The notes below the pieces were generated by a model that was not told the DNA's origin, did no database searches, and saw nothing but the letters and a program-made list of their open reading frames with translations. Shown here piece after piece: positions 1 to 64,000 of a DNA stretch of 64,000 nt. The stretch covers positions 96,001-160,000 of the forward strand of contig CAVRGP010000013.1 in assembly GCA_963720755.1 (NCBI GenBank), read 5' to 3'. The DNA is from an uncultured Chloroflexia bacterium. Lineage in GTDB: Bacteria; Chloroflexota; Limnocylindria; Limnocylindrales; CSP1-4. Both the position numbers and the translations under genes were made by a program. Position 1 is the first letter of the stretch; the number at the start of each line of letters is the position of its first letter.

Positions 1-303
1 TCCGATCTCGAGCCGGCGATGTTCGGGGACGATCGACATGAACCGGGTCGATCCGACCGCGCGTCCGGACGCCAGGTCGACCGTGGCGAACGGCCGCTCC
101 GTCCCTGCCTCCTGGTTCGCCAGTGCCGCGTCGAGCCAGGTTCGGAGCCCATCGGGATCCTGTGGCCCCATGATCGTCCACTGCCACAAGGGCAGCTCGA
201 AGGCGACCCGCTCGAGGTCCGCGAGGTGGTCGGAGCGGAGCGGCTCGAGGCGGACTCGCGTCCCGGTGAGGACGACCGGTTCCACCCATGTCTGGCTTGC
301 CAT
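1..303 (-). CDS. GNAT (RimJ/RimL-like) N-acetyltransferase, 5' part; runs off window start
   Basis: Manual translation from ATG at 303: MASQTWVEPVVLTGTRVRLEPL...GRAVGSTRFMSIVPEHRRLEIG, typical RimJ/RimL N-terminal half; absent from ORF track because it has no stop in the window. Confidence 0.85.
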   Translation of the reverse strand, partial: MASQTWVEPVVLTGTRVRLEPLRSDHLADLERVAFELPLWQWTIMGPQDPDGLRTWLDAALANQEAGTERPFATVDLASGRAVGSTRFMSIVPEHRRLEIG

Positions 304-382
304 CGAACGATGGTAGCCGGGTGACGGCGACGGTGAAGACCGTGACCGGCAACCGGCCCCATCCGCACCGTAGACTTCGAGG

Positions 383-2137
383 ATGTCCGACTTCAGCGAC
401 CGCATCGACACATTCCTGGCCGACTTCTTCCAGCTCAATCCGACCTTCGCCACGGGGATCGGGGAGCACGCCCACGACGGCCGCTGGCCCGACCTCGACC
501 CAGCCGGCCGGGCGGAGCGGGCTGCCTTCACCGACCGCTGGCTCGGTGAGCTGGCCGCGATGCGGGATCTCGAGCCCGACGAGGCGATCGATCGCGACCT
601 GGTGATCGGTGAACTCGAGGCGGCTCGGTTCGCCGAAACCGTCCTCTGTGAGGACGCCTGGAACCCCCTCGAGTGGGTCTACCTCATCGGCGATGGCCTG
701 TTCAACCTCCAGGCCCGCGAGTTCGCCCCGCTGGCCGAACGCCTGACGTCGACCGCGAGTCGGCTCGAGCGACTGCCCGCTCTCCTGGATTCGGCCAGGG
801 ACCGGCTGGTCGGGGTCGAGGGACGGCCGGTCGGTCGGTTCCAGACCGAGACCGCGTTGCGCCATCTGGCCGGCATCGAGGCGTTGATCGCCGATGCTTT
901 GGCGGCGGCTGCATCCACAGCGTCCGACGACCGCGAGGTCGAGGCCCTGACCGGTCGGCTGGAACGGGCTGCCGAAACGGCCCGCGTCGCCTTGACCGGG
1001 TTCGAGGCGCATCTGCGCGATGTCGTCCTGCCCGTCAGCGAGGGTGAGGGCCGGCTCGGTCGTGACCTGTTCGCCGAGAAGATGCGCCACACGATGCGGT
1101 CGGAGACGCTGACACCGGACCGGATCCTGGCCGGCGCCGAACGGGAATTCGGGGCGGTGCGCGCGGAGATGGTCCGGCTGGCGAAGGAACTGTGGCCGGT
1201 CTGGCTCGCCGGTGTCGCGACCCCCGACGCCGACGGTCCCCTCGTTCGAGGCGTCCTCGACGCCATCGCGGCCGAGCATCCGGAGGCCGACGATCTTCTC
1301 GACTACTGCCGCGCCGAGAACGCCCGGATCGAGGCGTTCTGCGTCGAGCAGGACCTGATCGGGGTGACCGACGAGCCACTCGAGATCCAATGGACCCCGG
1401 TCTTCCTTCGGGCCTTCGCGGGAGCGATGCTGTCGTCGCCTGGCCCACTCGACCGGGGCCAGAAGGCGTTCTTCGCGATCACCCCGATGCCGGCTGACTG
1501 GTCAGACGAGCGGCGTGAATCGAACCTCCGCGAGGACAACGACCGGATGTTGCGCCTGCTCACGATCCACGAGGCCGTACCCGGTCACTACCTGCAGGGC
1601 GTCTATGCCAATCGCTGTCCGTCGATCGTGCGCTCGATCTTTGCGAGCGGACTGTTCGCGGAGGGCTGGGCCGTGTACGTGACCCAGGTGATGATGGACG
1701 TCGGCTACGGATCCGAGGATCCCGCGCTGCTGCTCGTCCACTGGAAGTTCTACCTGCGGGCGGTCATCAACGCGATCATCGACGCCAGGATCCATTGCGA
1801 CGGGATGACCGAGGATGAGGCCGTGTCGCTCATGGTCGATGAAGGGTTCCAGGAGGAAGCGGAGGCCCGTGCCAAGTTCGACCGGGCTCGCCTGTCATCC
1901 ACCCAGCTGTCGACCTATTTCGCCGGTTCACTGGAGATGTGGGAGATCGAGATCGAGGCGCGGCGGCGTGCCGCCGTACGATCAGGCGATCCGCGCGGCG
2001 CGGCTGCCGTCCCGGTGGCTCGCGTCGTCGGCGATCTCGGAGAGACCCCGGGGTTCCGATACCGCCCGCATCTCGAGTCGGTCCTCGCGCACGGATCGCC
2101 ACCCACGGCGCTGTTGCGGCGGATCCTGTTCGGCTAG
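383..2137 (+). CDS. DUF885 family protein (metallopeptidase-like)
   Basis: 584 aa; HEAVPGHYLQ and FAEGWAVY motifs, P..AT..G.H..D N-terminus. Confidence 0.85.
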   Translation: MSDFSDRIDTFLADFFQLNPTFATGIGEHAHDGRWPDLDPAGRAERAAFTDRWLGELAAMRDLEPDEAIDRDLVIGELEAARFAETVLCEDAWNPLEWVYLIGDGLFNLQAREFAPLAERLTSTASRLERLPALLDSARDRLVGVEGRPVGRFQTETALRHLAGIEALIADALAAAASTASDDREVEALTGRLERAAETARVALTGFEAHLRDVVLPVSEGEGRLGRDLFAEKMRHTMRSETLTPDRILAGAEREFGAVRAEMVRLAKELWPVWLAGVATPDADGPLVRGVLDAIAAEHPEADDLLDYCRAENARIEAFCVEQDLIGVTDEPLEIQWTPVFLRAFAGAMLSSPGPLDRGQKAFFAITPMPADWSDERRESNLREDNDRMLRLLTIHEAVPGHYLQGVYANRCPSIVRSIFASGLFAEGWAVYVTQVMMDVGYGSEDPALLLVHWKFYLRAVINAIIDARIHCDGMTEDEAVSLMVDEGFQEEAEARAKFDRARLSSTQLSTYFAGSLEMWEIEIEARRRAAVRSGDPRGAAAVPVARVVGDLGETPGFRYRPHLESVLAHGSPPTALLRRILFG

Positions 2138-3168
2138 TTCGAGGTCGATCCGACCACCGGTTCGGGCGGTCGCGCCAGGGCGGCGTGCTCGATCGCCCGA
2201 CGCAGGAGCTCCAGGCCGGACGGATCGAAGTCGTAGGTCCATGAGCGGATCCGGTCCGGTCGCGAGAGCGTCCGATCGACGCCGGTGGCGAGCGCTTCCC
2301 GGGAGACGAGGATGAGGTCGGCGTCGCGCTCGATCGGCTCCAGGCCGGCCGGATCCCCGATCAGGGCAGCCACGATCTCGACGCCATCGGTCCCCGAGAT
2401 GGCGAGCGTCTCACGGATGTTGGCGAGGCCGCGACCGGACGCGCAGATGAGCCCGACGCGTGAGCCTTCCGGGAGGTCGGCGATCTCGTGCACGAGCTCG
2501 ATGTATCCGGGTCCCACGAGCATCGCGACGACCGGCACTCGACCCGCCACCAGTGCCTGGGCCTCATCGGCATGGAACGTCGTCGTGGCGACCAGGTCGT
2601 AGTGGAAGCGATCGAGGCGGTCGGGCAGGTCGTCGAGCAGCGCCCCTTCGGCTTCGATCATCCCGGGGAACTCGTCTCCCAGACGTTCGGCATCGAAGCC
2701 GGCGTCGGCACTGGTGCACTCGGCGTAGAGGACCCGAACGAGCGGGCCCGGTCGCTTGCGTTCGGTCGCGGCGGCGAACGTCGCGGCCGCGACCTCGTCG
2801 GCCGTGAACCCGGCGTGGGCAGCTCGGCGAAGGGTCTCGGAGATGATCCCGGCCAGAGCCTCCGTCCCGCGTCGCTGTGGCGGCCGATCCGCGACGTGCG
2901 TCCCGGCGCCGTGCCGGCTGGTCACGTAACCGGCGTCGGACAGCCGCCGGTAGACCGCCCGGATGGTGTTCGGGTTCACCCGCAGTGCGGCCCCGAGATC
3001 CCTGACCGGGAGCAGACGCGATCCGGGCAGGAGCCGTCCGGAATCGATCTGGTAGGCCAGCTGCCAGTAGATCTGGGTGGAGATCGGGACGTCCGAGTCA
3101 CGCTCGACATCGAGGGCGCCACCGGATGCGACGGTCAGCGGCGTCGAACCCAGGTCGTCGATTGACAT
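2134..3168 (-). CDS. GntR-family (YtrA-like wHTH) transcriptional regulator with long C-terminal domain
   Basis: PISTQIYWQL...LLPGSRLLPVRDLGAALRVNPNTIRAVYRRL...RHGAGTHV wHTH; start taken at MSIDD. Confidence 0.85.
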   Translation of the reverse strand: MSIDDLGSTPLTVASGGALDVERDSDVPISTQIYWQLAYQIDSGRLLPGSRLLPVRDLGAALRVNPNTIRAVYRRLSDAGYVTSRHGAGTHVADRPPQRRGTEALAGIISETLRRAAHAGFTADEVAAATFAAATERKRPGPLVRVLYAECTSADAGFDAERLGDEFPGMIEAEGALLDDLPDRLDRFHYDLVATTTFHADEAQALVAGRVPVVAMLVGPGYIELVHEIADLPEGSRVGLICASGRGLANIRETLAISGTDGVEIVAALIGDPAGLEPIERDADLILVSREALATGVDRTLSRPDRIRSWTYDFDPSGLELLRRAIEHAALARPPEPVVGSTSN

Positions 3169-3236
3169 AGTAGGATAGTCCAAGTGACGGGCCGACTTGG
3201 CCTGGTCAAACGATACCAAGCAAAGGCAGGTCAAAG

Positions 3237-3374
3237 ATGTCCGGGTTGCTCGTCGTCGCGATCATCCTCGTGGGGCTCGCGGTGTTCGGAGCCCTCGCCG
3301 TTCATTTCGGTGTCGACAGCCGAAGTGACTCGGGCGATCCACGCCGCTCCGGCTATCCCGTCGGGATCGAATGA
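3237..3374 (+). CDS. Small single-pass membrane protein (45 aa)
   Basis: MSGLLVVAIILVGLAVFGALAVHFGVDSRSDSGDPRRSGYPVGIE*; hydrophobic helix, GC-rich third positions, purine-rich upstream; below ORF-track cutoff. Confidence 0.6.
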   Translation: MSGLLVVAIILVGLAVFGALAVHFGVDSRSDSGDPRRSGYPVGIE

Positions 3375-5548
3375 CCTGTCGCTCGCTGCGCGAGCTCGTC
3401 GAGAACCCGGTCGGTCGCGGTCGCGATCTCGTGCCCGATCGTCACCGTCCACGACGCCCCGGCCGCCAGGTCGAGTGGCCACCAGAAGAGCAGGCCACCC
3501 CCCTGGTAGGAACGTTCGAAGCCGCGTTCTGAATTCGAGATCGTCTCGACCGGTGCCCACCACAGGCCGCCGGCCCGACTGACCCTCGTGTCGACCTGGA
3601 TGCCGACCTCATCGTTGCCCTGGCGGATGCCGCTCAAAGCCGTCGAGGACCCGTCGTCATCGTGGGCCTGGCGGACGCCGTCGACCTCGATCCAGCCGGC
3701 CGGGTCGGCCTCGCCACCGAGGAGCATCAGCGTCCATTCGAGCCCGAGAAGGGTCGTGAGCCGGCGTTCCGATCGGTTCTCCAGGGTCAGCGTCAACGCC
3801 AGCGTCGGGCTGCGCCGATCACCTCCGAGGGCGATCTCCTTGGTCACCTGGACACCGGCCGGTCCGCCGCCGTCGTCCACGGTCGCGCTGCGGGACGCGA
3901 CCATCCGATCGAGATCCAGCACGTCCAGCTCATATCGGTCGTCGACGGCGTCGCCGAGGTCGACCGCCTCCCCGGTTGCCCAGGTCTCCCGGGCCGTGTC
4001 CGGCGCCAGGAAGCGAACGAGACCGGATCGACGCTCGTACCGATCGTAGTGGAGACGGTCCGCGAGGCCGACCTCCTGGGCGACGACGATGTCGTGGATG
4101 GACGTCGCCGACTCGTGGGAGGTCCCGCCACCGCGTTCCCCTTCGGTCCGTGCGTCGTAGTCGCGAAGGGTCTCGTGGTACGCCTCCGGACGACGGCGCA
4201 GCACTGAGCAGAGTGCATGACGGACCGGACGGATGTCCCAGCTGCCGATCCCTGCTCCTTCGTCGAGGTCGATCGACAGCGTCTGGCCCGGATCAGCCAG
4301 GCGAACGTCATCGAGCCCGTCGAGATCGAGGTCGAGGCGTTCGGCCCGATGCGACCGCCCCGCTGCAGCTTCGGCCAGATCCTCGGCCGCGATCAGGTGT
4401 CCACTCGTCGCAAGGCGCATGTGCGAGATGTAGATGCCACCAAACAGGCCGTGCCAGTAACAATCGTTCGACTGGCCCTGGTACAGGTGGTCGAGGGCGA
4501 GCGTCCGATCCGGTCCATCGGCCATCCCGTGGACCGCGTCCGAGGTCCGGAGCATCTGCTTGTGCAGGTCATTGATCTCGCGGTACTTGACCTGGAAATT
4601 GCGCCAGGATGCCCCGCGCAACCAGCGCGCTTCGGGGCGGCCCTCCGCCCGATCGGCCGCGAGCACCGTGGTGTACGCCCGTCCTTCGTGGGCCGGAAGC
4701 GCCCAGGCGCCCATCTCCTCGTACGACCCGGTCGGGAAGTAGGCCCGACCGATGGGCGCGTGGTCCGCCAGCCAGGCCGACGGCGTCGTCGTCGCCAGCC
4801 AATCCGCGTTCGCCTCGAGGGCGTCGAAGAAGCCGTCCACCCATCGGCGCTCGCCCCAGCAGTGGCCCCAGGTCGTGGGCCAGGCTCCGAACTTCTCGCC
4901 GTCGTCGCCCATCATCCCGACCCGGTCCCCGGTGTCGGTCGCGTGCTCGCGCAGGTGGGCGATGACGTCCTCGATCTTGCCGAACGGGATCCCGTACCGG
5001 AGTCCCTGCTCCGTCCCGAACACGCGCAGGAGACTGCCCTGATCCTCCGTCGTGAACGGCCCCCACAGGTCGGAATTCGGGATCGCGGCCGCCCGGAAAT
5101 GGGCATCGTCGACGATCGTCCAGCCATAGCCGGCTGCGGTCAGCGATGTCGGGAGGTCGGGCTCCCAGACGCGTTCGGCCAGCCACGCGCCGCTTGGGCG
5201 CCGTCCGAACACGCGCTCGAGTTCGTCTGACATCCGGAGCAGCTGACCGAGCCGGTCGCGTTCCGGGATCGAGGCCAGGACGGGTTCGTAGTACCCGCCG
5301 CCGAGGATCTCGACCTGGTCCCGCCGGGCGAGGACCGCGACCCGCTCGACGAAGGCGGGCCGCTCCGCCCGCAGCCAATCGAGCAACGGCCCCGAATAGT
5401 GCAGCGCGAGACGGATGCCCGGATGCCGCTCGAGGGCGTCGATCATCGGCTCGTACGCGTGTTCGAAGACGTCCGCGATGACCCGATCGAGATTGCCGAC
5501 GGGCTGGTGGTTGTGGATGGCCAGGGCCAACGAGATGCGGGGAGGCAT
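3353..5548 (-). CDS. GH57 alpha-amylase / 4-alpha-glucanotransferase
   Basis: HNHQPVGN, WLAERVWEP, GDDGEKFG, QSNDCYWHGLFGG GH57 motifs. Confidence 0.92.
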   Translation of the reverse strand: MPPRISLALAIHNHQPVGNLDRVIADVFEHAYEPMIDALERHPGIRLALHYSGPLLDWLRAERPAFVERVAVLARRDQVEILGGGYYEPVLASIPERDRLGQLLRMSDELERVFGRRPSGAWLAERVWEPDLPTSLTAAGYGWTIVDDAHFRAAAIPNSDLWGPFTTEDQGSLLRVFGTEQGLRYGIPFGKIEDVIAHLREHATDTGDRVGMMGDDGEKFGAWPTTWGHCWGERRWVDGFFDALEANADWLATTTPSAWLADHAPIGRAYFPTGSYEEMGAWALPAHEGRAYTTVLAADRAEGRPEARWLRGASWRNFQVKYREINDLHKQMLRTSDAVHGMADGPDRTLALDHLYQGQSNDCYWHGLFGGIYISHMRLATSGHLIAAEDLAEAAAGRSHRAERLDLDLDGLDDVRLADPGQTLSIDLDEGAGIGSWDIRPVRHALCSVLRRRPEAYHETLRDYDARTEGERGGGTSHESATSIHDIVVAQEVGLADRLHYDRYERRSGLVRFLAPDTARETWATGEAVDLGDAVDDRYELDVLDLDRMVASRSATVDDGGGPAGVQVTKEIALGGDRRSPTLALTLTLENRSERRLTTLLGLEWTLMLLGGEADPAGWIEVDGVRQAHDDDGSSTALSGIRQGNDEVGIQVDTRVSRAGGLWWAPVETISNSERGFERSYQGGGLLFWWPLDLAAGASWTVTIGHEIATATDRVLDELAQRATGHSIPTG

Positions 5549-5560
5549 CGGGTCCAGCGG

Positions 5561-7738
5561 TCAGCCCGCCTCGGTCACGTGCGGCCCCGACGATGTGTCG
5601 GCGACCGCGATCCCGGCCGCCGGCAGGTACAGCAGCTCCGTGTACTCGTGGAGCATCCGGGTGGTCGAGAACTGCCACAGCCCGGTCGCCATCGCCCGGC
5701 GCATCACCGTCAGCCACCGGCTCGGGATTCCCTGGGGATCCCGGTCGTAGTATCGCGGCACGATCTCATCCTCGAGGATCCGATACAGATCCTGGGCGTC
5801 GTGCCAATCCTGGGCGGCTTCATCCGGGTTGGTCTCGCGACCCCCGATCGCCCAACCGTTGTCCTCGTCGAAACCCTCGTCCCACCAGCCATCCAGGACG
5901 CTCACGTTCGGGACGCCGTTCTGGGCGGCTTTCATCCCCGACGTCCCGGACGCCTCGAGTGGCCGCCGTGGGTTGTTCAGCCAGACGTCGACGCCCTGGA
6001 CCAGGAAGCGCGCGACACGCATGTTGTAGTCCTCGACGATGAAGATCCGGCCGCGCAGCTCGCGTGACCGCGAACGCTGGAAGATCTCCTGGATGACCCG
6101 CTGGCCGGGTCGATCCGCCGGATGGGCCTTGCCCGCGAAGACGACCTGGACCGGACGATCCGTATCCCACAGCAGACGGGCCAGCCGGTCGAGATCGCTG
6201 AACAGCAGGCCGGCCCGCTTGTACGTGGCGAAACGGCGGGCGAAGCCGATCGTGAGGACGGCCGGATCGAGGGCCTTCTCGACCTCGGCCAGCACGGACG
6301 GGGCCTCGCCGTGGCGGGCGAACTGGCTGCGCAGCCGGCCGCGCGCAAAATGGGCGAGTTCGCGCTTCTGGCGGATGTGGGCATCCCACAGGTCCCGGTC
6401 GCTGATCCGATCGAGCCGCTCCCAGAACCGACCGCGTTCCGTGCCGGCATCGAGGTCGTCCAGGTCGGCGCCGAGCCGTTCGAGCGGGCCGGCGATCGGC
6501 TGTCCGATCCAGGTCGGGGCGTGGATGCCATTGGTGATACCCAGGATCTCGTGACCGACGATGTCCTGCCAGGTCGTGTTCGCGGTGACCGCGTGCAGTC
6601 GGCTCACGGCGTTCGCGCGGTGGGTCAATCGGAGCGAGAACGCGGTCATGTCGAACTGTCCGGCATCCGCGTCGACGCCAAGCCCGAGCTTCAGGACGGA
6701 TTCGACCGGGACGCGATCCTCGCTGAGCTCCTGGCCGGCGACCCGGCGGACGAGGTCGGCATCGAACCGTTCGTTACCTGCCGATACCGGCGTATGGATC
6801 GTGAAGACGCTGTCGCGACGGATGGCCTGCCAGGCGTCCTCGAGCTTCGAACCGGCGGCGACCTGCTCACGGGCTCGTTCCGCCAGCAGGAAGGCCGAGT
6901 GTCCCTCGTTCAGGTGCCAGACCGATGGTTCGAGGCCGAGGGCGCGGATGGCCCGGACGCCGCCGATCCCGAGGACCAGCTCCTGGTGCAGGCGCATCTC
7001 CCGGCCGCGCACGTACAGGATGTTGGTGATCGGTCGATCCGACGCCACGTTCTCCGGGATGTCCGTGTCGAGGAGCAGGACCGGGACCCGACCGACCTGG
7101 GCGACCCACACCGCGATCGACAGGTCGCGGCCCGGGAGCTCCACGGTGACGGTCAGCGGGAGACCGGCAGCGTCCTGGACGCGGCCGATGGGCAGACGGC
7201 TCAGGTCATAGTCCGTGTAATCGTGTTCCTGATGGCCATCGGCGTCGATCGACTGCCGGAAGTAGCCCTTGCGGTAGAGCAGCCCGACCCCGATGGCCGG
7301 CAGGGCCATGTCGCTGGCGGCCTTCATGTGGTCGCCGGCCAGCACCCCGAGTCCGCCGGAGTAGATCCCGAGCGACTCGTGGAATCCGTACTCGGCACAA
7401 AAGTAGGCGATCGGACCGACGAGCCGGTCGGCATAGCGGCGCTGGAACCAGTGACCGGAGCCGTTGGCCATGTATGCGTCGAACGCATCGAGGACGTCGT
7501 GGTACTCGGCGAGGAAGCCGGCATCGTCGACCAGGCGCGGCCAGCCGGTCGCTCCGGCGAGGACGGGGACAGGGGTCCGGTAGCGTGCCCACGCCGTGCT
7601 GTCGATCCTGGCGAACAGACTGCGCGTCTGCGGGTGCCACGCCCAGTGGAGGTTGTACGCGAGGCGCCGCAGACCCTCGAGCTGAGGGGGTAACAGGAAG
7701 CTGGCCGCGGGGATGGATGGGACGCGGACGGGTTCCAT
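5561..7738 (-). CDS. glgP: Alpha-glucan (glycogen/maltodextrin) phosphorylase
   Basis: AYFCAEYG, YSGGLGVLAGD, FARRFATYKRA, EASGTSGMK PLP motif; start at MEPVRVP (upstream ORF extension is antisense to glgA). Confidence 0.93.
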   Translation of the reverse strand: MEPVRVPSIPAASFLLPPQLEGLRRLAYNLHWAWHPQTRSLFARIDSTAWARYRTPVPVLAGATGWPRLVDDAGFLAEYHDVLDAFDAYMANGSGHWFQRRYADRLVGPIAYFCAEYGFHESLGIYSGGLGVLAGDHMKAASDMALPAIGVGLLYRKGYFRQSIDADGHQEHDYTDYDLSRLPIGRVQDAAGLPLTVTVELPGRDLSIAVWVAQVGRVPVLLLDTDIPENVASDRPITNILYVRGREMRLHQELVLGIGGVRAIRALGLEPSVWHLNEGHSAFLLAERAREQVAAGSKLEDAWQAIRRDSVFTIHTPVSAGNERFDADLVRRVAGQELSEDRVPVESVLKLGLGVDADAGQFDMTAFSLRLTHRANAVSRLHAVTANTTWQDIVGHEILGITNGIHAPTWIGQPIAGPLERLGADLDDLDAGTERGRFWERLDRISDRDLWDAHIRQKRELAHFARGRLRSQFARHGEAPSVLAEVEKALDPAVLTIGFARRFATYKRAGLLFSDLDRLARLLWDTDRPVQVVFAGKAHPADRPGQRVIQEIFQRSRSRELRGRIFIVEDYNMRVARFLVQGVDVWLNNPRRPLEASGTSGMKAAQNGVPNVSVLDGWWDEGFDEDNGWAIGGRETNPDEAAQDWHDAQDLYRILEDEIVPRYYDRDPQGIPSRWLTVMRRAMATGLWQFSTTRMLHEYTELLYLPAAGIAVADTSSGPHVTEAG

Positions 7739-7828
7739 GAGCGGGCATGATACTCGGTCGCGGGTCGGAGACGAGGGGGTCGGTCCGTCCGGCCGAACGA
7801 AGAGCGGGCCGACGCGTAGCATTCCCGG

Positions 7829-9316
7829 ATGCCGATGCGTGTCGCGATGATCGCGTCCGAGTGCGAACCGTGGGCCAAGACGGGGGGTTTGGCCGACGTC
7901 GTCGACGCGTTGGCCCGAGCCCTCGGGGCGGCGTCCACCGCCGACATCGACGCCCCCATCGACGTGTTCCTGCCGCGCTACCGGGGCGTCCCGGATCCGA
8001 CCACCGTCCAGGCGACCACGACCATCCGGGTCCCGGATCCGCGCTCCCCGGCCGGCGCGACCACGGTGACGGTCATCGATGTCCTGGCCGATGGCTACCG
8101 TCTCCGCCTGATCGATCATCCGGCCGCGTTCGATCGAGACGGCTTCTACGGGGATGCGGCCGGCGACTACGCCGACAATGCCTGGCGCTTCGGGTTGTTC
8201 TGCCGGGCGGCGCTGGAAACGCTCCGGGCCGATGGACGGCCACTCGACGTCCTTCATCTGCACGACTGGCACACCGGCCCCGCGGCGATCGCCCGCGACA
8301 TCTGGTATCGGGACGACCCGATCGTCGGCGGGGCGGCGATCCTGACCACCCTCCACAACCTCGCCTATCACGGTTGGACCCCGCGCGAGCGGCTCGGTGA
8401 GCTCGGGCTGGTGCCCGGCGACGGCGTGGTGGCCGAGGACGCGGACGGGATCGACTTGCTGGGCGTGAACATCGAGCGCGCCGAACTGGTCAACACGGTG
8501 TCGCCCGGCTTCGCGGTCGAAGCGCTGACCCCCGAGTTCGGGATGGGTCTGGAGCGAGCCTTGCGGGCGAAGGGCGACCGGTTCGTCGGGATCCTCAATG
8601 GGCTCGATACGGCCGTTTGGGACCCTGCGGCGGACCCCGACCTCGCGGCTCCGTATTCGCAGGCGGCTCCGGCGGGCAAGGCGACCTGTCGTGCCGACCT
8701 GCTGACCCGCGTCGGGTTCGACGACCGGGACGACGGACCGGTGATCGGGATGATCGGCCGGCTGGACCCGCAGAAGGGCTTCGATCTGCTCGCCGGCGCC
8801 GCGCCCGCGCTCGTCGATCGTGGCGTCCGTCTCGTGGTCCAGGGCAATGGACCGCGGGCGCTCGCGGATCCATTCCGGGCGATCGCTGCAGCACGGCCGC
8901 GGCAGGTCGCCTTCATCGACCAATTCGATCGAGCGATGGCCCGTCGGATCTATGCCGGCGTCGACTTCTTCGCGATGCCATCGCGCTTCGAGCCATGTGG
9001 CCAGGGGCAGATGATCGCGCTGCGCTATGGGACGCCGCCGATCGTCCACAGGACCGGCGGGCTCGCGGATACCGTCGTCGACGAGGTTCGCCATCCGGGG
9101 GCCGGGACCGGTTTCGTCTTCGACCGGCCCACCGTCGTGGACCTGCTCGAGGCCTGTACCGCTGCCGTCTCGATCCGCTCGGCCCGCGGGACCGGCTGGG
9201 ATGGGCTCGTCCATCGGGCCATGGCGGTCGACTTCGACTGGGTCCGAGGGTCCGCCCCGCAGTACGTCGAGGCGTATCGGCGGGCGATCCAGCTGCGTGA
9301 GCGAGCCCGCGCCTAG
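7829..9316 (+). CDS. glgA: Glycogen synthase
   Basis: KTGGLADV, HDWH, PSRFEPCGQGQM, RTGGLADTV motifs. Confidence 0.95.
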   Translation: MPMRVAMIASECEPWAKTGGLADVVDALARALGAASTADIDAPIDVFLPRYRGVPDPTTVQATTTIRVPDPRSPAGATTVTVIDVLADGYRLRLIDHPAAFDRDGFYGDAAGDYADNAWRFGLFCRAALETLRADGRPLDVLHLHDWHTGPAAIARDIWYRDDPIVGGAAILTTLHNLAYHGWTPRERLGELGLVPGDGVVAEDADGIDLLGVNIERAELVNTVSPGFAVEALTPEFGMGLERALRAKGDRFVGILNGLDTAVWDPAADPDLAAPYSQAAPAGKATCRADLLTRVGFDDRDDGPVIGMIGRLDPQKGFDLLAGAAPALVDRGVRLVVQGNGPRALADPFRAIAAARPRQVAFIDQFDRAMARRIYAGVDFFAMPSRFEPCGQGQMIALRYGTPPIVHRTGGLADTVVDEVRHPGAGTGFVFDRPTVVDLLEACTAAVSIRSARGTGWDGLVHRAMAVDFDWVRGSAPQYVEAYRRAIQLRERARA

Positions 9317-9320
9317 TCCC

Positions 9321-10250
9321 TCAGCCGAGCGCTCGAAGGATGGCGAAGGTGGTCAGGGCCGGGTCGGTCCGCTGCGGAGCGTGAGGCATCCCGGCGAGCG
9401 TGATGATGTGATCCATGCCGATCCGGAGCGCGAAGGGCGCCAAGGCCGCTTGTGGCACCAGCCCCGCAAGATCCCCGTCGGGGGTCAGCCCGGTGGCCGT
9501 CGTCTCGGCGCGGAGGATCCAGGTCGGGATGCCGTCGGCACTCGGATCGGCGAGATCGGCCAGTCCGCCATCCCAATCGCCGTTGTCGAGCAGGATCGAG
9601 CGAGCAGCCGTCTCGTCGAGTTCGGTGAGCGCCTCGGCCTTGGCCAGGACGTCCTCGGCCGGCCAGTCCGGATTCGACCTGGTCAGGGCGGCGACTGCCG
9701 CCGGCAGGTCTCGGTAGAGCTGCTCGGACGGGTCACTGGCCATCCGCGAGATCACCTCGAACGGGACCGTGGGTGGTTCGAGCAGGACGAGTGTCGCCGG
9801 ACGGACACCACTCCGGGGCAGGGCGGCCGCCGTCATCGCTCCCCAGCTGTGCCCGACGACCTGGAGGTCCGGCCCGCCAAGGTCCGACGCATGGATCCAG
9901 GCGGCGACGTCATTTGCGGTCTCGCGGAACCGGTGGTGGCCGGCCCAGTGGCCGGTCCGTCCATGACCCGGCAGGTCGACGGCCACGACCCGTCGCCCAG
10001 TGGCGGCGAGGGCTGGTCCGACCCGCCACCAGATCCGGGCGGAGGCGGTGACACCATGGATGAGGACGAGCGGTCGGCCGGCCGGGTCGCCCCACCAGAT
10101 CGACGAGAACGGGATCCCGGCCGCCCCGATCGTCCGGCGCTCGCCCCGGTCCACGGCCGCCGAAGGTGACGCGATGACAGCCGCGACTGCCGGCGGCAGG
10201 TCATCGGCGGTGGCTCGGATGGGGGGAGGCAGCGCAGACGGATCACGCAC
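9321..10250 (-). CDS. Alpha/beta fold hydrolase
   Basis: LVLIHG, VDLPGHG, GHSWG nucleophile elbow; GTG start estimated. Confidence 0.85.
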   Translation of the reverse strand: MRDPSALPPPIRATADDLPPAVAAVIASPSAAVDRGERRTIGAAGIPFSSIWWGDPAGRPLVLIHGVTASARIWWRVGPALAATGRRVVAVDLPGHGRTGHWAGHHRFRETANDVAAWIHASDLGGPDLQVVGHSWGAMTAAALPRSGVRPATLVLLEPPTVPFEVISRMASDPSEQLYRDLPAAVAALTRSNPDWPAEDVLAKAEALTELDETAARSILLDNGDWDGGLADLADPSADGIPTWILRAETTATGLTPDGDLAGLVPQAALAPFALRIGMDHIITLAGMPHAPQRTDPALTTFAILRALG

Positions 10251-10335
10251 TAGGCGAAGGTACACGGCCCGGCCTCCGGCCGTTAGGATGGGTCCGGGCC
10301 TGCCGGGGAGCCGGCCGGCACGATCGGAGGCAGCC

Positions 10336-10725
10336 ATGGCCAAGCAGTTCGTCGTCCAGCTGAAGAACGAACCGGGAGCGATGGCGACCCTGGCCGAGGC
10401 GCTGGCGGCACGTGGGGTGGACCTGCGGGCGATCGGTGGTGGGAGCATGGGCGACAGCGGTCACGTGATCATGACGACCGCCGACGACGACGGCGCCGCT
10501 GCCGTGCTTGACGCCGAGGGATACACCTACATCGAAGGTGAGTCGATCCTGGCCGAGGTCGACGATCGGCCGGGCGGGATGGCCCGCCTCGCGCGTGCCC
10601 TGGCGGACGCCGATGTGAACATCTACGGCCACCTGTTCCTCGGCCGGTGGGGCGATCGGGCGACGTTCGCCTTCGTCGTCGACGACCCGGAGAAGGCGCG
10701 ACCGATCCTCGAGCGCAAAGCCTGA
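10336..10725 (+). CDS. Tandem ACT domain protein
   Basis: MAKQFVVQLKNEPGAMA...DDRPGGMARLARALADADVNI; GGAGG SD upstream. Confidence 0.85.
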   Translation: MAKQFVVQLKNEPGAMATLAEALAARGVDLRAIGGGSMGDSGHVIMTTADDDGAAAVLDAEGYTYIEGESILAEVDDRPGGMARLARALADADVNIYGHLFLGRWGDRATFAFVVDDPEKARPILERKA

Positions 10726-10895
10726 TTCCGCGCGACCCTGGCGCGGCCGCTCCAGTTCGGCTATGCTGCGCGCCTTCGTGCTCGATGAGGCGCTCCGGTC
10801 AGCGCCCCGGTCCATTGCCGTTTCGATCCCGAACCAAGTAGCGCCCTGACCGGATCCCGCACAGGCGGGCGGGCCACGTCAGGAGCCTTCTCCCC

Positions 10896-12398
10896 ATGTC
10901 CTTCGATCATCTCGGGCTGTCGCCCGAGCTTCTCCGTGCTGTCGCCCAGCAGGGCTACACGGAACCCACGCCGGTCCAGACCAAGTCGATCCCGCTCGTC
11001 CTGGCCGGACGCGACGTCCTGGCCGGTGCCCAGACCGGTACCGGCAAGACGGCTGCGTTCGTGCTGCCGATGCTCCAGCTGCTCCACGGATCGCGACCGA
11101 GCGGTCCGCGTGCCGTCCGGGCTCTGATCCTGACCCCGACGCGCGAGCTCGCGCTCCAGGTCGAGGAGAGCGTCCGGACCTACGGTGCCCAGAACCCGAT
11201 CCGTTCGACGACGATCTACGGCGGTGTCGGCTTCGATCCGCAGGTGCGCGCACTGCGAGCCGGACCCGAGATCGTTGTGGCGACACCCGGTCGCCTGCTC
11301 GATCACCTCGGACAGCGCACGATCGACCTCTCCCGGGTCGAGATCCTCGTCCTCGACGAGGCCGACCGGATGCTCGACATGGGCTTCATCCGGGATATCC
11401 GGAAGATCCTCGCGGTGCTCCCGGCGCGTCGGCAGAACCTGCTCTTCTCGGCGACCTTCTCCGATGAGATCCGGCGTCTGGCGGACGGGATGCTGCACGA
11501 ACCGGTCTCGGTCCAGGTGACCCCGCGCAATACCCCGACGGAACTCGTGACCCACGTGGTCCACATGGTCGATCGCGACCGGAAGCGTGAATTGCTGAGC
11601 CACCTGATCACGTCCGGACGGATCGACCAGGCACTCGTCTTCACCCGCACGAAGCACGGCGCCAACCGACTGGCCCAGCAGCTCGATCGCGACGGGATCA
11701 GCGCCACGGCGATCCACGGCAACAAGAGCCAGCCGCAGCGCGTTCGGGCGCTGGCCGATTTCAAGGCGGGTCGGTTCCAGATCCTCGTCGCCACCGAAGT
11801 CGCCGCGCGGGGTCTCGACATCGAGGCGCTCCCGCACGTCGTCAACTTCGAACTGCCGATGGTCCCGGAGGACTACGTCCACCGGATCGGGCGGACCGGC
11901 CGGGCCGGCGTCGATGGCGATGCGGTCTCGCTGGTCTGCGTGGACGAAGTCAAACTCCTCAACGACATCGAGCGCGTGCTTGGTCGAGGGATCCCGCGGG
12001 AGACGATCCCGGGGTACGAGCCGGATCCACGGATCCGACCCGAGCCGATCCTGCGCGGCGGTCTCGGTGGCGCACGACCGTCACGGTCGATGTCCGGAGC
12101 CGGGGCGCCTCGTCACGGAGGCAGTCCACGCCACCAGGGCGCACCGCGTTCAGGCGGCGCCCCGCGACCGAGTGGTGGGCAGCACCCAGCCGGCGTCTCG
12201 AGGTCCAACGGTGGATCGCGACCCGGGGGCCGCGGCGCCGGGTTCGCCGGACCGCGCCGCCCCGGTCAGGGGATCGGCAACGGCGCGACAGCGCGTCCAT
12301 CGGATGCGAGCCCACGCCCGGGGTCGCGACATCCCGGTCCCGGCACGGTCTTGCCGGGCGAACGGATCAGCGGGAACGGCGGCCGCGCCGGTCGCTGA
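10896..12398 (+). CDS. rhlE: DEAD-box RNA helicase RhlE-like with Gly/Arg-rich tail
   Basis: Q motif, [32 protein letters not shown]. Confidence 0.9.
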
Positions 12399-12411
12399 GA
12401 CTGCGAGTGCG

Positions 12412-12438
12412 CCGGCGGGCCGATGATCGACCCGCCGG
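12412..12438. terminator. GC hairpin between convergent genes
   Basis: CCGGCGGG...CCCGCCGG stem; no U-tract. Confidence 0.45.
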
Positions 12439-12445
12439 GATCGGC

Positions 12446-13171
12446 CTAGTCCTGCGTGTGGTGGACCTTGTTCTGCCGCTTCGCCGCCTTCATCGCGGCC
12501 TTCTCGGCCTTGGCTGCGGCGTGATCGGCCTTCGCGTTCCCGTGTCCGGCCTTGGCCACCTCACTGACCGCTCCGCCGTGGTTGCAGTTCTTGCCACCGA
12601 CGGCATCTGACTGCGCGATCTCGGAGACGGCCTTGCCGTGGGCGTTCGGTGCCGGGACCACGGTCGGGTCGACCGGAGTCGGCACGAACGTCGTGGGCGG
12701 GCACACCGTCGGCGTCGGGTCGACGGTGGTTTCGGGCGTGTCCTGGGTTTCCGGCGTGTCCTGGGTCTCCGGCGTGTCCGTGTCGCACGAATCGACGGTC
12801 GTATCCGGTGTGGCCGCATCGGCCGTTGTCTCGTCAGCCGAGTCGCTGTCGGCCGAGTCGCAGGTGTCCGACGTCCCGGTGGCGACCGAGCTGACATACC
12901 CGCCGTGGTTGCAGTTCTCACCGCCGGTCCAGTCGGTCTGGGCAGCCTCGCTGACGGAGATCGTGCCGTCCCCATTGAGGTCGGCGGCCGCGAAGGCCGC
13001 TTCGGCTGCAGTCTGGTCCGGAGTCACGACCGTCTGGCACGTGTCGGCGACGCCGTTGCCGTCGAGGTCATCCGCCCTCAGGGCCGTGGCGAATGCGGTG
13101 CCGGCCAGCGACAGGACCAGGATCCCGGCGGCGGCCCCGGCAGACCATCGACTTCGGAGGCGAATGGACAT
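12446..13171 (-). CDS. Secreted acidic protein with EF-hand-like Ca-binding loops and NHG repeats
   Basis: Signal-peptide-like N-terminus (AGTAFA), DLNGDGTISVSE loop, DLDGNGVADTC, two NCNHGGxVSxVA motifs, Lys/Ala tail. Confidence 0.7.
   Translation of the reverse strand: MSIRLRSRWSAGAAAGILVLSLAGTAFATALRADDLDGNGVADTCQTVVTPDQTAAEAAFAAADLNGDGTISVSEAAQTDWTGGENCNHGGYVSSVATGTSDTCDSADSDSADETTADAATPDTTVDSCDTDTPETQDTPETQDTPETTVDPTPTVCPPTTFVPTPVDPTVVPAPNAHGKAVSEIAQSDAVGGKNCNHGGAVSEVAKAGHGNAKADHAAAKAEKAAMKAAKRQNKVHHTQD
12728..12778 (-). repeat. 18-bp coding tandem repeat x~3 (DTPETQ)
   Basis: ggtttcgggcgtgtcctg / ggtttccggcgtgtcctg / ggtctccggcgtgtc on + strand. Confidence 0.85.
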
Positions 13172-13546
13172 GGGTGTCGTTTCTCCCGCGTGGTTTGGTA
13201 CCGGAGGGTCGAGGTCGACCGCGGTCGTCATGCGTGCGACACGAAGGTATCGCGTCTGGTCGCGGCCCCGAGACCCGTACCTTCGTCCCAATGCTGCGAT
13301 TCCGCAAACGGTTCCTGCCACGGACCGTTGTGGAAGAGTGGGCTCGGGTGGGGACTGGCCGGGTGCGAGAGGGCACCACGTGATCGTCCGGTCGGCACGG
13401 GCCTGCGCAGCGAGCGACTCCGGCCGCTGGGTGCTCCGTGCTGGATCGGCCCGAGCGGGCGCCGAGCCACAGCGTAGAATGCATCTTGCGAAACTGCGAC
13501 GCATTGCCCGCCAGATGAGCGGGCGCAACCTGGAGGGAACCACGGC

Positions 13547-13912
13547 TTGAACAACTTGGGCGATTTCTTTCTCTGGACCATCGAGGTCTTCTTCCTGATT
13601 CTCGCGATCTGGGTGTTCATCGCGATCTTCTCGGACATCTTCCGCCGCACGGACATCCACGGCGGCGCGAAGGCCGGCTGGATCCTCCTGATCTTCATCC
13701 TGCCGTTCCTCGGCTGCCTGATCTACATCATCGCGCGGCCAAAGGTGACCCCCGGTGACGTCCAGATGATGGCCCGGGCCGATGCGGCCAACGCAGCCGT
13801 CGCCGGCGTTTCGACCGCCGACGAGCTGGCCAAGCTGCAGCAGCTCAAGGACGCCGGCACGATCACGCCGGCCGAGTACGACTCGCTCAAGGCGAAGACA
13901 CTCGCAAGCTGA
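13547..13912 (+). CDS. PLDc_N-like membrane protein with C-terminal SHOCT domain
   Basis: DIFRRTDIHGGAKAGWILLIFILPFLGCLIY and DELAKLQQLKDAGTITPAEYDSLKAK; GGAGG SD, TTG start. Confidence 0.85.
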   Translation: MNNLGDFFLWTIEVFFLILAIWVFIAIFSDIFRRTDIHGGAKAGWILLIFILPFLGCLIYIIARPKVTPGDVQMMARADAANAAVAGVSTADELAKLQQLKDAGTITPAEYDSLKAKTLAS

Positions 13913-13945
13913 CCACGGCGCTCAGCGCCTGATCGATCGCACTCA

Positions 13946-13979
13946 AAGAGACCACCGGCGTTCGCACCGGTGGTCTCTT
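13946..13979. terminator. Intrinsic terminator-like hairpin (possibly bidirectional)
   Basis: AAGAGACCACCGG-cgTTCGca-CCGGTGGTCTCTT, 13-bp perfect stem between convergent genes. Confidence 0.8.
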
Positions 13980-14014
13980 GATTCGCGGCCCAGCCCGATG
14001 CGGGTCGGCGTCAC

Positions 14015-15755
14015 TCAGGCGCCCGGTTCTGTCCCTCTGCCGATCGTCTTCTCCGATGCCTCCTTGAAAGCCTGGACGCCTTCGGTCACCGAACGATAGA
14101 AGTGGCTCGCGTCGACCGTCTCGAGGAGCCCGTACCGGACGATCGAGTCGCGGACCGCGGACTGGAGTTCGGCGAACGCGAGGTGGATCCCCGCCGCGTT
14201 CAATTCGACGTCGAGGTCCGCGAGCACGGTGCCGGCCGTCGTGTCGATGTCGGTGATCGGCTCAGCGGCGACGAGCACCCACTGCGGCGGTGTTTCGGCG
14301 TCCCTGATGAGATCTCTGATCCGGTCGCGGAACTGGCTCGCATTGGCGAAGAAGAGCGGTGCCGACCAGCGGACGATGAGCAGACCCGGTACCTGGACGG
14401 CGTCCGGATATCGGCCGACGTCGTGGTAACCCGGGGAAGTCGGGCGCGATGCCGAGCACCGCCGAATACGGGGCCCACGCTCGCTTGAAGACGTAGATCA
14501 CCGACAGCACGACCGCGACGACGATCCCCTGCAGGACGCCGATGAACATGACCCCGACCGCACAGGCGACCGCAAGGGCGAACTCAGGCCGTCGAACCCG
14601 GTACAGCCGACGCAGTTCCGCCACATCGAACAGGCTGATCGACGCGGCGATGACGACCGCAGCGAGCACCGGCTGTGGCATCGCCTGGACGAGGCCGGGG
14701 ACGAACAGCAGCATGGCGAGCACGAACGCCGCCGCGATCAGGCCGGTCAGCTGGGTCTTCGCTCCGGACTGGAATGAGACGGCGGTCCTCGACCCACTGG
14801 TGCTCACGGCGAACCCGGAGAACAGTCCGGCGGCCAGGTTGGCGGAGCCGATCCCGACCAGCTCCTGGTTGCCATCGACCTCGTAGCCGGCCCGCGCCGA
14901 GAACCCGCCCGAGACCGAGATCGTGTCGCCGATGGCGACGAGCGAGATCCCCACGGCCGCCGCGAACAATAGCGGCATGTCGTCGAGCGGGGCGCCGGGG
15001 AGCGTCGGCATCGGGAAACCCTGGGGCAGGACGCCGATCACGGACACGCCACGAGCCGCCAGGTCGAGGACCATCGACAGCGCGATCGCGACCACGACGG
15101 CGATGAGGATGCCGGGCGTTCTCGGCGAGAGCCGCTTGAGGCCGAGGATGATCGCCAGGCTGAGGAGGCCGATCGCGAGGGCCCACGGGTTCGTCATGTC
15201 GAGGCCATGGACGAAGGCGGCCGCTTCAGCGACCAGGCCATCGGCGTCCGTCGAGAAGCCGAACAGCTTGGGCAACTGGCCGATGAGGATGACGACGGCG
15301 AGGCCGGCCAGGTAGCCGGTCCGCACCGGGTTCGACAACAAGTCCGCGACGAAGCCGAGTTTGGCGAACCCCGCGCCGACCGTCACCAGCCCGACGAGGA
15401 GCGCGAGCATCCCGGCGAGCGCGACCGCCATCTCCTGGCTGCCCGCGGCAAGCGGCAGGATCGTCGCGGCGATCATCGGCGCGAGCGCCGAGTCCGGACC
15501 GAGGACCAGGATCGGCGACGGTCCCACGAGCGCATACGCGACAAGGCAGACGACCGTCGTGTACAGGCCGGTGATCGCCGGCAGTCCAGCCAGCTCGGCG
15601 TACGCCATCCCCTGTGGCACCAGCAGTGTCACGAGGACGATGCCGGCGATCAGGTCATGGGTGAGCCACGACCGTTCGTACGTCCGCATCGCCCGGACGC
15701 CGGGCATCCAGCGCTCGGCGGCGCGCAGCCGCGAACCAGCGACGACCCTGGTCAT
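14015..15755 (-). pseudogene. SulP/SLC26 anion transporter, frameshifted before the STAS domain
   Basis: DLIAGI...VPQGMAYA, GPDS and NQEL..IG.AN motifs; one extra base near 14428-14436 moves STAS (PLFFANA...TDIDTTA) to another frame ending at 14015; could be a sequencing error. Confidence 0.8.
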
Positions 15756-15830
15756 CGGCTCGACGCCGGTCGGCCGGACCGAGGGATCGATCGCGCGGCG
15801 AGGTGTCGCGCGACCCCATACACCCTGGGA

Positions 15831-18602
15831 TCAGGCGGCGGCTGGCACCGACGCCACCGCGGCGGAAGCATCAGTCTCCTCGACCGTCCGGATCTTGAGC
15901 AGCTTCCTGCCTTCCTCGACGACGATGAGCGACAACGCGACGATGATGCAGATGGCCCACTGGTCGATCGACAGGCTCACCGTCCCGAGGACCCGCTGCA
16001 GGACGCCAAGCTCGGTCGCGAACAGGATCGTCAGGACCGAGATTCCCGTCCCGATGAGGAGCGGGCGGTTGGCGAGGACGGACCCACCGAAGAGCGACTC
16101 ATCCTCATCCGCCGTCTCCAGCGAGGAGAAGAGCCGGAAGAGGGCGAACGTGGTCATGCCCATCGTCCGGGCCACCGTGTCACCCAGACCGGATCCGCTT
16201 GCCCAGGCCAGGACGCCCAGGGTCCCGGCGGCCATGATCAGGCCGCAGAGCACGAGCCAGCGCGTCAGGCGCGGCGGCATGATCTTCTGCTCCTTCGGTC
16301 GCGGTGGGACCGCCATGAGGCCCTCACGCGGCTTGCCGTAACCCAGGCCGATCGCCTGGAACACGTTGACCGTGAAGTTGAGCCACATCGTCTGGAGTGG
16401 CAGGAACGGGATCCCACCCAGGATGTTGAGCAGGGACGAGCCGAGGAACGTGGCGATGAAGCCGAACAGACCGGCCATCTGGAAACGGATGAAGCGCATG
16501 AGGTTGTCATAGACCGAGCGTCCCAGGCCGACGGCCTTGACGATCGTGGCGTAGTTGTCGTCGGTCAGGATCATCACGGCGGCCTGCTTCGAGACCTCCG
16601 TCCCGGTGATCCCCATCGCGATCCCGATGTCGGCCTTCTTGAGGGCCGGAGCGTCGTTGACGCCATCGCCGGTCATCCCGACGACGTGGCCTTTCTTGCG
16701 GAGGATGTCGACGAGGTGGACCTTGTCCTCCGGCGACACCCGGGCGATGACGCCGATGCCATCGATCTGGCGCATCGCCTCGTCGTCGCTCATCGCGCGG
16801 AAGTCGGCGCCGGTGATCGCCCGGCCCTTGATCCCGAGCTGGTGAGCGATTGCCTCGGCGGTGACCGCGTGGTCACCCGTGATCATCCGGACCTGGATCC
16901 CGGCCGCATGGGCCTGCGCGATCGCGTCCTTTGCCGCCGGGCGTGGCGGATCGACGATCCCGACGATCGCCAGGAGCGTGAGCCCGTCGATCGCGGGGAG
17001 CAGGTCGGCATTCGGATCGAACGTCGCCGGGTCGAAGTCCTTCTGGCCGGTGGCCATGACCCGGAGACCCATCGTACCGAGACGCTCGTTCTCGGCAAGG
17101 TAGGCGTCGCGGATCTGCGCAACCGGGACCGCGACCCCGTCCGGCCCATGGGCGGTCGTGGCGCGGGCCAGGAGTTGATCCGGTGCGCCCTTGATGTAGC
17201 CACGGATGACGTCGCGGCCGTTCGCATCTTTCATGGCATGGAATGTGGCCATCATCTTGTAGGCGGCATCGAAGGGAAGGGTCGCGACTCGCGGGTATTG
17301 CTCACGGGTGAGAGATGGGTCGACGCCCCCCTTCGCCGCGAGCACGACGAGCGCCCCTTCGGTCGGATCGCCCACGAGTGCGCCGTCGCGGACCTCGGCG
17401 TCGGCGCACAGCGCCATCGGCAGGAAGTACGGCTCGAGCGGAACGTCGGGCTGGCCGCCGGTCTTGGTGATCTGACCGGTCGTCTGGTAGCCGTCGCCGC
17501 TGATCGCGTAGCGCCGGCCGACGATCGCCATCTGGACGGCCGTCATCTGGTTGAGGGTGAGCGTGCCGGTCTTGTCGGAGTTGAGCGCGGACGTGGAGCC
17601 GAGCGTCTCGACCGAGCGCAGCCGCTTCATGATCGCGCCGGCCTCGGCCAGCGTCTGCGAGCCCTTGGACAGGATGGCGGTGACGACGGCCGGGAGGGCG
17701 GTCGGGATCGCCGCCACCGCGAACGCGACGGCGCTCAGGAACAGCTCCTGCGCCTGGATCCCGCGGTACAGGCCGAGGGCGATCGAGACGACGAGCGCGA
17801 TCCCGGCGATGACCAGGATCTGGTTGGTCAGCGCGTCGAGCTGCTTGGTCAACGGCGTCTTCTCGATACCCGTTGCCTGAAGCATCCCGCTGATGTGGCC
17901 GACCTCGGTCCCCATCCCGGTGGTCGTGACGAGGATGGTGCCCGCGCCGCGGGTCACCTGGCAGTTCATGAAGGCCATGTCGACGCGATCGCCGAGGGCG
18001 GCGTCGGCCGCGACGGCGTCAACCTGCTTGGGTGTCGGGACGCTTTCGCCGGTGAGCGCCGATTCGTCGATCTCGAGGGTCGCCGCGGACAGGATCCGGG
18101 CGTCGGCCGGGACGAGATCGCCGGCCTCGATGTTGACGATGTCGCCGGGGACGAGCTGGTCCATCGGGATCTCGACGAGATCGCCGCCGCGACGGACCTT
18201 CGCCTTGACCACCATCATGCTCTGGAGGGCCGAAGCGCTCGCTTCTGCCTTGCCCTCCTGGTTCATGGCCATCCAGGCGTTGAACATCGTGAGCAGGAGC
18301 AGGAAGACGCCGGTGTAGAACTGACCGGGCAGGAACAGGCAGATGATCCCGGCGACCAGGAGGACGAGCTGCATCGGGTCGGCGTACTGCCGCGCGAACA
18401 GCTGCCACTTGGACGCCTTCTTGGCCTGGGCGAACGTGTTCGCCCCGTACTTGGCGCGTCGCCCATCGGCTTCGGCCGACGTCAGGCCGACCGCGGGATC
18501 GACCTCGAGGCGGCTGGCGGCCTCGGCCCCCGTGAGGGAGTACCAGGCGACATCGGGCGCAGCCTGGGCGGATCCGGCCGCCGGAGCGGTCGATGCGGTC
18601 AT
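15831..18602 (-). CDS. Cation-transporting P-type ATPase (type II, Ca2+-like)
   Basis: LTGES, DKTGTLT, KGAPD, MITGD, TGDGVNDAPALK. Confidence 0.95.
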   Translation of the reverse strand: MTASTAPAAGSAQAAPDVAWYSLTGAEAASRLEVDPAVGLTSAEADGRRAKYGANTFAQAKKASKWQLFARQYADPMQLVLLVAGIICLFLPGQFYTGVFLLLLTMFNAWMAMNQEGKAEASASALQSMMVVKAKVRRGGDLVEIPMDQLVPGDIVNIEAGDLVPADARILSAATLEIDESALTGESVPTPKQVDAVAADAALGDRVDMAFMNCQVTRGAGTILVTTTGMGTEVGHISGMLQATGIEKTPLTKQLDALTNQILVIAGIALVVSIALGLYRGIQAQELFLSAVAFAVAAIPTALPAVVTAILSKGSQTLAEAGAIMKRLRSVETLGSTSALNSDKTGTLTLNQMTAVQMAIVGRRYAISGDGYQTTGQITKTGGQPDVPLEPYFLPMALCADAEVRDGALVGDPTEGALVVLAAKGGVDPSLTREQYPRVATLPFDAAYKMMATFHAMKDANGRDVIRGYIKGAPDQLLARATTAHGPDGVAVPVAQIRDAYLAENERLGTMGLRVMATGQKDFDPATFDPNADLLPAIDGLTLLAIVGIVDPPRPAAKDAIAQAHAAGIQVRMITGDHAVTAEAIAHQLGIKGRAITGADFRAMSDDEAMRQIDGIGVIARVSPEDKVHLVDILRKKGHVVGMTGDGVNDAPALKKADIGIAMGITGTEVSKQAAVMILTDDNYATIVKAVGLGRSVYDNLMRFIRFQMAGLFGFIATFLGSSLLNILGGIPFLPLQTMWLNFTVNVFQAIGLGYGKPREGLMAVPPRPKEQKIMPPRLTRWLVLCGLIMAAGTLGVLAWASGSGLGDTVARTMGMTTFALFRLFSSLETADEDESLFGGSVLANRPLLIGTGISVLTILFATELGVLQRVLGTVSLSIDQWAICIIVALSLIVVEEGRKLLKIRTVEETDASAAVASVPAAA

Positions 18603-19582
18603 GACTTCTTCCCCTTCCCCTTCTTCGCCTTCCTGGCGGCCTTCTCGGCAAGGTCGGCTTCGACCGGGTCGGGGGCTGCGCCGGGAGGAGCCGCCCCCTC
18701 GAGCGCGACCTTCTGCGCCTGGAGTTCCTCGTGGGCCTCTCTCGAGACCTTCGGGAACTGCGGGTCGATCTCGATCAGGGTGTTGGCCAGGACGCCGGCC
18801 GCAGCGACCCGGGCGAATGGCTTGTCATCGGCGGGGATCACGTACCACGGCGCCCACGGCGTGCTCGTCTTGGACAGCACGTCGCTGAATGCCTTCTGGT
18901 AGTCGTCCCAGTAGGCTCGTTCCTTGGCGTCGTTGGCGCTGAACTTCCAGTTGCGGTCGGCGTCGTCGATCCGGGTCAGGAACCGGCGCCGCTGCTCCTC
19001 CTTGCTGACGTTGAGGAACAGCTTGACGAAGCGGAACCCCTGGTCGGTCAGGTAGTGCTCCCAATCGTTGATCTCGCGGAAGCGCCGGTTCCAGATCCCC
19101 CGGTCCTTGAGCTTCTTGGGGATCTTCTGGCCGGCCAGGATCTGGGGATGGACCCGGACGACGAGGACCTCCTCGTAGTACGAGCGGTTGAAGATGCCGA
19201 TGTTGCCTCGTTCGGGCAGCTTCTTGGCGTAGCGCCACAGGTAGTCGTGGTTCAGGTCTTCCGATGAAGGGATCTTGAAGCTGCTGACCTGGACGCCCTG
19301 CGGGTTCACCCCGCTCATGACGTGGCGGATCGTGCCGTCCTTGCCGGCCGCGTCCATCGCCTGGAGGACCATGACCACGCCGTAGGTGTCCTGGGCGGCG
19401 AGGCGCGTCTGGTATTCGGCGAGCAGGCCGACCCCCTCGGCGAGGATCTGCTTGGCTTCCTTGACGCTTATCCGGCGGGATCCTGCGGGATCGAAATCGT
19501 CGGGCAACCGAACCCGCTTGCCGGGTTCGACACGGAACGGCTCGATGAACTCGGCGATCCGCTTCGGTCCGATGTCAGCCAT
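18599..19582 (-). CDS. ppk2: Polyphosphate kinase 2 family (class III-like)
   Basis: QAMDAAGKDG Walker A, GVNPQG, FNRSYYEEVL, WKFS, PWYVIPADDK. Confidence 0.92.
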   Translation of the reverse strand: MADIGPKRIAEFIEPFRVEPGKRVRLPDDFDPAGSRRISVKEAKQILAEGVGLLAEYQTRLAAQDTYGVVMVLQAMDAAGKDGTIRHVMSGVNPQGVQVSSFKIPSSEDLNHDYLWRYAKKLPERGNIGIFNRSYYEEVLVVRVHPQILAGQKIPKKLKDRGIWNRRFREINDWEHYLTDQGFRFVKLFLNVSKEEQRRRFLTRIDDADRNWKFSANDAKERAYWDDYQKAFSDVLSKTSTPWAPWYVIPADDKPFARVAAAGVLANTLIEIDPQFPKVSREAHEELQAQKVALEGAAPPGAAPDPVEADLAEKAARKAKKGKGKKS

Positions 19583-19784
19583 GGGGGATTCCCTTTCGCT
19601 CGGATGGTCAGCCCAACATGTTGGGACATGGCGTGGTAGTTCCGCAATGTTCGTCATCGCACCCGGCCCCGGGACATCGACCGAAGGCCCGTCTCGACGT
19701 GCCGTTCTACCCGTTCGGGCGCATCCGGAGAGGACTACGATACGAGCGGTGGTCGTCGATCAGATCACAGAAGGAGAGCTACGC

Positions 19785-20189
19785 GTGAAGAACCCACCGA
19801 TCCTCATCTCCGTCCTCGGCTTCTTTGCGGCCCTGGCCGGCTTCGCCTGGCTGTTCCTCGGCCTGCGGATCCTCGGGTTCGATTGGTTCGGGGCCTTGGG
19901 TGACCTTCCGGCGTTCGAGCACGTCGGCATCTGGGGCTGGCTGATCATCGGCCTGGGCATCCTCTGGCTGCTCGTCGCGCTCGGTCTGTGGGCGCTCCAG
20001 CCGTGGGCCTGGATGGTGGCCATGATCGTGGCCGGGCTCGCGCTGTTCGAGGCCTTCCTGTGGTTCGTTCAGTACCCTGGCAGCGGCGTCGGCTTCGGGA
20101 TGGCGTTCCTCCCGTTCATCATCATCCTGTACCTCAACGGCCGCGAGGTGCGGACCGCCTTTGGGGTCGACAACGCGCAGGCCGCCTGA
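19785..20189 (+). CDS. Four-helix membrane protein of unknown function
   Basis: Hydrophobic; GLWALQPWAW and YLNGREVRTAFG; AAGGAG SD before GTG. Confidence 0.75.
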   Translation: MKNPPILISVLGFFAALAGFAWLFLGLRILGFDWFGALGDLPAFEHVGIWGWLIIGLGILWLLVALGLWALQPWAWMVAMIVAGLALFEAFLWFVQYPGSGVGFGMAFLPFIIILYLNGREVRTAFGVDNAQAA

Positions 20190-20276
20190 CTCGCACCCAG
20201 GATTGCGCCGCCGGTCCATGCTTGCGTCCGATTGGACGCACGTCCAGTTCAACCTACGAACAAGGGAAGTGACGCA

Positions 20277-20744
20277 ATGACAGACCGATCGCTCGACGAG
20301 CTGGGGCCCGTCGATTTCCTGATCGTCGAGTTCCCGGCAGGGCAGCAGAACTTCACCGGCGAGGGCGCCGAGGAGCTCCTCCGGCTTCACGACGCCGGGA
20401 TCATCCGGGTGATGGACATCCTCATCCTGCAAAAAGGGGATGACGGGACCGTCATGGCGCAGGAGCTCGGCGATCTCGCCGACCTTGGCGAGCTGGCCCG
20501 GCTCGAGGCCGAACTCGTCGAGACGTTGGCCGAATCGGACGTCGATGACCTCGCCGCCGCGATGGATCCCGGGAGCGTCGCCGCCGTGCTCGTCTACGAG
20601 AATCTGTGGGCCGCGCCGTTCGCCTCGGCCATGCGCCGGGCCGGCGGGCAGCTGATCGCCAACGGCCGGATCCCGATCCAGGCCATCATCGCCGCTGTCG
20701 AGGCCGACGAGGCCGAGGCTGCACTCGAATCGGTAGGAGGCTGA
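20277..20744 (+). CDS. DUF6325/DUF1269-like acidic protein
   Basis: LGPVDFLIVEFP...GIIRVMDIL...AVLVYENLWAAPF...GRIP. Confidence 0.8.
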   Translation: MTDRSLDELGPVDFLIVEFPAGQQNFTGEGAEELLRLHDAGIIRVMDILILQKGDDGTVMAQELGDLADLGELARLEAELVETLAESDVDDLAAAMDPGSVAAVLVYENLWAAPFASAMRRAGGQLIANGRIPIQAIIAAVEADEAEAALESVGG

Positions 20745-20745
20745 C

Positions 20746-20952
20746 ATGCCGCTCGGTCCAGGTCGTAGAGGCGTCGGAGTCATCGGCGCCCCGGTCGCGA
20801 AAGCGGCCGTCGTCACCGCGGCGGTCAGGCCCGGTCCATCACCGGTCGCGAAAGCGGCCGTCGTCACCGCGGCGGTCAGGCCCGGTCCATCTCCGGTCGC
20901 CAAGGCCGCCGTCGTGGGCGCGGCCGTGACCCCAGGTCGTCGTCGCTTCTAG
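20746..20952 (+). CDS. 68-aa basic tandem-repeat peptide
   Basis: AGGAGG SD; three PVAKAAVVxAAVxPG units with synonymous divergence in unit 3. Confidence 0.75.
   Translation: MPLGPGRRGVGVIGAPVAKAAVVTAAVRPGPSPVAKAAVVTAAVRPGPSPVAKAAVVGAAVTPGRRRF
20791..20937 (+). repeat. 51-bp tandem repeat x~3
   Basis: Units start at 20791, 20842 and 20893; first two are nearly identical. Confidence 0.9.
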
Positions 20953-21109
20953 GTCGCGAGTCGGCCAACCATTCATACGGCGTCGGTGCCCCGGTCCGTG
21001 ACAGGGTCGGGGCACCGACATTCCGTCCATACACGGAATCGATGCGGCTCGTACTATCCGGAATCGTAGCGCCGATCGATGGGCTACCACCACGCAGGAG
21101 CTCACGCCA

Positions 21110-22606
21110 ATGGACGCGCCAAGCAAACCCAAACGGCCAGTCCGCCGTGGTGCCCCCAATGCGACCGTCGCCGCCGTCTACGACGCCGCATGGGGCCAGG
21201 AAGCTCCATCGGGAGACGTGTGGACGGCCCGGCCCTGGGTCCATCCGGCCGACCGTGCCGAGGCCGGAAAGTCCGCTCGGAAACGCGTCCCGCGAACGAG
21301 CCACGCCGCCTTCGAGCCGGCAGCCGATCGAGATCCGATCACCATCCTCGCGGCACAGGAGGCGGACCGCCTTGCCGATCTCGTCCCACTGCGTCACGAC
21401 CGGATGGCCGCTTCGGCCTTCGCCTACTACCGCGGGACGCCGGCGGTGATGGCGTTCGACCTCGCCTCGACGCCCAGATCGGACATCGTCGTCCAGGCCA
21501 GCGGTGACGCCCACATCAGCAACTTCGGCCTGTTCGCCTCCCCGGAGCGGGCGCTCGTGTTCGACGCCAACGACTTCGATGAGACCCTCCCGGGGCCGTG
21601 GGAGTGGGACGTCAAGCGTCTCGCCGCAAGTACCACGATCGCCGCCCAGGCCAATGGGTTCAGCCCATCGGCGACCCGCGAGGCGACGATGGCGGGCGTC
21701 CGCAGCTACCGCCAGTGGATGGCCCGCTATGCGGGCATGCGCCTGATCGATGTGCTCTACGCGCAGATCACCGACGGCGATATCCGCGAGGCGGCGGACG
21801 CCGCGGGCTTGCTGAGCGGTCGGACGGCGGCCGGCCGTCGCCAGCGCCTCGACGCCATCTTCAGCAAGGCCCGCCAGCGCGACGGGATGCGGGCGTTCGA
21901 GTCGTTGACCGGGGTCGTCGATGGTCGCCGGGTGCTGCTCGACGACCCGCCCGTGGTCACCCATATGGATATGTCCGCGATGGGCGGCCAGGCGGGCCTC
22001 GAGAAAGTCTTCACCGACTACCGCTCGACGATGCCCGAGAACCGCCGGAACTTCCTCGAGCGATATCGGTTCGTCGACGTGGCTCTCAAGGTGGTCGGCG
22101 TCGGGAGTGTCGGGACGCGCTGCTTCATCCTCGTCCTCGAGGGTCGCGACGAGAACGACCCGCTCATCCTCCAGGCCAAGGAGGCGAGCACGTCGGTCAT
22201 GGACCCGTACGTCGAATCGACGACCCACAAGAACGAGGGGCAGCGGGTGGTCGTCGGCCAGCAGATCATGCAGGCGACGTCCGACGTGTTCCTTGGCTGG
22301 ACGCGTGGTCCGGGCGGCCGGGACTTCTACATCCGACAGTTGTGGGACATGAAGGGCTCGGTCGACATCACCAAGCTCCAGCCGGTCGGTCTCGGCTTCT
22401 ACGCCGGCATCTGCGGTTGGGCGCTCGCGCGCGCCCATGCCCGGTCCGGTGATGCGGTCGCGATCGCGGCGTATCTCGGCACGGGCGATACGTTCGACGG
22501 CGCCATCGCCGACTTCTCGGAGACGTACGCGGACGTGAATGAGCAGGACCACAAGACCTACGTCCAAGCGATCGAAGCCGGACGGGTGTCGACGCTCGAG
22601 GTCTGA
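21110..22606 (+). CDS. DUF2252 family protein (kinase-like fold suspected)
   Basis: GKSARKRVPR, FAYYRG, GDAHISNFG, FDANDFDE, KVVGVGSVGTR, LARAHARSGD. Confidence 0.88.
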   Translation: MDAPSKPKRPVRRGAPNATVAAVYDAAWGQEAPSGDVWTARPWVHPADRAEAGKSARKRVPRTSHAAFEPAADRDPITILAAQEADRLADLVPLRHDRMAASAFAYYRGTPAVMAFDLASTPRSDIVVQASGDAHISNFGLFASPERALVFDANDFDETLPGPWEWDVKRLAASTTIAAQANGFSPSATREATMAGVRSYRQWMARYAGMRLIDVLYAQITDGDIREAADAAGLLSGRTAAGRRQRLDAIFSKARQRDGMRAFESLTGVVDGRRVLLDDPPVVTHMDMSAMGGQAGLEKVFTDYRSTMPENRRNFLERYRFVDVALKVVGVGSVGTRCFILVLEGRDENDPLILQAKEASTSVMDPYVESTTHKNEGQRVVVGQQIMQATSDVFLGWTRGPGGRDFYIRQLWDMKGSVDITKLQPVGLGFYAGICGWALARAHARSGDAVAIAAYLGTGDTFDGAIADFSETYADVNEQDHKTYVQAIEAGRVSTLEV

Positions 22607-22716
22607 CGCTTCGAGGTGCGTAGCCCCGAGACCCTCCTCCCAGCCTGATTCCGGTTTTCGCGACCTCGCGATCCGATAGTGGTCATCGATCGCGTCGGCG
22701 GCTCCAGGGCCGGGGA

Positions 22717-23859
22717 TCAGCCCATGGCAGTCGCCGGGTAGAACCGTCGTCTGGCCCACAGGGAGACCGAGACCAGGCCGACGAGCACGGGGACCTCGAT
22801 GAGCGGCCCGACGACGCCCGCGAGCGCCTCTCCTGAGGTGACCCCGAACACGCCGATCGCGACGGCGATCGCCAGTTCGAAGTTGTTGCTCGCGGCCGTG
22901 AACGACATGCTCGCGTTCTTCTCGTACGTCAACCGGAGTCGGAGCCCGAGCGCGAATGAGCCGAACCACATGATCAGGAAGTACGCCAGCAGTGGGACCG
23001 CGATCATCGCGACGTCGAGCGGCTGGGTCGTGATGACCTCGCCCTGCAGGGCGAACAGGATCACCACCGTGAACAGCAGTCCGTACAGCGCCCACGGCCC
23101 GATCCGCGGGATGAAGCGGGTCTCGTACCACTCTCGGCCATGCGTCCGCTCACCCCACTGACGGGTCAGGTAGCCGGCGACGAGGGGGATGCCGAGGAAG
23201 ACGAGGACGATCTTGGCGATGTCCCACATGGACACGTCGAGGGTCACGGTCTGCAGCCCGAGCCAGGTCGGCAGCAGCTCGAGATAGAGATAGCCCAGCA
23301 CCGAATACGCCACGATCTGGAAGACACTGTTGATGGCGACGAGGACGGCAGCCGCCTCCCGGTCACCGCACGCCAGGTCGTTCCAGATCAGGACCATGGC
23401 GATGCATCGCGCCAGGCCGATGATGATCAGCCCGGTCCGAAACTCGGGCTGGTTCGGCAGGAAGATCCAGGCGAGCGCGAACATGAGGGCCGGGCCGACG
23501 ACCCAGTTCAGGAACAGCGAGTTCGCCATCAGCCTGCGGTCGCCCGCGATCCGGCCGACCTCTGCATAGCGGACCTTCGCCAGGACCGGATACATCATGA
23601 TCAGCAGACCGAGCGCGATCGGAAGCGAGATCGACCCGATCCGAACCGCGTCCAGCCAGTCGTTGAGGTCTGGCACCAGCCGCCCGAGCGCCAACCCAAA
23701 AGCCATGGCGCAAAGGATCCAGAGCGGCAGGAATCGATCGACCGCCGAGAGGCGGGCGACGGCCGGCACTGGATCGTGGGTAGGTGGCTCGAGGACAGCC
23801 GGCCGGCTCACGCTTCCACGGATCCGCCCGGGATGCGATCGCCCGTCGTCGGCTGACAT
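22717..23859 (-). CDS. acr3: ACR3-family arsenite efflux transporter
   Basis: DRFLPLWI, MMYPVLAKV, GLARCIAMV, SNNFELAIAV, GPLIEVPVL; exact start uncertain. Confidence 0.92.
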   Translation of the reverse strand: MSADDGRSHPGRIRGSVSRPAVLEPPTHDPVPAVARLSAVDRFLPLWILCAMAFGLALGRLVPDLNDWLDAVRIGSISLPIALGLLIMMYPVLAKVRYAEVGRIAGDRRLMANSLFLNWVVGPALMFALAWIFLPNQPEFRTGLIIIGLARCIAMVLIWNDLACGDREAAAVLVAINSVFQIVAYSVLGYLYLELLPTWLGLQTVTLDVSMWDIAKIVLVFLGIPLVAGYLTRQWGERTHGREWYETRFIPRIGPWALYGLLFTVVILFALQGEVITTQPLDVAMIAVPLLAYFLIMWFGSFALGLRLRLTYEKNASMSFTAASNNFELAIAVAIGVFGVTSGEALAGVVGPLIEVPVLVGLVSVSLWARRRFYPATAMG

Positions 23860-24042
23860 TCACCCGGATCGGGTCGCATGCCCCGACCGTACACCTGCAA
23901 GCCGCTTGAAGGTCAAGTCGCCGAGCGTCCGCGTATCCAGGTCCTTCGGGCTGGTGGCGAGGAGGTCGTGCCAGACCCGCCTGATCGGTCTTGCGCCCAC
24001 CAGGTAACGATGCGCGAACGATGTGGGTGCAGACTGTCCCGG

Positions 24043-24333
24043 ATGGATCGACCTGTGGCAGCGATCGCCCGCGGTGGGATGACCTCGGTGGGCCTTGTTG
24101 AGCGCGCGACGCTCATCACCCTGTTCGCCGTTGCGACCATCGCCTGTCTGGTCTTCGTCCGTCTGGACGCCACGGTGTTGTTCGTCGCCTACGGCGGTGC
24201 CGGAGCGTACCTCGTGGTACGCCGGCCCACAAACAGCATCGGCTGGTTGCTGATGGTCGTCGCGGCTGGGCTCGCGCTGGGGGGCGTCCGTGTGACCGCG
24301 AGAGAAGATCGGGGGCATCGTCGCGTCGGGTGA
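24043..24333 (+). pseudogene. Truncated membrane protein (sensor-like N-terminus)
   Basis: Three hydrophobic segments ending RRPTNSIGWLL; loses coding character at ~24300. Confidence 0.5.
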
Positions 24334-24562
24334 GGATGATCTCGGCTGTCCGGCGGGCGCGCACCATCGGTGACGCAACCGCCCGGTCCCAGCTGATCCC
24401 GGCCAGGGCGACCGCGAGTTCGGCTGCCTGCGCCTCCCCGTCGGCGTTCATCGGCTGATCGGTCCGCGACAGGAGTCGATCGGTCGCATTCCAGTCGGTC
24501 TCGCCATGGCGGACGAGATACATGCGCGGTCGGCTCGGCGGGGCTTCGAGGTCGGAGGTCAT
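24300..24562 (-). pseudogene. Truncated histidine phosphatase (phosphoglycerate mutase family)
   Basis: YLVRHGETDWN...SPMVRARRTA; C-terminal half with second catalytic His absent. Confidence 0.75.
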
Positions 24563-24750
24563 CGGGCTACCTGACCATCTCGATCTCGCGCACCACGCCC
24601 AGGGGCGGCGGCTTGGGGGCGTCTCGCTTGCTTCCCAGAGAAGGTCCGGGGGCTTCCATAGGACGAAAGTCACCCAGCCAGCGGCTGAGCTCTGCCCGCG
24701 AATCGTGCGGTATGCTCGGTCCTGCGCCGCCTCGTCACGATGCGCGAGCG

Positions 24751-25443
24751 ATGAGGGCGCAGACGGTCCGGGATCGAGGACTTCCGGTGAGAGGCTCCAG
24801 GGTCGCAGCGCTGATCGTCGTGGCCACGCTCGCCACGTCGGCGTGCGGCGGGAACTCGACGCCGACTCGGGCGGCTGGCACATCAGGCGCCTCGGCGCCG
24901 GCCCTGGTCAGCCTCGTGCCCCAGGCGAGCGAACTGAACTCGGCCGACCTAGCCTCACCGACGGCAGTACCAACGCCCACACCGCTACCGACGGCAACGC
25001 CGACCTCGAACTCGACGCTGCCCGCGGTGCCGCCCCCGCCGACGCACGTGGAGCTCACCATGCTGCCCGGGCCGACGGACAGCACGGGCTTCCCGCTCAC
25101 GACCAAACGGATCGTGACCTGGCAGGAAGCCGTGACCGATGGGACCCAGATCCGGGTCTACTACCTCACGAAGTGCCTCAACCCCCCGACGCCAGAAGGG
25201 GTTCCCTGCATCGTCAAGCACATGGCGCTCCCGCCCGGCAGCCTGAAACTGATCGCGAAGGCCCCGGCCGCACAGGAAACGGTGTCGTGGACCTGGCCGA
25301 CGCCCGAGGACATCGGCGGCGCTTTCGACTGGGATGGCCAGAACTACTACTACGGCCTGGTGATCGCCGCGTACAACGCCGTCGGTCATTCGAGATTCAT
25401 CATCATCGGGTCCGGCGAGTCCTGCACAGACTGCACCTACTAG
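24751..25443 (+). CDS. Predicted lipoprotein with Pro/Thr linker and Cys-containing C-terminal domain
   Basis: Lipobox-like LATSAC; PTPTP linker; C-terminal CTDCTY; start uncertain. Confidence 0.7.
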   Translation: MRAQTVRDRGLPVRGSRVAALIVVATLATSACGGNSTPTRAAGTSGASAPALVSLVPQASELNSADLASPTAVPTPTPLPTATPTSNSTLPAVPPPPTHVELTMLPGPTDSTGFPLTTKRIVTWQEAVTDGTQIRVYYLTKCLNPPTPEGVPCIVKHMALPPGSLKLIAKAPAAQETVSWTWPTPEDIGGAFDWDGQNYYYGLVIAAYNAVGHSRFIIIGSGESCTDCTY

Positions 25444-25613
25444 CGCCCGGCACAGGGTCCCCGAGATGGCCGTCACCCACGAGCCAGGAGGCTCAGCGCG
25501 GTGTCGCCGATGTGAGACCTGCGGCCGGACGCGCGATCGTGTCGGGCTCGGTGCCCACGAGGGCCAGGCCTCCAAGAACGACTGGTAGACTTCGCGGAAC
25601 GCCGTTGCCTCGG

Positions 25614-25689
25614 GCGGGAGTAGCTCAGTTGGCAGAGCGGCAGCCTTCCAAGCTGCATGTCGCGAGTTCGAACCTCGTCTCCCGCTCCA
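25614..25689 (+). tRNA. tRNA-Gly (TCC)
   Basis: GCGGGAG acceptor stem, TAGCTCAGTTGG D-arm, GCAGC-CTTCCAA-GCTGC anticodon arm, GTTCGAA T-loop, encoded CCA; 76 nt. Confidence 0.97.
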
Positions 25690-25817
25690 CCGTTCCTCGC
25701 CTGCGTGGACGTCCGGTCGGGTCAGCGCCCGAGGGCGCGTAAGGCCGCCTCGTACTCGGCGGTCGTGATCTCGCCTCGACTCAATCGCTCCCGGGGGACC
25801 TCCTGGGGGTCCTGGCC

Positions 25818-26495
25818 CTACATGCGAGCGAGGATCTCCGCCTTCTTCGACTCGAACTCTGCGTCCGTGATCGCTCCCCGATCGTGCAGATCGGCTAGCC
25901 GGGCGAGCGTGTCGGCATCGGCCGAACTGGTCACGCCGGTGGGCGCAGGGCTCGCGCCGACCTGGGCCACGGCTGCCGCGGCTGGCGCCTCACCCCGTCG
26001 ATCGACCGCCTTCTGGGCCATGACCGCGTTCCGGAACCCGATCGGATCCGTGATCGTCAGAAATCGGTCTTTCCCCGCGTCGCCCGACTGCGTCAACAGC
26101 GTGAGATCGCCGTAGCCAAGGCGGCTGCCCAGGAACCCGACGCGCGAGGTCACGTCGCTCAGCGACGCGAGCAGGGTCGTCGAACTGCGTTTCGAGACGA
26201 CGCCTTCCTCGTGGAGCACCCGCATGGTCGTGACGACAAAGTGCGCCGACTGCCATTCGACCAGGTTGAGGACGATCCATCCGATCCCACCGACGACGAG
26301 AACGAGCGCGACCAGGTCGAGAAGCGATCCGAACACCCCCGCGATGCCGTCGCCGTTCGGCGAGATGCGGTAGATCAGCAGGGCGCCGATGACCATCAGG
26401 CCCGCCAAGAGCGACGCCAGGATCGGTGCCATCCAGTGCTTCTTCGACTCGTGGACGATCGTCTCGTCCGGGAGCAGGTTCTCGGTGATGGCCAC
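25818..26495 (-). CDS. Membrane protein with bacterial PH (bPH_2-like) and SHOCT domains
   Basis: LLPDETIV..KHW, two TM helices, FVVTTMRV...LGYGDL, LARLADLHDRGAITDAEFESKKAEIL. Confidence 0.85.
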   Translation of the reverse strand: MAITENLLPDETIVHESKKHWMAPILASLLAGLMVIGALLIYRISPNGDGIAGVFGSLLDLVALVLVVGGIGWIVLNLVEWQSAHFVVTTMRVLHEEGVVSKRSSTTLLASLSDVTSRVGFLGSRLGYGDLTLLTQSGDAGKDRFLTITDPIGFRNAVMAQKAVDRRGEAPAAAAVAQVGASPAPTGVTSSADADTLARLADLHDRGAITDAEFESKKAEILARM

Positions 26496-26623
26496 GGTAC
26501 CCTCCGTCCTCCCCTCCGGCCCTCGATCCTGGCCGTCGATGCGATGCGCAGCGTACCTTGACGGAGGACCGCGAGTGGGACCCGCCAGCTGCCTCTTGAA
26601 CGAACCTCGGGTATCGTCCGGCC

Positions 26624-28426
26624 ATGGATGAGCCGCACGGTCCGGTAGGGCCCGCTCCGGACGTGGGCCGGCTGGTCGACGGCCGGTACCGTCTGGCCGA
26701 GCGGATCGGCGTCGGTGGGATGGCGACCGTCCACCGCGCCTGGGATACCCGGTCCGACCGAGCGGTGGCGATCAAGCTGCTCCGGCGCGAGGTGCTCGAG
26801 GATGCGGAACTGGCGATGCGCTTCCGGCGCGAGGCGCTCGCCGCGACCGTCCTGCGCCATCCCAACATCGTCGCCTGCCTTGCGGCTGGGACGGACGTCG
26901 ACCAGCCCTACCTCGTCATGGAACTTGTGGAAGGCGAAGATCTCGCGGCACGGCTCCGCCGGATCGGCCGGCTGCCTCCTGCCGAGGCCGCTCGGATCGG
27001 ACTGGACGTGGCCCGGGCACTCGGTGTCGCCCACCTGCGCGGGATCATCCACCGCGATGTGAAGCCGGGCAACATCGTGCTCGCCCGCGATGGGCGAGCG
27101 ATGGTCACCGACTTCGGGATCGCCCGCCTCGCCGCGGATGCCGAGGGAACCATCCCCGGGACGACGCTCGGGTCCGTCCACTATTTCAGCCCCGAACAGG
27201 CAACCGGACAGGGCACCACACCAGCCTCCGACGTCTATGGTCTCGGCCTTGTCCTGTACGAGATGCTCGTCGGGCAGCGAGCGTGGACGGGCGAGACCAC
27301 GGCGCAGATCGCGGCGGTTCGCGTCGGGAGTCCGGCGCCGTCGCCACGATCGGTACGACCGGACATCAGCCCGGCGATGGACGCGATCGTGGTGCGTGCC
27401 CTCCAGCCGAACCCGGCTGCCCGTTATGCCAATGGCTCCGCCCTCGCGGCGGCGCTCGAACCACTCGTCAGCCAGCCTGATCCATCGAGCCCGACCACTC
27501 CGGTCAAGGCGCCGGTCATCGTTGGTGGCGCTGCAGGGCCGCCGCCCCCAGGGGTGGCCGGATCGCGGATCGTGGGTACCGGTGCCCATCGGGCATCCCC
27601 GGCCATCGCCGGACCCCTGGTCGTCCTCCTCATCGTCGTCTCGGTCGTCGGCGCGGCCATGCTGATCGCCGCCCTTCCCGGGCCCGGGGGTGGCGGCGCG
27701 GTCGCCATCGGGACCGCCAAGCCCACCGCGACCAGCGCCGCGATCGCGGGCCCGACGACCAAGCCAGCGGCAACGACCGGCACACTGGCCCCGGGGACGA
27801 CGACGGCCCCGACCTCGACACCGAGGATCAAGCCGACGCCCAAGCCGACGCCCGCGCCCACCCCGAAGCCGGCTCTCGCTCCCGCGAACGATGTGTGCGA
27901 TCCATTCTTCGGGTTCGCCTGCGGTCTCGATCCGGGTGTCTACCAGCCGACTGCCTTCCGGCCCGCGATCCGGTTCACCGTGGCCGATGGCTGGTCCGTG
28001 GCAAGCATCGATCCGAGCCTGATGGCCCTGCAGCACGACACGGGCGTGCTGACCGTCACCAGCGGCGTGGATCGGGTCTACCCGCACGGGGATGCGCAGC
28101 CGGCGCCGACGACAGCCCGCGGATTGGTCGAAGCGTTCATCGGCACGGACGGGGTCGCCGCCGATCCGCCGATCGATGGACACCTCGGCAAGCGACCGAC
28201 CGTGACGGTCGATCTCACCCCGATCGGCCGGCAACGGGTCGCGATCTTCGCGACCGGCAACCAAACCTTCTATCTGCAGCCGCACGCCACCACCCGGGTC
28301 ATCGCGGTGGATGGCCGCGACGGTCTGGTCGTGATCGCGATCGAGCCATCCCGGGATTCCACCCTCGAGTCGGCCCTGGCAGCCGCGGATCCCGTCGTCA
28401 AGGGCCTGCGCTTCCCGATCCGATGA
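26624..28426 (+). CDS. Hanks-type membrane Ser/Thr protein kinase
   Basis: IGVGGMATV, VAIK, HRDVKPGN, DFG, GSVHYFSPEQ, SDVY; TM helix, Thr/Pro linker, external domain. Confidence 0.93.
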   Translation: MDEPHGPVGPAPDVGRLVDGRYRLAERIGVGGMATVHRAWDTRSDRAVAIKLLRREVLEDAELAMRFRREALAATVLRHPNIVACLAAGTDVDQPYLVMELVEGEDLAARLRRIGRLPPAEAARIGLDVARALGVAHLRGIIHRDVKPGNIVLARDGRAMVTDFGIARLAADAEGTIPGTTLGSVHYFSPEQATGQGTTPASDVYGLGLVLYEMLVGQRAWTGETTAQIAAVRVGSPAPSPRSVRPDISPAMDAIVVRALQPNPAARYANGSALAAALEPLVSQPDPSSPTTPVKAPVIVGGAAGPPPPGVAGSRIVGTGAHRASPAIAGPLVVLLIVVSVVGAAMLIAALPGPGGGGAVAIGTAKPTATSAAIAGPTTKPAATTGTLAPGTTTAPTSTPRIKPTPKPTPAPTPKPALAPANDVCDPFFGFACGLDPGVYQPTAFRPAIRFTVADGWSVASIDPSLMALQHDTGVLTVTSGVDRVYPHGDAQPAPTTARGLVEAFIGTDGVAADPPIDGHLGKRPTVTVDLTPIGRQRVAIFATGNQTFYLQPHATTRVIAVDGRDGLVVIAIEPSRDSTLESALAAADPVVKGLRFPIR

Positions 28427-28478
28427 CGGACAGGAACGTGGCCCGCCGGTCCTTCGGGCCGGGTACCCTTCGACGGGC

Positions 28479-29408
28479 ATGAGTCTCATCGCCCTCCGTG
28501 ACCTGACCCTCCGCTACCCGGGCGGGGTGACTGCCCTTGACGGACTGACCCTGGAGCTCCAGCCCGGGATCATCGGCCTGGTCGGAGCCAACGGTGCGGG
28601 CAAGAGCACGCTGATCAAGATCCTGCTCGGCCTGTTGCCGCCGACATCCGGCGAGGCCGCGGTCATGGATCTCGATGTCCGCGGGCAGGGGACGGTCATC
28701 CGCCAGTTCGTCGGGTACCTCCCCGAATACGACTGCCTGCCTCCCGACAGCTCCGCCACCGACTTCGTGACCCACATGGCGCGGATGTCCGGGTTGCCCA
28801 GCGGGGCCGCTCGCGAACGGACGGCCGAAGTCCTCCGTCATGTCGGCCTGTACGAGGAACGCTACCGCGCGATGGGCGGCTACTCGACCGGGATGAAGCA
28901 GCGGGTCAAGCTGGCCCAGGCGCTCGTCCACGACCCGCGGCTGCTGCTCCTCGACGAACCGACCAACGGCCTCGATCCAGCCGGCCGCGACGAGATGCTC
29001 GCGCTCGTTCGGCGGACCGGCGCGGAGTTCGGTATCGCCGTCATCGTCGCCAGCCATCTCCTTGGCGAGATCGAGCGGGTGTGCGACTTCCTCGTTGCCA
29101 TCGATGCTGGCCACTTGCTCCAGGCTGCTCCGCTCGGCACGTTCACGGAGCGGACCGGGGTCGTGGCGGTCGAAGTCGAGGAGGACGGCGCGCGCCTCGC
29201 CGACTCGCTCGTGGCCCGGGGCCTGCAGGCGGTGGCCGACGGGCGGACTGTCCTGCTGACGGTGACCGAGGATCGGCAATACGACATCATCCGCGACGTC
29301 GTCGCCGAGCTCGGGTTGTCGCTCGTCCGTCTCGAGCAGCGTCGTCAGAGCCTCGAGGACCTGTTCCGCGACGAGCCGGCACTGGCACCTGGACCGGTCG
29401 CCCGATGA
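28479..29408 (+). CDS. ABC transporter ATP-binding protein
   Basis: GANGAGKS, YSTGMKQR, LLLDEP. Confidence 0.93.
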   Translation: MSLIALRDLTLRYPGGVTALDGLTLELQPGIIGLVGANGAGKSTLIKILLGLLPPTSGEAAVMDLDVRGQGTVIRQFVGYLPEYDCLPPDSSATDFVTHMARMSGLPSGAARERTAEVLRHVGLYEERYRAMGGYSTGMKQRVKLAQALVHDPRLLLLDEPTNGLDPAGRDEMLALVRRTGAEFGIAVIVASHLLGEIERVCDFLVAIDAGHLLQAAPLGTFTERTGVVAVEVEEDGARLADSLVARGLQAVADGRTVLLTVTEDRQYDIIRDVVAELGLSLVRLEQRRQSLEDLFRDEPALAPGPVAR

Positions 29409-30310
29409 CCGGGAACGCCGCCGGCGGCAGCATCTACGACCTGGGTTACCAGTCGTACGACGGCCCGCGCCTCGGTCGCCGTAGCGCCGTCGTTGCCCTG
29501 TTCGCCCAAACCATCCGTGCGTGTTTCGGGATCGGTCGCGGCGGCAAGGCGAAGATCGCGCCGTTCGTGCTGGCCGGGCTGGCCGTTCTGCCGGCGATCG
29601 TGGCGGTCGGCCTGGCCACGATCCTGACCCAGGCAGGGCCGGCCGGTGGAGCGATCGGATCGCCCATCGCCTACTCCAACTATCACGGCCTCGTCGGGAT
29701 CCTGATCATGCTCTTCTGCGCGGCCCAGGCCCCCGAGCTGTTCGGGCGAGACCAGCGCTACGGCACGCTGCCGCTCTACTTCTCCCGCGTGCTGACCCGG
29801 ACCGACTACGCCGTCGCCAAGGTCGGCGGCCTGGTGATGGCCCTGTTCCTGGTGGACGTGGCCCCATATCTGATCCTGTTCGTGGGTCGCGTCTTCGTGG
29901 CTCCGGATCCGGTCGCCGGACTCAACGAGGAACTCGGCGCGGTCCCGAAGTTCGTCCTCCAGGCGCTCCTGACCGCCGGTCTGCTGGGCGGACTGGCGTC
30001 GTTGGTCGCGGCCTGGACGCCGCGGCGCGCCTATGCGACCGCGACGATCATCGGGGTATTCGTCATCCCGCCGATCATCGTGGCTCTGGTCGGTGGACTG
30101 ACCAACCAGGACCTGGCCCGGGTGCTCGTCCTGTTCAGTCCCGGCGACGTCCTCGACGGCACGAATGCGGCGATCTTCGGGACGATCCCCGACAGCGCGG
30201 TGGTCGCCGCCCTCGGTCTGCCCGGCTGGGCCTACGTGGGTGCAGCCGCGGTCGGGATCGCCGGCTCGATCGGCTTGACGATCCGACGCTATCTGAAGAT
30301 CGCAGCATGA
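29405..30310 (+). CDS. ABC-2 type permease
   Basis: SIYDLGYQSYDGPR, RDQRYGTLPLYFSR, multiple TM; ATGA overlap. Confidence 0.85.
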   Translation: MTGNAAGGSIYDLGYQSYDGPRLGRRSAVVALFAQTIRACFGIGRGGKAKIAPFVLAGLAVLPAIVAVGLATILTQAGPAGGAIGSPIAYSNYHGLVGILIMLFCAAQAPELFGRDQRYGTLPLYFSRVLTRTDYAVAKVGGLVMALFLVDVAPYLILFVGRVFVAPDPVAGLNEELGAVPKFVLQALLTAGLLGGLASLVAAWTPRRAYATATIIGVFVIPPIIVALVGGLTNQDLARVLVLFSPGDVLDGTNAAIFGTIPDSAVVAALGLPGWAYVGAAAVGIAGSIGLTIRRYLKIAA

Positions 30311-31263
30311 ACGACGCTCCACCCGCCATGACCTCGGAGGCGAAGGCCGTCCGGCCTGCGCTCGAGGTCGACCACGTCTCGCGTTGGTACGGCAACGTCG
30401 TGGCGGTCAATGACATCTCATTCGGGCTGGGCCCGGGCGTGACCGGGTTGCTCGGGCCAAACGGCGCCGGCAAGTCCACGCTCCTGCACCTCATGGCCGG
30501 CCTCCTCGCGCCATCGGCGGGCCGCGTCCTGGTCGAAGGAAAGCCTTCGTGGCGTCGGGCGGACATGTATCGCCACATCGGTCTGGTCCCCGAGCGGGAA
30601 AGCGTCCACTCGTATCTGACCGGGTTCGAGTTCGCGCAGCTCAACGCCCGCCTGCAGCAGGTACCGGATCCGGACGCGGCGGCGAGACGGGCGATCGCCA
30701 CGGTCGACCTGCAAGAGGCTGCAGACCGGGCGATCGGGACCTATTCGAAGGGGATGCGGCAGCGGGCCAAGCTTGCCGGTGCGCTCGTCCACGAGCCGCG
30801 GATCCTGCTGCTCGATGAGCCGTTCAACGGCATGGATCCTCGCCAGCGCCTCCACATGATGACCCTGCTGCAGTCGATGGCCGCTGCGGGTCGGACCGTG
30901 CTCTTCTCGTCGCACATCCTCGAGGAGGTCGAGCGGCTCGCGGACTCCGTCCTGGTGGTCTACGCGGGCCGGTTGGCGGCCGCCGGGGACTTCCGGTCCA
31001 TCCGTCGCCTGATGACCGACCGGCCCCACACATTCACGGTCCGCTCGTCGGACGACCGTCGCCTGGCATCGATGCTGATGGCCGATCCGTCCGTGTTCGG
31101 TGCCGAGTTGATCGGGGATCACGTCGCGATCCGAACCGCTGAATACGATGCCTTCACCCACGCCCTGCCCCGCGTCGCCCGGGACGGCGGGGTGACCCTG
31201 TTCGAGGTCCGACCGACCGACGATTCGCTCGAGAGCGTGTTCAGCTACCTGGTTCGCCGATGA
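30307..31263 (+). CDS. ABC transporter ATP-binding protein
   Basis: GPNGAGKS, YSKGMRQR, LLLDEP; ATGA overlap. Confidence 0.92.
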   Translation: MNDAPPAMTSEAKAVRPALEVDHVSRWYGNVVAVNDISFGLGPGVTGLLGPNGAGKSTLLHLMAGLLAPSAGRVLVEGKPSWRRADMYRHIGLVPERESVHSYLTGFEFAQLNARLQQVPDPDAAARRAIATVDLQEAADRAIGTYSKGMRQRAKLAGALVHEPRILLLDEPFNGMDPRQRLHMMTLLQSMAAAGRTVLFSSHILEEVERLADSVLVVYAGRLAAAGDFRSIRRLMTDRPHTFTVRSSDDRRLASMLMADPSVFGAELIGDHVAIRTAEYDAFTHALPRVARDGGVTLFEVRPTDDSLESVFSYLVRR

Positions 31264-31979
31264 CCGTCATGGCCGCGCTCATGGGGGTCACGCTGCGAGG
31301 GTTGCTCGGTCGTCGGCGGACGATCCTCCTGGCCCTGTTCGCTGCCCTCCCGGTGTTCATCGCCCTGCTCATCCGGGCGACCGGCGGACGACCCGACGCG
31401 GACCGGGTCCTGGAGACCCTCGTCATCCGGATGGTGATGCCCCTCGTCGCGCTGGTCATCGGGACGGCCGCGATCGGATCGGAGATCGAGGACGGGACGG
31501 CCGTCTTCCTGATCATCAAGCCCATCCCACGTTGGCGGATCGCTCTGGCAAAGATCCTGGTCGCCACCGGCCTGACGGCCCTGATGATCGTGCCGTCGGT
31601 GGTGATCACCGCGCTCCTCCTCGGCGGCGCCGGGGACCAGGTCACGACCCTGATCGGCTTTTCGATGGCGTGCCTCGTCGGCGGAGCCGCGTACGCTGCG
31701 GCGTTCGTCGCGCTCAGTGTGTTCACCACCCGGGCCCTCCTCATCGGGCTGGCCTATACGCTGATCTGGGAAGGGGTCCTGTCCGGCCTGCTCACGGGCA
31801 CGAAATTCCTGTCGATCCGCCAGGCGACGCTCGGCCTCGCCGCGGCGTTCGGGGTCGACGTTCCGGGCGACCCGCTCGTCCCGGTGGTGAGCGTGTTCGT
31901 TCTCGGCGTCATCCTGATCGGCGCATTCGTCCTGGCGAGCTGGCGACTCTCCCGGTTCGAGATCCGCGGCGGCGACTGA
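31260..31979 (+). CDS. ABC-2 type permease
   Basis: EIEDGTAVFLIIKPIPRWRIALAK; six TM. Confidence 0.85.
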   Translation: MTVMAALMGVTLRGLLGRRRTILLALFAALPVFIALLIRATGGRPDADRVLETLVIRMVMPLVALVIGTAAIGSEIEDGTAVFLIIKPIPRWRIALAKILVATGLTALMIVPSVVITALLLGGAGDQVTTLIGFSMACLVGGAAYAAAFVALSVFTTRALLIGLAYTLIWEGVLSGLLTGTKFLSIRQATLGLAAAFGVDVPGDPLVPVVSVFVLGVILIGAFVLASWRLSRFEIRGGD

Positions 31980-31989
31980 TCCCGCCCGC

Positions 31990-32018
31990 TTGACCGTTCA
32001 GGAGCCACTCGGTAGAGT
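31990..32018 (+). promoter_or_regulatory. Sigma70-type promoter candidate for iron permease
   Basis: TTGACC-N17-TAGAGT. Confidence 0.55.
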
Positions 32019-32108
32019 CCCGTTGACAAGCCCCCTTGCATCATCGAGTCATGGTCTCTTGCCGAATCTCGGAAGGGCCACGGGCTCGCAGGATCCGGAG
32101 ACGTTCTC

Positions 32109-32996
32109 TTGACGGTCGATCTCGGCGCATTCTCGAGCGGTCTGCTCACCGGCCTCCGAGAGGGCGTCGAGGCCGCCCTGATCGTGGCCATCATCTGCGC
32201 CTACCTCACTCGGACCGGCAAGGGCGCCCAGATCCCGAAGGTCCTCGTGGGAGCCGGGTCGGCCGTCGTCCTGAGTGCCGTCCTCGGGCTCACGATCTAC
32301 CTGACCGTCGGAAGCTTCCAGGAGCCCTACGAGCAACTCTTCGAGGCGGCGACGCTGATCCTTGCGGCCGCGGTCGTGACCTGGATGCTGTTCTGGATGC
32401 GGCGGCAGGCCGGCAGCGTCAAGGGTGAGCTCCAGGCGGCCGTCGATCGGGCGCTTCGCGACGGGTCGTCCACGGCCCTTGCCTTCCTCGCCTTCGTGGC
32501 GGTCATCCGGGAGGGCGTCGAGACGTCGCTCTTCCTCGTCGGGCAGGCCGCCTCTGCATCGGCCACGGGCGGTGCGATGTGGGTCCTGGTCGGCGCGATC
32601 GTCGGGCTGCTGGCGGCCGCGATCCTCGGTGTCGGCTTCTACCACGGCTCGCGCCGCCTGAACCTGTCGACCTTCTTCCGCTGGACCGGCGTGGCATTGG
32701 TGTTCATCGCGGCCGGCCTGCTCAGCCGGGCGGTCCATGAACTCATCGAGATCGGCGTCATCACGGTCGGGACCCAGACGCTGTTCGACCTGTCCGCCGT
32801 CCTGCCGCACGACCAGTCCGGCGACAGTCTCCTGGGTCAATTCCTGGCGGCCCTGTTCGGCTACACGTCGACCCCGGAGGTCACCACCTTCGCGGTCTGG
32901 CTGACCTACGTGGTCGTCGTCCTGACGCTCTTCCTGCGGCCGGTCAAGCGGCGGGTCGCCCCGATCCCGGCCACCACGGAGCCGGTCAAGAGCTGA
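32109..32996 (+). CDS. FTR1/EfeU-family iron permease
   Basis: Two REGVE motifs (LREGVEA, IREGVET), multiple TM. Confidence 0.92.
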   Translation: MTVDLGAFSSGLLTGLREGVEAALIVAIICAYLTRTGKGAQIPKVLVGAGSAVVLSAVLGLTIYLTVGSFQEPYEQLFEAATLILAAAVVTWMLFWMRRQAGSVKGELQAAVDRALRDGSSTALAFLAFVAVIREGVETSLFLVGQAASASATGGAMWVLVGAIVGLLAAAILGVGFYHGSRRLNLSTFFRWTGVALVFIAAGLLSRAVHELIEIGVITVGTQTLFDLSAVLPHDQSGDSLLGQFLAALFGYTSTPEVTTFAVWLTYVVVVLTLFLRPVKRRVAPIPATTEPVKS

Positions 32997-33006
32997 CGTC
33001 CGGAGC

Positions 33007-33981
33007 TCAGAACGGGAGGATCTGGCCCAGGTCCGGAAGGACCCCGTCGAGCCCGAACAGGAAGATCGAGCCGACGAACAGGCTGAACAGGCCGGCCACG
33101 GCACCGATCGACACGTAGATCTGCTCCCGGGCCTGGCTCGACACGAATCCGACCGAGCTGAGCAGCACGATCGCGAAGTTCGACAACAGCAGCCCGATGA
33201 CGAACGCGAACAGCATCGGCACGCCGAGGCCGGCGCTCGACGCTCCGCCGACGGCCGCGATGAGCAGGACCTGGGTGCCCGTCTCGGCGCCGATCCCGTG
33301 GATCATCCCGACGCCGAAGGAGGTCCTGGGGCCGTACGAGCTCATCTCGAGGGGCTCGACGTGCTCATGGCCGTGGAGACGCGCCTGGAGCACCCGCCAG
33401 CCGTGGCGCATGCCATCGAAGACGAGCATCCATCGGCTGCGCAGGCGGAATCGCTCGCCGGCCCGGGCGTAGCGATAGACCGAATAGAGCACCCACAGGC
33501 CGAGCGCGACCAGGGTGAACCCGACGATCCGTCCCATGATCGGATCGAGCCAATCGGGCAACAGGGCCCCGAACATGATCGCGGCGAGGCCGAGCGCCAC
33601 GACGACGGCACCGTGCCCGAGGGCGTACAAGGTGCCGAGCCGGATCGCCTCTCCCTGGCCGGACAACAGCCGGGCACGTCCCACGGCCGGCCGAGCGGCC
33701 AGGGCAGGGGACAGGGTGGCCGCGCCCGGCCCGGAATCGTGCGCCCGTGTCTCGAGCACACCGCCGTGGTCGTGATGGTGGCCGGTGATGTCCTCGTGCT
33801 GCCCTTCGTGGGCGGCCTCGGCCATCCCGGCGGCGGCCGTGGTGCTCGTGATGTCCGTGATCGCCGCGATGTGGTCCCAATCGATGCCGTGCCGGATGCC
33901 GAGCAACAACCCGGTCAGCAGGATCCCGAGATCGACCGCGGGCGTCGCGGCGGTCACGGTGGTGGCGATGAGGTCGAACAT
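33007..33981 (-). CDS. NiCoT/HoxN-RcnA-like nickel/cobalt permease
   Basis: GIRHGIDWDHIAAI, His-rich loop, YALGHG, GMIHGIGAET. Confidence 0.8.
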   Translation of the reverse strand: MFDLIATTVTAATPAVDLGILLTGLLLGIRHGIDWDHIAAITDITSTTAAAGMAEAAHEGQHEDITGHHHDHGGVLETRAHDSGPGAATLSPALAARPAVGRARLLSGQGEAIRLGTLYALGHGAVVVALGLAAIMFGALLPDWLDPIMGRIVGFTLVALGLWVLYSVYRYARAGERFRLRSRWMLVFDGMRHGWRVLQARLHGHEHVEPLEMSSYGPRTSFGVGMIHGIGAETGTQVLLIAAVGGASSAGLGVPMLFAFVIGLLLSNFAIVLLSSVGFVSSQAREQIYVSIGAVAGLFSLFVGSIFLFGLDGVLPDLGQILPF

Positions 33982-34040
33982 CGATCGGTCCTTGTGGATG
34001 GCCCGACGGCGGGGCTCGGGGCAGCGGCCCTGATGATATC

Positions 34041-34052
34041 GCAACACGTTGC
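34041..34052. promoter_or_regulatory. Palindromic operator candidate in divergent Ni permease/Fur intergenic region
   Basis: GCAAC-AC-GTTGC in an AT-enriched patch. Confidence 0.45.
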
Positions 34053-34092
34053 ATTTACCACGGGATGCGGCCCGTCACCTATCCTTCGCACG

Positions 34093-34563
34093 ATGCGCCC
34101 TTCTGGATCGCCAATAGCCACCGATGACCCGACGCAGGCGGTCATCCGCGAACGCCTCCGTGCCCGGGGTCTGCGCTGGACCCCGCAACGGCGCACGCTC
34201 CTTGAGGTCCTGGCACAGACGGATGGACACGTGACCGGGGCCGAGCTCGTGGAGCGCTGTCGCGAGTTGGATCCACGGACGATCCCCTCGACCGTCTACC
34301 GGACGCTCGACGTCCTCGAGGACCTCGGCCTGCTCAGCCACAGCCACGGCGCCGATGGACGAGAGGAGTTCCACGTCCGTCCGGTGGCGGCGCACGGTCA
34401 CCTCCACTGCATCGACTGCGGGACGACCTGGGAGATCGCCGCGGATGAGGCCCGGTCCCTGGTTGCCTCGCTCGAACGGCGCCGCGGGTTTGCCGTCGAT
34501 CTCAGTCACCTGTCCATCGCCGGCCGGTGCGTCGCGTGCCAGGACCCATCCGGCACCGCCTGA
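34093..34563 (+). CDS. Fur-family metalloregulator (Nur-like by context)
   Basis: GLRWTPQRR, STVYRTL, HSH, HGHLHCIDCG, C-terminal CVAC. Confidence 0.9.
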   Translation: MRPSGSPIATDDPTQAVIRERLRARGLRWTPQRRTLLEVLAQTDGHVTGAELVERCRELDPRTIPSTVYRTLDVLEDLGLLSHSHGADGREEFHVRPVAAHGHLHCIDCGTTWEIAADEARSLVASLERRRGFAVDLSHLSIAGRCVACQDPSGTA

Positions 34564-34575
34564 CAGGCGAACCAC

Positions 34576-35085
34576 GTGTCGATGAAGCTGCCAGATCGCG
34601 TGGTCCCCGGACCCGGCCAGGAATCCGTGTGGGACTACCCGCGGCCGCCTCGGGTCGAAGCCGTTCCCGAACGTCTGCGGGTGGTGGTCGATGGGATCGT
34701 TCTCGCGGAGACCACGCGCGGCCTCCGCGTCGTCGAGACGGCCGGTGCGCCCGTCTACTACTTCCCGCCCGAGGATGTCCGGATGGATCTTCTCCGGCCG
34801 AGTCCGCACGGGTCGTTCTGCGAGTGGAAGGGGTCAGCCGCCTATCACCGCTACGTGGCCGATGACGGGGCCAGGGTCATCGACGATGTCGCCTGGTCGT
34901 ACCCGGATCCGAGCCCCGGCTATGAAGGGCTCCGCGGCCATCTGGCGTTCTACGCCAGCCGCGTCGACGAGGCGTGGGTAGGGGACGAGCTGGCCACGCC
35001 GCAGCCGGGCGGCTTCTATGGCGGCTGGGTCACCTCTCGGATCGTCGGCCCGATCAAGGGCGAGCCCGGCTCGTACGGCTGGTAA
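34576..35085 (+). CDS. DUF427 family protein
   Basis: ESVWDYPRPP, SFCEWKG, QPGGFYGGW. Confidence 0.85.
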   Translation: MSMKLPDRVVPGPGQESVWDYPRPPRVEAVPERLRVVVDGIVLAETTRGLRVVETAGAPVYYFPPEDVRMDLLRPSPHGSFCEWKGSAAYHRYVADDGARVIDDVAWSYPDPSPGYEGLRGHLAFYASRVDEAWVGDELATPQPGGFYGGWVTSRIVGPIKGEPGSYGW

Positions 35086-35089
35086 GGGC

Positions 35090-35869
35090 TCAGTCGCCGG
35101 TCGGGGTGGCCAGGATGTTGAAGCCGCCGTCCACGTAGTGGATCTCGCCGGTCACCGCACCGGACAGATCGGAGGCGAGGTAGACGGCACTCCGGCCGAC
35201 ATCCTCCGGGGTGATGCTGGCGCGCAGTGGAGCGGCCTCCGCGAACCCGCGATACATCCCCTTGAACCCGGCTATGCCCGCCGCGGCGAGCGTCCGGACG
35301 GGACCCGCCGAGATCGCATTCACCCGGACACCGTCCGGACCGAGATCGGCGGCCAGGTAGCGGACGGACGCCTCCAGGGCCGCCTTGGCGACCCCCATGA
35401 CGTTGTAGTTGGCGACCACCTTCTCGGCCCCGAGATAGGACAGGGTGATGACCGACGAGCCCCGGCCAAGGAGCGGTCGGGCGGCTCGAGTGAGCGCGAC
35501 AAGCGAGTAGGCCGAGACATCGAGGGCCACCGCGAACCCTTCACGCGACGTACTGAGGAAATCGCCCTCGAGGTCCTCGCGCTTCGCGAAGGCGAGGGCA
35601 TGGACCAGGATGTCGAGCGACCCGTGGGTGGCGGCCCACCGCTCGAAGACCCGCTCGATCTCCTCGTCGGACTGGACATCGCACGGTTCGACGAAGCTCG
35701 ACCCGATCGACGCGGCGAGCGGCCGCACTCGCTTCTCCAGCAGGCTCTCGACCGACGAGAAGCCCACCTCCGCGCCGGCCTCATGGAGCGCGCGAGCGAT
35801 GCCCCAGGCGATCGAGTGGTCGTTGGCAACGCCGAAGATGAGAGCCGTCTTCCCGTCGAGCAGTCCCAT
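35090..35869 (-). CDS. fabI: Enoyl-ACP reductase
   Basis: GVANDHSIAWGIA, YNVMGVAKAALE, ISAGPVRTLAA. Confidence 0.93.
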   Translation of the reverse strand: MGLLDGKTALIFGVANDHSIAWGIARALHEAGAEVGFSSVESLLEKRVRPLAASIGSSFVEPCDVQSDEEIERVFERWAATHGSLDILVHALAFAKREDLEGDFLSTSREGFAVALDVSAYSLVALTRAARPLLGRGSSVITLSYLGAEKVVANYNVMGVAKAALEASVRYLAADLGPDGVRVNAISAGPVRTLAAAGIAGFKGMYRGFAEAAPLRASITPEDVGRSAVYLASDLSGAVTGEIHYVDGGFNILATPTGD

Positions 35870-35914
35870 CGATCCCTCCGCGCGTGCCGTCGCCGGGCAG
35901 CCTACCATCGGGTC

Positions 35915-36772
35915 ATGACCGATGAACGACTCAGGCGGGGATTGGCCGGCGTCCGCGGGCTCATCCTCGATGCGGACGGGGTCCTCGTGCTCAAGGGCGC
36001 GGCGCTCCCGGGCTCGGTGGACGCGGTCCGGAGCCTGGGCGACCGGGGCATCCCGTTCCGCGTGGTGACCAACTTCTCGCAGCTCCATCGTGAAACGCTC
36101 GGCGCCCGGTTCGCCGAGGGTGGCCTGTCGATCGACCCGGCCCGGATCATCACCGCGGCATCGGCGACGGCGGCGTACTGCGCCACGGCCCATGCGGGTC
36201 GATCGCTCCTCGTCCTGTCGGCTCCGGACGCGTTGCGCGAGTTCGACGGCCAGCGCCTGCTCGACCCGGATGACGCCGCGGCCGCGCCGGCCGGCGACGT
36301 GAGTGCGGTCGTCATCGGGGATGGCGGCGACGCGCTTTCGTATCACAACATGAACATCGCCTTCCGCCTCGTCCATGGGGGCGCCGAACTCCTGGCGATG
36401 CACCGCAACCCGTGGTGGCACACGCCGGAGGGGATCACCATCGATGCGGGCGCGTTCGTTGCGGCCCTCGAGTTCGCGACCGGGCAGCAGGCCAGGACGC
36501 TCGGCAAGCCGTCGTCCGACGTATTCCGGCAGGCGGTCGCCGGTCTCCGCCGCGACATCGGCGAACGCCTCCCTCAGAACCGGTTCGCGATGGTCGGCGA
36601 CGACCTCCAGGCCGACATCGCCGCCGCGAAGCGGGTCGGATTGCGCGGGATCCTGGTCTTGTCCGGCAAGACCGGCGCCGCGGAGGCGCAAGCGGCCCTT
36701 GAGGGCCACCGGCGGCGCGGGCCGAACGGGGTGGCCGCGACCCTGGCCGAGGTCGTGGCCGCGCTAGACTGA
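35915..36772 (+). CDS. HAD-IIA family hydrolase
   Basis: LDADGVL, VTN, LGKPS, MVGDD...DI. Confidence 0.88.
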   Translation: MTDERLRRGLAGVRGLILDADGVLVLKGAALPGSVDAVRSLGDRGIPFRVVTNFSQLHRETLGARFAEGGLSIDPARIITAASATAAYCATAHAGRSLLVLSAPDALREFDGQRLLDPDDAAAAPAGDVSAVVIGDGGDALSYHNMNIAFRLVHGGAELLAMHRNPWWHTPEGITIDAGAFVAALEFATGQQARTLGKPSSDVFRQAVAGLRRDIGERLPQNRFAMVGDDLQADIAAAKRVGLRGILVLSGKTGAAEAQAALEGHRRRGPNGVAATLAEVVAALD

Positions 36773-36815
36773 CGGCAACGTTCCGAACAATGCCGAACTG
36801 CGCGAGGGCCGACCG

Positions 36816-38396
36816 ATGACAGCTGGATCCAAGCCACGAATCAAGATCACCTACGCGACCCTGAGCGCCGACAACGAAGACCTCCATGAGGGGTTCGAGG
36901 CCGGCCTCGTCGACGTCCGCGCCAGCCTGGGCGGGCACCACCAGAACCTCATCGACGGTGCCTGGCGCGACGGCGACGGGTCGTTCGAGGTCCGGACGCC
37001 GATCGACTCGGACATCGTCCTCGGGACGTTCGCCCGGGCGACGATCGCCGACGTCGATGCGGCCGTCGCCGCCGCCCGGGCCGCCCAGCCCGGCTGGGCC
37101 GCGACCCCGTGGCGCGAGCGGATCGAGATCATCAAGCGCGCCGGTGAACTCATCAGCGAGCGCCTGATGGAGTACGCCCCGATCATGGCCATCGAGGTCG
37201 GCAAGAACCGGATCGAGGCACTGGGCGAGGTCGAGGAATCGGCCGACATGCTCCGCTACTACCCGCGGACGATGGAGGACAACGACGGGTACGACCACCC
37301 GATGGACAACCTGGGTGACGCGACCGTCCACACCAGCTCCATCCTCCGGCCGCACGGTGTGTTCGCCGTGATCAGCCCATTCAACTTCCCGATGGCCCTC
37401 GCCTGCGGGCCCGCAGGCGCCGCCCTGCTCGGTGGCAACACGGTGGTGATCAAGCCGTCGTCCGCTTCGCCGCTATCGGCGGTCAAGCTGGTCCAGGCCT
37501 ACCTGGACGCCGGCGTCCCCAAGGGTGCGATCAACCTGGTCATGGGACCCGGAGAAACGGTCGGCCAGGCGCTCCAGGACCACCCCGGCGTGGACGGCAT
37601 CGTGTTCACCGGCTCGTACGAAGTCGGGATGCGCCTGTTCCATTCGTTCTCCAAGACCTGGCCACGGCCATGCATCGTCGAGATGGGCGGCAAGAACCCG
37701 GCCATCGTGTCGCGCAAGGCGGACCTGGAGGAGGCCGCCGAGGGCATCATGCGCAGCGCCTTCGGCTTCGGCGGGCAGAAGTGCTCGGCCAACTCGCGCG
37801 TCTACGTCGAGCGCCCGGTCCACGATGAGCTCGTCAGGCTGCTCGTGGAAAAGACCGAGAAGATCACGATCGGGGACCCGCTCGTCCGGGCCAACTGGAT
37901 GGGGCCGGTCATCGACCAGCGGGCGGTCGACCGCCACCAGGCGGCGGTCGCCGAGGCCCGTCGCGACGGCACGGTCTTCACCGGCGGTGAACACCTGACC
38001 GATGGCGACCTGGCCCGCGGCTTCTACGTCGAGCCGACCATCGTCGGTGGGCTGCCGACCTCCCACCGGCTGTTCCGCGATGAGCTCTTCGCGCCGTTGA
38101 CCGCCGTCGCCGCCGTGGACTCGATGGACGAGGCGCTGGCCCTGGCCAACGACAACGTCCTGGGGTTGACGGCAGGCGTCTACAGCGAGGACCCAGCCGA
38201 GGTCCAGCAGTTCCTCGACCAGGTCCAGGCCGGTGTCCTGTACGTCAACCGACGGGCTGGCGCCACGACAGGTGCGTGGCCGGGCGTGCAGGCGTTCGGC
38301 GGCTGGAAGGGGAGTGGCTCGACGGGCAAGGCCGGTCTGTCGATGTACTACGTCGCCCAGTTCATGCGCGAGCAGAGCCGCACGATCGTCGACTGA
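36816..38396 (+). CDS. Aldehyde dehydrogenase (P5C dehydrogenase-like)
   Basis: ISPFNFP, FTGS, EMGGKN, GQKCSA, ELFAP, FGGWKGSG. Confidence 0.9.
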   Translation: MTAGSKPRIKITYATLSADNEDLHEGFEAGLVDVRASLGGHHQNLIDGAWRDGDGSFEVRTPIDSDIVLGTFARATIADVDAAVAAARAAQPGWAATPWRERIEIIKRAGELISERLMEYAPIMAIEVGKNRIEALGEVEESADMLRYYPRTMEDNDGYDHPMDNLGDATVHTSSILRPHGVFAVISPFNFPMALACGPAGAALLGGNTVVIKPSSASPLSAVKLVQAYLDAGVPKGAINLVMGPGETVGQALQDHPGVDGIVFTGSYEVGMRLFHSFSKTWPRPCIVEMGGKNPAIVSRKADLEEAAEGIMRSAFGFGGQKCSANSRVYVERPVHDELVRLLVEKTEKITIGDPLVRANWMGPVIDQRAVDRHQAAVAEARRDGTVFTGGEHLTDGDLARGFYVEPTIVGGLPTSHRLFRDELFAPLTAVAAVDSMDEALALANDNVLGLTAGVYSEDPAEVQQFLDQVQAGVLYVNRRAGATTGAWPGVQAFGGWKGSGSTGKAGLSMYYVAQFMREQSRTIVD

Positions 38397-38416
38397 GCCG
38401 GCCCCGGATCGCAGCC

Positions 38417-38803
38417 ATGGGGGCATCGGCGCCGGAGACGGCTGCCCATCCGATCGCGCAGACGGCGGTGCGGGCGTTCCATACCGCGGTGTTCCTCGGT
38501 GAGCTGTCGTCGATCATCTGGTTGGTCGTGACCGGCGTCACCGGTCGTCGCGACCGATCGGTCGCGGTCGCGGCGGTCGCCGTCGCGGCCGAAGCCTCGG
38601 TCTTCGTCGCCAATGGAGGGGTCTGTCCATTGACCCCCCTGGCGGAGCGGCTCGGTGCTGAGCGTGGCTCGGTCTCGGACATCTTCCTGCCCGACGCGGT
38701 CGCTCGGACGATCCCCATCTGGTCGAGCGCCCTCGTGATCACCGCGTTGGTGTTCCACGGTCGCTCGATCCTCCGATCGCGCCGCCCGCCGAGACGGGGC
38801 TGA
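38417..38803 (+). CDS. Small membrane protein with CPLT motif
   Basis: HTAVF...NGGVCPLTPLAERLG...DIFLP; three TM. Confidence 0.7.
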   Translation: MGASAPETAAHPIAQTAVRAFHTAVFLGELSSIIWLVVTGVTGRRDRSVAVAAVAVAAEASVFVANGGVCPLTPLAERLGAERGSVSDIFLPDAVARTIPIWSSALVITALVFHGRSILRSRRPPRRG

Positions 38804-38876
38804 CGGCGGCCGGGGGCTGGCACGCCCACCGTTCGGCACCGGGCGCTCGGCTATACTCCGACCACGTTATCCAGCC

Positions 38877-38893
38877 TGCATACTCGTTATGCA
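38877..38893. promoter_or_regulatory. Inverted-repeat operator candidate upstream of aminotransferase
   Basis: TGCATA-N5-TATGCA downstream of TATACT (-10-like, 38852-38857). Confidence 0.5.
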
Positions 38894-38911
38894 TACCTGA
38901 AGAGGTGCACC

Positions 38912-40276
38912 TTGTCGTCGGGCACGCCGCGTATCGCCGGGGACCGGCCCGTTCCGCACATCGTCACTGCGCTCCCCGGGCCCAAGGCCCGCGAGCACGT
39001 CGCGTTCGATGAGACCTGGACCTCGCCGAGCCTGCCGCGCGCCTATCCGATCGTCCCGATCCGTGGCGACGGCCTGACCGTCGAGGATATCGACGGCAAT
39101 CTGTTCCTCGACTTCGCTGCCGGGATCGCGGTCACCTCGACCGGGCATTCACACCCGCAGGTGGTCGCCGCGATCAAGGAGCAGGCGGCCGAGCTGATCC
39201 ATTTCTCGGCATCGGACTTCTACCTGCCGATCTACCCGGAAGTCTGCCGAGAGCTGGCGCGCATCGCTCCGATCAGCGGCCCGACTCGGGCATACCTCGG
39301 AAACTCCGGCGCCGAGGTCGTCGAGGCATCGATCAAACTCGCCCGCTACGCGACCCATCGCCCGTACGTGGTCTCGTTCCTCGGCGCGTTCCACGGACGC
39401 ACCTACGGAGCGGTGTCGCTGACGGCGTCCAAGGCGAAGTATCACGCCGGCTTCGGCCCGCTCCTGCCCGGGATCTTCCACGCACCTTACGGCCGGGTCG
39501 AGGATCTGGCCTGGTTCGACGAGGTGCTGTTCGACAAGCTGGCGCCCGCGAGCGAGGTCGCGGCCATCATCGTCGAGCCGATCCAGGGTGAGGGTGGCTA
39601 CATCGTCCCCGAGGACGGCTTCCTGCAGGGCCTTCGTCGGATCTGCGACGAGCACGGCATCCTGCTCATCGCCGACGAGATCCAGTCGGGAGCCGGGCGG
39701 ACCGGCAAGATGTGGGCGATCGAGCACTGGGACGTCGAGCCCGACATCCTGTTGACGGCCAAGGGGATCGCATCCGGGATGCCTCTCGGCGGCTTGGTGG
39801 CTCGTGCAGGGATCCTCGAGGCGTGGACCGCGGGCGCTCACGGTTCGACCTACGGCGGCAATCCCGTCGCCTGCGCCGCAGCTCTCGCGACGATCGAGTT
39901 GCTCGAGGGAGGCATGGTCGAGAACGCCGCGATCCGCGGCGAGCAGGCGCTCGCCGGCCTGCGGCCGCTTCTCGGACGTCCGCACGGGCTTGTCACCGAT
40001 GTCCGCGGCAAGGGGCTGATGCTCGGGATCGAGTTCGACACCGGGGAGCACGCCGAGGAGGTCCAATGGGCCTGCTATGAGCGTGGCCTGCTGGTGCTCG
40101 AGTGCGGCAAGTCGAGCGTCCGGATGTCACCGGCGTTGTCCGTCTCCGAGGATGAGATGGAGACCGCGTTGCGGATCTTCGGCGAGGCGGTCGACGATGT
40201 GGCCAGTCGCGGACCAGCGCTGGCCAGGGAAGCCGCCCTCGCGGGCGCGATGCACGACGGCGAGGTCGGCGGCTGA
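38912..40276 (+). CDS. Class III aminotransferase (4-aminobutyrate/5-aminovalerate aminotransferase-like)
   Basis: DFAAGI, NSGAE, FHGRT, EPIQGEGG, DEIQSG, AKG, HGSTYGGNP. Confidence 0.9.
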   Translation: MSSGTPRIAGDRPVPHIVTALPGPKAREHVAFDETWTSPSLPRAYPIVPIRGDGLTVEDIDGNLFLDFAAGIAVTSTGHSHPQVVAAIKEQAAELIHFSASDFYLPIYPEVCRELARIAPISGPTRAYLGNSGAEVVEASIKLARYATHRPYVVSFLGAFHGRTYGAVSLTASKAKYHAGFGPLLPGIFHAPYGRVEDLAWFDEVLFDKLAPASEVAAIIVEPIQGEGGYIVPEDGFLQGLRRICDEHGILLIADEIQSGAGRTGKMWAIEHWDVEPDILLTAKGIASGMPLGGLVARAGILEAWTAGAHGSTYGGNPVACAAALATIELLEGGMVENAAIRGEQALAGLRPLLGRPHGLVTDVRGKGLMLGIEFDTGEHAEEVQWACYERGLLVLECGKSSVRMSPALSVSEDEMETALRIFGEAVDDVASRGPALAREAALAGAMHDGEVGG

Positions 40277-40331
40277 TCCGGATCCGGCCGAGATCGGGCG
40301 CCGGCGCGGGAGCGGACTGGATGATCGGCGA

Positions 40332-41258
40332 ATGAGCGACTCCAAGGTCACCACGATGCGGGATGCCATCGCGGATCTGGTCCGCGACGGCGACTGCGTG
40401 GCGATCGAAGGGTTCACCCACCTGATCTCCTTCGCTGCCGGCCACGAGATCATCCGGCAGCGCAAGCGCGACCTGACCCTGGCCCGACTGACCCCGGACG
40501 TCATCTATGACCAGATGATCGCCGCCGGTGTCGCCCGCAAGCTCGTGTTCTCGTGGCTGGGGAACCCCGGGGTCGGTGGTCTCGGCGCCATCCGGCGGCG
40601 GATCGAAGGTGAGGTCCCGACCGAACCGCTCGAGGTCGAGGAGTACAGCCATTTCGGGATGGTCAGCCGCTATACGGCCGGGGCGATGAACCTCCCGTTC
40701 TTCCCACTCCGGAGTTATTTCGAGACGGACCTGCCGGTCGCGAATCCGCTGATCCGGAAGATCGAGTCGCCGTACGGGGATGGCACGGTCTATGCGGTCC
40801 CGCCGCTTCGTCCGGACGTCACGATCGTCCATGCCCAGCGGGCCACGGCGGGTGGCGACACCCAGGTCTGGGGACTGCTGGGCTGCCAGAAGGAAGCGGC
40901 ATTCGCCGCGGATCGGGTGATCGTCGTCGTCGAGGAGTTGGTCGATGACGCGGTGGTCCGAGCCGACCCGAACCGAACCATCATCCCCGGTCTCATCGTC
41001 GACGCGGTCGTCGTCGAGCCGTGGGGGGCGCATCCCTCCTACGTCCAGGGAGCCTATGACCGCGACAACCGGTTCTATCTCGACTGGGATCCGATCACCC
41101 GGGACGAAACGGCCATCCAGGCGTGGCTGCGGGAGTGGGTCTTCGGGGTCGAGGGTCGCGCCGGCTACATGGATAAGCTCGGGGCGGAACGGCAGGCCGA
41201 CCTCCGGCCGTCTGATGCAGCTCCGTCCGGGTCGGTCGACTACGGCGCCTACCGATGA
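40332..41258 (+). CDS. Acyl-CoA transferase subunit A (glutaconate/3-oxoadipate type)
   Basis: EGFTHLI, HEIIRQ, GNPGVG, EEYSH, GAHPS. Confidence 0.88.
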   Translation: MSDSKVTTMRDAIADLVRDGDCVAIEGFTHLISFAAGHEIIRQRKRDLTLARLTPDVIYDQMIAAGVARKLVFSWLGNPGVGGLGAIRRRIEGEVPTEPLEVEEYSHFGMVSRYTAGAMNLPFFPLRSYFETDLPVANPLIRKIESPYGDGTVYAVPPLRPDVTIVHAQRATAGGDTQVWGLLGCQKEAAFAADRVIVVVEELVDDAVVRADPNRTIIPGLIVDAVVVEPWGAHPSYVQGAYDRDNRFYLDWDPITRDETAIQAWLREWVFGVEGRAGYMDKLGAERQADLRPSDAAPSGSVDYGAYR

Positions 41259-42034
41259 GCGACCCGATCTTCAGCAAGTCCGAGATGATGATCGTCGCCG
41301 CGGCGCGCGAACTTGCCGGCCAGCACGTCTGCTTCGTCGGCGTCGGGCTTCCGAACATCGCCGTGAACCTGGCCCAGCGAACCGTGGCGCCGGACCTCGA
41401 GCTCGTCTACGAGGCCGGCGTCTTCGGGGCCCGACCGGCCCGACTGCCGCTGAGCATCGGCGACCCGACGATCGTGACCGGGGCGACGGCCGTGGTCAGC
41501 ATGCTCGAGCTGTTCGGCTACTACCTCCAGCGCGGGCTGATCGATGTCGGCTTCCTGGGTGCCGCCCAGATCGACCGGTTCGGCAACATCAACACCACGG
41601 TGATCGGACCGTACGACCACCCGAAGACCCGTCTGCCCGGCTCCGGCGGCGCCTGTGAGATCGCCATCAACGCGCGCCAGGTATTCGTCATCATGCGCCA
41701 GAGCAAGCGGAGCTTCGTCGACACGATCGACTTTCGGACGTCGCCCGGCAACCTTGGTGGTGCCGAACAGGCGGAGCGGATCCGGCGCGAAGGCGGCTGG
41801 CTGGGGCGCGGCCCGACCGTTGTCGTCACCGACCTTGGCATCTACCACTTCGGCGAGACCGGCGAGATGCGCCTCGATTCGCTCCACCCGGGCGCGACGG
41901 TCGAGCAGGTCCGCGAGACGATCGGCTGGGATATCGCGATCGCTCATGACCTGGCCGAGACCGCCGCGCCGTCCGCCGACGAACTCCGACTCATCCGCGA
42001 CGAACTCGATCCCGGCGGGGTCTACACGAAGTAG
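41255..42034 (+). CDS. Acyl-CoA transferase subunit B
   Basis: FVGVGLP, AQIDRFGNINTT, RLPGSGGA; ATGA overlap. Confidence 0.88.
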   Translation: MSDPIFSKSEMMIVAAARELAGQHVCFVGVGLPNIAVNLAQRTVAPDLELVYEAGVFGARPARLPLSIGDPTIVTGATAVVSMLELFGYYLQRGLIDVGFLGAAQIDRFGNINTTVIGPYDHPKTRLPGSGGACEIAINARQVFVIMRQSKRSFVDTIDFRTSPGNLGGAEQAERIRREGGWLGRGPTVVVTDLGIYHFGETGEMRLDSLHPGATVEQVRETIGWDIAIAHDLAETAAPSADELRLIRDELDPGGVYTK

Positions 42035-42076
42035 GCCGCCTCCGGCTGCGAGCGGGCCGACGGCGGCGTGCTCCCA

Positions 42077-42115
42077 CCGGACCGAATGGTCCGGGCCTTT
42101 CAGGCCGAACGGCCG
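42077..42115. promoter_or_regulatory. DosR-like palindromic boxes upstream of hydrogenase operon
   Basis: CCGGACC-GAAT-GGTCCGG (42077-42094) and AGGCC-GAAC-GGCCG (42102-42115). Confidence 0.5.
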
Positions 42116-42168
42116 GTCCCAAGGAACAGTCCCCACCCCACTGTTAGGGGCGAAGTGAGGGGTGTCGG

Positions 42169-42651
42169 ATGTTCACGCGCGAGATGCTCGATTCTGCACT
42201 TGCCTCTGGGTGGTTCGGTGCCGGACTCCCCGGACCCGCTCGCGACCGCCTGGCCGAGTTGGCGCACCTGGGGTCGTACCCGACGGGCGAGGTCGTCATC
42301 CACGAGGGCCAACCCGTCGACTCGTTCGGCGTGGTCGTCGAGGGGCGCCTGGCGGTCCGGCTCAACGTTCCCGGCCGGAGCACCGTCACTGCCCTGACCA
42401 TCGAACCCGGCGACATCGTCGGTTGGTCAGCCCTGGTCCCGCCGCATCGGGCCACCTCCACGGTCGTCGCCCTGGAACCGACTACCGTCGTGGCCTTCGA
42501 CGGGTCATCGTTGCGTTCGGAGCTGGACGCCGATCCCGCCCTCGCCGCCGCGGTGACGTGGCGTGTGCTCGATGCCGTCGCCCGGCGCCTGGAGGCGACC
42601 AGGACGCAGTTGCTGGACCTCTTCGCCCGAGTGGAACACGAGCCGTGGTGA
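42169..42651 (+). CDS. Stand-alone cyclic-nucleotide-binding domain protein
   Basis: GEVVIHEG, VVEGRLAV, PGDIVGWSAL; no HTH. Confidence 0.85.
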   Translation: MFTREMLDSALASGWFGAGLPGPARDRLAELAHLGSYPTGEVVIHEGQPVDSFGVVVEGRLAVRLNVPGRSTVTALTIEPGDIVGWSALVPPHRATSTVVALEPTTVVAFDGSSLRSELDADPALAAAVTWRVLDAVARRLEATRTQLLDLFARVEHEPW

Positions 42652-44696
42652 CGACCGACCCGATCGCCGGCCACGATATCGCGCGCTGGTTGCCCACCGA
42701 CCAATTCGGCCGCCTGCTCGACGCGCTCCGGGCCGATGGCCGGACCGTGATCGGACCGACGGTCCGCGATGGGGTGATCGCCCTCGACGAGATCGTCCAC
42801 GCCGCCGATCTGCCGACCGGGCGCGGCGCGGAGACCGGTCCCGGCCGGTATCGGATGACCACCCGGGCGGACGAGCGCCGGTTCGACCACGCCGTCGGCC
42901 CGATGTCGCCGAAGCGCTGGATCTTCCCGCCCCGCGCACCGATCCGTCTCGGCCGGAAGACGCCCGCCGGGGTCCGGTTCAGCGGGATCGAACCCCAGCC
43001 CGCCCCCCTTGCGTTCGTCGGGGTGCGCGCCTGCGAGCTGGCCGCGATCGGGATCCAGGATCACGTCTTCCTGGATGGCCAGGCCATCGACGCCGACTAT
43101 CGGGCGCGTCGATCGGCGGCGTTCATCGTCGCGGTCGAGTGTGCCACCCCCACGGCGACCTGCTTCTGCACCTCGATGGGGACGGGTCCAGAGGTGACCG
43201 ATGGCTATGACGTCGCGCTGACCGAGCTCGACGGCGGGTTCGTCGTCCGGATCGGGTCGCCCGCCGGCCGGACGCTCGTCGAGGCACTCGATCTTGCTCC
43301 GGCCGATCGCTCCGCGACAGAGGCCGCCGAGGCAGCCGTCGCCGGTGCGCGACGGGCGATGGGCACACCGATGGACATGACCAACGTCCACGAGCGGCTG
43401 CAGGCCGCGCCCGAGCACCCCGGCTGGGCGGCCGTCGCCGAGCGCTGCCTGTCATGCACGAACTGCACCCTCGTCTGCCCGACCTGCTTCTGCACCAGCG
43501 TGGTCGAGAAGTCCGACCTCGACGGAACGACGTCGACCGGTGAGCGGACCTGGGACTCCTGCTTCAACGAGGGCTTCGCCAAGGTCGCCGGTGGCTCGTT
43601 CCGCCCGAATACCAAGGATCGCTACCGCCAATGGCTCACCCACAAGTTCTCGACCTGGTGGGACCAGTTCGGGTCGACCGGGTGCGTCGGCTGCGGCCGC
43701 TGCATCGCGTGGTGTCCGGTCGGGATCGATGTGCGGGAGGAGCTGAGCGTGATCGCCGGGGTCGGGCCGGTCCCGATGCCGCAGCTTGGGGTCGATGCAG
43801 GCATGACCGGGACCATCGCGATCGAGCCGCCCGTCGTTCCGTCCCCTCCGGCTGCCATCGTCCCCCGGATGTCGCGGACCCCGGCGCCCGCGGGGTTCGT
43901 CACGGTCCATGTCGAAGGGTCGACCCGCGAGACGACCGATACGGTGACCCTCCATCTGCGCACGACGGATCGGCGCCTGCTCGCCGGCAAACCGGGTCAG
44001 TTCGTCATGGCCACCCTGCCGGCATTCTCGGCCGCACCGATCTCCGTGTCCCGGTTCCGGCGCGACGGCCTGGACCTCACGATCCGGGCGGCCGGACCCG
44101 CCACCCGCGCCCTGACCGAACTGGAACGGGGAGCGACGCTGGGGTTGCGTGGGCCGCTCGGACGCGGCTGGCCGGTCGAACGGATCTCGGGACGCGACAT
44201 CGTCATCGTCGCGGGCGGGATCGGCCTGGCGCCGCTGCGGCCATTGATCGACGCCTGCCTCGCGAACCGCGAGTCGCTCGGCTGGGTGCGGCTCTACCTC
44301 GGGACGCGAACGCCGGCCGACCGGCTGTACGTGGACGAGGTCGACCGCATCGCGACCGGGACCGACATCGACTTCAGGGAGACGGTCGATCGGGCCGGGC
44401 CGGACTGGCTCGGGCGGGTCGGGATCGTGACCCAGCTGTTCGATCGGGCGACATGGGACGGGAGCAACGCCCTCGCCTTCATCTGCGGCCCGGAACGGAT
44501 GATGCAGGCCACGGCCGATGCCCTGTTCGACCACGGCCTGACCCCGGACCGAACGTGGGTCACGCTCGAACGGAACATGAGTTGCGGCGTCGGACTGTGC
44601 GGGCATTGCCAGCTCGGCCGGTCGTTCGTGTGCGAGGACGGCCCCGTCTTCGACCTGGCCGAGCTCGGATCTGCCTTCTCCACCGAGGGTCTGTGA
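42648..44696 (+). CDS. Fused sulfhydrogenase beta (4Fe-4S) and gamma (FAD/NAD(P), 2Fe-2S) subunits
   Basis: GVRACEL, CFCTSMG, CLSCTNCTLVCPTCFC, CVGCGRCIAWCP then PGQF, GPLGRG, AGGIGLAP, CGPERM, CGVGLCGHC in one ORF. Confidence 0.88.
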   Translation: MTTDPIAGHDIARWLPTDQFGRLLDALRADGRTVIGPTVRDGVIALDEIVHAADLPTGRGAETGPGRYRMTTRADERRFDHAVGPMSPKRWIFPPRAPIRLGRKTPAGVRFSGIEPQPAPLAFVGVRACELAAIGIQDHVFLDGQAIDADYRARRSAAFIVAVECATPTATCFCTSMGTGPEVTDGYDVALTELDGGFVVRIGSPAGRTLVEALDLAPADRSATEAAEAAVAGARRAMGTPMDMTNVHERLQAAPEHPGWAAVAERCLSCTNCTLVCPTCFCTSVVEKSDLDGTTSTGERTWDSCFNEGFAKVAGGSFRPNTKDRYRQWLTHKFSTWWDQFGSTGCVGCGRCIAWCPVGIDVREELSVIAGVGPVPMPQLGVDAGMTGTIAIEPPVVPSPPAAIVPRMSRTPAPAGFVTVHVEGSTRETTDTVTLHLRTTDRRLLAGKPGQFVMATLPAFSAAPISVSRFRRDGLDLTIRAAGPATRALTELERGATLGLRGPLGRGWPVERISGRDIVIVAGGIGLAPLRPLIDACLANRESLGWVRLYLGTRTPADRLYVDEVDRIATGTDIDFRETVDRAGPDWLGRVGIVTQLFDRATWDGSNALAFICGPERMMQATADALFDHGLTPDRTWVTLERNMSCGVGLCGHCQLGRSFVCEDGPVFDLAELGSAFSTEGL

Positions 44697-45550
44697 TGCC
44701 GTCCGCCACTCGTCGCTCCGCTCCACACCGGCCGCGTGTCGGCGTCGTCAAGTTCGCTTCGTGCGACGGGTGTCAGCTGACCCTGCTCGATCTCGAAGAC
44801 GAGCTGCTGCTCATCGCCGAACGGTTCGATATCGTCGAGTTCCCGGAGGCGACCTCGCGGCGGTCTGCCGGTCCGTTCGACGTCCTCCTCGTCGAGGGTT
44901 CCATCAGCAGCGAGGAGCAACTCGAGGAATTGCTCCGGCTCCGCCGCGAGACGACGACCCTCGTGACCATCGGCGCCTGTGCGACCGCTGGCGGGATCCA
45001 GGCGATCCGCAACTGGTCGGAGCATGGGCCATGGGCCGCTGCGGTCTACCCGCGACCCGAACTCGTGCCATCGCTCGCGACCGCAACGCCCGTCGCCGAT
45101 CATGTCGTGGTCGACGCTGAGCTGCGTGGCTGCCCGATCGATCCGGGCCAGCTCCTGGAACTGTTGACGGCTCTCGTGGTCGGCCGCCGGCCACAACTGC
45201 CGGACGAATCGGTCTGTGCGGAGTGCAAGCGGCGGGGCGCGACGTGTGTCGTCGTCGCCGACGGCGTCGCCTGTCTCGGCCCGGTGACGCGAACGGGTTG
45301 TGGCGCCCTGTGCCCCACCTTCGGGCGCGGCTGCTACGGCTGCTTCGGGCCACGCGGAAACGCCAACGTCACGAGCCTGGTCGCCAACGCCGCCGGGTTC
45401 GATGAGTCGACGGCGAGCGCGAAGTTCGCCGGTTTCACGGCCTGGGCGGAACCATTCCGCTCGGTCATCGACCGCCACGGCGGCCCACCCGGCGCGACCC
45501 CGGCCGCCCCGCCCGACCCGGCCAAGCCGACCGGAGGAGATATCCGATGA
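44696..45550 (+). CDS. Group 3b [NiFe] hydrogenase small (delta) subunit
   Basis: FASCDGCQ, EGS, GACA, GCP, CAEC, CLGPVT..GCGALCP...CYGCFG. Confidence 0.92.
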   Translation: MPSATRRSAPHRPRVGVVKFASCDGCQLTLLDLEDELLLIAERFDIVEFPEATSRRSAGPFDVLLVEGSISSEEQLEELLRLRRETTTLVTIGACATAGGIQAIRNWSEHGPWAAAVYPRPELVPSLATATPVADHVVVDAELRGCPIDPGQLLELLTALVVGRRPQLPDESVCAECKRRGATCVVVADGVACLGPVTRTGCGALCPTFGRGCYGCFGPRGNANVTSLVANAAGFDESTASAKFAGFTAWAEPFRSVIDRHGGPPGATPAAPPDPAKPTGGDIR

Positions 45551-46869
45551 CCGAGACCACGACCCGCCGACGCAGCCGGACCCAGCGTTTCGAGGTGGAG
45601 GGTCTGACCCGGGTCGAAGGCGAGGGATCGCTGAGCCTTGTCGTCCGCGACGGCGACGTCATCGAAGCGCGGCTGGGGATCTTCGAGGCGCCTCGCTACT
45701 TCGAACGTCTGGTCCGCGGCCGGACCCCCGACGAAGTGCTCGACATCGTCGCTCGGATCTGTGGCATCTGCCCAGTGGCCTACCAGATGAGTGCGGTCCA
45801 TGCCTTCGAGGACGCCGCCGGGATCGCCATCGATCCAGCGGTCCGGGCGCTCCGCCGCCTGCTCTATTGCGGCGAGTGGATCGAGAGTCATGCCCTCCAC
45901 GTGTATTTCCTCCACGCCCCGGATTTCATGGGCTACGCCAGCGCGATCGAACTGGCCCGCGACCACCGGGTCCTGGTGGAGCGAGCGCTGGCGCTCAAGA
46001 AGGCCGGGAACCACCTCGTCGCCCTCGTCGGAGGTCGGCCGATCCACCCAGTGAGCGTCCGGGTCGGCGGTTTCTACCACGTGCCGACCAGGTCCGCCTT
46101 GACCGCGCTCCGTCCGGAATTGACGGCTGCGCTCGATATCGCCCTGGAGACGGTTGCGGTGGTCACGACGCTGACGCCACCCGAGTTCGTTCGGGATCCG
46201 CGTCTCGTGTCGCTCCGTCATCCGACCGATTACCCGATGAACGAGGGCCGGATCGTGTCCACGGATGGCCTCGACATCGCGCCGACCGACTGGGAGACCG
46301 CCTTCGAGGAGGACCAGGTCGGCTGGTCGAACGCGCTCCAGGCCCGGACCCACGCCGGTGAGGTGTACCTCCTGGGCCCGTCGGCCCGGATCACCCTGGC
46401 CGCCGACCGTCTCCATCCACTGGCGGCCGAGGCCCTTGCCCATTCCGGTCTCGCCGAAGAGATCCGGCGAAACCCGTTCCGAAGCATCGTCGCGCGGGCG
46501 ATCGAGCTCGTTCACGCGACGGCCGAAGCGCTCGACCTGATCGCCGACTACCGCCCGCCGGAGCGGCCGGCCGCTCCGTGGACCCCGGGGCCAGGTGTCG
46601 CGGCATGGGCGACCGAAGCGCCGCGCGGGCTCCTGTTCCATCGCTACGAACTCGACGAGCAGGGACGGGTGGCCACCGCCAGGATCGTCCCCCCGACGAG
46701 CCAGAACCAGGCCGCCATCGAGGCGGACCTGACCGACTTCGCACCGTCCGTCCTGGATCTGCCGCATGACCAGGCGATCCATCGCTTCGAGCAGCTCATC
46801 CGCAGCTACGACCCGTGCATCTCGTGCGCGACGCACTTCCTCGATCTGCGCGTGGACCGACAGACGTGA
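45547..46869 (+). CDS. Group 3b [NiFe] hydrogenase large (alpha) subunit
   Basis: RVEGEG, L1 RICGICPVAY, EAPRG, PPTSQN, L2 DPCISCATH plus short cleavable tail. Confidence 0.95.
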   Translation: MTETTTRRRSRTQRFEVEGLTRVEGEGSLSLVVRDGDVIEARLGIFEAPRYFERLVRGRTPDEVLDIVARICGICPVAYQMSAVHAFEDAAGIAIDPAVRALRRLLYCGEWIESHALHVYFLHAPDFMGYASAIELARDHRVLVERALALKKAGNHLVALVGGRPIHPVSVRVGGFYHVPTRSALTALRPELTAALDIALETVAVVTTLTPPEFVRDPRLVSLRHPTDYPMNEGRIVSTDGLDIAPTDWETAFEEDQVGWSNALQARTHAGEVYLLGPSARITLAADRLHPLAAEALAHSGLAEEIRRNPFRSIVARAIELVHATAEALDLIADYRPPERPAAPWTPGPGVAAWATEAPRGLLFHRYELDEQGRVATARIVPPTSQNQAAIEADLTDFAPSVLDLPHDQAIHRFEQLIRSYDPCISCATHFLDLRVDRQT

Positions 46870-49484
46870 ACGGCCCGCGGCGGGTCCGGTTGCTGGTCTG
46901 CGGCAACGGCGAGCGCGGCGACGACGGCGCTGCCCTTGCGGCCGTCGCGGGCCTGCTTGGCGACCTTCCGGCGGACCTGCTGGCCGTTCTCGAGGTGCGA
47001 CGCTGCGAGGGCCTCCAGCTCGAGGACTTGCTCGACCTGCCGGACGGGATGGCCTGCGTCATCGTGGACGCCGCTCTTGGTCTGGCCCCTGGCACGATCG
47101 CGACGATCCCGCTCGAGGATCTCCCGGACCGTGACGCGGCGTTCGGGCCCGTCCCGCGATCGTCACATGTGCTGCCGATCGGCCAGCTTGTCGCCATCGC
47201 CGCCGTCATGCGCGGTCCGGTCGATGGGACGTTCGTCGCGATCGGCGGGCGTTCGTTCGGGTTCGGTCGAGGTCTGGGTCGCTCGGTCCGTGCCGGATTG
47301 CCGGCCTATCGCGCCGCCATCGAGGCTGCCCTCGTCGACGCAGCCGGAGTGACCGCGATCGGACCGCCGGACGAGCCGGGCCCGACTCGGTCGGCCTATG
47401 CCGAACGGCCCGCGCCTTTGGTCGCCTTGCCCCTGCCCGATGGCACCCCCGAGCCCCACGCTGGAGCCATGATGATCGAGCAGCCCGCGCCCCGATACCC
47501 GGGTCTGCCTGCCATCGTCGATGGCTCGGAGGCGATCGCCCACGTCGAGACGCGCATCGCCGAAGTGGCCTGCGTCTATCCGATCACCCCGTCCACCACG
47601 ATGGCCGCCCTGTTCCAGGAGGCGGTCGCTTCCGGCCGGACGAACCTGTGGGGGACGCCGCTCCGGTTCGTCGAGCCCGAGTCCGAGCATTCCTCGGCAT
47701 CGGCGGCCGAAGGTGCCGCCCTGGCCGGCGGCCGGGTGACCAACTTCACCGCGGGGCAGGGGCTGGTCCTGATGAAGGAGGTCCTGTACGTCATCAGCGG
47801 CAAGCGCTTGCCGGCGGTCTTCCATGTCGGTGCCCGCGCGCTGACCAGCCAGGCACTCAACATCCATGCTGGGCACGACGACGTCATGGCGGTCGCGGAC
47901 ACGGGCTGGGGCATCCTGTTCGCCCGGAACCCACAGGAGGCGGCCGACCTCACCGCCATCGCTCGACGGGTCGCCGAGGCAACGGACACGCCGTTCATGG
48001 TCGCCCAGGACGGCTTCCTGACGACCCACACCCTCGAGAACGTCCGGTTGCCCGAGGATGAGCTGCTGCGGGAATTCGTGGGCGACCCCGCTGACCGGAT
48101 CCGCGACCTGTTCGATCCGGCCGAGGCGCTGATGACCGGTGTCGTCCAGAACCAGGACAGCTACATGAAGGGGCGGATCGGACAGCGCGCCTACACGGAT
48201 CGGATCCCGTCTGTGCTGACCGAGGCGATGGCCGAATGGACCCAGCTGACGGGTCGTCGGGTCGGGCTCGTCGACGCGTACCGGTGCACCGACGCGACCG
48301 AGATCCTCGTTTCGATGGGAACGATGGCCGACACCTCGATCGCGGTCGTCGATCATCTCCGCGACCAGGGCCGCCCGGTCGGCTGCGTCGCGGTCACCAG
48401 CTTCCGGCCCTTCCCGGTCGACGAACTTGCCGTCGTCCTCCGGCGGGCGCGGGCAGTCGGGGTCGTCGAGCGGACGGATGACCCGTTGGCGGCCGCCAAC
48501 CCACTGACCCGCGAGATCCGCTCGGCCCTGTACGACGCCGCGGCCGAGGGGGTCATGGTCCCGCGGGTGCTCTCCTTCTCGGCCGGCCTGGGCTCGCGGG
48601 ACGTCGGCCCGGGCGATCTGGTGGCCGCCTTCGACCACCTGGCCGTCCACGGCGAACCGCAGATGCGGCACGCCGTCCTGGGCATCCATCATCCGCTCGC
48701 GCTCGAGCGTGTCCCCGCGGATCTCCGACCGGCCGGCTCGTGGTCGCTTCGGGGCCATTCGATCGGCGGTTTCGGCTCGGTCACGACCAACAAGCTCGTG
48801 GCCACCCTGGCCGGTGAGGTGTTCGACAAGTACGTCCAGGCCTATCCGCGCTACGGATCCGAGAAGAAGGGTCTGCCCACCACCTACTACCTGACCGTCG
48901 CGGACGCCCCGATCCGGCTGCATTCCGAGCTCGACCAGGTCGAATTCGTGCCCTTGCACGACGTCGCCGCCTTCGCCCTCGGCGATCCGTTGGCCGGGCT
49001 GTCCGACGGCGGGACCATCTTCCTGCAGTCACCGGCCGCGGACCCGGAAGCGATCTGGGGATCGATCCCGGCCGCCGCCCGGGCCGAAGTGATCGCCCGG
49101 CGGATCCGAGTGACCGCTCTCGACACCGCTGCCCTTGCCGCCGCACATGCCCCGACACCCGACCTCCTGATCCGGATGCAGGGCGTGGCCCTGGTTGGGG
49201 TGTTCCTGCGGGTCGCCCCCTTCGCCGAACGTGCCGGGATGGACCGCGAAACGCTCCTGGCGGCGGTGCGGGATCGCCTCGGACGGTTCTTCGGCAAGCG
49301 CGGCGGCACCGTCGTGGACGCCAACCTTGCGGTCATCTCAGCCGCCTACGACGGGCTCATCGATGTCACCGCGGCGATCCATGGGTCGACTGCCGCCACT
49401 CCGGTGGATGTCACCCCCACGGTCGACACCACCACGACGGCCGATGCCGCCGCCGCAACCGAACCGGAAGGAGCCGTCCGATGA
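46866..49484 (+). CDS. Hydrogenase maturation protease in frame with 2-oxoacid:ferredoxin oxidoreductase alpha/gamma domains (internal SD+ATG at 47469)
   Basis: CGNGERGDDG...VDA...SSH then YPITPST, ESEHSSAS, FTAGQG, DGFLTTH, SIGGFGSVT, YGSEKKG with no intervening stop. Confidence 0.82.
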   Translation: MNGPRRVRLLVCGNGERGDDGAALAAVAGLLGDLPADLLAVLEVRRCEGLQLEDLLDLPDGMACVIVDAALGLAPGTIATIPLEDLPDRDAAFGPVPRSSHVLPIGQLVAIAAVMRGPVDGTFVAIGGRSFGFGRGLGRSVRAGLPAYRAAIEAALVDAAGVTAIGPPDEPGPTRSAYAERPAPLVALPLPDGTPEPHAGAMMIEQPAPRYPGLPAIVDGSEAIAHVETRIAEVACVYPITPSTTMAALFQEAVASGRTNLWGTPLRFVEPESEHSSASAAEGAALAGGRVTNFTAGQGLVLMKEVLYVISGKRLPAVFHVGARALTSQALNIHAGHDDVMAVADTGWGILFARNPQEAADLTAIARRVAEATDTPFMVAQDGFLTTHTLENVRLPEDELLREFVGDPADRIRDLFDPAEALMTGVVQNQDSYMKGRIGQRAYTDRIPSVLTEAMAEWTQLTGRRVGLVDAYRCTDATEILVSMGTMADTSIAVVDHLRDQGRPVGCVAVTSFRPFPVDELAVVLRRARAVGVVERTDDPLAAANPLTREIRSALYDAAAEGVMVPRVLSFSAGLGSRDVGPGDLVAAFDHLAVHGEPQMRHAVLGIHHPLALERVPADLRPAGSWSLRGHSIGGFGSVTTNKLVATLAGEVFDKYVQAYPRYGSEKKGLPTTYYLTVADAPIRLHSELDQVEFVPLHDVAAFALGDPLAGLSDGGTIFLQSPAADPEAIWGSIPAAARAEVIARRIRVTALDTAALAAAHAPTPDLLIRMQGVALVGVFLRVAPFAERAGMDRETLLAAVRDRLGRFFGKRGGTVVDANLAVISAAYDGLIDVTAAIHGSTAATPVDVTPTVDTTTTADAAAATEPEGAVR

Positions 49485-49930
49485 CTACCACTTCCCGGGC
49501 GACGACCGTCGCCGACGTCATGATCCTGGACCTCGTGGTCGTTCGAGCCAATGCCCCGCTCGACCAGGCCGCAGAAATGATGGACCGCCACCGTATCAGC
49601 GGCCTGCCGGTCGTCGATTCGGCCGGGGCGCTCGTTGGCGTCCTCAGCCAGGCGGACCTCGTCCGGGCGCGCTCGACCGAGTACCTGTGGGCCAACTGGC
49701 CGGGCCTGGCGGTCCGCCACCTGATGACGACGCCGCCGATCACCGTCCGGCGATCCACCCCGCTGTCCGTGGCCGCCGCTCGCATGGAACGTCATCACAT
49801 CCATCGGCTCGTCGTGGTCGCGGACGACGACGAGACGCTCCCGATCGGGATCCTGTCGACCACCGACCTTGTCCACGATATGGCCAAGGTCGCACGCGAT
49901 GCGCGGCACGGAGGGCCCGATGCCCGATAG
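49481..49930 (+). CDS. CBS-pair domain protein
   Basis: VADVM, ISGLPVVD..LVGVLS..DL, IHRLVVV..GILSTTDL. Confidence 0.9.
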   Translation: MTTTSRATTVADVMILDLVVVRANAPLDQAAEMMDRHRISGLPVVDSAGALVGVLSQADLVRARSTEYLWANWPGLAVRHLMTTPPITVRRSTPLSVAAARMERHHIHRLVVVADDDETLPIGILSTTDLVHDMAKVARDARHGGPDAR

Positions 49931-51590
49931 CGCGCCGCTGGTCAAGGATGTCGGGGAGCCGAAAGAGCTCCACGAGAGCCGCCTGGGTGCCGCCCTGCCC
50001 GTTCTGGACATGCACGCCTATGTGGAGGGATTCGGCCGATCCATCGTCCCGGCCTATCGTCGCGGCGTCGCGGACCTGGAACTGCCGGCCGATGCTGGTC
50101 TGGCCCGCTCCATCATCCCGCCGGGGACCGCTGCGACGCGCGACTTCAGTCGCCTCGCCCCGCGGATCCCGGAGTTCCTGCTCGACAAGTGCGTCGGCTG
50201 CATGGCCTGCGTGGCAGCCTGCCCGGATACGGCGATCCTCGCTCGAGTGGTGCCCGAACCCGAGCTCGACCCGCTGCTCGAGGCCTTCGCCGCGGAGGAA
50301 CCCGACCCCGAGATCGCGATCGCGACCGGTCGAGCCCATTTCGCCTCGACCAGCAAGTACGGCGACGTCCCGGCCCGGCGGAGCCTCGATCGTGGGGCCT
50401 TCGGGATCTTCGTCGATCCCATCCACTGCAAGGGCTGTGCCGAGTGCGTCGAAGTCTGTGCGGCGCTCGGTCACGACGCCCTGATCATGATCGACAAGGT
50501 CGCGGAGGAACCGAGTGGCGAGGGCACCCTCGAGCGGTTCACCCGGGACATGCGCTTCTTCCGGACGCTGCCACCGACTCCCGAGGTCTATCGCAACGAC
50601 AAGGCGCTGGCGGATCTGCTCCTCGGCCAGGATGCCATCGGCTATCTCGGTGGAGCCGGCTCGTGTGCCGGGTGTGGGGAGGCGACCGCGATCCGCCAGA
50701 TGGTCGCCGCGACGAGGCAGGTCCACGGTCCGGCATCGATGGGCATCGTCGCGGCCACCGGCTGCAACACGGTGTATGGCAGCACCTACCCGTTCAATCC
50801 GTACCTCGTGCCCTGGACCAACTCGCTGTTCGAGAACGCGCCCACCGTCGCGATGGGGATCCGCGCCCGCTGGGACCAGGCGGGACATGCCGACCGTCGG
50901 CTGTGGGTGATCGGCGGCGATGGGGCGATGTTCGACATCGGGTTCGGCGCGCTGTCGCGGATGGTCGCGTCCAGGGCGGACATCAACGTCCTCGTGCTCG
51001 ATACCCAGGTCTACTCGAACACCGGCGGACAGGCTTCGTCCGCGTCATACGGCGCGCAGGTCACCAAGTTGTCGGCGTTCGGCGATGCCATCCATGGTCG
51101 AGACGAGCCGCGCAAAGAGCTCGGCCGGGTCCTGATGGCCCATGGCGAGGTGTATGTCGCCCAGTCGACGCCGGCCCACCTGAACCATTTCCTGCGGACG
51201 ATCATGGAGGCCAATTCGTATCCTGGCCCGGCCGTCGTCATCGCCTACACGCCGTGCCAACCCGAGCATGGGATCGCCGATGACGCCTCGTCGCGGCAGT
51301 CCAGGCTGGCCGTCGAATCACGGGCGTTCCCGCTGTTCATCTACGACCCCCGGCGGGGCTCCACCATCGCCGAGCGACTATCGCTCCAGGGCAACCCGGG
51401 GTTGCGATCGGACTGGGCGAGTGCGCCCGACGGGACGGCGATCGACTTCCTGACGTTCGCCCGGACCGAGGGGCGGTTCGCGCCCCATTTCGCGACGGAC
51501 GGCACCCCGACGCCGGAGATCCAGGCGACGCAGGCCGACCGACTCGCCAACTGGCACACGCTCCAGGAGCTGGCCGGAGTGGGGGCCTGA
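49920..51590 (+). CDS. 2-oxoacid:ferredoxin oxidoreductase delta/beta domains (2x4Fe-4S + TPP-binding)
   Basis: CVGCMACVAACP, CKGCAECVEVC, SCAGCGE, ATGC, NSLFEN, GGDG...DIG, YSNTGGQ. Confidence 0.9.
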   Translation: MPDSAPLVKDVGEPKELHESRLGAALPVLDMHAYVEGFGRSIVPAYRRGVADLELPADAGLARSIIPPGTAATRDFSRLAPRIPEFLLDKCVGCMACVAACPDTAILARVVPEPELDPLLEAFAAEEPDPEIAIATGRAHFASTSKYGDVPARRSLDRGAFGIFVDPIHCKGCAECVEVCAALGHDALIMIDKVAEEPSGEGTLERFTRDMRFFRTLPPTPEVYRNDKALADLLLGQDAIGYLGGAGSCAGCGEATAIRQMVAATRQVHGPASMGIVAATGCNTVYGSTYPFNPYLVPWTNSLFENAPTVAMGIRARWDQAGHADRRLWVIGGDGAMFDIGFGALSRMVASRADINVLVLDTQVYSNTGGQASSASYGAQVTKLSAFGDAIHGRDEPRKELGRVLMAHGEVYVAQSTPAHLNHFLRTIMEANSYPGPAVVIAYTPCQPEHGIADDASSRQSRLAVESRAFPLFIYDPRRGSTIAERLSLQGNPGLRSDWASAPDGTAIDFLTFARTEGRFAPHFATDGTPTPEIQATQADRLANWHTLQELAGVGA

Positions 51591-51594
51591 CGCC

Positions 51595-51828
51595 GTGTGC
51601 CTCGGATTCCCGGGTCTCGTCGTTGCGATCGATCCGACTGGCGCGACGATCGAGACGGATGGCCGGCGGCGTCGCGCGAACACGCTCCTGGCACCCGATC
51701 TGCGGGTGGGCGAATGGGTCTTCGTATCCGCCGGCACCGTCATCGAGCGCCTGCCGCCCGATGAGGCGGCCTTCATCCACGACGAATTGGAAGCGGCCCG
51801 TCGATCCGGGCCGGGAGGAACAACGTGA
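51595..51828 (+). CDS. hypC: HypC/HybG hydrogenase chaperone
   Basis: MCLGFPG N-terminus, VGEWVFVSAG. Confidence 0.85.
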   Translation: MCLGFPGLVVAIDPTGATIETDGRRRRANTLLAPDLRVGEWVFVSAGTVIERLPPDEAAFIHDELEAARRSGPGGTT

Positions 51829-52778
51829 CTGACGAACTCGCGGCCAAACCTGGCCGACCGCGCATCCCGATGACCGCCCGTTGGGGTGTCGCCCTGGCCG
51901 TCGTCGTGGCGTTCATCAGCGGCGTGTCGGTGTTCCTGAATGGGTACGCGGTGAAGCAGCTCCCCGATGCCGCGGTCTACACGACGCTCAAGAACGGGTT
52001 TGCCGCGCTCATCCTGCTGGGTGTCGCCGCGTCCGTGGTCCGGATGTCCGAGGTGCGCGCGCTCGATCGACGCGCCTGGACGGGCCTGACCGTCATCGGC
52101 GTCATCGGCGGGAGTGTCCCGTTCCTCCTGTTCTTCAGCGGGCTGGCCCTCGCCAGCGCCCCGTCGGCGGCATTCATCCACAAGACGCTGTTCCTGTGGG
52201 TCGTCATGCTCGCCGTGCCGTTCCTCGGCGAGCGGCTCGGCTGGTTCCCGATCGCGGCCCTCGGCGTGCTTCTGGTCGGCCAGGCCCTGGCGACTCCGCC
52301 GACGGGCATGGTCTGGGGCACGGGTGAGACGTTGATCCTCGCCGCCACCCTGCTGTGGGCGGTGGAAGTCATCCTCGCCCGCCGGCTGCTCCTCCGCGAT
52401 GTGCCCTCGCCGGTCATGGGCGCGGCTCGGCTCGGGATCGGGTTCGTCGTCCTCGTCGGCTATCTCGCCGTGACCGGTCGTCTCACCGTCGTCGCTGGAC
52501 TGACCGCCACACAGTGGGCCTGGGCCATCGGTACCGGCGTCATGCTCGCCGCCTATGTCGGCACGTGGCTGGCTGCCCTCCGACGAGTCGAGGCATCCGT
52601 GGTCGCGAGCATCCTCGTCCTGGGGGCGCCGATCACGGCCGTCCTCCAGGGTGTCGTGAACGGTGTGCTGCCGGCGCCGCCCGTGCTTGTCGGACAGCTC
52701 GCCATCGCCATGGCGGTGGGTGTCATCGCGATCGTGTCCTTCCGGCCCGCCAGGCGGGAACGGGTCGTCGCCGGATGA
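51825..52778 (+). CDS. EamA/DMT family transporter
   Basis: About 10 TM, LFFSGL, FIHKT, PFLGER. Confidence 0.85.
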   Translation: MTDELAAKPGRPRIPMTARWGVALAVVVAFISGVSVFLNGYAVKQLPDAAVYTTLKNGFAALILLGVAASVVRMSEVRALDRRAWTGLTVIGVIGGSVPFLLFFSGLALASAPSAAFIHKTLFLWVVMLAVPFLGERLGWFPIAALGVLLVGQALATPPTGMVWGTGETLILAATLLWAVEVILARRLLLRDVPSPVMGAARLGIGFVVLVGYLAVTGRLTVVAGLTATQWAWAIGTGVMLAAYVGTWLAALRRVEASVVASILVLGAPITAVLQGVVNGVLPAPPVLVGQLAIAMAVGVIAIVSFRPARRERVVAG

Positions 52779-53530
52779 CCCTCACGGTCGGGCCCGTCCC
52801 CGGCCCGGTCCGCTTCGCCCGGTATGCGTACGGACCGAACCGGTTGGGCTACTGCGGTCCCGATGCCGCCGGTGAATTGCTCGGGGAGGCTGCCGAAGGC
52901 GGCGATCTCCGGCGCATCCGCGACCTGGCCAGGGGGTTCGAAGGCGCCTACCCGTACCTCGAGCTGATCGCCCGGTCCAATGGCATCCCGGACCCGCTCG
53001 ATGGCCGGGTGGTGGAGGCCTACTGGCTGGGAAATGACCTGCTTCGGGCGGTCCCAACGGCAGCGTTCGGCCGGTCGGTCGAGGAACGCTTCCGGCCGCG
53101 CGCCCGAAGCACGGCCTGGCGGTGGCTCGCGACCAAGGCACCGGAGGGCGCCCATCCGGTCCATGCGTTCCACGTCCTCGACGTCTTCCCGGTCGTCGGC
53201 TTCCTTCGGGGGGAGGTCACGGGCGACGCCCTCCGGACCATCGATTCCTGCCGGATCCGATGGGGGACCGTCCGCGATCGTCTCGGCCCGAACCTCATCG
53301 TCGACGCCGTCCCGCTCGAGTGGTCGGCCGGCAAGCTGCGGCTCGGTCAACCGCGGCCCGAAACGATCCGCGGCTGGGACGACGGACTCGGCTTCGTCGC
53401 CGACATCGAGCCGGGCGACGTCGTCGCGATCCATTGGGACTGGGCGTGCGAGCGACTCGACGAGCGCCAGTCGGCAGCGCTCCGGGAATGGACGGCGCGA
53501 GAGCTCGTCGTCGCCAACCGGACGATCTAG
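52775..53530 (+). CDS. DUF6390-like hydrogenase-associated protein
   Basis: FARYAYGPNRLGYCGP, VVEAYWLGN, HAFHV, CRIRWG, HypC-like tail PGDVVAIHWDWAC. Confidence 0.75.
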   Translation: MTLTVGPVPGPVRFARYAYGPNRLGYCGPDAAGELLGEAAEGGDLRRIRDLARGFEGAYPYLELIARSNGIPDPLDGRVVEAYWLGNDLLRAVPTAAFGRSVEERFRPRARSTAWRWLATKAPEGAHPVHAFHVLDVFPVVGFLRGEVTGDALRTIDSCRIRWGTVRDRLGPNLIVDAVPLEWSAGKLRLGQPRPETIRGWDDGLGFVADIEPGDVVAIHWDWACERLDERQSAALREWTARELVVANRTI

Positions 53531-54261
53531 GACGCGAGACCGGTCCCTGCGGAACCGGCGGCCCGGCCCACCCCGGCGGCCGCCAGGAGCTGGACGCCCT
53601 GCTCCCAGGTATCCCGACGCTCGGCCATCAATCGCTCCTGCTCGCCACGCAACAGGGTCCACAGCGCTGGATGTTCCCCCCGCAAAGCCGTGGACGCACG
53701 GAACCGACCCATCGCGTCGGCGATGAAGGCGGCGTAGCGGGCGACCGGTTCGGCCGAGGCGAACCGTGCCTCGAAGCCCGCGACGTAGTCCACGGCGATC
53801 ATCAACCGCCCGAAGAAGGCGGCCAGGTCGAGTGCCGCCTCGTCCCAACCTTGTGAGTGGCCGCCGCGTCGGAGGATCGGCGCCGGCGAGACGAGGATGA
53901 CCACGGTCAGGTCGTCGAACCGGGTCACGGTCAAATGGCCACCGAAAGTCACGTACTCATTGGCGACCCCCAGACGATCGACGATGACGACGGTGCCCCA
54001 GGAATAGGTCGTGTCGAGGGGCCGGGTCTGCCGGGTGATCTCGAGGCGGGCGCCGTGCGACCCGCTGCTCACCCAGACGTAGGCGGATTCCGGGTCGAAA
54101 TGCCGAAGGGTCGGGGCGTCGCGGAGACCGATGAGCAGGTACGCGTCACCGTGGCCGTCGGGCAGATCGGCGTGGGCGACGAACCCCCAGTCCGCGAGAC
54201 GACTGGCGGCGACCGCTGGATCGATCGGATCGTGGAGCGTCGGCGCCTTGCTCGCCGCCAT
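53527..54261 (-). CDS. Hypothetical protein
   Basis: About 244 aa, coding-like bias, TGATG coupling to hemerythrin-like gene. Confidence 0.7.
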   Translation of the reverse strand: MAASKAPTLHDPIDPAVAASRLADWGFVAHADLPDGHGDAYLLIGLRDAPTLRHFDPESAYVWVSSGSHGARLEITRQTRPLDTTYSWGTVVIVDRLGVANEYVTFGGHLTVTRFDDLTVVILVSPAPILRRGGHSQGWDEAALDLAAFFGRLMIAVDYVAGFEARFASAEPVARYAAFIADAMGRFRASTALRGEHPALWTLLRGEQERLMAERRDTWEQGVQLLAAAGVGRAAGSAGTGLAS

Positions 54262-54722
54262 CAATGGTCTGCGGCCGTCCCGTCGAGCAAAGGCATGAGC
54301 AGTCGCTCCTCCCGCTCGAGATGGGCGGCGATGACCGCCCGGGTCGCGCTGAGGTGGGCGATGACCTCGACGTTCGTCCGTGGCGTCACGTGCCCGAGCC
54401 AGCGGACCGAATCGGCCTCCAGGGCCGCGATGAGCGCGTCGATCTGGCGATGCTCACAGCGGCTCGACCTCGTTGCCCAGGTCGTCCCGGCCAGTTCGTC
54501 CAGTTGGGGGTACAGCCAGGTGTCCTCCCAGGCCATGTGGGGCCTGAGTTCTCGCTGGAGCCAGCCGAGGGCGGTGTGCAGCCGATGCCACAGCTGATCC
54601 GAGGTCAGGTCGGGCGATTGCTCGATGGTCTCGGCGATATGGGCCAGCCCGAGTGACAGATCGTGATGTTCCAGCGCCGCGAACCGTGCCTCACCGTCTG
54701 CGGCGGCGGTTTGAGCGGTCAT
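54261..54722 (-). CDS. Hemerythrin/HHE-like domain protein
   Basis: EHHDL, HMAWED..LYP, EHRQI, HLEREE..LMP; GGAG SD. Confidence 0.8.
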   Translation of the reverse strand: MTAQTAAADGEARFAALEHHDLSLGLAHIAETIEQSPDLTSDQLWHRLHTALGWLQRELRPHMAWEDTWLYPQLDELAGTTWATRSSRCEHRQIDALIAALEADSVRWLGHVTPRTNVEVIAHLSATRAVIAAHLEREERLLMPLLDGTAADH

Positions 54723-54830
54723 GTCTCCACCTCGATCCCAGTAGGCCGAGCCGCTCGGGGTCGACCACGCCGGCCGCCCGAGTCCCGCTCGCGTATCGCC
54801 AGCATCGGCCGTGCCGGCCACCGGCGAACA

Positions 54831-54924
54831 GGGCCATTCGTCCGCTAGGACGGTGTCGCGCGGCCCCTCGACGATCGGGCGCGACCCGATCGTCGGGTCC
54901 CGACGGCCGCGGGCCCAACGGACC
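54831..54924. promoter_or_regulatory. Divergent promoter with DosR-like boxes and an 11-bp inverted repeat
   Basis: GGGCCATTCGTCCG, GGTCCCGACGGCCG, GGGCCCAACGGACC; CGACGATCGGG-N5-CCCGATCGTCG (54869-54895). Confidence 0.5.
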
Positions 54925-54999
54925 CCGCCGCCGTGACCTGCGGCACTGATGGCGGTGCGGCCCGCCCGTCGATGCTTCAGTCACGCACGAGGTGTACCG

Positions 55000-55413
55000 A
55001 TGGACGAATCCATGAACCTGGTCCTGTTCTCCGGGACCGACGACAAGCTGCAGGCGGCCGCGGTCCTGACGGCGGGCGCTGCGGCGCTCGGCAAGCCGGT
55101 CCACGTCTTCCTCCAGTACTGGGCGCTCGACGCGTTCCGGGCTGACCGGATCGCCGGCGACCACGGGCTTGCGCCGGAGGCCGGAGAAGCCGGTCGTGCC
55201 GCCGTCGACGCACTGGCGCGGGCCGGACAGGCCAGCTGGGCCGACACGTTCCGCCAGGCCAAGGACCTCGGCGGCGTCGACATCCAGGCCTGCTCGCTGT
55301 CCATGGACCTGCTCGAACTCGAACCCACCGATCTCGACCCCCTGGTCGACGGTGTGGAAGGCGTGACCGCCTTCTACCTCGAGGCGGGCGAGGGCCAGGT
55401 CGTCTTCATCTGA
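55000..55413 (+). CDS. DsrE/DsrF/DrsH-like sulfur transferase
   Basis: LVLFSGTDDKL, IQACSLSMD. Confidence 0.82.
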   Translation: MDESMNLVLFSGTDDKLQAAAVLTAGAAALGKPVHVFLQYWALDAFRADRIAGDHGLAPEAGEAGRAAVDALARAGQASWADTFRQAKDLGGVDIQACSLSMDLLELEPTDLDPLVDGVEGVTAFYLEAGEGQVVFI

Positions 55414-55460
55414 TCCACCCACGCCAACCGCCACTGAACCGATAACGGAAGGAGTCTTCG

Positions 55461-55697
55461 ATGCCGACCATGGAGATCAGCCAGACCGTCGACGCACGCG
55501 GGCTGTCGTGCCCGATGCCGATCGTCAAGACGGCGCAGGCCGTGAAGCCACTGCCGTCCGGCGCTCTCGTCGAGCTGCTGGCCACGGATGCCGGATCGGT
55601 CAAGGACGTCGCGGCCTGGTGCCGCTCGACCGAGAACACGATCGTCGAGCAGACGAGCGACGGCGGCGTCTTCCGCTTCGTCATCCGCCGGAAGTGA
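55461..55697 (+). CDS. tusA: TusA/SirA family sulfur carrier
   Basis: VDARGLSCPMP, ATDAGSVKD. Confidence 0.9.
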   Translation: MPTMEISQTVDARGLSCPMPIVKTAQAVKPLPSGALVELLATDAGSVKDVAAWCRSTENTIVEQTSDGGVFRFVIRRK

Positions 55698-55704
55698 GGC
55701 CGTC

Positions 55705-56298
55705 ATGACCACCGAGACCCTCGCACCATTCGATCCCCTCGCCGACGCCATCGCCGCCGCCGACGGCCAGCCCGAACTCGACGGCCAGCCGGATCCGCTT
55801 CCCGCGATGGACGGTGAGGTCAAGACCCGCGACCTGCTGATCATCGATTACAGCGGCGACCTCGAGAAGGTCTGGGCCACGATGATCCTCGCCTCGACGA
55901 GCGCCGCGATGGGCGTCAAGACCCGCGTCTTCGTGACGTTCTGGGGCCTCCAGGTGTTCGTCAAGGACTCCAGGCGGATCACCGGCGAGAACTGGATGCA
56001 GCGGATGATGTCCGCGATGCAACGACCCGGGATCAGCCATCGGAAGCTCTCGAAGATGAACTTCTTCGGGATGGGTCCCTGGATGATGGGCCGCCTGGCC
56101 AAGCAGTACGGCGTCGCCAGCCCGAAGGAGCTGCTCGAGGCCGCTCAGGCGATGGGCGTCGAGTTCATCCCGTGCCAGATGACCATGGACATGTTCGGCC
56201 TCAAGCCGGAGGACATGATCGAGGGCATGGCTGAGCCGGCTGGTGCCGCGACCGTCATCGGCCTGATGACCGAGAACTCCACCCCGCTGTTCATCTAG
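55705..56298 (+). CDS. DsrE2-like sulfur transferase
   Basis: SGDLEK, FVTFWGL, LSKMNFFGMG, PCQMTMD. Confidence 0.88.
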   Translation: MTTETLAPFDPLADAIAAADGQPELDGQPDPLPAMDGEVKTRDLLIIDYSGDLEKVWATMILASTSAAMGVKTRVFVTFWGLQVFVKDSRRITGENWMQRMMSAMQRPGISHRKLSKMNFFGMGPWMMGRLAKQYGVASPKELLEAAQAMGVEFIPCQMTMDMFGLKPEDMIEGMAEPAGAATVIGLMTENSTPLFI

Positions 56299-56336
56299 AC
56301 ACGACACGACACGACCGAAGGAAGGGAACGACCGCT

Positions 56337-56582
56337 ATGACCGACACGGCTGTCACCATCACGCGGGTCGTCGACGCACGCGGGAGCTATTGCCCCGGGC
56401 CGTTGATGGAACTCATCCGCACCATCCGCGAGGCGCAGGTCGGCGACGTGATCGCCGTCTACTCGTCGGACAAGGGATCCAAGACGGACATCCCGAAGTG
56501 GGTCGAGAAAGCCGGACACCGGCTCGTCTCACTCGAAGCCCGAGATGGCTACGACGAGATCGTGGTCGAGAAGCTCCGGTAG
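56337..56582 (+). CDS. Second TusA family sulfur carrier
   Basis: VDARGSYCPGP, SSDKGSKTDIPKW. Confidence 0.88.
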   Translation: MTDTAVTITRVVDARGSYCPGPLMELIRTIREAQVGDVIAVYSSDKGSKTDIPKWVEKAGHRLVSLEARDGYDEIVVEKLR

Positions 56583-56589
56583 GGCGCCG

Positions 56590-57747
56590 ATGCGACGGAT
56601 CCTCATCCTGGGTGGGGGTGTGGGGGGCACCCTCACCGCCAATCTGCTGATCAAGAAGCTCCGAGCTCAGGTCGACCGCGGCGATGTCGAGATCATGGTC
56701 GTCGACGCGACCGGACAGCATGTCTACCAGCCCGGCTTCATGTACATCGCGATGGGCGGCGAGCAGGCGAAGAACCTCAAACGTCCGGAGCGATCCCTGC
56801 TCGACAAGCGTGTGCGGCTCGTCGTGGGCCAGGTGGCCAACGTCGATGAGGCCCGCCAGGTCGTGGCGTTGACCGATGGCCTGGAACTCGGCTATGACCA
56901 GCTCGTCCTGGCAACCGGCTCGCGCATCGTGCCTGAGGCGATCGAACATTTCGATACCGAGGCCCACCACTTCTACACGGCCGAGGCCGCGGCGAAGCTG
57001 CGGACGGCCCTCGACACGTTCGATGGCGGCCGGATCGTCGTCGGCATCGCCGGGATGCCGTACAAGTGCCCACCGGCGCCGCTCGAAGTCTCCTTCCTGA
57101 TCGAAGCGGAGCTTCGGGGCCGCGGCTTGCGTGAGCGGACCACGATGGACTACTGCTCGCCGATCGGTCGCGCGTTCACGATCGAATCCGTGTCCGAGAT
57201 GGCGACCCCGATCCTGGAGCAGAAGGGGATCGAGCTCCACACATTCTTCAACGTCGAGGCCATCGACCCCGAACGGAAGGTCGTCATGAGCCTCGAGGGC
57301 GAGGAGCTGCCGTATGACCTCCTGATCCTCGTGCCGCCGCACAAAGGCCAGCAGTTCCTCATGGACTCGGGGATGGCCCCGGCTCCCGGCGGCTGGCTCC
57401 CGACCGACCGCCACACCCTGCTCGTCGGCGATCGAAAGAACGTCTACGCCCTCGGTGATGCGACCGACCTGCCGCTGTCGAAGGCGGGGTCCACGGCGCA
57501 TTTCGAAGCGCCGGTGGTCGCCGAGCGCGTCTCGGCCGCCATCCTGGGCCAGGCACCCGAAGGGAAGCACGCCGACTACCAGGGCAAGGTGATGTGCTTC
57601 TTCGAGATCGGGGACGGGAAAGGGACTCTGCTCCAGTTCGACTACGACCACCCGCCCAAGCCGCCGAAGCCGAACCAACTCTGGCACCTCGGGAAGATCG
57701 TCTTCAACAAGACGTACTGGCACACGGTGCCGAAGGGTCGGGTCTGA
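56590..57747 (+). CDS. Sulfide:quinone oxidoreductase-like flavoprotein
   Basis: ILGGGVGG, HVYQPG, YKCPPAPLE, YALGDAT...KAG, VMCFFE (two redox Cys). Confidence 0.85.
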   Translation: MRRILILGGGVGGTLTANLLIKKLRAQVDRGDVEIMVVDATGQHVYQPGFMYIAMGGEQAKNLKRPERSLLDKRVRLVVGQVANVDEARQVVALTDGLELGYDQLVLATGSRIVPEAIEHFDTEAHHFYTAEAAAKLRTALDTFDGGRIVVGIAGMPYKCPPAPLEVSFLIEAELRGRGLRERTTMDYCSPIGRAFTIESVSEMATPILEQKGIELHTFFNVEAIDPERKVVMSLEGEELPYDLLILVPPHKGQQFLMDSGMAPAPGGWLPTDRHTLLVGDRKNVYALGDATDLPLSKAGSTAHFEAPVVAERVSAAILGQAPEGKHADYQGKVMCFFEIGDGKGTLLQFDYDHPPKPPKPNQLWHLGKIVFNKTYWHTVPKGRV

Positions 57748-57823
57748 GCCGAGACCCGACCATCTCGGGCCCCCGACCCGGCCCCTTCCCCGGGCCGGGG
57801 GTCTCGTCCGTTACGATGCGGTC

Positions 57824-59215
57824 GTGAACGTCGGCCGTGTCTTTCTTCGGGCGTCGATGGCCGATCCGCCGGTCGCCGTCGAAGCGCACGGCTCGACCAT
57901 CGTCGATGCCGCCGGACGCGAATACCTCGACGCCGCCGGCGGAGCGATCGTGGTCAACGTCGGTCACGGACGGCGGTCGATCGCCGAGGTGATGGCCGGG
58001 CAGGCCGAACGGCTGGCGTATGCCCATGGCAGCGCCTTCACGAGTGAACCGCTCGAAGCCTATGCCCGCGAGATCGCGCCACTCCTGCCCGTCGATGGCC
58101 CGGCGATCTACCCGGTGTCGGGCGGCTCGGAGGCGATCGAGACGGCCCTGAAGCTTGCCCGCGCCTACCATCTCGCCCGGGGCGAATCGGATCGTCAGAT
58201 CGTGTTCGCCCGATGGGGGAGTTACCACGGCAATACGCTTGGTGCGCTGGACCTGTCCGGACGCAAGCCGCTGCGCCGACCCTATGAAGGCTGGCTCGGC
58301 CGTTTCCGGCACGTCTCCGCGGCCTATCCCTATCGAGCGGACGATCCAGGAGCGAACGCGCTCGGGAGCGCCGAGGACGCGGCCGCCGAGCTGGATCGGG
58401 CGTTCTCATCAGCCGGTCCGCGCACCGTGGCGGCCTTCGTGGCGGAACCGATCGTCGGGGCGACGCTGGCCGCGGCCGTCCCGCCCGATGGCTACTGGCG
58501 GGCGATCGCCGATGTCTGTCGTCAGCATGGCGTCCTCCTCGTCGCCGATGAGGTGATGACCGGGTTCGGGAGGACCGGCCGCTGGTTCGCGCTCGATCAC
58601 TGGGCCGTCAAGGCCGACATCCTGGTGGCGGCCAAGGGCGCCACGTCCGGCTACTGGCCATTCGGGTTCGCGGCCGCGTCGGACGCGATCCACGACGCGT
58701 TGACGAGCAGACCGCCGTTCGTCCATGGGTTCACCTACTCGCACTCGCCGGTCGGCGCGGCGGTCGCCCGGGAGGTCCTGCGGATCCTCCAGGACGAGTC
58801 GCTCGTGGAGGCCAGCGCGACGAAGGGATCTCGGCTGAAGGACCTTGTCATCGATACGCTCGGTGCCCACCCGGCCGTCGGCGAAGTCCGCGGGCGCGGG
58901 CTGATGGTCGGGCTGGAGCTGGTCGCCGATCGGCCGTCTCGGGCCCCGTTCCCGCGTGCGGCACGCGTCGCGGAAGCGGTCGTCCGGGAGGCGCGTCAGC
59001 GTGGAGTCCTGCTCTACTCCGGGACGGGGAATGCGAACGGGGTCGACGGCGACACGATCCTGCTCGGCCCGCCGTTCATCGTCACCGACCCGGAGCTGGA
59101 TCGCATCGTCGAGGTCCTGGCGGCGTCCATCGAGGCGGTCGTCGCCGGTCTCGACGTCACTGCCTCCGGCTCAACCCCTGGATCAGGAGCGCCGCGCCCA
59201 ACCCCAGCAGGATGA
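57824..59215 (+). CDS. Class III aminotransferase
   Basis: SGGSEA, YHGNT, DEVMTGFGRTG, AKG, HGFTY. Confidence 0.9.
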   Translation: MNVGRVFLRASMADPPVAVEAHGSTIVDAAGREYLDAAGGAIVVNVGHGRRSIAEVMAGQAERLAYAHGSAFTSEPLEAYAREIAPLLPVDGPAIYPVSGGSEAIETALKLARAYHLARGESDRQIVFARWGSYHGNTLGALDLSGRKPLRRPYEGWLGRFRHVSAAYPYRADDPGANALGSAEDAAAELDRAFSSAGPRTVAAFVAEPIVGATLAAAVPPDGYWRAIADVCRQHGVLLVADEVMTGFGRTGRWFALDHWAVKADILVAAKGATSGYWPFGFAAASDAIHDALTSRPPFVHGFTYSHSPVGAAVAREVLRILQDESLVEASATKGSRLKDLVIDTLGAHPAVGEVRGRGLMVGLELVADRPSRAPFPRAARVAEAVVREARQRGVLLYSGTGNANGVDGDTILLGPPFIVTDPELDRIVEVLAASIEAVVAGLDVTASGSTPGSGAPRPTPAG

Positions 59216-59726
59216 TCGGCAGGATCAGGCCGCCGAGTGACGCGTTGGCGATATTGACGCCGCCGATGAGCGCGAGGAACCCACCGAACCACAGCTGCCA
59301 GCCGATCCCACCGCCGGACGCGGCGCGCACGGTGGCGATGAACAGGAAGGCGATCCCGAAGCAGAACGTGCTGAGCCCGTCAGCCTCGACCCCGGCCGAA
59401 TTGAGCAGCCCCGGGACCGCGAGGGCCGTGATGATCGCACCCGCATAGAGCGACCCGGTCCCACGGTCGACCGCCCACTTGATGAGGAAGGCAAGACCGA
59501 CCGCGAGGGTCAGGACGGATCCGAGCGCCTCGAAGTCCGGGAACAGCTGCTGGATGAGCAGGAGCCCGCCGAAGACCAGCAGGAAGATCCCGATCCAGGG
59601 CAGTCCGGGCCGGCGCGCGTCATCCGGTCCCCACTCCCAATGGTAGAAGCGGACGCCGGGATCGCCTGGCGGGCGGCCGCCGCTGTCGGGCCCGAGGCGG
59701 GTCACTGGTTCTGGTCGTTCGTCCAT
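59157..59726 (-). CDS. Membrane protein of unknown function
   Basis: About six TM helices; GGAGGAG SD before MDERP. Confidence 0.75.
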   Translation of the reverse strand: MDERPEPVTRLGPDSGGRPPGDPGVRFYHWEWGPDDARRPGLPWIGIFLLVFGGLLLIQQLFPDFEALGSVLTLAVGLAFLIKWAVDRGTGSLYAGAIITALAVPGLLNSAGVEADGLSTFCFGIAFLFIATVRAASGGGIGWQLWFGGFLALIGGVNIANASLGGLILPIILLGLGAALLIQGLSRRQ

Positions 59727-59751
59727 GTCGATCTCTCCTCCGCCAGGGATC

Positions 59752-60744
59752 CTAGTATCCGCGCCCGGGATCCACCATGTTGAGCAATGGCTCGGCGGCA
59801 CGATAGCGGCGGACGTTCTCGATCAACAGCTCGTCGAAGAACTGCAGCGTATGACCCGAGGCATGTGGTGTGACGATGACGTTCGGTGCGTCCCACCAGG
59901 GGCTGTCGGGCGGTAGCGGCTCCGTGCCGAACACATCGAGAACGGCGCCGGCCAGACGTCCCGCCCGCACCGCATCGAGCAGGACCGGCTCGTCGACGAG
60001 CGCGCCACGGGAGACATTGATGAGCCAGGCATCGCCGGGGAGTGCGTCGATGACGTCGCGACCGACGATCCCGCGCGACGCCGGCGTCAAGGGCATCGTG
60101 ATGACCAGGACGTGGGCCTCCGCGGCGACCTCGGCCAGGGCCTCGTCACCGACGATCCGCTCCGGGATGGAGCCATCAGGGTCCCCGGTCCCGGGAACCC
60201 GGAACGACGCATCCGAACGGACCTCCGGCCGCGACTTGACGGCGACGATCCGCATCCCGAGCGCAGCCAATTGACGCGCGACCTCCCGCCCGATCGAGCC
60301 ATACCCGGCGATCACCGCCGTCTGACCGCGGACGATCGAGATGAGGTTTGGCTCGTCCGGTGGCCAGCGATGAGCGGCCTGATCGGCGTCCCAGATCGCT
60401 CTCGGTTGATGGACCCGCAGGACCATCCCGCTCACGTACTCACCGATCGGGATGGCATAGACGCCACGGGCGTTGGTCACGATCACGCCGTTGTCCCAGG
60501 GCGGGTCGGCCGCCAGGTGATTCACCCCGGCCGACGCAGTCTGCAGCCAGCGCAGGGACGGTACGCCGGCGAGATCGGTCGGCACGCGGTAGCCGACGAT
60601 GATCTCGACCTTGTCGTCCACCAGCGTGCGCACGTCGAAGGCGTTGTCTCCGCGCATGTCCACGACGTCGAGGTCGGGGGACAGTGCTCGAAGGCGGTCG
60701 ACCGTGTCGGGTCGCACGGCGGCGTCAAGGAGCAGTCGCATCAC
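59752..60744 (-). CDS. D-2-hydroxyacid dehydrogenase family protein
   Basis: AGYGSIG, INVSRG, LDVF..EPLP, TPH. Confidence 0.9.
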   Translation of the reverse strand: MMRLLLDAAVRPDTVDRLRALSPDLDVVDMRGDNAFDVRTLVDDKVEIIVGYRVPTDLAGVPSLRWLQTASAGVNHLAADPPWDNGVIVTNARGVYAIPIGEYVSGMVLRVHQPRAIWDADQAAHRWPPDEPNLISIVRGQTAVIAGYGSIGREVARQLAALGMRIVAVKSRPEVRSDASFRVPGTGDPDGSIPERIVGDEALAEVAAEAHVLVITMPLTPASRGIVGRDVIDALPGDAWLINVSRGALVDEPVLLDAVRAGRLAGAVLDVFGTEPLPPDSPWWDAPNVIVTPHASGHTLQFFDELLIENVRRYRAAEPLLNMVDPGRGY

Positions 60745-63059
60745 GATGTCGACAGCGCGGAGGTCGGGCTCTCATCGCCGTCATCCTCGACGTGACTGAA
60801 CCCGAGCCGATCGACGAACCGGGCGAGGAACCCGGGCGCCCACCAGTTCCAGCGGCCCAGCACGCGCATCGTGGCCGGGACCAGGAGGATCCGGATGATC
60901 GTCGCATCGACCGCGACCGCGATGGCCATCCCGACCCCGATGCTCTTGATCGTGATGATGTCGGCCAGGGCGAATGCGGCGAAGACGGACACCATGATCA
61001 GCGCGGCCCCGGTGATGACACCGGCCGTCTTGGCCAGACCTTCGGCAACGGACGCGGTGTTGTCCCCGGTCCGCCGGTAGGCCTCCTGGATCCTGGAGAG
61101 CAGCAGGACCTCATAGTCCATCGACAGCCCGAAGATCACGGCGAACATGATGATCGGGTTGCCGGCGATGGTGTACCCAAGCGGCGTGAAGTTCAGCAGG
61201 CCGGACAGGTTGCCCTCCTGGAAGATCCAGACCATCGCTCCGAAACTCGCGGTGATCGACAGCAGGGTCATGATCACGGCCTTGAGCGGCAGGATCACGG
61301 ATCCGAACAGGAGGAACAGGATCAGGCCGCTGGCGAACAGGGTCAATCCGACCGCATACGGAGCGCGCTCCGCCTGCGAGACGAGGAAGTCGTAGCCGGT
61401 TGCCGCGGTCCCGCCGACCTGGGTCGTGATGCCGTTGCCCGGATCGATCGCCCGGATCTCCGGGATGAGGTTGGTCGCTTCCGGTTTGGATGGCGGCAGC
61501 GGACTGATCGCATCGAGGCGAACGGTGGAGCCACGGATGTACTCCGCCTCGAGGGCTGCCAGGCCGGGCGGCTGCTGGTCCGCCGGCAGGGCGTAGAGCG
61601 CGGCGACCTGCTCCGGCGGCAGCGTCGCCCCGGTCTGCGGGTCGGTGATGAGGAACGGGCTCTCCACCCGGTCGATCCCGTCGAGGGCCACCACCTCGGC
61701 GGCGTAGGCATCGAGTGCCTGGATGTTGGCAAGGTCCGTCGGTGAACCCTGGACGTCGGCCAGGATCGTGATCGGCGTGGTCTCGCCCGGTGCGAACTCC
61801 GTCTGGAGGGCGACATAGGCATCGCGGCTCTCAACGCCGGGCGGGTAGATCTCGGCGCCGGGGACGCCCTGCTCGAGGCGGAGGAACGGCGATCCCGCGA
61901 TCAGGAGGATGGCCAGGGTCGGGATGATCACCGCGATCGGATGGCGCATGACGACGTGGGCGACTCGCTCCCATCGGCTCGTGCGGGCGATCTCGACGTC
62001 GTCCGCGATCGGCCGGATCCGATGGCGCAGCCCTCGGATCGAGAGCGCGTTGACCCGGTGGCCGAGCATGCCCAGGACCGCCGGCAGGAAGGTCAGCGCG
62101 AAGGCGACCGACGAGATGACCACCAGCGCGCCGGCGATCCCGATGGACCGGATCGCGGGAGCCGTGAACAGGAGCAGCCCGGACAGACCGATGGCGACCG
62201 CGAGGCCGCTGAACGCCACCGCCTTGCCGGCGGTGGCCACGGCCCGCTCGACGGCTTCACCAACGGTCCGGCCGCGCCGGAGTTCTTCGCGATAGCGGCT
62301 GACGATGAACAACGAGTAGTCGATCGCGAGCGCGAGGCCGAGCATCGTCGCGATGTTGAGGACGAAGATGCTCATCTCGACCGCCTGCGCCACGAGGTAG
62401 ATCAAGGCGAGACTCGTCGGGATCGCGAGGCCGGCCACGAGCAGCGGCATCCCGGCCGCGACGAGCGACGCAAAGACCAGGATCAGCACGACGGCCACGA
62501 CCGGGAGGGAGACGATCTCGGCTTTCTGGAGATCCTTCTCGGATTGATCGGCGGAGTCCTTGGTGATCGGGCCATAGCCGGTCAAGGCGACGGAGTAGCC
62601 CGGCGGCGGTGCGATCGCGTTGCGGATGTCGTCCACGACCGCCACCGACTCCTCATCGGTCAGGTCGAGCTGGATGACCACATAGGCGGCGTCGCCGGCG
62701 GTGCTGATGAACCGTGGATCGCCGGTCTCGGCGTACCCGACGACACCGCTGACGTCCGGTACCGCGCTCAGCCCGGCGAGCGATGCGGCGATCGCGGCCT
62801 GGAACTCGGCCGACGTCGCGTCCGCGCCCGGCGCGTCCGCCCGGAAGAGGGCGATGACCGAACTCTTGCCCGCCCCGTACTCGCTGGCCAGCCGGTTCGA
62901 CACTTCGGCCGACTCGGAATTCGAATCGAGCCAGCCACCTGCCGACAGTGCCGACGAGGTCTGGGTCGCGAGCATGGCACCGGCGATCGCGACGATCGCG
63001 CTGATGACGACGATGGGGCGTCGGAAGCGATAGACGAACGCTCCCCAGCGGTTGAACAT
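60741..63059 (-). CDS. MMPL (RND) family transporter
   Basis: LAIDYSLFIVSRYREE, GLSMDYEVLLLSRI, VDAT. Confidence 0.92.
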   Translation of the reverse strand: MFNRWGAFVYRFRRPIVVISAIVAIAGAMLATQTSSALSAGGWLDSNSESAEVSNRLASEYGAGKSSVIALFRADAPGADATSAEFQAAIAASLAGLSAVPDVSGVVGYAETGDPRFISTAGDAAYVVIQLDLTDEESVAVVDDIRNAIAPPPGYSVALTGYGPITKDSADQSEKDLQKAEIVSLPVVAVVLILVFASLVAAGMPLLVAGLAIPTSLALIYLVAQAVEMSIFVLNIATMLGLALAIDYSLFIVSRYREELRRGRTVGEAVERAVATAGKAVAFSGLAVAIGLSGLLLFTAPAIRSIGIAGALVVISSVAFALTFLPAVLGMLGHRVNALSIRGLRHRIRPIADDVEIARTSRWERVAHVVMRHPIAVIIPTLAILLIAGSPFLRLEQGVPGAEIYPPGVESRDAYVALQTEFAPGETTPITILADVQGSPTDLANIQALDAYAAEVVALDGIDRVESPFLITDPQTGATLPPEQVAALYALPADQQPPGLAALEAEYIRGSTVRLDAISPLPPSKPEATNLIPEIRAIDPGNGITTQVGGTAATGYDFLVSQAERAPYAVGLTLFASGLILFLLFGSVILPLKAVIMTLLSITASFGAMVWIFQEGNLSGLLNFTPLGYTIAGNPIIMFAVIFGLSMDYEVLLLSRIQEAYRRTGDNTASVAEGLAKTAGVITGAALIMVSVFAAFALADIITIKSIGVGMAIAVAVDATIIRILLVPATMRVLGRWNWWAPGFLARFVDRLGFSHVEDDGDESPTSALSTS

Positions 63060-63166
63060 CCGGATGATCCTCTCAGGTCGGTTGGACGGTCGCGATCGGT
63101 CGTGGGCAGCCCACAGAGTACCGGGTGACTCCGCCTCGGGGCTCCGCGGGGCGTAGCATCCTGGTC

Positions 63167-64000
63167 ATGCCTCACGTCCAGACCGTCCTCGGTCCCGTCG
63201 AGCCGTCCGAGCTCGGGTTCACCCTGCCGCACGAGCACACCCAGATCGCCCTCTGGCACATCCAGGATCGCTGGGACTACTGGCAGCTCACCCGGGATCG
63301 GGCCGGGATCCTCGACGAACTCGCCCGATTCAGCTCGGCCGGTGGCGGCTGCCTGGTCGATCTCACCCTGCCGGGTGTCGGACGGGATCCGGCCTGGCTG
63401 CGGGATCTCAGCGAGACGACGGGCCTTCACCTCGTCATGGGCTGCGGCTGGTACCGGACCGCCTACTACCCCGCCGAAGCGAGGATCGACCGGCGGTCGG
63501 TGGACGACCTCGCCGATGAGCTCGTCGCAGAGATCGAGCTCGGGGTGGGGGACACCGGTGTCCGGCCCGGGATCATCGGGGAGATCGGGACGGACAAGCC
63601 ATGGGTCTCACCGGCCGAGGAGCGAGTCCATCGCGCCGCGGCACGGGCCGCCCGTCGAACGGGCCTTGCGGTGACCACCCACGGGGTCCTGTCAGATGTC
63701 GGGCAGGCCCAGCTGGGGATCCTCGAGGAGGAGGGTCTGGACCCGGCCAGGGTCGTCATCGGGCACGCCGACTCGTATCCTGTACTCGACCACTACCTGA
63801 CCATCATCGAGCGCGGCGCCAACCTTGAATTCGACTTCCTGGGGATGCCATGGAAGGCGGAGCACCACGGTGAGGATCGGACCGTGAGCCGCCTGCTGGA
63901 GCTGCTCGAGCGCGGCCACGTCGGCCGGATCCTGCTGTCGCAGGACGTGTGCAACGACAGCCAGCTCAAGCGCCTTGGCGGGAACGGCTACACATACCTG
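63167..64000 (+). CDS. Phosphotriesterase-family (Php-like) metallohydrolase, runs off window end
   Basis: Manual translation MPHVQTVLGPVEPSELGFTLPHEH...IGEIG...TTH...IGHAD...LLSQDV. Confidence 0.88.
   Translation, partial: MPHVQTVLGPVEPSELGFTLPHEHTQIALWHIQDRWDYWQLTRDRAGILDELARFSSAGGGCLVDLTLPGVGRDPAWLRDLSETTGLHLVMGCGWYRTAYYPAEARIDRRSVDDLADELVAEIELGVGDTGVRPGIIGEIGTDKPWVSPAEERVHRAAARAARRTGLAVTTHGVLSDVGQAQLGILEEEGLDPARVVIGHADSYPVLDHYLTIIERGANLEFDFLGMPWKAEHHGEDRTVSRLLELLERGHVGRILLSQDVCNDSQLKRLGGNGYTYL

What the first reader, a model, noticed from the sequence alone, without database searches (positions are those of the whole stretch)
42169..57747. Candidate hypoxia-induced 2-oxoacid/H2/sulfane-sulfur redox locus
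Seen: one tightly packed run (most junctions overlap by 1-11 bp) of cNMP protein, sulfhydrogenase BG-D-A, protease/PFOR, CBS, PFOR, hypC, EamA and DUF6390-like genes. A hemerythrin pair and a DsrE-TusA-DsrE-TusA-SQR-like operon follow, with a shared palindrome type at the promoters. Known: group 3b hydrogenases couple NAD(P)H to H2 and can reduce polysulfide in vitro (Pyrococcus SHI); PFOR yields low-potential electrons; DsrE/TusA carry persulfides. Inference: a co-regulated module that routes 2-oxoacid electrons to protons or sulfane sulfur under O2 limitation, with three stand-alone sensor domains (cNMP, CBS, hemerythrin). I do not know of this combined architecture being characterised, but cannot confirm novelty.
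Basis: partly seen in the sequence, partly recalled or inferred. Interest (0 to 1): 0.78.

Follow-up and report, generated by a model that had tools for sequence, protein, structure and literature searches.

The report
Low-oxygen hydrogenase and pyruvate oxidoreductase island
A soil Chloroflexota genome carries a tightly packed hydrogen-enzyme operon with a pyruvate-oxidising enzyme built into it, apparently switched on by a low-oxygen regulator like the one mycobacteria use for dormancy, while the neighbouring sulfur-carrier genes look like a separate, only loosely attached unit.

Summary
The gene content is real and lies at the stated coordinates. The window comes from a Limnocylindria-type Chloroflexota genome.

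**Core.** The core is a group 3b [NiFe]-hydrogenase with a fused beta-gamma subunit, a small subunit and a large subunit. A small cNMP-fold protein precedes it. A complex model docks that protein on the NAD(P)-binding domain (score 0.71, best control 0.01), so it looks like a HoxI-type subunit, not a free sensor.

**Conserved accessory genes.** The protease, hypC, EamA and DUF6390 follow in most relatives (EamA and DUF6390 in 33 of 43 loci with full flanks). DUF6390 has a HypC-like C-terminal domain.

**Variable parts.** The split PFOR with a CBS gene between its halves is an insertion, present in 9 of 43. The DsrE-TusA-DsrE-TusA-SQR operon is adjacent in only 7 of 43, has its own ArsR-type regulator in three relatives, and always accompanies PFOR-bearing or recently PFOR-bearing loci.

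**Regulation.** A conserved palindrome (GGGCCGAACGGCCC type) sits upstream of the hydrogenase operon, the PFOR and the hemerythrin gene. Relatives encode DevS/DevR-like sensor pairs and universal stress proteins beside the locus.

**Reading.** This is a DosR-like, low-oxygen fermentative H2 module, as known for Mycobacterium smegmatis Hyd3. It differs in its accessory genes and its built-in PFOR. Routing of electrons to sulfane sulfur is not supported.

The parts
42079..42115 (+). Two palindromic operator-like sites: GGACCGAATGGTCC (42079-42092) and GGCCGAACGGCC inside AGGCCGAACGGCCG (42102-42115). They lie upstream of a -10-like CACTGT (42139-42144). The centre of site 2 is about -42 from the inferred start.
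   Evidence: Conserved in 19 of 19 aligned upstream regions, while the flanking intergenic DNA is not (alignment A2). The promoter geometry is inference.
42169..42651 (+). cNMP-fold protein of 160 aa with no DNA-binding domain. Proposed HoxI-like subunit of the hydrogenase.
   Evidence: PF00027, 64 bits. Present upstream of the hydrogenase in 63 of 64 loci with enough upstream flank. Lies between hydB and hydG in L041, L042 and L048. Complex model: score 0.71, best control 0.01.
42645..44696 (+). Fused HyhB (AsrA-like Fe-S) and HyhG (FAD/NAD(P), 2Fe-2S) diaphorase subunit, 683 aa.
   Evidence: Fer4_22, NAD_binding_1 and DHODB_Fe-S_bind. Sulfhydrogenase HydB, HydG, ShyB and ShyC models match below their cut-offs. 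Two CxxCxxCxxxC motifs.
44693..45550 (+). Hydrogenase small subunit (delta, HyhS).
   Evidence: PF01058. ShyD 153 bits and HydD 137 bits.
45547..46869 (+). [NiFe] large subunit (alpha, HyhL), group 3b type.
   Evidence: Motifs RICGIC (residue 70) and DPCISC (residue 422) plus a 10-residue C-terminal tail. Best solved relatives are the T. kodakarensis cytosolic hydrogenase (5yxy) and P. furiosus sulfhydrogenase I (9nez), matched over the full length.
46866..47352 (+). Hydrogenase maturation endopeptidase. In this window it runs in frame into the PFOR gene with no stop codon.
   Evidence: TIGR00072, 50.2 bits against a cut-off of 47.45. No stop before 49484. Separate gene in 17 of 17 relatives.
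47398..47411 (+). Palindrome ATGCCGAACGGCCC, 64.5 nt upstream of the probable PFOR start ATG 47469. Proposed internal promoter/operator.
   Evidence: Best matrix hit in the whole window, 14.5 bits, and not in the training set. Conserved in the 4 aligned sequences (the window and 3 relatives; alignment A1). The same motif lies before PorAG in 12 of 22 PorAG family members.
47469..49484 (+). PFOR first half (domains I, II, III; alpha plus gamma).
   Evidence: POR_N, PFOR_II and POR. Best solved matches are the single-chain PFORs 1b0p, 7plm and 6cin; residues 19-628 align to 7-608.
49481..49930 (+). Stand-alone CBS-pair protein between the PFOR halves.
   Evidence: PF00571, two repeats, 105 bits. 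Lies between PorAG and PorDB in 13 of 13 loci with both halves. Retained in L003, which has lost the PFOR, and placed upstream of cNMP in L014-L020, L026 and L035.
49899..51590 (+). PFOR second half (ferredoxin domain plus TPP-binding beta domain). The start is 49899 or 49920.
   Evidence: TPP_enzyme_C and Fer4 families. TIGR02176 matches in two stretches, the best at profile positions 954-1107; also PorB and PorD models.
51595..51828 (+). HypC chaperone.
   Evidence: PF01455, 61 bits. TIGR00074, 50 bits against a cut-off of 48.
51825..52778 (+). EamA/DMT-family membrane transporter of unknown substrate.
   Evidence: PF00892, two repeats. Follows the hydrogenase in 33 of 43 loci with full flanks, including an archaeal locus, L048.
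52775..53530 (+). DUF6390 protein: helical N-terminal domain plus HypC-like C-terminal domain. Proposed extra maturation chaperone.
   Evidence: PF19927, E 8.6e-81. Model pLDDT 86.5. The six best PDB fold matches are HypC. Profile comparison with HypC: probability 92.5%, E 5e-7, with invariant Cys159 aligned to HypC Cys2.
53527..54264 (-). Conserved protein of unknown family (about 244 aa), the partner gene of the hemerythrin.
   Evidence: No Pfam or NCBIfam hit. Model pLDDT 86.3: beta-sandwich plus helices, with only weak matches to the ATP-synthase epsilon subunit. At least 1865 homologues; every source-given name among the 120 listed is 'hypothetical protein'.
54261..54722 (-). Hemerythrin-domain protein, 153 aa.
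   Evidence: PF01814, 51.5 bits. Start set by comparison with relatives.
54831..54844 (.). Palindrome GGGCCATTCGTCCG, 115 nt upstream of the hemerythrin start, in the divergent intergenic region.
   Evidence: 13.1 bits, fourth best hit in the window and not in the training set. GGGCCAnnnGTC is conserved in L001-L004 and L007. The motif lies upstream of hemerythrin genes in 6 of 19 family members.
54933..54946 (+). Box GTGACCTGCGGCAC, 60.5 nt upstream of the DsrE start. In relatives it is followed by an ATGCGCA-type repeat and an ArsR-family gene that this window lacks.
   Evidence: GKGACC-N3-GGCAC is conserved in the window, L001, L003, L004, L007, L012 and L068. It scores only 2.9 bits on the hydrogenase-site matrix; the outer half-sites alone score 9.4.
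55000..55413 (+). DsrE-like protein, 137 aa.
   Evidence: PF13686, 53.8 bits. Length set by comparison with relatives.
55461..55697 (+). TusA sulfur carrier.
   Evidence: PF01206, 82.7 bits. The Cys-Pro motif is present.
55705..56298 (+). DsrE2-like protein.
   Evidence: PF13686, 140 bits. NF047629, 78 bits against a cut-off of 210.
56337..56582 (+). Second TusA.
   Evidence: PF01206, 75.3 bits.
56590..57747 (+). Sulfide:quinone-reductase-like flavoprotein.
   Evidence: Type III SQR model, 340 bits against a cut-off of 525. Best solved match is human SQOR, with both Cys residues aligned.

Best explanation
The locus is a low-oxygen/redox regulon island of a Limnocylindria-type Chloroflexota bacterium. 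It is built around a cytosolic group 3b [NiFe]-hydrogenase.

**Shown by sequence.**
- One translationally coupled operon encodes a cNMP-fold protein, a fused HyhB-HyhG diaphorase, and the small and large subunits.
- It also encodes its own maturation set: endopeptidase, HypC, an EamA transporter and DUF6390, which carries a HypC-like domain.
- In one sub-lineage a PFOR has been inserted between the protease and hypC. It is split in two, with a CBS-pair gene between the halves, and has its own copy of the operon's promoter palindrome.
- The same palindrome type precedes the hemerythrin gene. In relatives it also precedes universal stress protein and CBS genes.

**Inferred.**
- The palindrome is the site of a DevR/DosR-like response regulator paired with a DevS-like heme kinase. 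Relatives encode both beside the locus.
- The genes would therefore be switched on when oxygen runs low.
- PFOR then oxidises pyruvate or another 2-oxoacid to acyl-CoA, and the reductant is released as H2 by the hydrogenase. The route would be via ferredoxin and NAD(P)H, or directly through the Fe-S domain of HyhB.
- This would keep the redox balance of a resting aerobe, as described for Mycobacterium smegmatis Hyd3.
- The cNMP-fold protein is a HoxI-like fifth subunit sitting on the NAD(P)-binding domain.
- The DsrE-TusA-DsrE-TusA-SQR operon is a separate unit for handling sulfide and sulfane sulfur. It has its own regulation and lies next door in this sub-lineage only.
For: **Identity of the hydrogenase.** Domains and subunits are. 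The best solved relatives are 3b enzymes.

**Synteny in 80 related loci.**
- cNMP in 63 of 64 loci with enough upstream flank.
- Protease in 41 of 43 loci with full flanks.
- EamA and DUF6390 in 33 of 43.
- hypC in 29 of 43.
- PFOR in 9 of 43.
- Dsr block in 7 of 43 (each Dsr gene on its own is counted in 6 of 43).
- CBS between the PFOR halves in 13 of 13.

**Regulatory motif.**
- The footprint is conserved in 19 of 19 aligned upstream regions.
- The best hits outside the training set fall before the PFOR and the hemerythrin.
- The window has 4 hits of 13 bits or more against 1.24 expected.
- In the loci there are 106 intergenic against 26 genic hits, a 15-fold difference in density.
- The motif lies upstream of cNMP (27 of 56), USP (13 of 34), PorAG (12 of 22), CBS (10 of 34) and hemerythrin (6 of 19).

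**Regulator.**
- A GAF-HisKA_3 kinase lies near the hydrogenase in 7 loci. A NarL-type regulator is called beside it in 6 of them (none was called in L067).
- The regulator of L068 best matches M. tuberculosis DevR (3c3w, 198 bits), with the stretch KTVKNYVS (the recognition helix, as recalled) identical.
- Its kinase best matches the DevS/DosT heme GAF domain (137 bits).

**Fermentation genes near the locus in relatives.** Acetate kinase, phosphoketolase, acetyl-CoA hydrolase/transferase and a zinc alcohol dehydrogenase.

**cNMP protein as a subunit.** The complex model scores 0.71 against a best control of 0.01. That mark was reached by 116 of 157 solved complexes and 2 of 215 mismatched pairs. 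The three runs share at least 68% of contacts and the partner's pLDDT is at least 85. Contacts fall in the NAD_binding_1 domain and on the protein's invariant residues.

**Literature (passages read).**
- Hyd3 is upregulated at low oxygen (PMC2799521).
- Hyd3 belongs to the DosR regulon together with USPs (PMC5430705).
- A cNMP-domain gene lies inside 3b clusters (PMC11879354; PMC13332983).
- That gene is called HoxI in a 3b cluster (PMC12319191).
Against: - No DevS/DevR-like pair and no USP gene lie in this 64-kb window (tblastn). The regulator is inferred from relatives.
- The palindrome differs from the mycobacterial DosR box as I recall it, and no binding was tested.
- Group 3b enzymes use NAD(P)H, whereas PFOR reduces ferredoxin. 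No ferredoxin or ferredoxin:NAD(P) reductase gene lies in the locus, so the electron path is a gap.
- The direction of the hydrogenase (H2 production or uptake) cannot be read from sequence.
- PFOR is absent from 34 of 43 related loci, so it is not needed for the hydrogenase's basic role.
- The Dsr block occurs only beside PFOR-bearing or recently PFOR-bearing loci (6 of 9 against 1 of 34; Fisher p 9e-5, not corrected for relatedness). This happens in three hydrogenase clades (quick tree). Its promoter box sits at the same distance from the start codon as the hydrogenase site. Calling the Dsr block fully separate may therefore be too strong.
- The complex model is a prediction, made with my own alignments.
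Confidence: 0.6

Rival explanations
1. The hydrogenase, the PFOR and the DsrE/TusA/SQR proteins form one co-regulated module. It passes 2-oxoacid electrons either to protons or to sulfane sulfur carried on TusA/DsrE.
For: - The Dsr block lies beside the locus in the window and in L001, L003, L004, L007, L012, L057 and L068, in three gene orders.
- It occurs only beside PFOR-bearing or recently PFOR-bearing loci (6 of 9 against 1 of 34).
- In L057 the Dsr/SQR genes lie directly upstream of the PFOR on the same strand.
- A GKGMC-N4-GKCMC-type box sits 60.5 nt before DsrE, the same geometry as at the hydrogenase promoter.
- L068 has a 13.8-bit hydrogenase-type site ahead of its ArsR-Dsr operon.
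Against: - The block is absent from 36 of 43 related loci with full flanks.
- L009 has the hydrogenase and the PFOR but no Dsr block.
- An ArsR-family gene heads the Dsr operon in L001, L003 and L068, which points to separate control.
- No hydrogenase-type site of 13 bits or more lies upstream of DsrE_a in any of 6 family members.
- The Dsr box scores 2.9 bits on the matrix.
- The SQR-like protein keeps the cysteines of a sulfide-oxidising enzyme. That is the opposite direction to sulfur reduction.
- Sulfur reduction by 3b enzymes is an in vitro side activity (my own knowledge, not checked here).
Confidence: 0.12
2. The module runs in the uptake/assimilatory direction. The hydrogenase oxidises H2 to make NAD(P)H, and the PFOR works as a pyruvate synthase, fixing CO2 onto acetyl-CoA in microoxic soil.
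For: - 3b enzymes are bidirectional. PMC11879354 and PMC12319191 describe them as reversible (passages read).
- PFOR is reversible in principle (my own knowledge).
- CoA-transferase genes lie directly upstream.
Against: - Pyruvate synthesis needs low-potential ferredoxin, which NAD(P)H cannot supply without an extra enzyme. None is encoded here.
- The neighbours in relatives are fermentation-type genes: acetate kinase, phosphoketolase and alcohol dehydrogenase.
- The closest studied case, M. smegmatis Hyd3, is described as H2-producing (PMC5430705).
Confidence: 0.15
3. The sub-blocks are neighbours by chance or by recent rearrangement and are not co-regulated. The palindromes are unrelated GC-rich repeats.
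For: - The strict pattern GKGMCNNNNGKCMC is not enriched in the window: 3 matches against 4.4 expected.
- GGACCNNNNGGTCC with one mismatch is only mildly enriched: 16 against 9.6 expected, with 1 of 100 shuffles reaching 16.
- The PFOR and Dsr blocks come and go among relatives.
Against: - The site is conserved in 19 of 19 relatives amid unconserved DNA.
- The two best hits outside the training set fall in the locus's own promoters.
- The motif is 15 times denser in intergenic than in genic DNA and recurs before the same gene families in many loci.
- The operon junctions overlap.
Confidence: 0.08

Closest known systems
Mycobacterium smegmatis Hyd3 (Hyh, MSMEG_3931-3927), a DosR-regulated group 3b [NiFe]-hydrogenase
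   Same: It has the same four functional subunits plus a maturation protease. It is induced at low oxygen and belongs to a DosR regulon together with universal stress proteins (PMC2799521; PMC5430705). Relatives of this window have DevS/DevR-like genes and USP genes beside the hydrogenase.
   Different: Here beta and gamma are fused. A cNMP-fold gene heads the operon, and hypC-EamA-DUF6390 follow. A split PFOR with a CBS gene is built into the operon. The operator sequence differs (GGGCC-GAAC-GGCCC type). The phylum is Chloroflexota, not Actinomycetota. I did not examine whether M. smegmatis has DUF6390 or EamA next to Hyd3.
HoxI subunit of the soluble NAD-reducing hydrogenase of Cupriavidus necator (group 3d)
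   Same: It is a small protein with a cyclic-nucleotide-binding fold, encoded with the hydrogenase. It is said to provide NADPH binding on the diaphorase side (PMC12319191 citing Burgdorf 2005, passage read). Here the protein is predicted to dock on the NAD(P)-binding domain.
   Different: The hydrogenase group differs (3b, not 3d), and so does the docking partner (an FNR-like HyhG domain, not HoxFU). Sequence relatedness to HoxI itself was not tested. As I recall the motif, the residues that usually hold the cyclic nucleotide are changed: an invariant Trp replaces the Glu, and the Arg is variable (alignment A7).
Pyrococcus furiosus sulfhydrogenase I / Thermococcus kodakarensis cytosolic hydrogenase
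   Same: These are the best solved relatives of the large subunit, at 214-218 bits over the full length. The subunit families are the same.
   Different: All NCBIfam sulfhydrogenase models match far below their cut-offs, for example HydA 223 bits against 880. No cNMP, EamA, DUF6390 or PFOR genes are known to me in those operons (recalled, not checked).
Single-chain pyruvate:ferredoxin oxidoreductase (Desulfocurvibacter africanus 1b0p, Moorella 6cin)
   Same: The domain order I-II-III then ferredoxin then TPP domain is the same. The first half scores 292 bits.
   Different: It is split into two genes after domain III, with a CBS-pair gene between them in 13 of 13 loci. It scores below the TIGR02176 cut-off, 373 bits against 911. 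The substrate is unknown.
HypC/HupF chaperones
   Same: The C-terminal domain of DUF6390 has the same fold and profile similarity. A conserved Cys aligns with the essential Cys2.
   Different: The Cys is internal (residue 159), behind a helical domain of about 155 residues. A canonical HypC is encoded as well.
Sulfide-detoxification operons with SQR, TusA/DsrE-type carriers and ArsR-type sulfane-sulfur repressors (SqrR, BigR, sHdrR/SoxR)
   Same: SQR-like, TusA and DsrE genes lie in one operon. An ArsR-family gene heads it in L001, L003 and L068. That gene matches BigR at 52 bits and SqrR at 38 bits among other ArsR proteins. ArsR-type sulfane-sulfur repressors are described in PMC10451225 and PMC12423496 (search listing and start of abstract only).
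   Different: No persulfide dioxygenase or rhodanese lies in the operon. The ArsR gene is missing in this window. The best ArsR matches are the metal sensor CmtR and Rv0081, so a sulfur-sensing role is not established.

Membership tests
Group 3b [NiFe]-hydrogenase | Large subunit with the N-terminal RxCGxC and C-terminal DPCxxC nickel-iron ligand motifs and a cleavable C-terminal tail. | tested here: met
   RICGIC at residue 70, DPCISC at residue 422 and a 10-residue tail.
Group 3b [NiFe]-hydrogenase | Closest to characterised 3b enzymes, not to groups 1, 2, 3a, 3c or 3d. | tested here: met
   The best NCBIfam models are ShyA (254 bits) and HydA (223), ahead of FrhA (136) and VhuA (133). The best PDB chains are 3b enzymes at 212-218 bits, against MvhA at 154 and the NAD-reducing hydrogenase at 145. 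All matches are below the equivalog cut-offs.
Group 3b [NiFe]-hydrogenase | Partner subunits: small subunit, AsrA-like Fe-S beta subunit and FAD/NAD(P) gamma subunit. | tested here: met
   All are present, with beta and gamma fused.
Group 3b [NiFe]-hydrogenase | HydDB classifier assignment, and NAD(P)H-linked H2 activity. | not testable with these tools
   No HydDB tool and no assay are available here.
DosR/DevR regulon | A DevR-type regulator and a DevS/DosT-type heme-GAF kinase in the genome. | tested here: inconclusive
   The kinase is found next to the hydrogenase in 7 relatives, with the regulator beside it in 6 of them. Neither is within this 64-kb window. The rest of the genome was not available.
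DosR/DevR regulon | A palindromic box at about -42 of the regulated promoters. | tested here: inconclusive
   A conserved 5-4-5 palindrome lies at an inferred -42. Its sequence differs from the mycobacterial consensus as recalled, and the transcription start is inferred.
DosR/DevR regulon | Induction by hypoxia, NO or CO. | not testable with these tools
   No expression data are available.
HoxI-type hydrogenase subunit | A small cNMP-fold protein encoded within the hydrogenase structural genes. | tested here: met
   The same is reported for other 3b clusters.
HoxI-type hydrogenase subunit | Physical association with the diaphorase part. | tested here: inconclusive
   Predicted only: score 0.71, best control 0.01.
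HoxI-type hydrogenase subunit | Sequence homology to HoxI of C. necator, and NADPH binding. | not tested
   No HoxI sequence was at hand.
Pyruvate:ferredoxin oxidoreductase | Domains I, II, III, the ferredoxin domain and the TPP-binding domain. | tested here: met
   The enzyme is split over two genes.
Pyruvate:ferredoxin oxidoreductase | Pyruvate as the substrate. | not testable with these tools
   All equivalog models match below their cut-offs.
HypC/HupF (for DUF6390) | OB-fold barrel with a C-terminal helix. | tested here: met
   The six best PDB fold matches are HypC, with target-normalised TM-scores of 0.61-0.83 and E-values of 4e-3 to 4e-2. hhalign probability is 92.5%.
HypC/HupF (for DUF6390) | The essential Cys as residue 2 at the free N-terminus. 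| tested here: not met
   The aligned Cys is residue 159, behind another domain. DUF6390 is HypC-like, not a HypC.
Sulfide:quinone oxidoreductase | An FAD-binding fold and two redox cysteines. | tested here: met
   GGGVGG is present near the N-terminus. The Cys in PYKCPPAP and VMCFFE align with the Cys of human SQOR. That those are the catalytic pair is recalled.
Sulfide:quinone oxidoreductase | Type III family model above its cut-off. | tested here: not met
   NF049943 scores 340 bits against a cut-off of 525. That model is for the selenoprotein subtype.
Hemerythrin (for the second gene of the 'pair') | A four-helix bundle with HHE iron ligands. | tested here: not met
   The protein at 53527-54264 has no Pfam hit. 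Its model is a beta-sandwich plus helices.

The most novel reading that the evidence does not exclude
The locus encodes a self-contained pyruvate-to-H2 fermentation machine of an otherwise aerobic soil lineage.

- The PFOR hands electrons directly to the AsrA-like Fe-S domain of the fused HyhBG subunit.
- The HoxI-like protein caps or gates the NAD(P) site.
- The CBS protein tunes PFOR to the adenylate state.
- EamA plus the HypC-like DUF6390 are so far unrecognised maturation factors specific to 3b hydrogenases in bacteria and archaea.
- In PFOR-bearing genomes the TusA/DsrE/SQR set is recruited as a linked sulfur-handling arm.
Probability: 0.12. Interest if true: 0.8.

Novelty: new variant of a known kind. 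Interest (0 to 1): 0.5.

Why it matters
Limnocylindria (Ellin6529) are abundant in soils and have no cultured representative at hand. How such aerobes survive oxygen-poor spells is an open question.

This locus suggests they use the same strategy as mycobacteria: a DosR-type switch that turns on a 3b hydrogenase. Here the electron-producing PFOR is wired into the same operon.

The analysis gives three testable leads of wider use:
- **DUF6390.** At least 3563 homologues and no paper found in the library searched. It is a HypC-like protein that travels with 3b hydrogenases, also in one archaeal (Thermoplasmata) locus.
- **The cNMP-fold gene.** This gene, common in 3b clusters, is predicted to be a subunit that sits on the NAD(P)-binding domain.
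- **The operator motif.** A defined motif is now available for finding the rest of the regulon in these genomes.

Tried and rejected
**DosR box from memory.** A mycobacterial DosR-box pattern (GGGACTNNNGTCCC, up to 2 mismatches) was not enriched: 25 matches against 43.7 expected. I dropped it and derived the motif from relatives instead.

**Simple IUPAC palindromes.** These showed little or no enrichment in the window. Only the matrix and the cross-species footprint were informative.

**Actinobacterial origin.** My first guess, based on high GC and the parallel with M. smegmatis, was wrong. The relatives are Chloroflexota of the Limnocylindria type.

**Protease-PFOR fusion as a conserved feature.** Rejected. 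The two genes are separate in 17 of 17 relatives.

**The unknown 245-aa protein.**
- No Pfam or NCBIfam hit.
- No usable hit in the protein atlas.
- Only weak matches to the ATP-synthase epsilon subunit (E about 1e-3, query-normalised TM about 0.26).
- No informative names among at least 1865 homologues.
- Function left open.

**The ArsR-family regulator of relatives.** It could not be assigned to the persulfide-sensing subgroup. Its best matches are CmtR and Rv0081.

**Rfam.** A scan of the window at gathering thresholds found only one tRNA.

**tblastn into the window.** DevR-like, DevS-like, USP and ArsR genes gave no hit.

**HydA tree.** The careful tree did not finish in the time allowed, so only the quick tree was used.

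**Not checked.**
- The supplements of the bioRxiv preprint 10.1101/2021.08.23.457424 were closed. Its hydrogenase tables (Table S3, Text S4) may list 3b contexts in this lineage.

Full report
**What is there**

The window is about 69% G+C, so I picked genes by third-position G+C and confirmed them with Pfam and NCBIfam. From 42169 to 53530 eleven genes run on the plus strand (ten open frames in this window, because two are fused here):

| Gene | Coordinates |
|---|---|
| cNMP-domain protein | 42169-42651 |
| Fused HydB/HydG-type subunit | 42645-44696 |
| Hydrogenase small subunit | 44693-45550 |
| [NiFe] large subunit | 45547-46869 |
| Maturation endopeptidase | from 46866 |
| PFOR half with domains I-III | to 49484 |
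| CBS-pair protein | 49481-49930 |
| PFOR half with ferredoxin and TPP domains | to 51590 |
| hypC | 51595-51828 |
| EamA transporter | 51825-52778 |
| DUF6390 | 52775-53530 |

The junctions are -7, -4 (eight times), +4 and -32, or -11 with the alternative start.

Two minus-strand genes converge on this operon. One is a protein of no known family (53527-54264). The other is a hemerythrin, whose real start is 54722 by comparison with relatives.

Diverging from these are DsrE-like (55000-55413), TusA, DsrE2-like, TusA and an SQR-like flavoprotein (56590-57747).

- Only one of the 'pair' is a hemerythrin.
- DUF6390 is a full member of PF19927.
- In this window the protease and the first PFOR half share one open frame. 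In 17 of 17 relatives with both genes they are separate.

**Whose genome, and what is conserved**

The large subunit's closest named relatives come from Chloroflexota MAGs labelled Limnocylindria, Limnocylindrales or Thermomicrobiales. A scan of one genome per GTDB species gave 80 loci, nearly all from that lineage. I mapped the window's proteins onto them by tblastn.

Among the 43 loci with at least 9 kb on both sides:

| Gene | Loci |
|---|---|
| cNMP | 42 |
| Protease | 41 |
| EamA | 33 |
| DUF6390 | 33 |
| hypC (a short gene, probably undercounted) | 29 |
| CBS | 16 |
| The unknown protein | 17 |
| Hemerythrin | 16 |
| PFOR first half | 9 |
| Each Dsr/TusA/SQR gene | 6 |

Among the 64 loci with enough upstream flank, cNMP is present in 63.

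The conserved unit is therefore cNMP, hydrogenase, protease, hypC, EamA and DUF6390, often with a CBS gene and the hemerythrin/unknown pair.

The PFOR is an insertion between the protease and hypC. It is present in 17 of all 80 loci. CBS lies between its halves in 13 of the 13 loci that have both halves.

Close relatives show the PFOR decaying. L001 keeps part of the first half, and L003 has none, yet both keep the CBS gene.

**The hydrogenase**

The large subunit has the RICGIC and DPCISC motifs and a C-terminal tail for the protease. Its best solved relatives are the Thermococcus cytosolic hydrogenase and Pyrococcus sulfhydrogenase I. Its best family models are the sulfhydrogenase alpha subunits, though far below the equivalog cut-offs. 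With the small subunit and the AsrA-like and FAD/NAD(P) parts, this is a group 3b enzyme. HydDB itself could not be run.

**The cNMP protein is probably a subunit**

Four observations point this way:
- It has 160 residues and no DNA-binding domain.
- It overlaps the next gene by 7 bases.
- In three distant loci (Eiseniibacteriota, Brocadiaceae, Thermoplasmata) its gene lies between hydB and hydG.
- Papers describe the same thing in Frankia (PMC11879354) and Rhodococcus equi (PMC13332983). A methanotroph paper calls the gene HoxI, after the NADPH-binding subunit of the Cupriavidus soluble hydrogenase (PMC12319191). I read passages only.

I folded the protein with the fused HydBG, each as an alignment of relatives (A6, A7). 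The result:
- The median score was 0.71 and the best control 0.01.
- That mark was reached by 116 of 157 solved complexes and 2 of 215 mismatched pairs.
- The three runs share at least 68% of contacts, and the partner's pLDDT is at least 85.
- The contacts on HydBG (residues 524-525, 554-559, 582-601, 616-622) lie in the NAD_binding_1 domain.
- The contacts on the partner include its invariant residues.

This supports binding but does not show it. I know of no solved complex of this kind, so a pass from memory seems unlikely. The alignments were my own.

In the alignment, the positions that I recall as holding the cyclic nucleotide are an invariant Trp and a variable Arg. A cyclic nucleotide may therefore not be the ligand.

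**DUF6390 and the unknown protein**

DUF6390 modelled well (pLDDT 86.5). Its six best PDB fold matches are HypC structures, with modest E-values of 4e-3 to 4e-2. A profile comparison with the HypC proteins of these loci gave 92.5% probability (E 5e-7). It aligned the invariant Cys159 with the essential Cys2 of HypC.

The protein atlas adds a weak lead: archaeal clusters in which 24-50% of members carry the HypC family (scores 0.79-0.85). No paper in the library names DUF6390, and the few source-given names among the 120 listed of at least 3563 homologues are 'hypothetical protein' or 'DUF6390'.

I read DUF6390 as a HypC-like maturation factor. It is not a HypC, because the Cys is internal.

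The 245-residue protein next to the hemerythrin stays unexplained.

**Regulation**

Upstream of cNMP, 19 of 19 aligned relatives keep three elements while the rest of the intergenic DNA varies:
- GGCCGAACGGC.
- A second palindrome 23 bases further up.
- A -10-like TAnnnT.

The first site is centred near -42 of the inferred start, which is the layout of an activator site. This is inference.

A palindromic matrix built only from these sites gives four hits of 13 bits or more in the window, against 1.24 expected:
- The two training sites.
- 47398, which is 64.5 bases before the PFOR start.
- 54831, which is 115 bases before the hemerythrin start.

Across the 1.36 Mb of related loci, hits are 15 times denser in intergenic than in genic DNA. 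They recur before these gene families:

| Family | Members with the motif upstream |
|---|---|
| cNMP | 27 of 56 |
| Universal stress protein | 13 of 34 |
| PFOR first half | 12 of 22 |
| CBS | 10 of 34 |
| Hemerythrin | 6 of 19 |

Seven relatives carry a GAF-HisKA_3 kinase close to the hydrogenase, and six of them have a NarL-type regulator called beside it:
- The regulator of L068 matches M. tuberculosis DevR best (198 bits), with the stretch KTVKNYVS identical; that this stretch is the recognition helix is recalled.
- Its kinase matches the DevS/DosT heme GAF domain best (137 bits).

In M. smegmatis the 3b hydrogenase Hyd3 rises at low oxygen (PMC2799521). It is listed in the DosR regulon with universal stress proteins (PMC5430705).

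The simplest reading is a DosR-like regulon. The weak points are that this window itself holds no such regulator and that no binding or expression data exist.

**The sulfur operon**

Both TusA proteins keep the Cys-Pro motif. The SQR-like protein keeps two Cys aligned with those of human SQOR.

Evidence that the operon is separate:
- It is adjacent in 7 of 43 full loci.
- L009 has the hydrogenase and the PFOR without it.
- In L001, L003 and L068 an ArsR-family gene heads it. That gene has been lost in this window, leaving the promoter region.
- None of 6 family members has a hydrogenase-type site of 13 bits or more upstream of DsrE_a.

Evidence that it may be linked:
- It occurs only next to PFOR-bearing or recently PFOR-bearing loci: 6 of 9 against 1 of 34 (Fisher p 9e-5, not corrected for relatedness).
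- It does so in three hydrogenase clades and three gene orders (quick tree).
- Its conserved box GTGACC-N3-GGCAC sits 60.5 bases before the start, the same distance as at the hydrogenase promoter. The box scores only 2.9 bits on the matrix.

I therefore treat it as a separate sulfide/sulfane-sulfur unit. A tie to PFOR is possible but unexplained.

**Mechanism and verdict**

Most likely (about 0.6), this is a low-oxygen fermentative module. PFOR oxidises a 2-oxoacid and the hydrogenase vents the reductant as H2. The enzyme has its own maturation helpers and a HoxI-like subunit.

Fermentation genes near the locus in relatives fit this: acetate kinase, phosphoketolase, acetyl-CoA hydrolase/transferase and an alcohol dehydrogenase. 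So do the CoA-transferase genes just upstream in the window.

The electron path from ferredoxin to an NAD(P)-type hydrogenase is the main gap.

The core idea is already known from mycobacteria. What is new:
- The lineage.
- The operator.
- The fused subunit.
- The built-in split PFOR with a CBS gene.
- The HypC-like DUF6390.
- The predicted docking of the cNMP-fold protein.

I rate it a new variant of a known kind, with interest 0.5.

Noticed in passing
window 46866-49484: The hydrogenase maturation protease and the first PFOR half form a single open frame in this window, because no stop codon falls in a variable spacer that carries a 38-base insertion relative to L007. In 17 of 17 relatives they are separate genes. 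This could be a real fusion, read-through of an intergenic operator region, or an assembly indel.
   Followed up: partly
window 54723-54999, compared with L001:17070-17638, L003:15728-16108 and L068:20702-21076: Relatives have an ArsR-family regulator gene directly before DsrE. The window, L004 and L007 lack it but keep the upstream box and promoter-like sequence, as if the regulator gene had been deleted (L012 still holds ArsR-like coding sequence there, which my gene caller missed).
   Followed up: partly
window 54869-54895: A perfect 11-base inverted repeat (CGACGATCGGG, 5-base spacer, CCCGATCGTCG) lies in the divergent region between the hemerythrin and DsrE. It is not conserved in L007.
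   Followed up: no
L001:12062-13920 and L003:11311-12428: Close relatives are losing the PFOR. L001 keeps only part of the first half and L003 has none, yet both keep the CBS gene and the motif in front of it. CBS therefore seems tied to the hydrogenase operon as much as to the PFOR.
   Followed up: partly
L048:12191-14194 (Thermoplasmata MAG): An archaeal 3b hydrogenase locus also has hypC, EamA and DUF6390 downstream (38-40% identity). The trio therefore travels with 3b hydrogenases across domains.
   Followed up: partly
L068:2774-4653, L071:1705-3875, also L033, L044, L060, L067, L080: A DevS-like GAF kinase lies between a universal stress protein gene and the hydrogenase operon, with a DevR-like regulator beside it except in L067. 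In the window and L007 this block is missing, and the CoA-transferase genes abut the cNMP gene.
   Followed up: yes
window 36816-42034: Upstream block of aldehyde dehydrogenase, class-III aminotransferase and two CoA-transferase subunits. It is syntenic with the hydrogenase in L001, L007, L009, L010 and L012. A second class-III aminotransferase follows the SQR gene (57824-59215). This may be a GABA-shunt or acyl-CoA handling set. A GCCGAACGGT-like half motif lies before the aminotransferase (38828-38837).
   Followed up: no
window 3353-9316: Glycogen/alpha-glucan gene group: GH57 amylase/glucanotransferase, a phosphorylase with DUF3417, and a starch-synthase-type glycosyltransferase.
   Followed up: no
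window 14262-19657: SulP-family permease, P-type cation ATPase and polyphosphate kinase 2 lie together on the minus strand. No hydrogenase-type motif was found there at 12 bits or more.
   Followed up: no
window 25614-25686: A single tRNA gene, the only Rfam match in the window at gathering thresholds.
   Followed up: no
alignment A7 (cNMP proteins of the window and 35 loci): At the positions that usually bind the cyclic nucleotide phosphate and ribose (as I recall the motif), these proteins have an invariant Trp and a poorly conserved Arg. The ligand may not be cAMP or cGMP.
   Followed up: no
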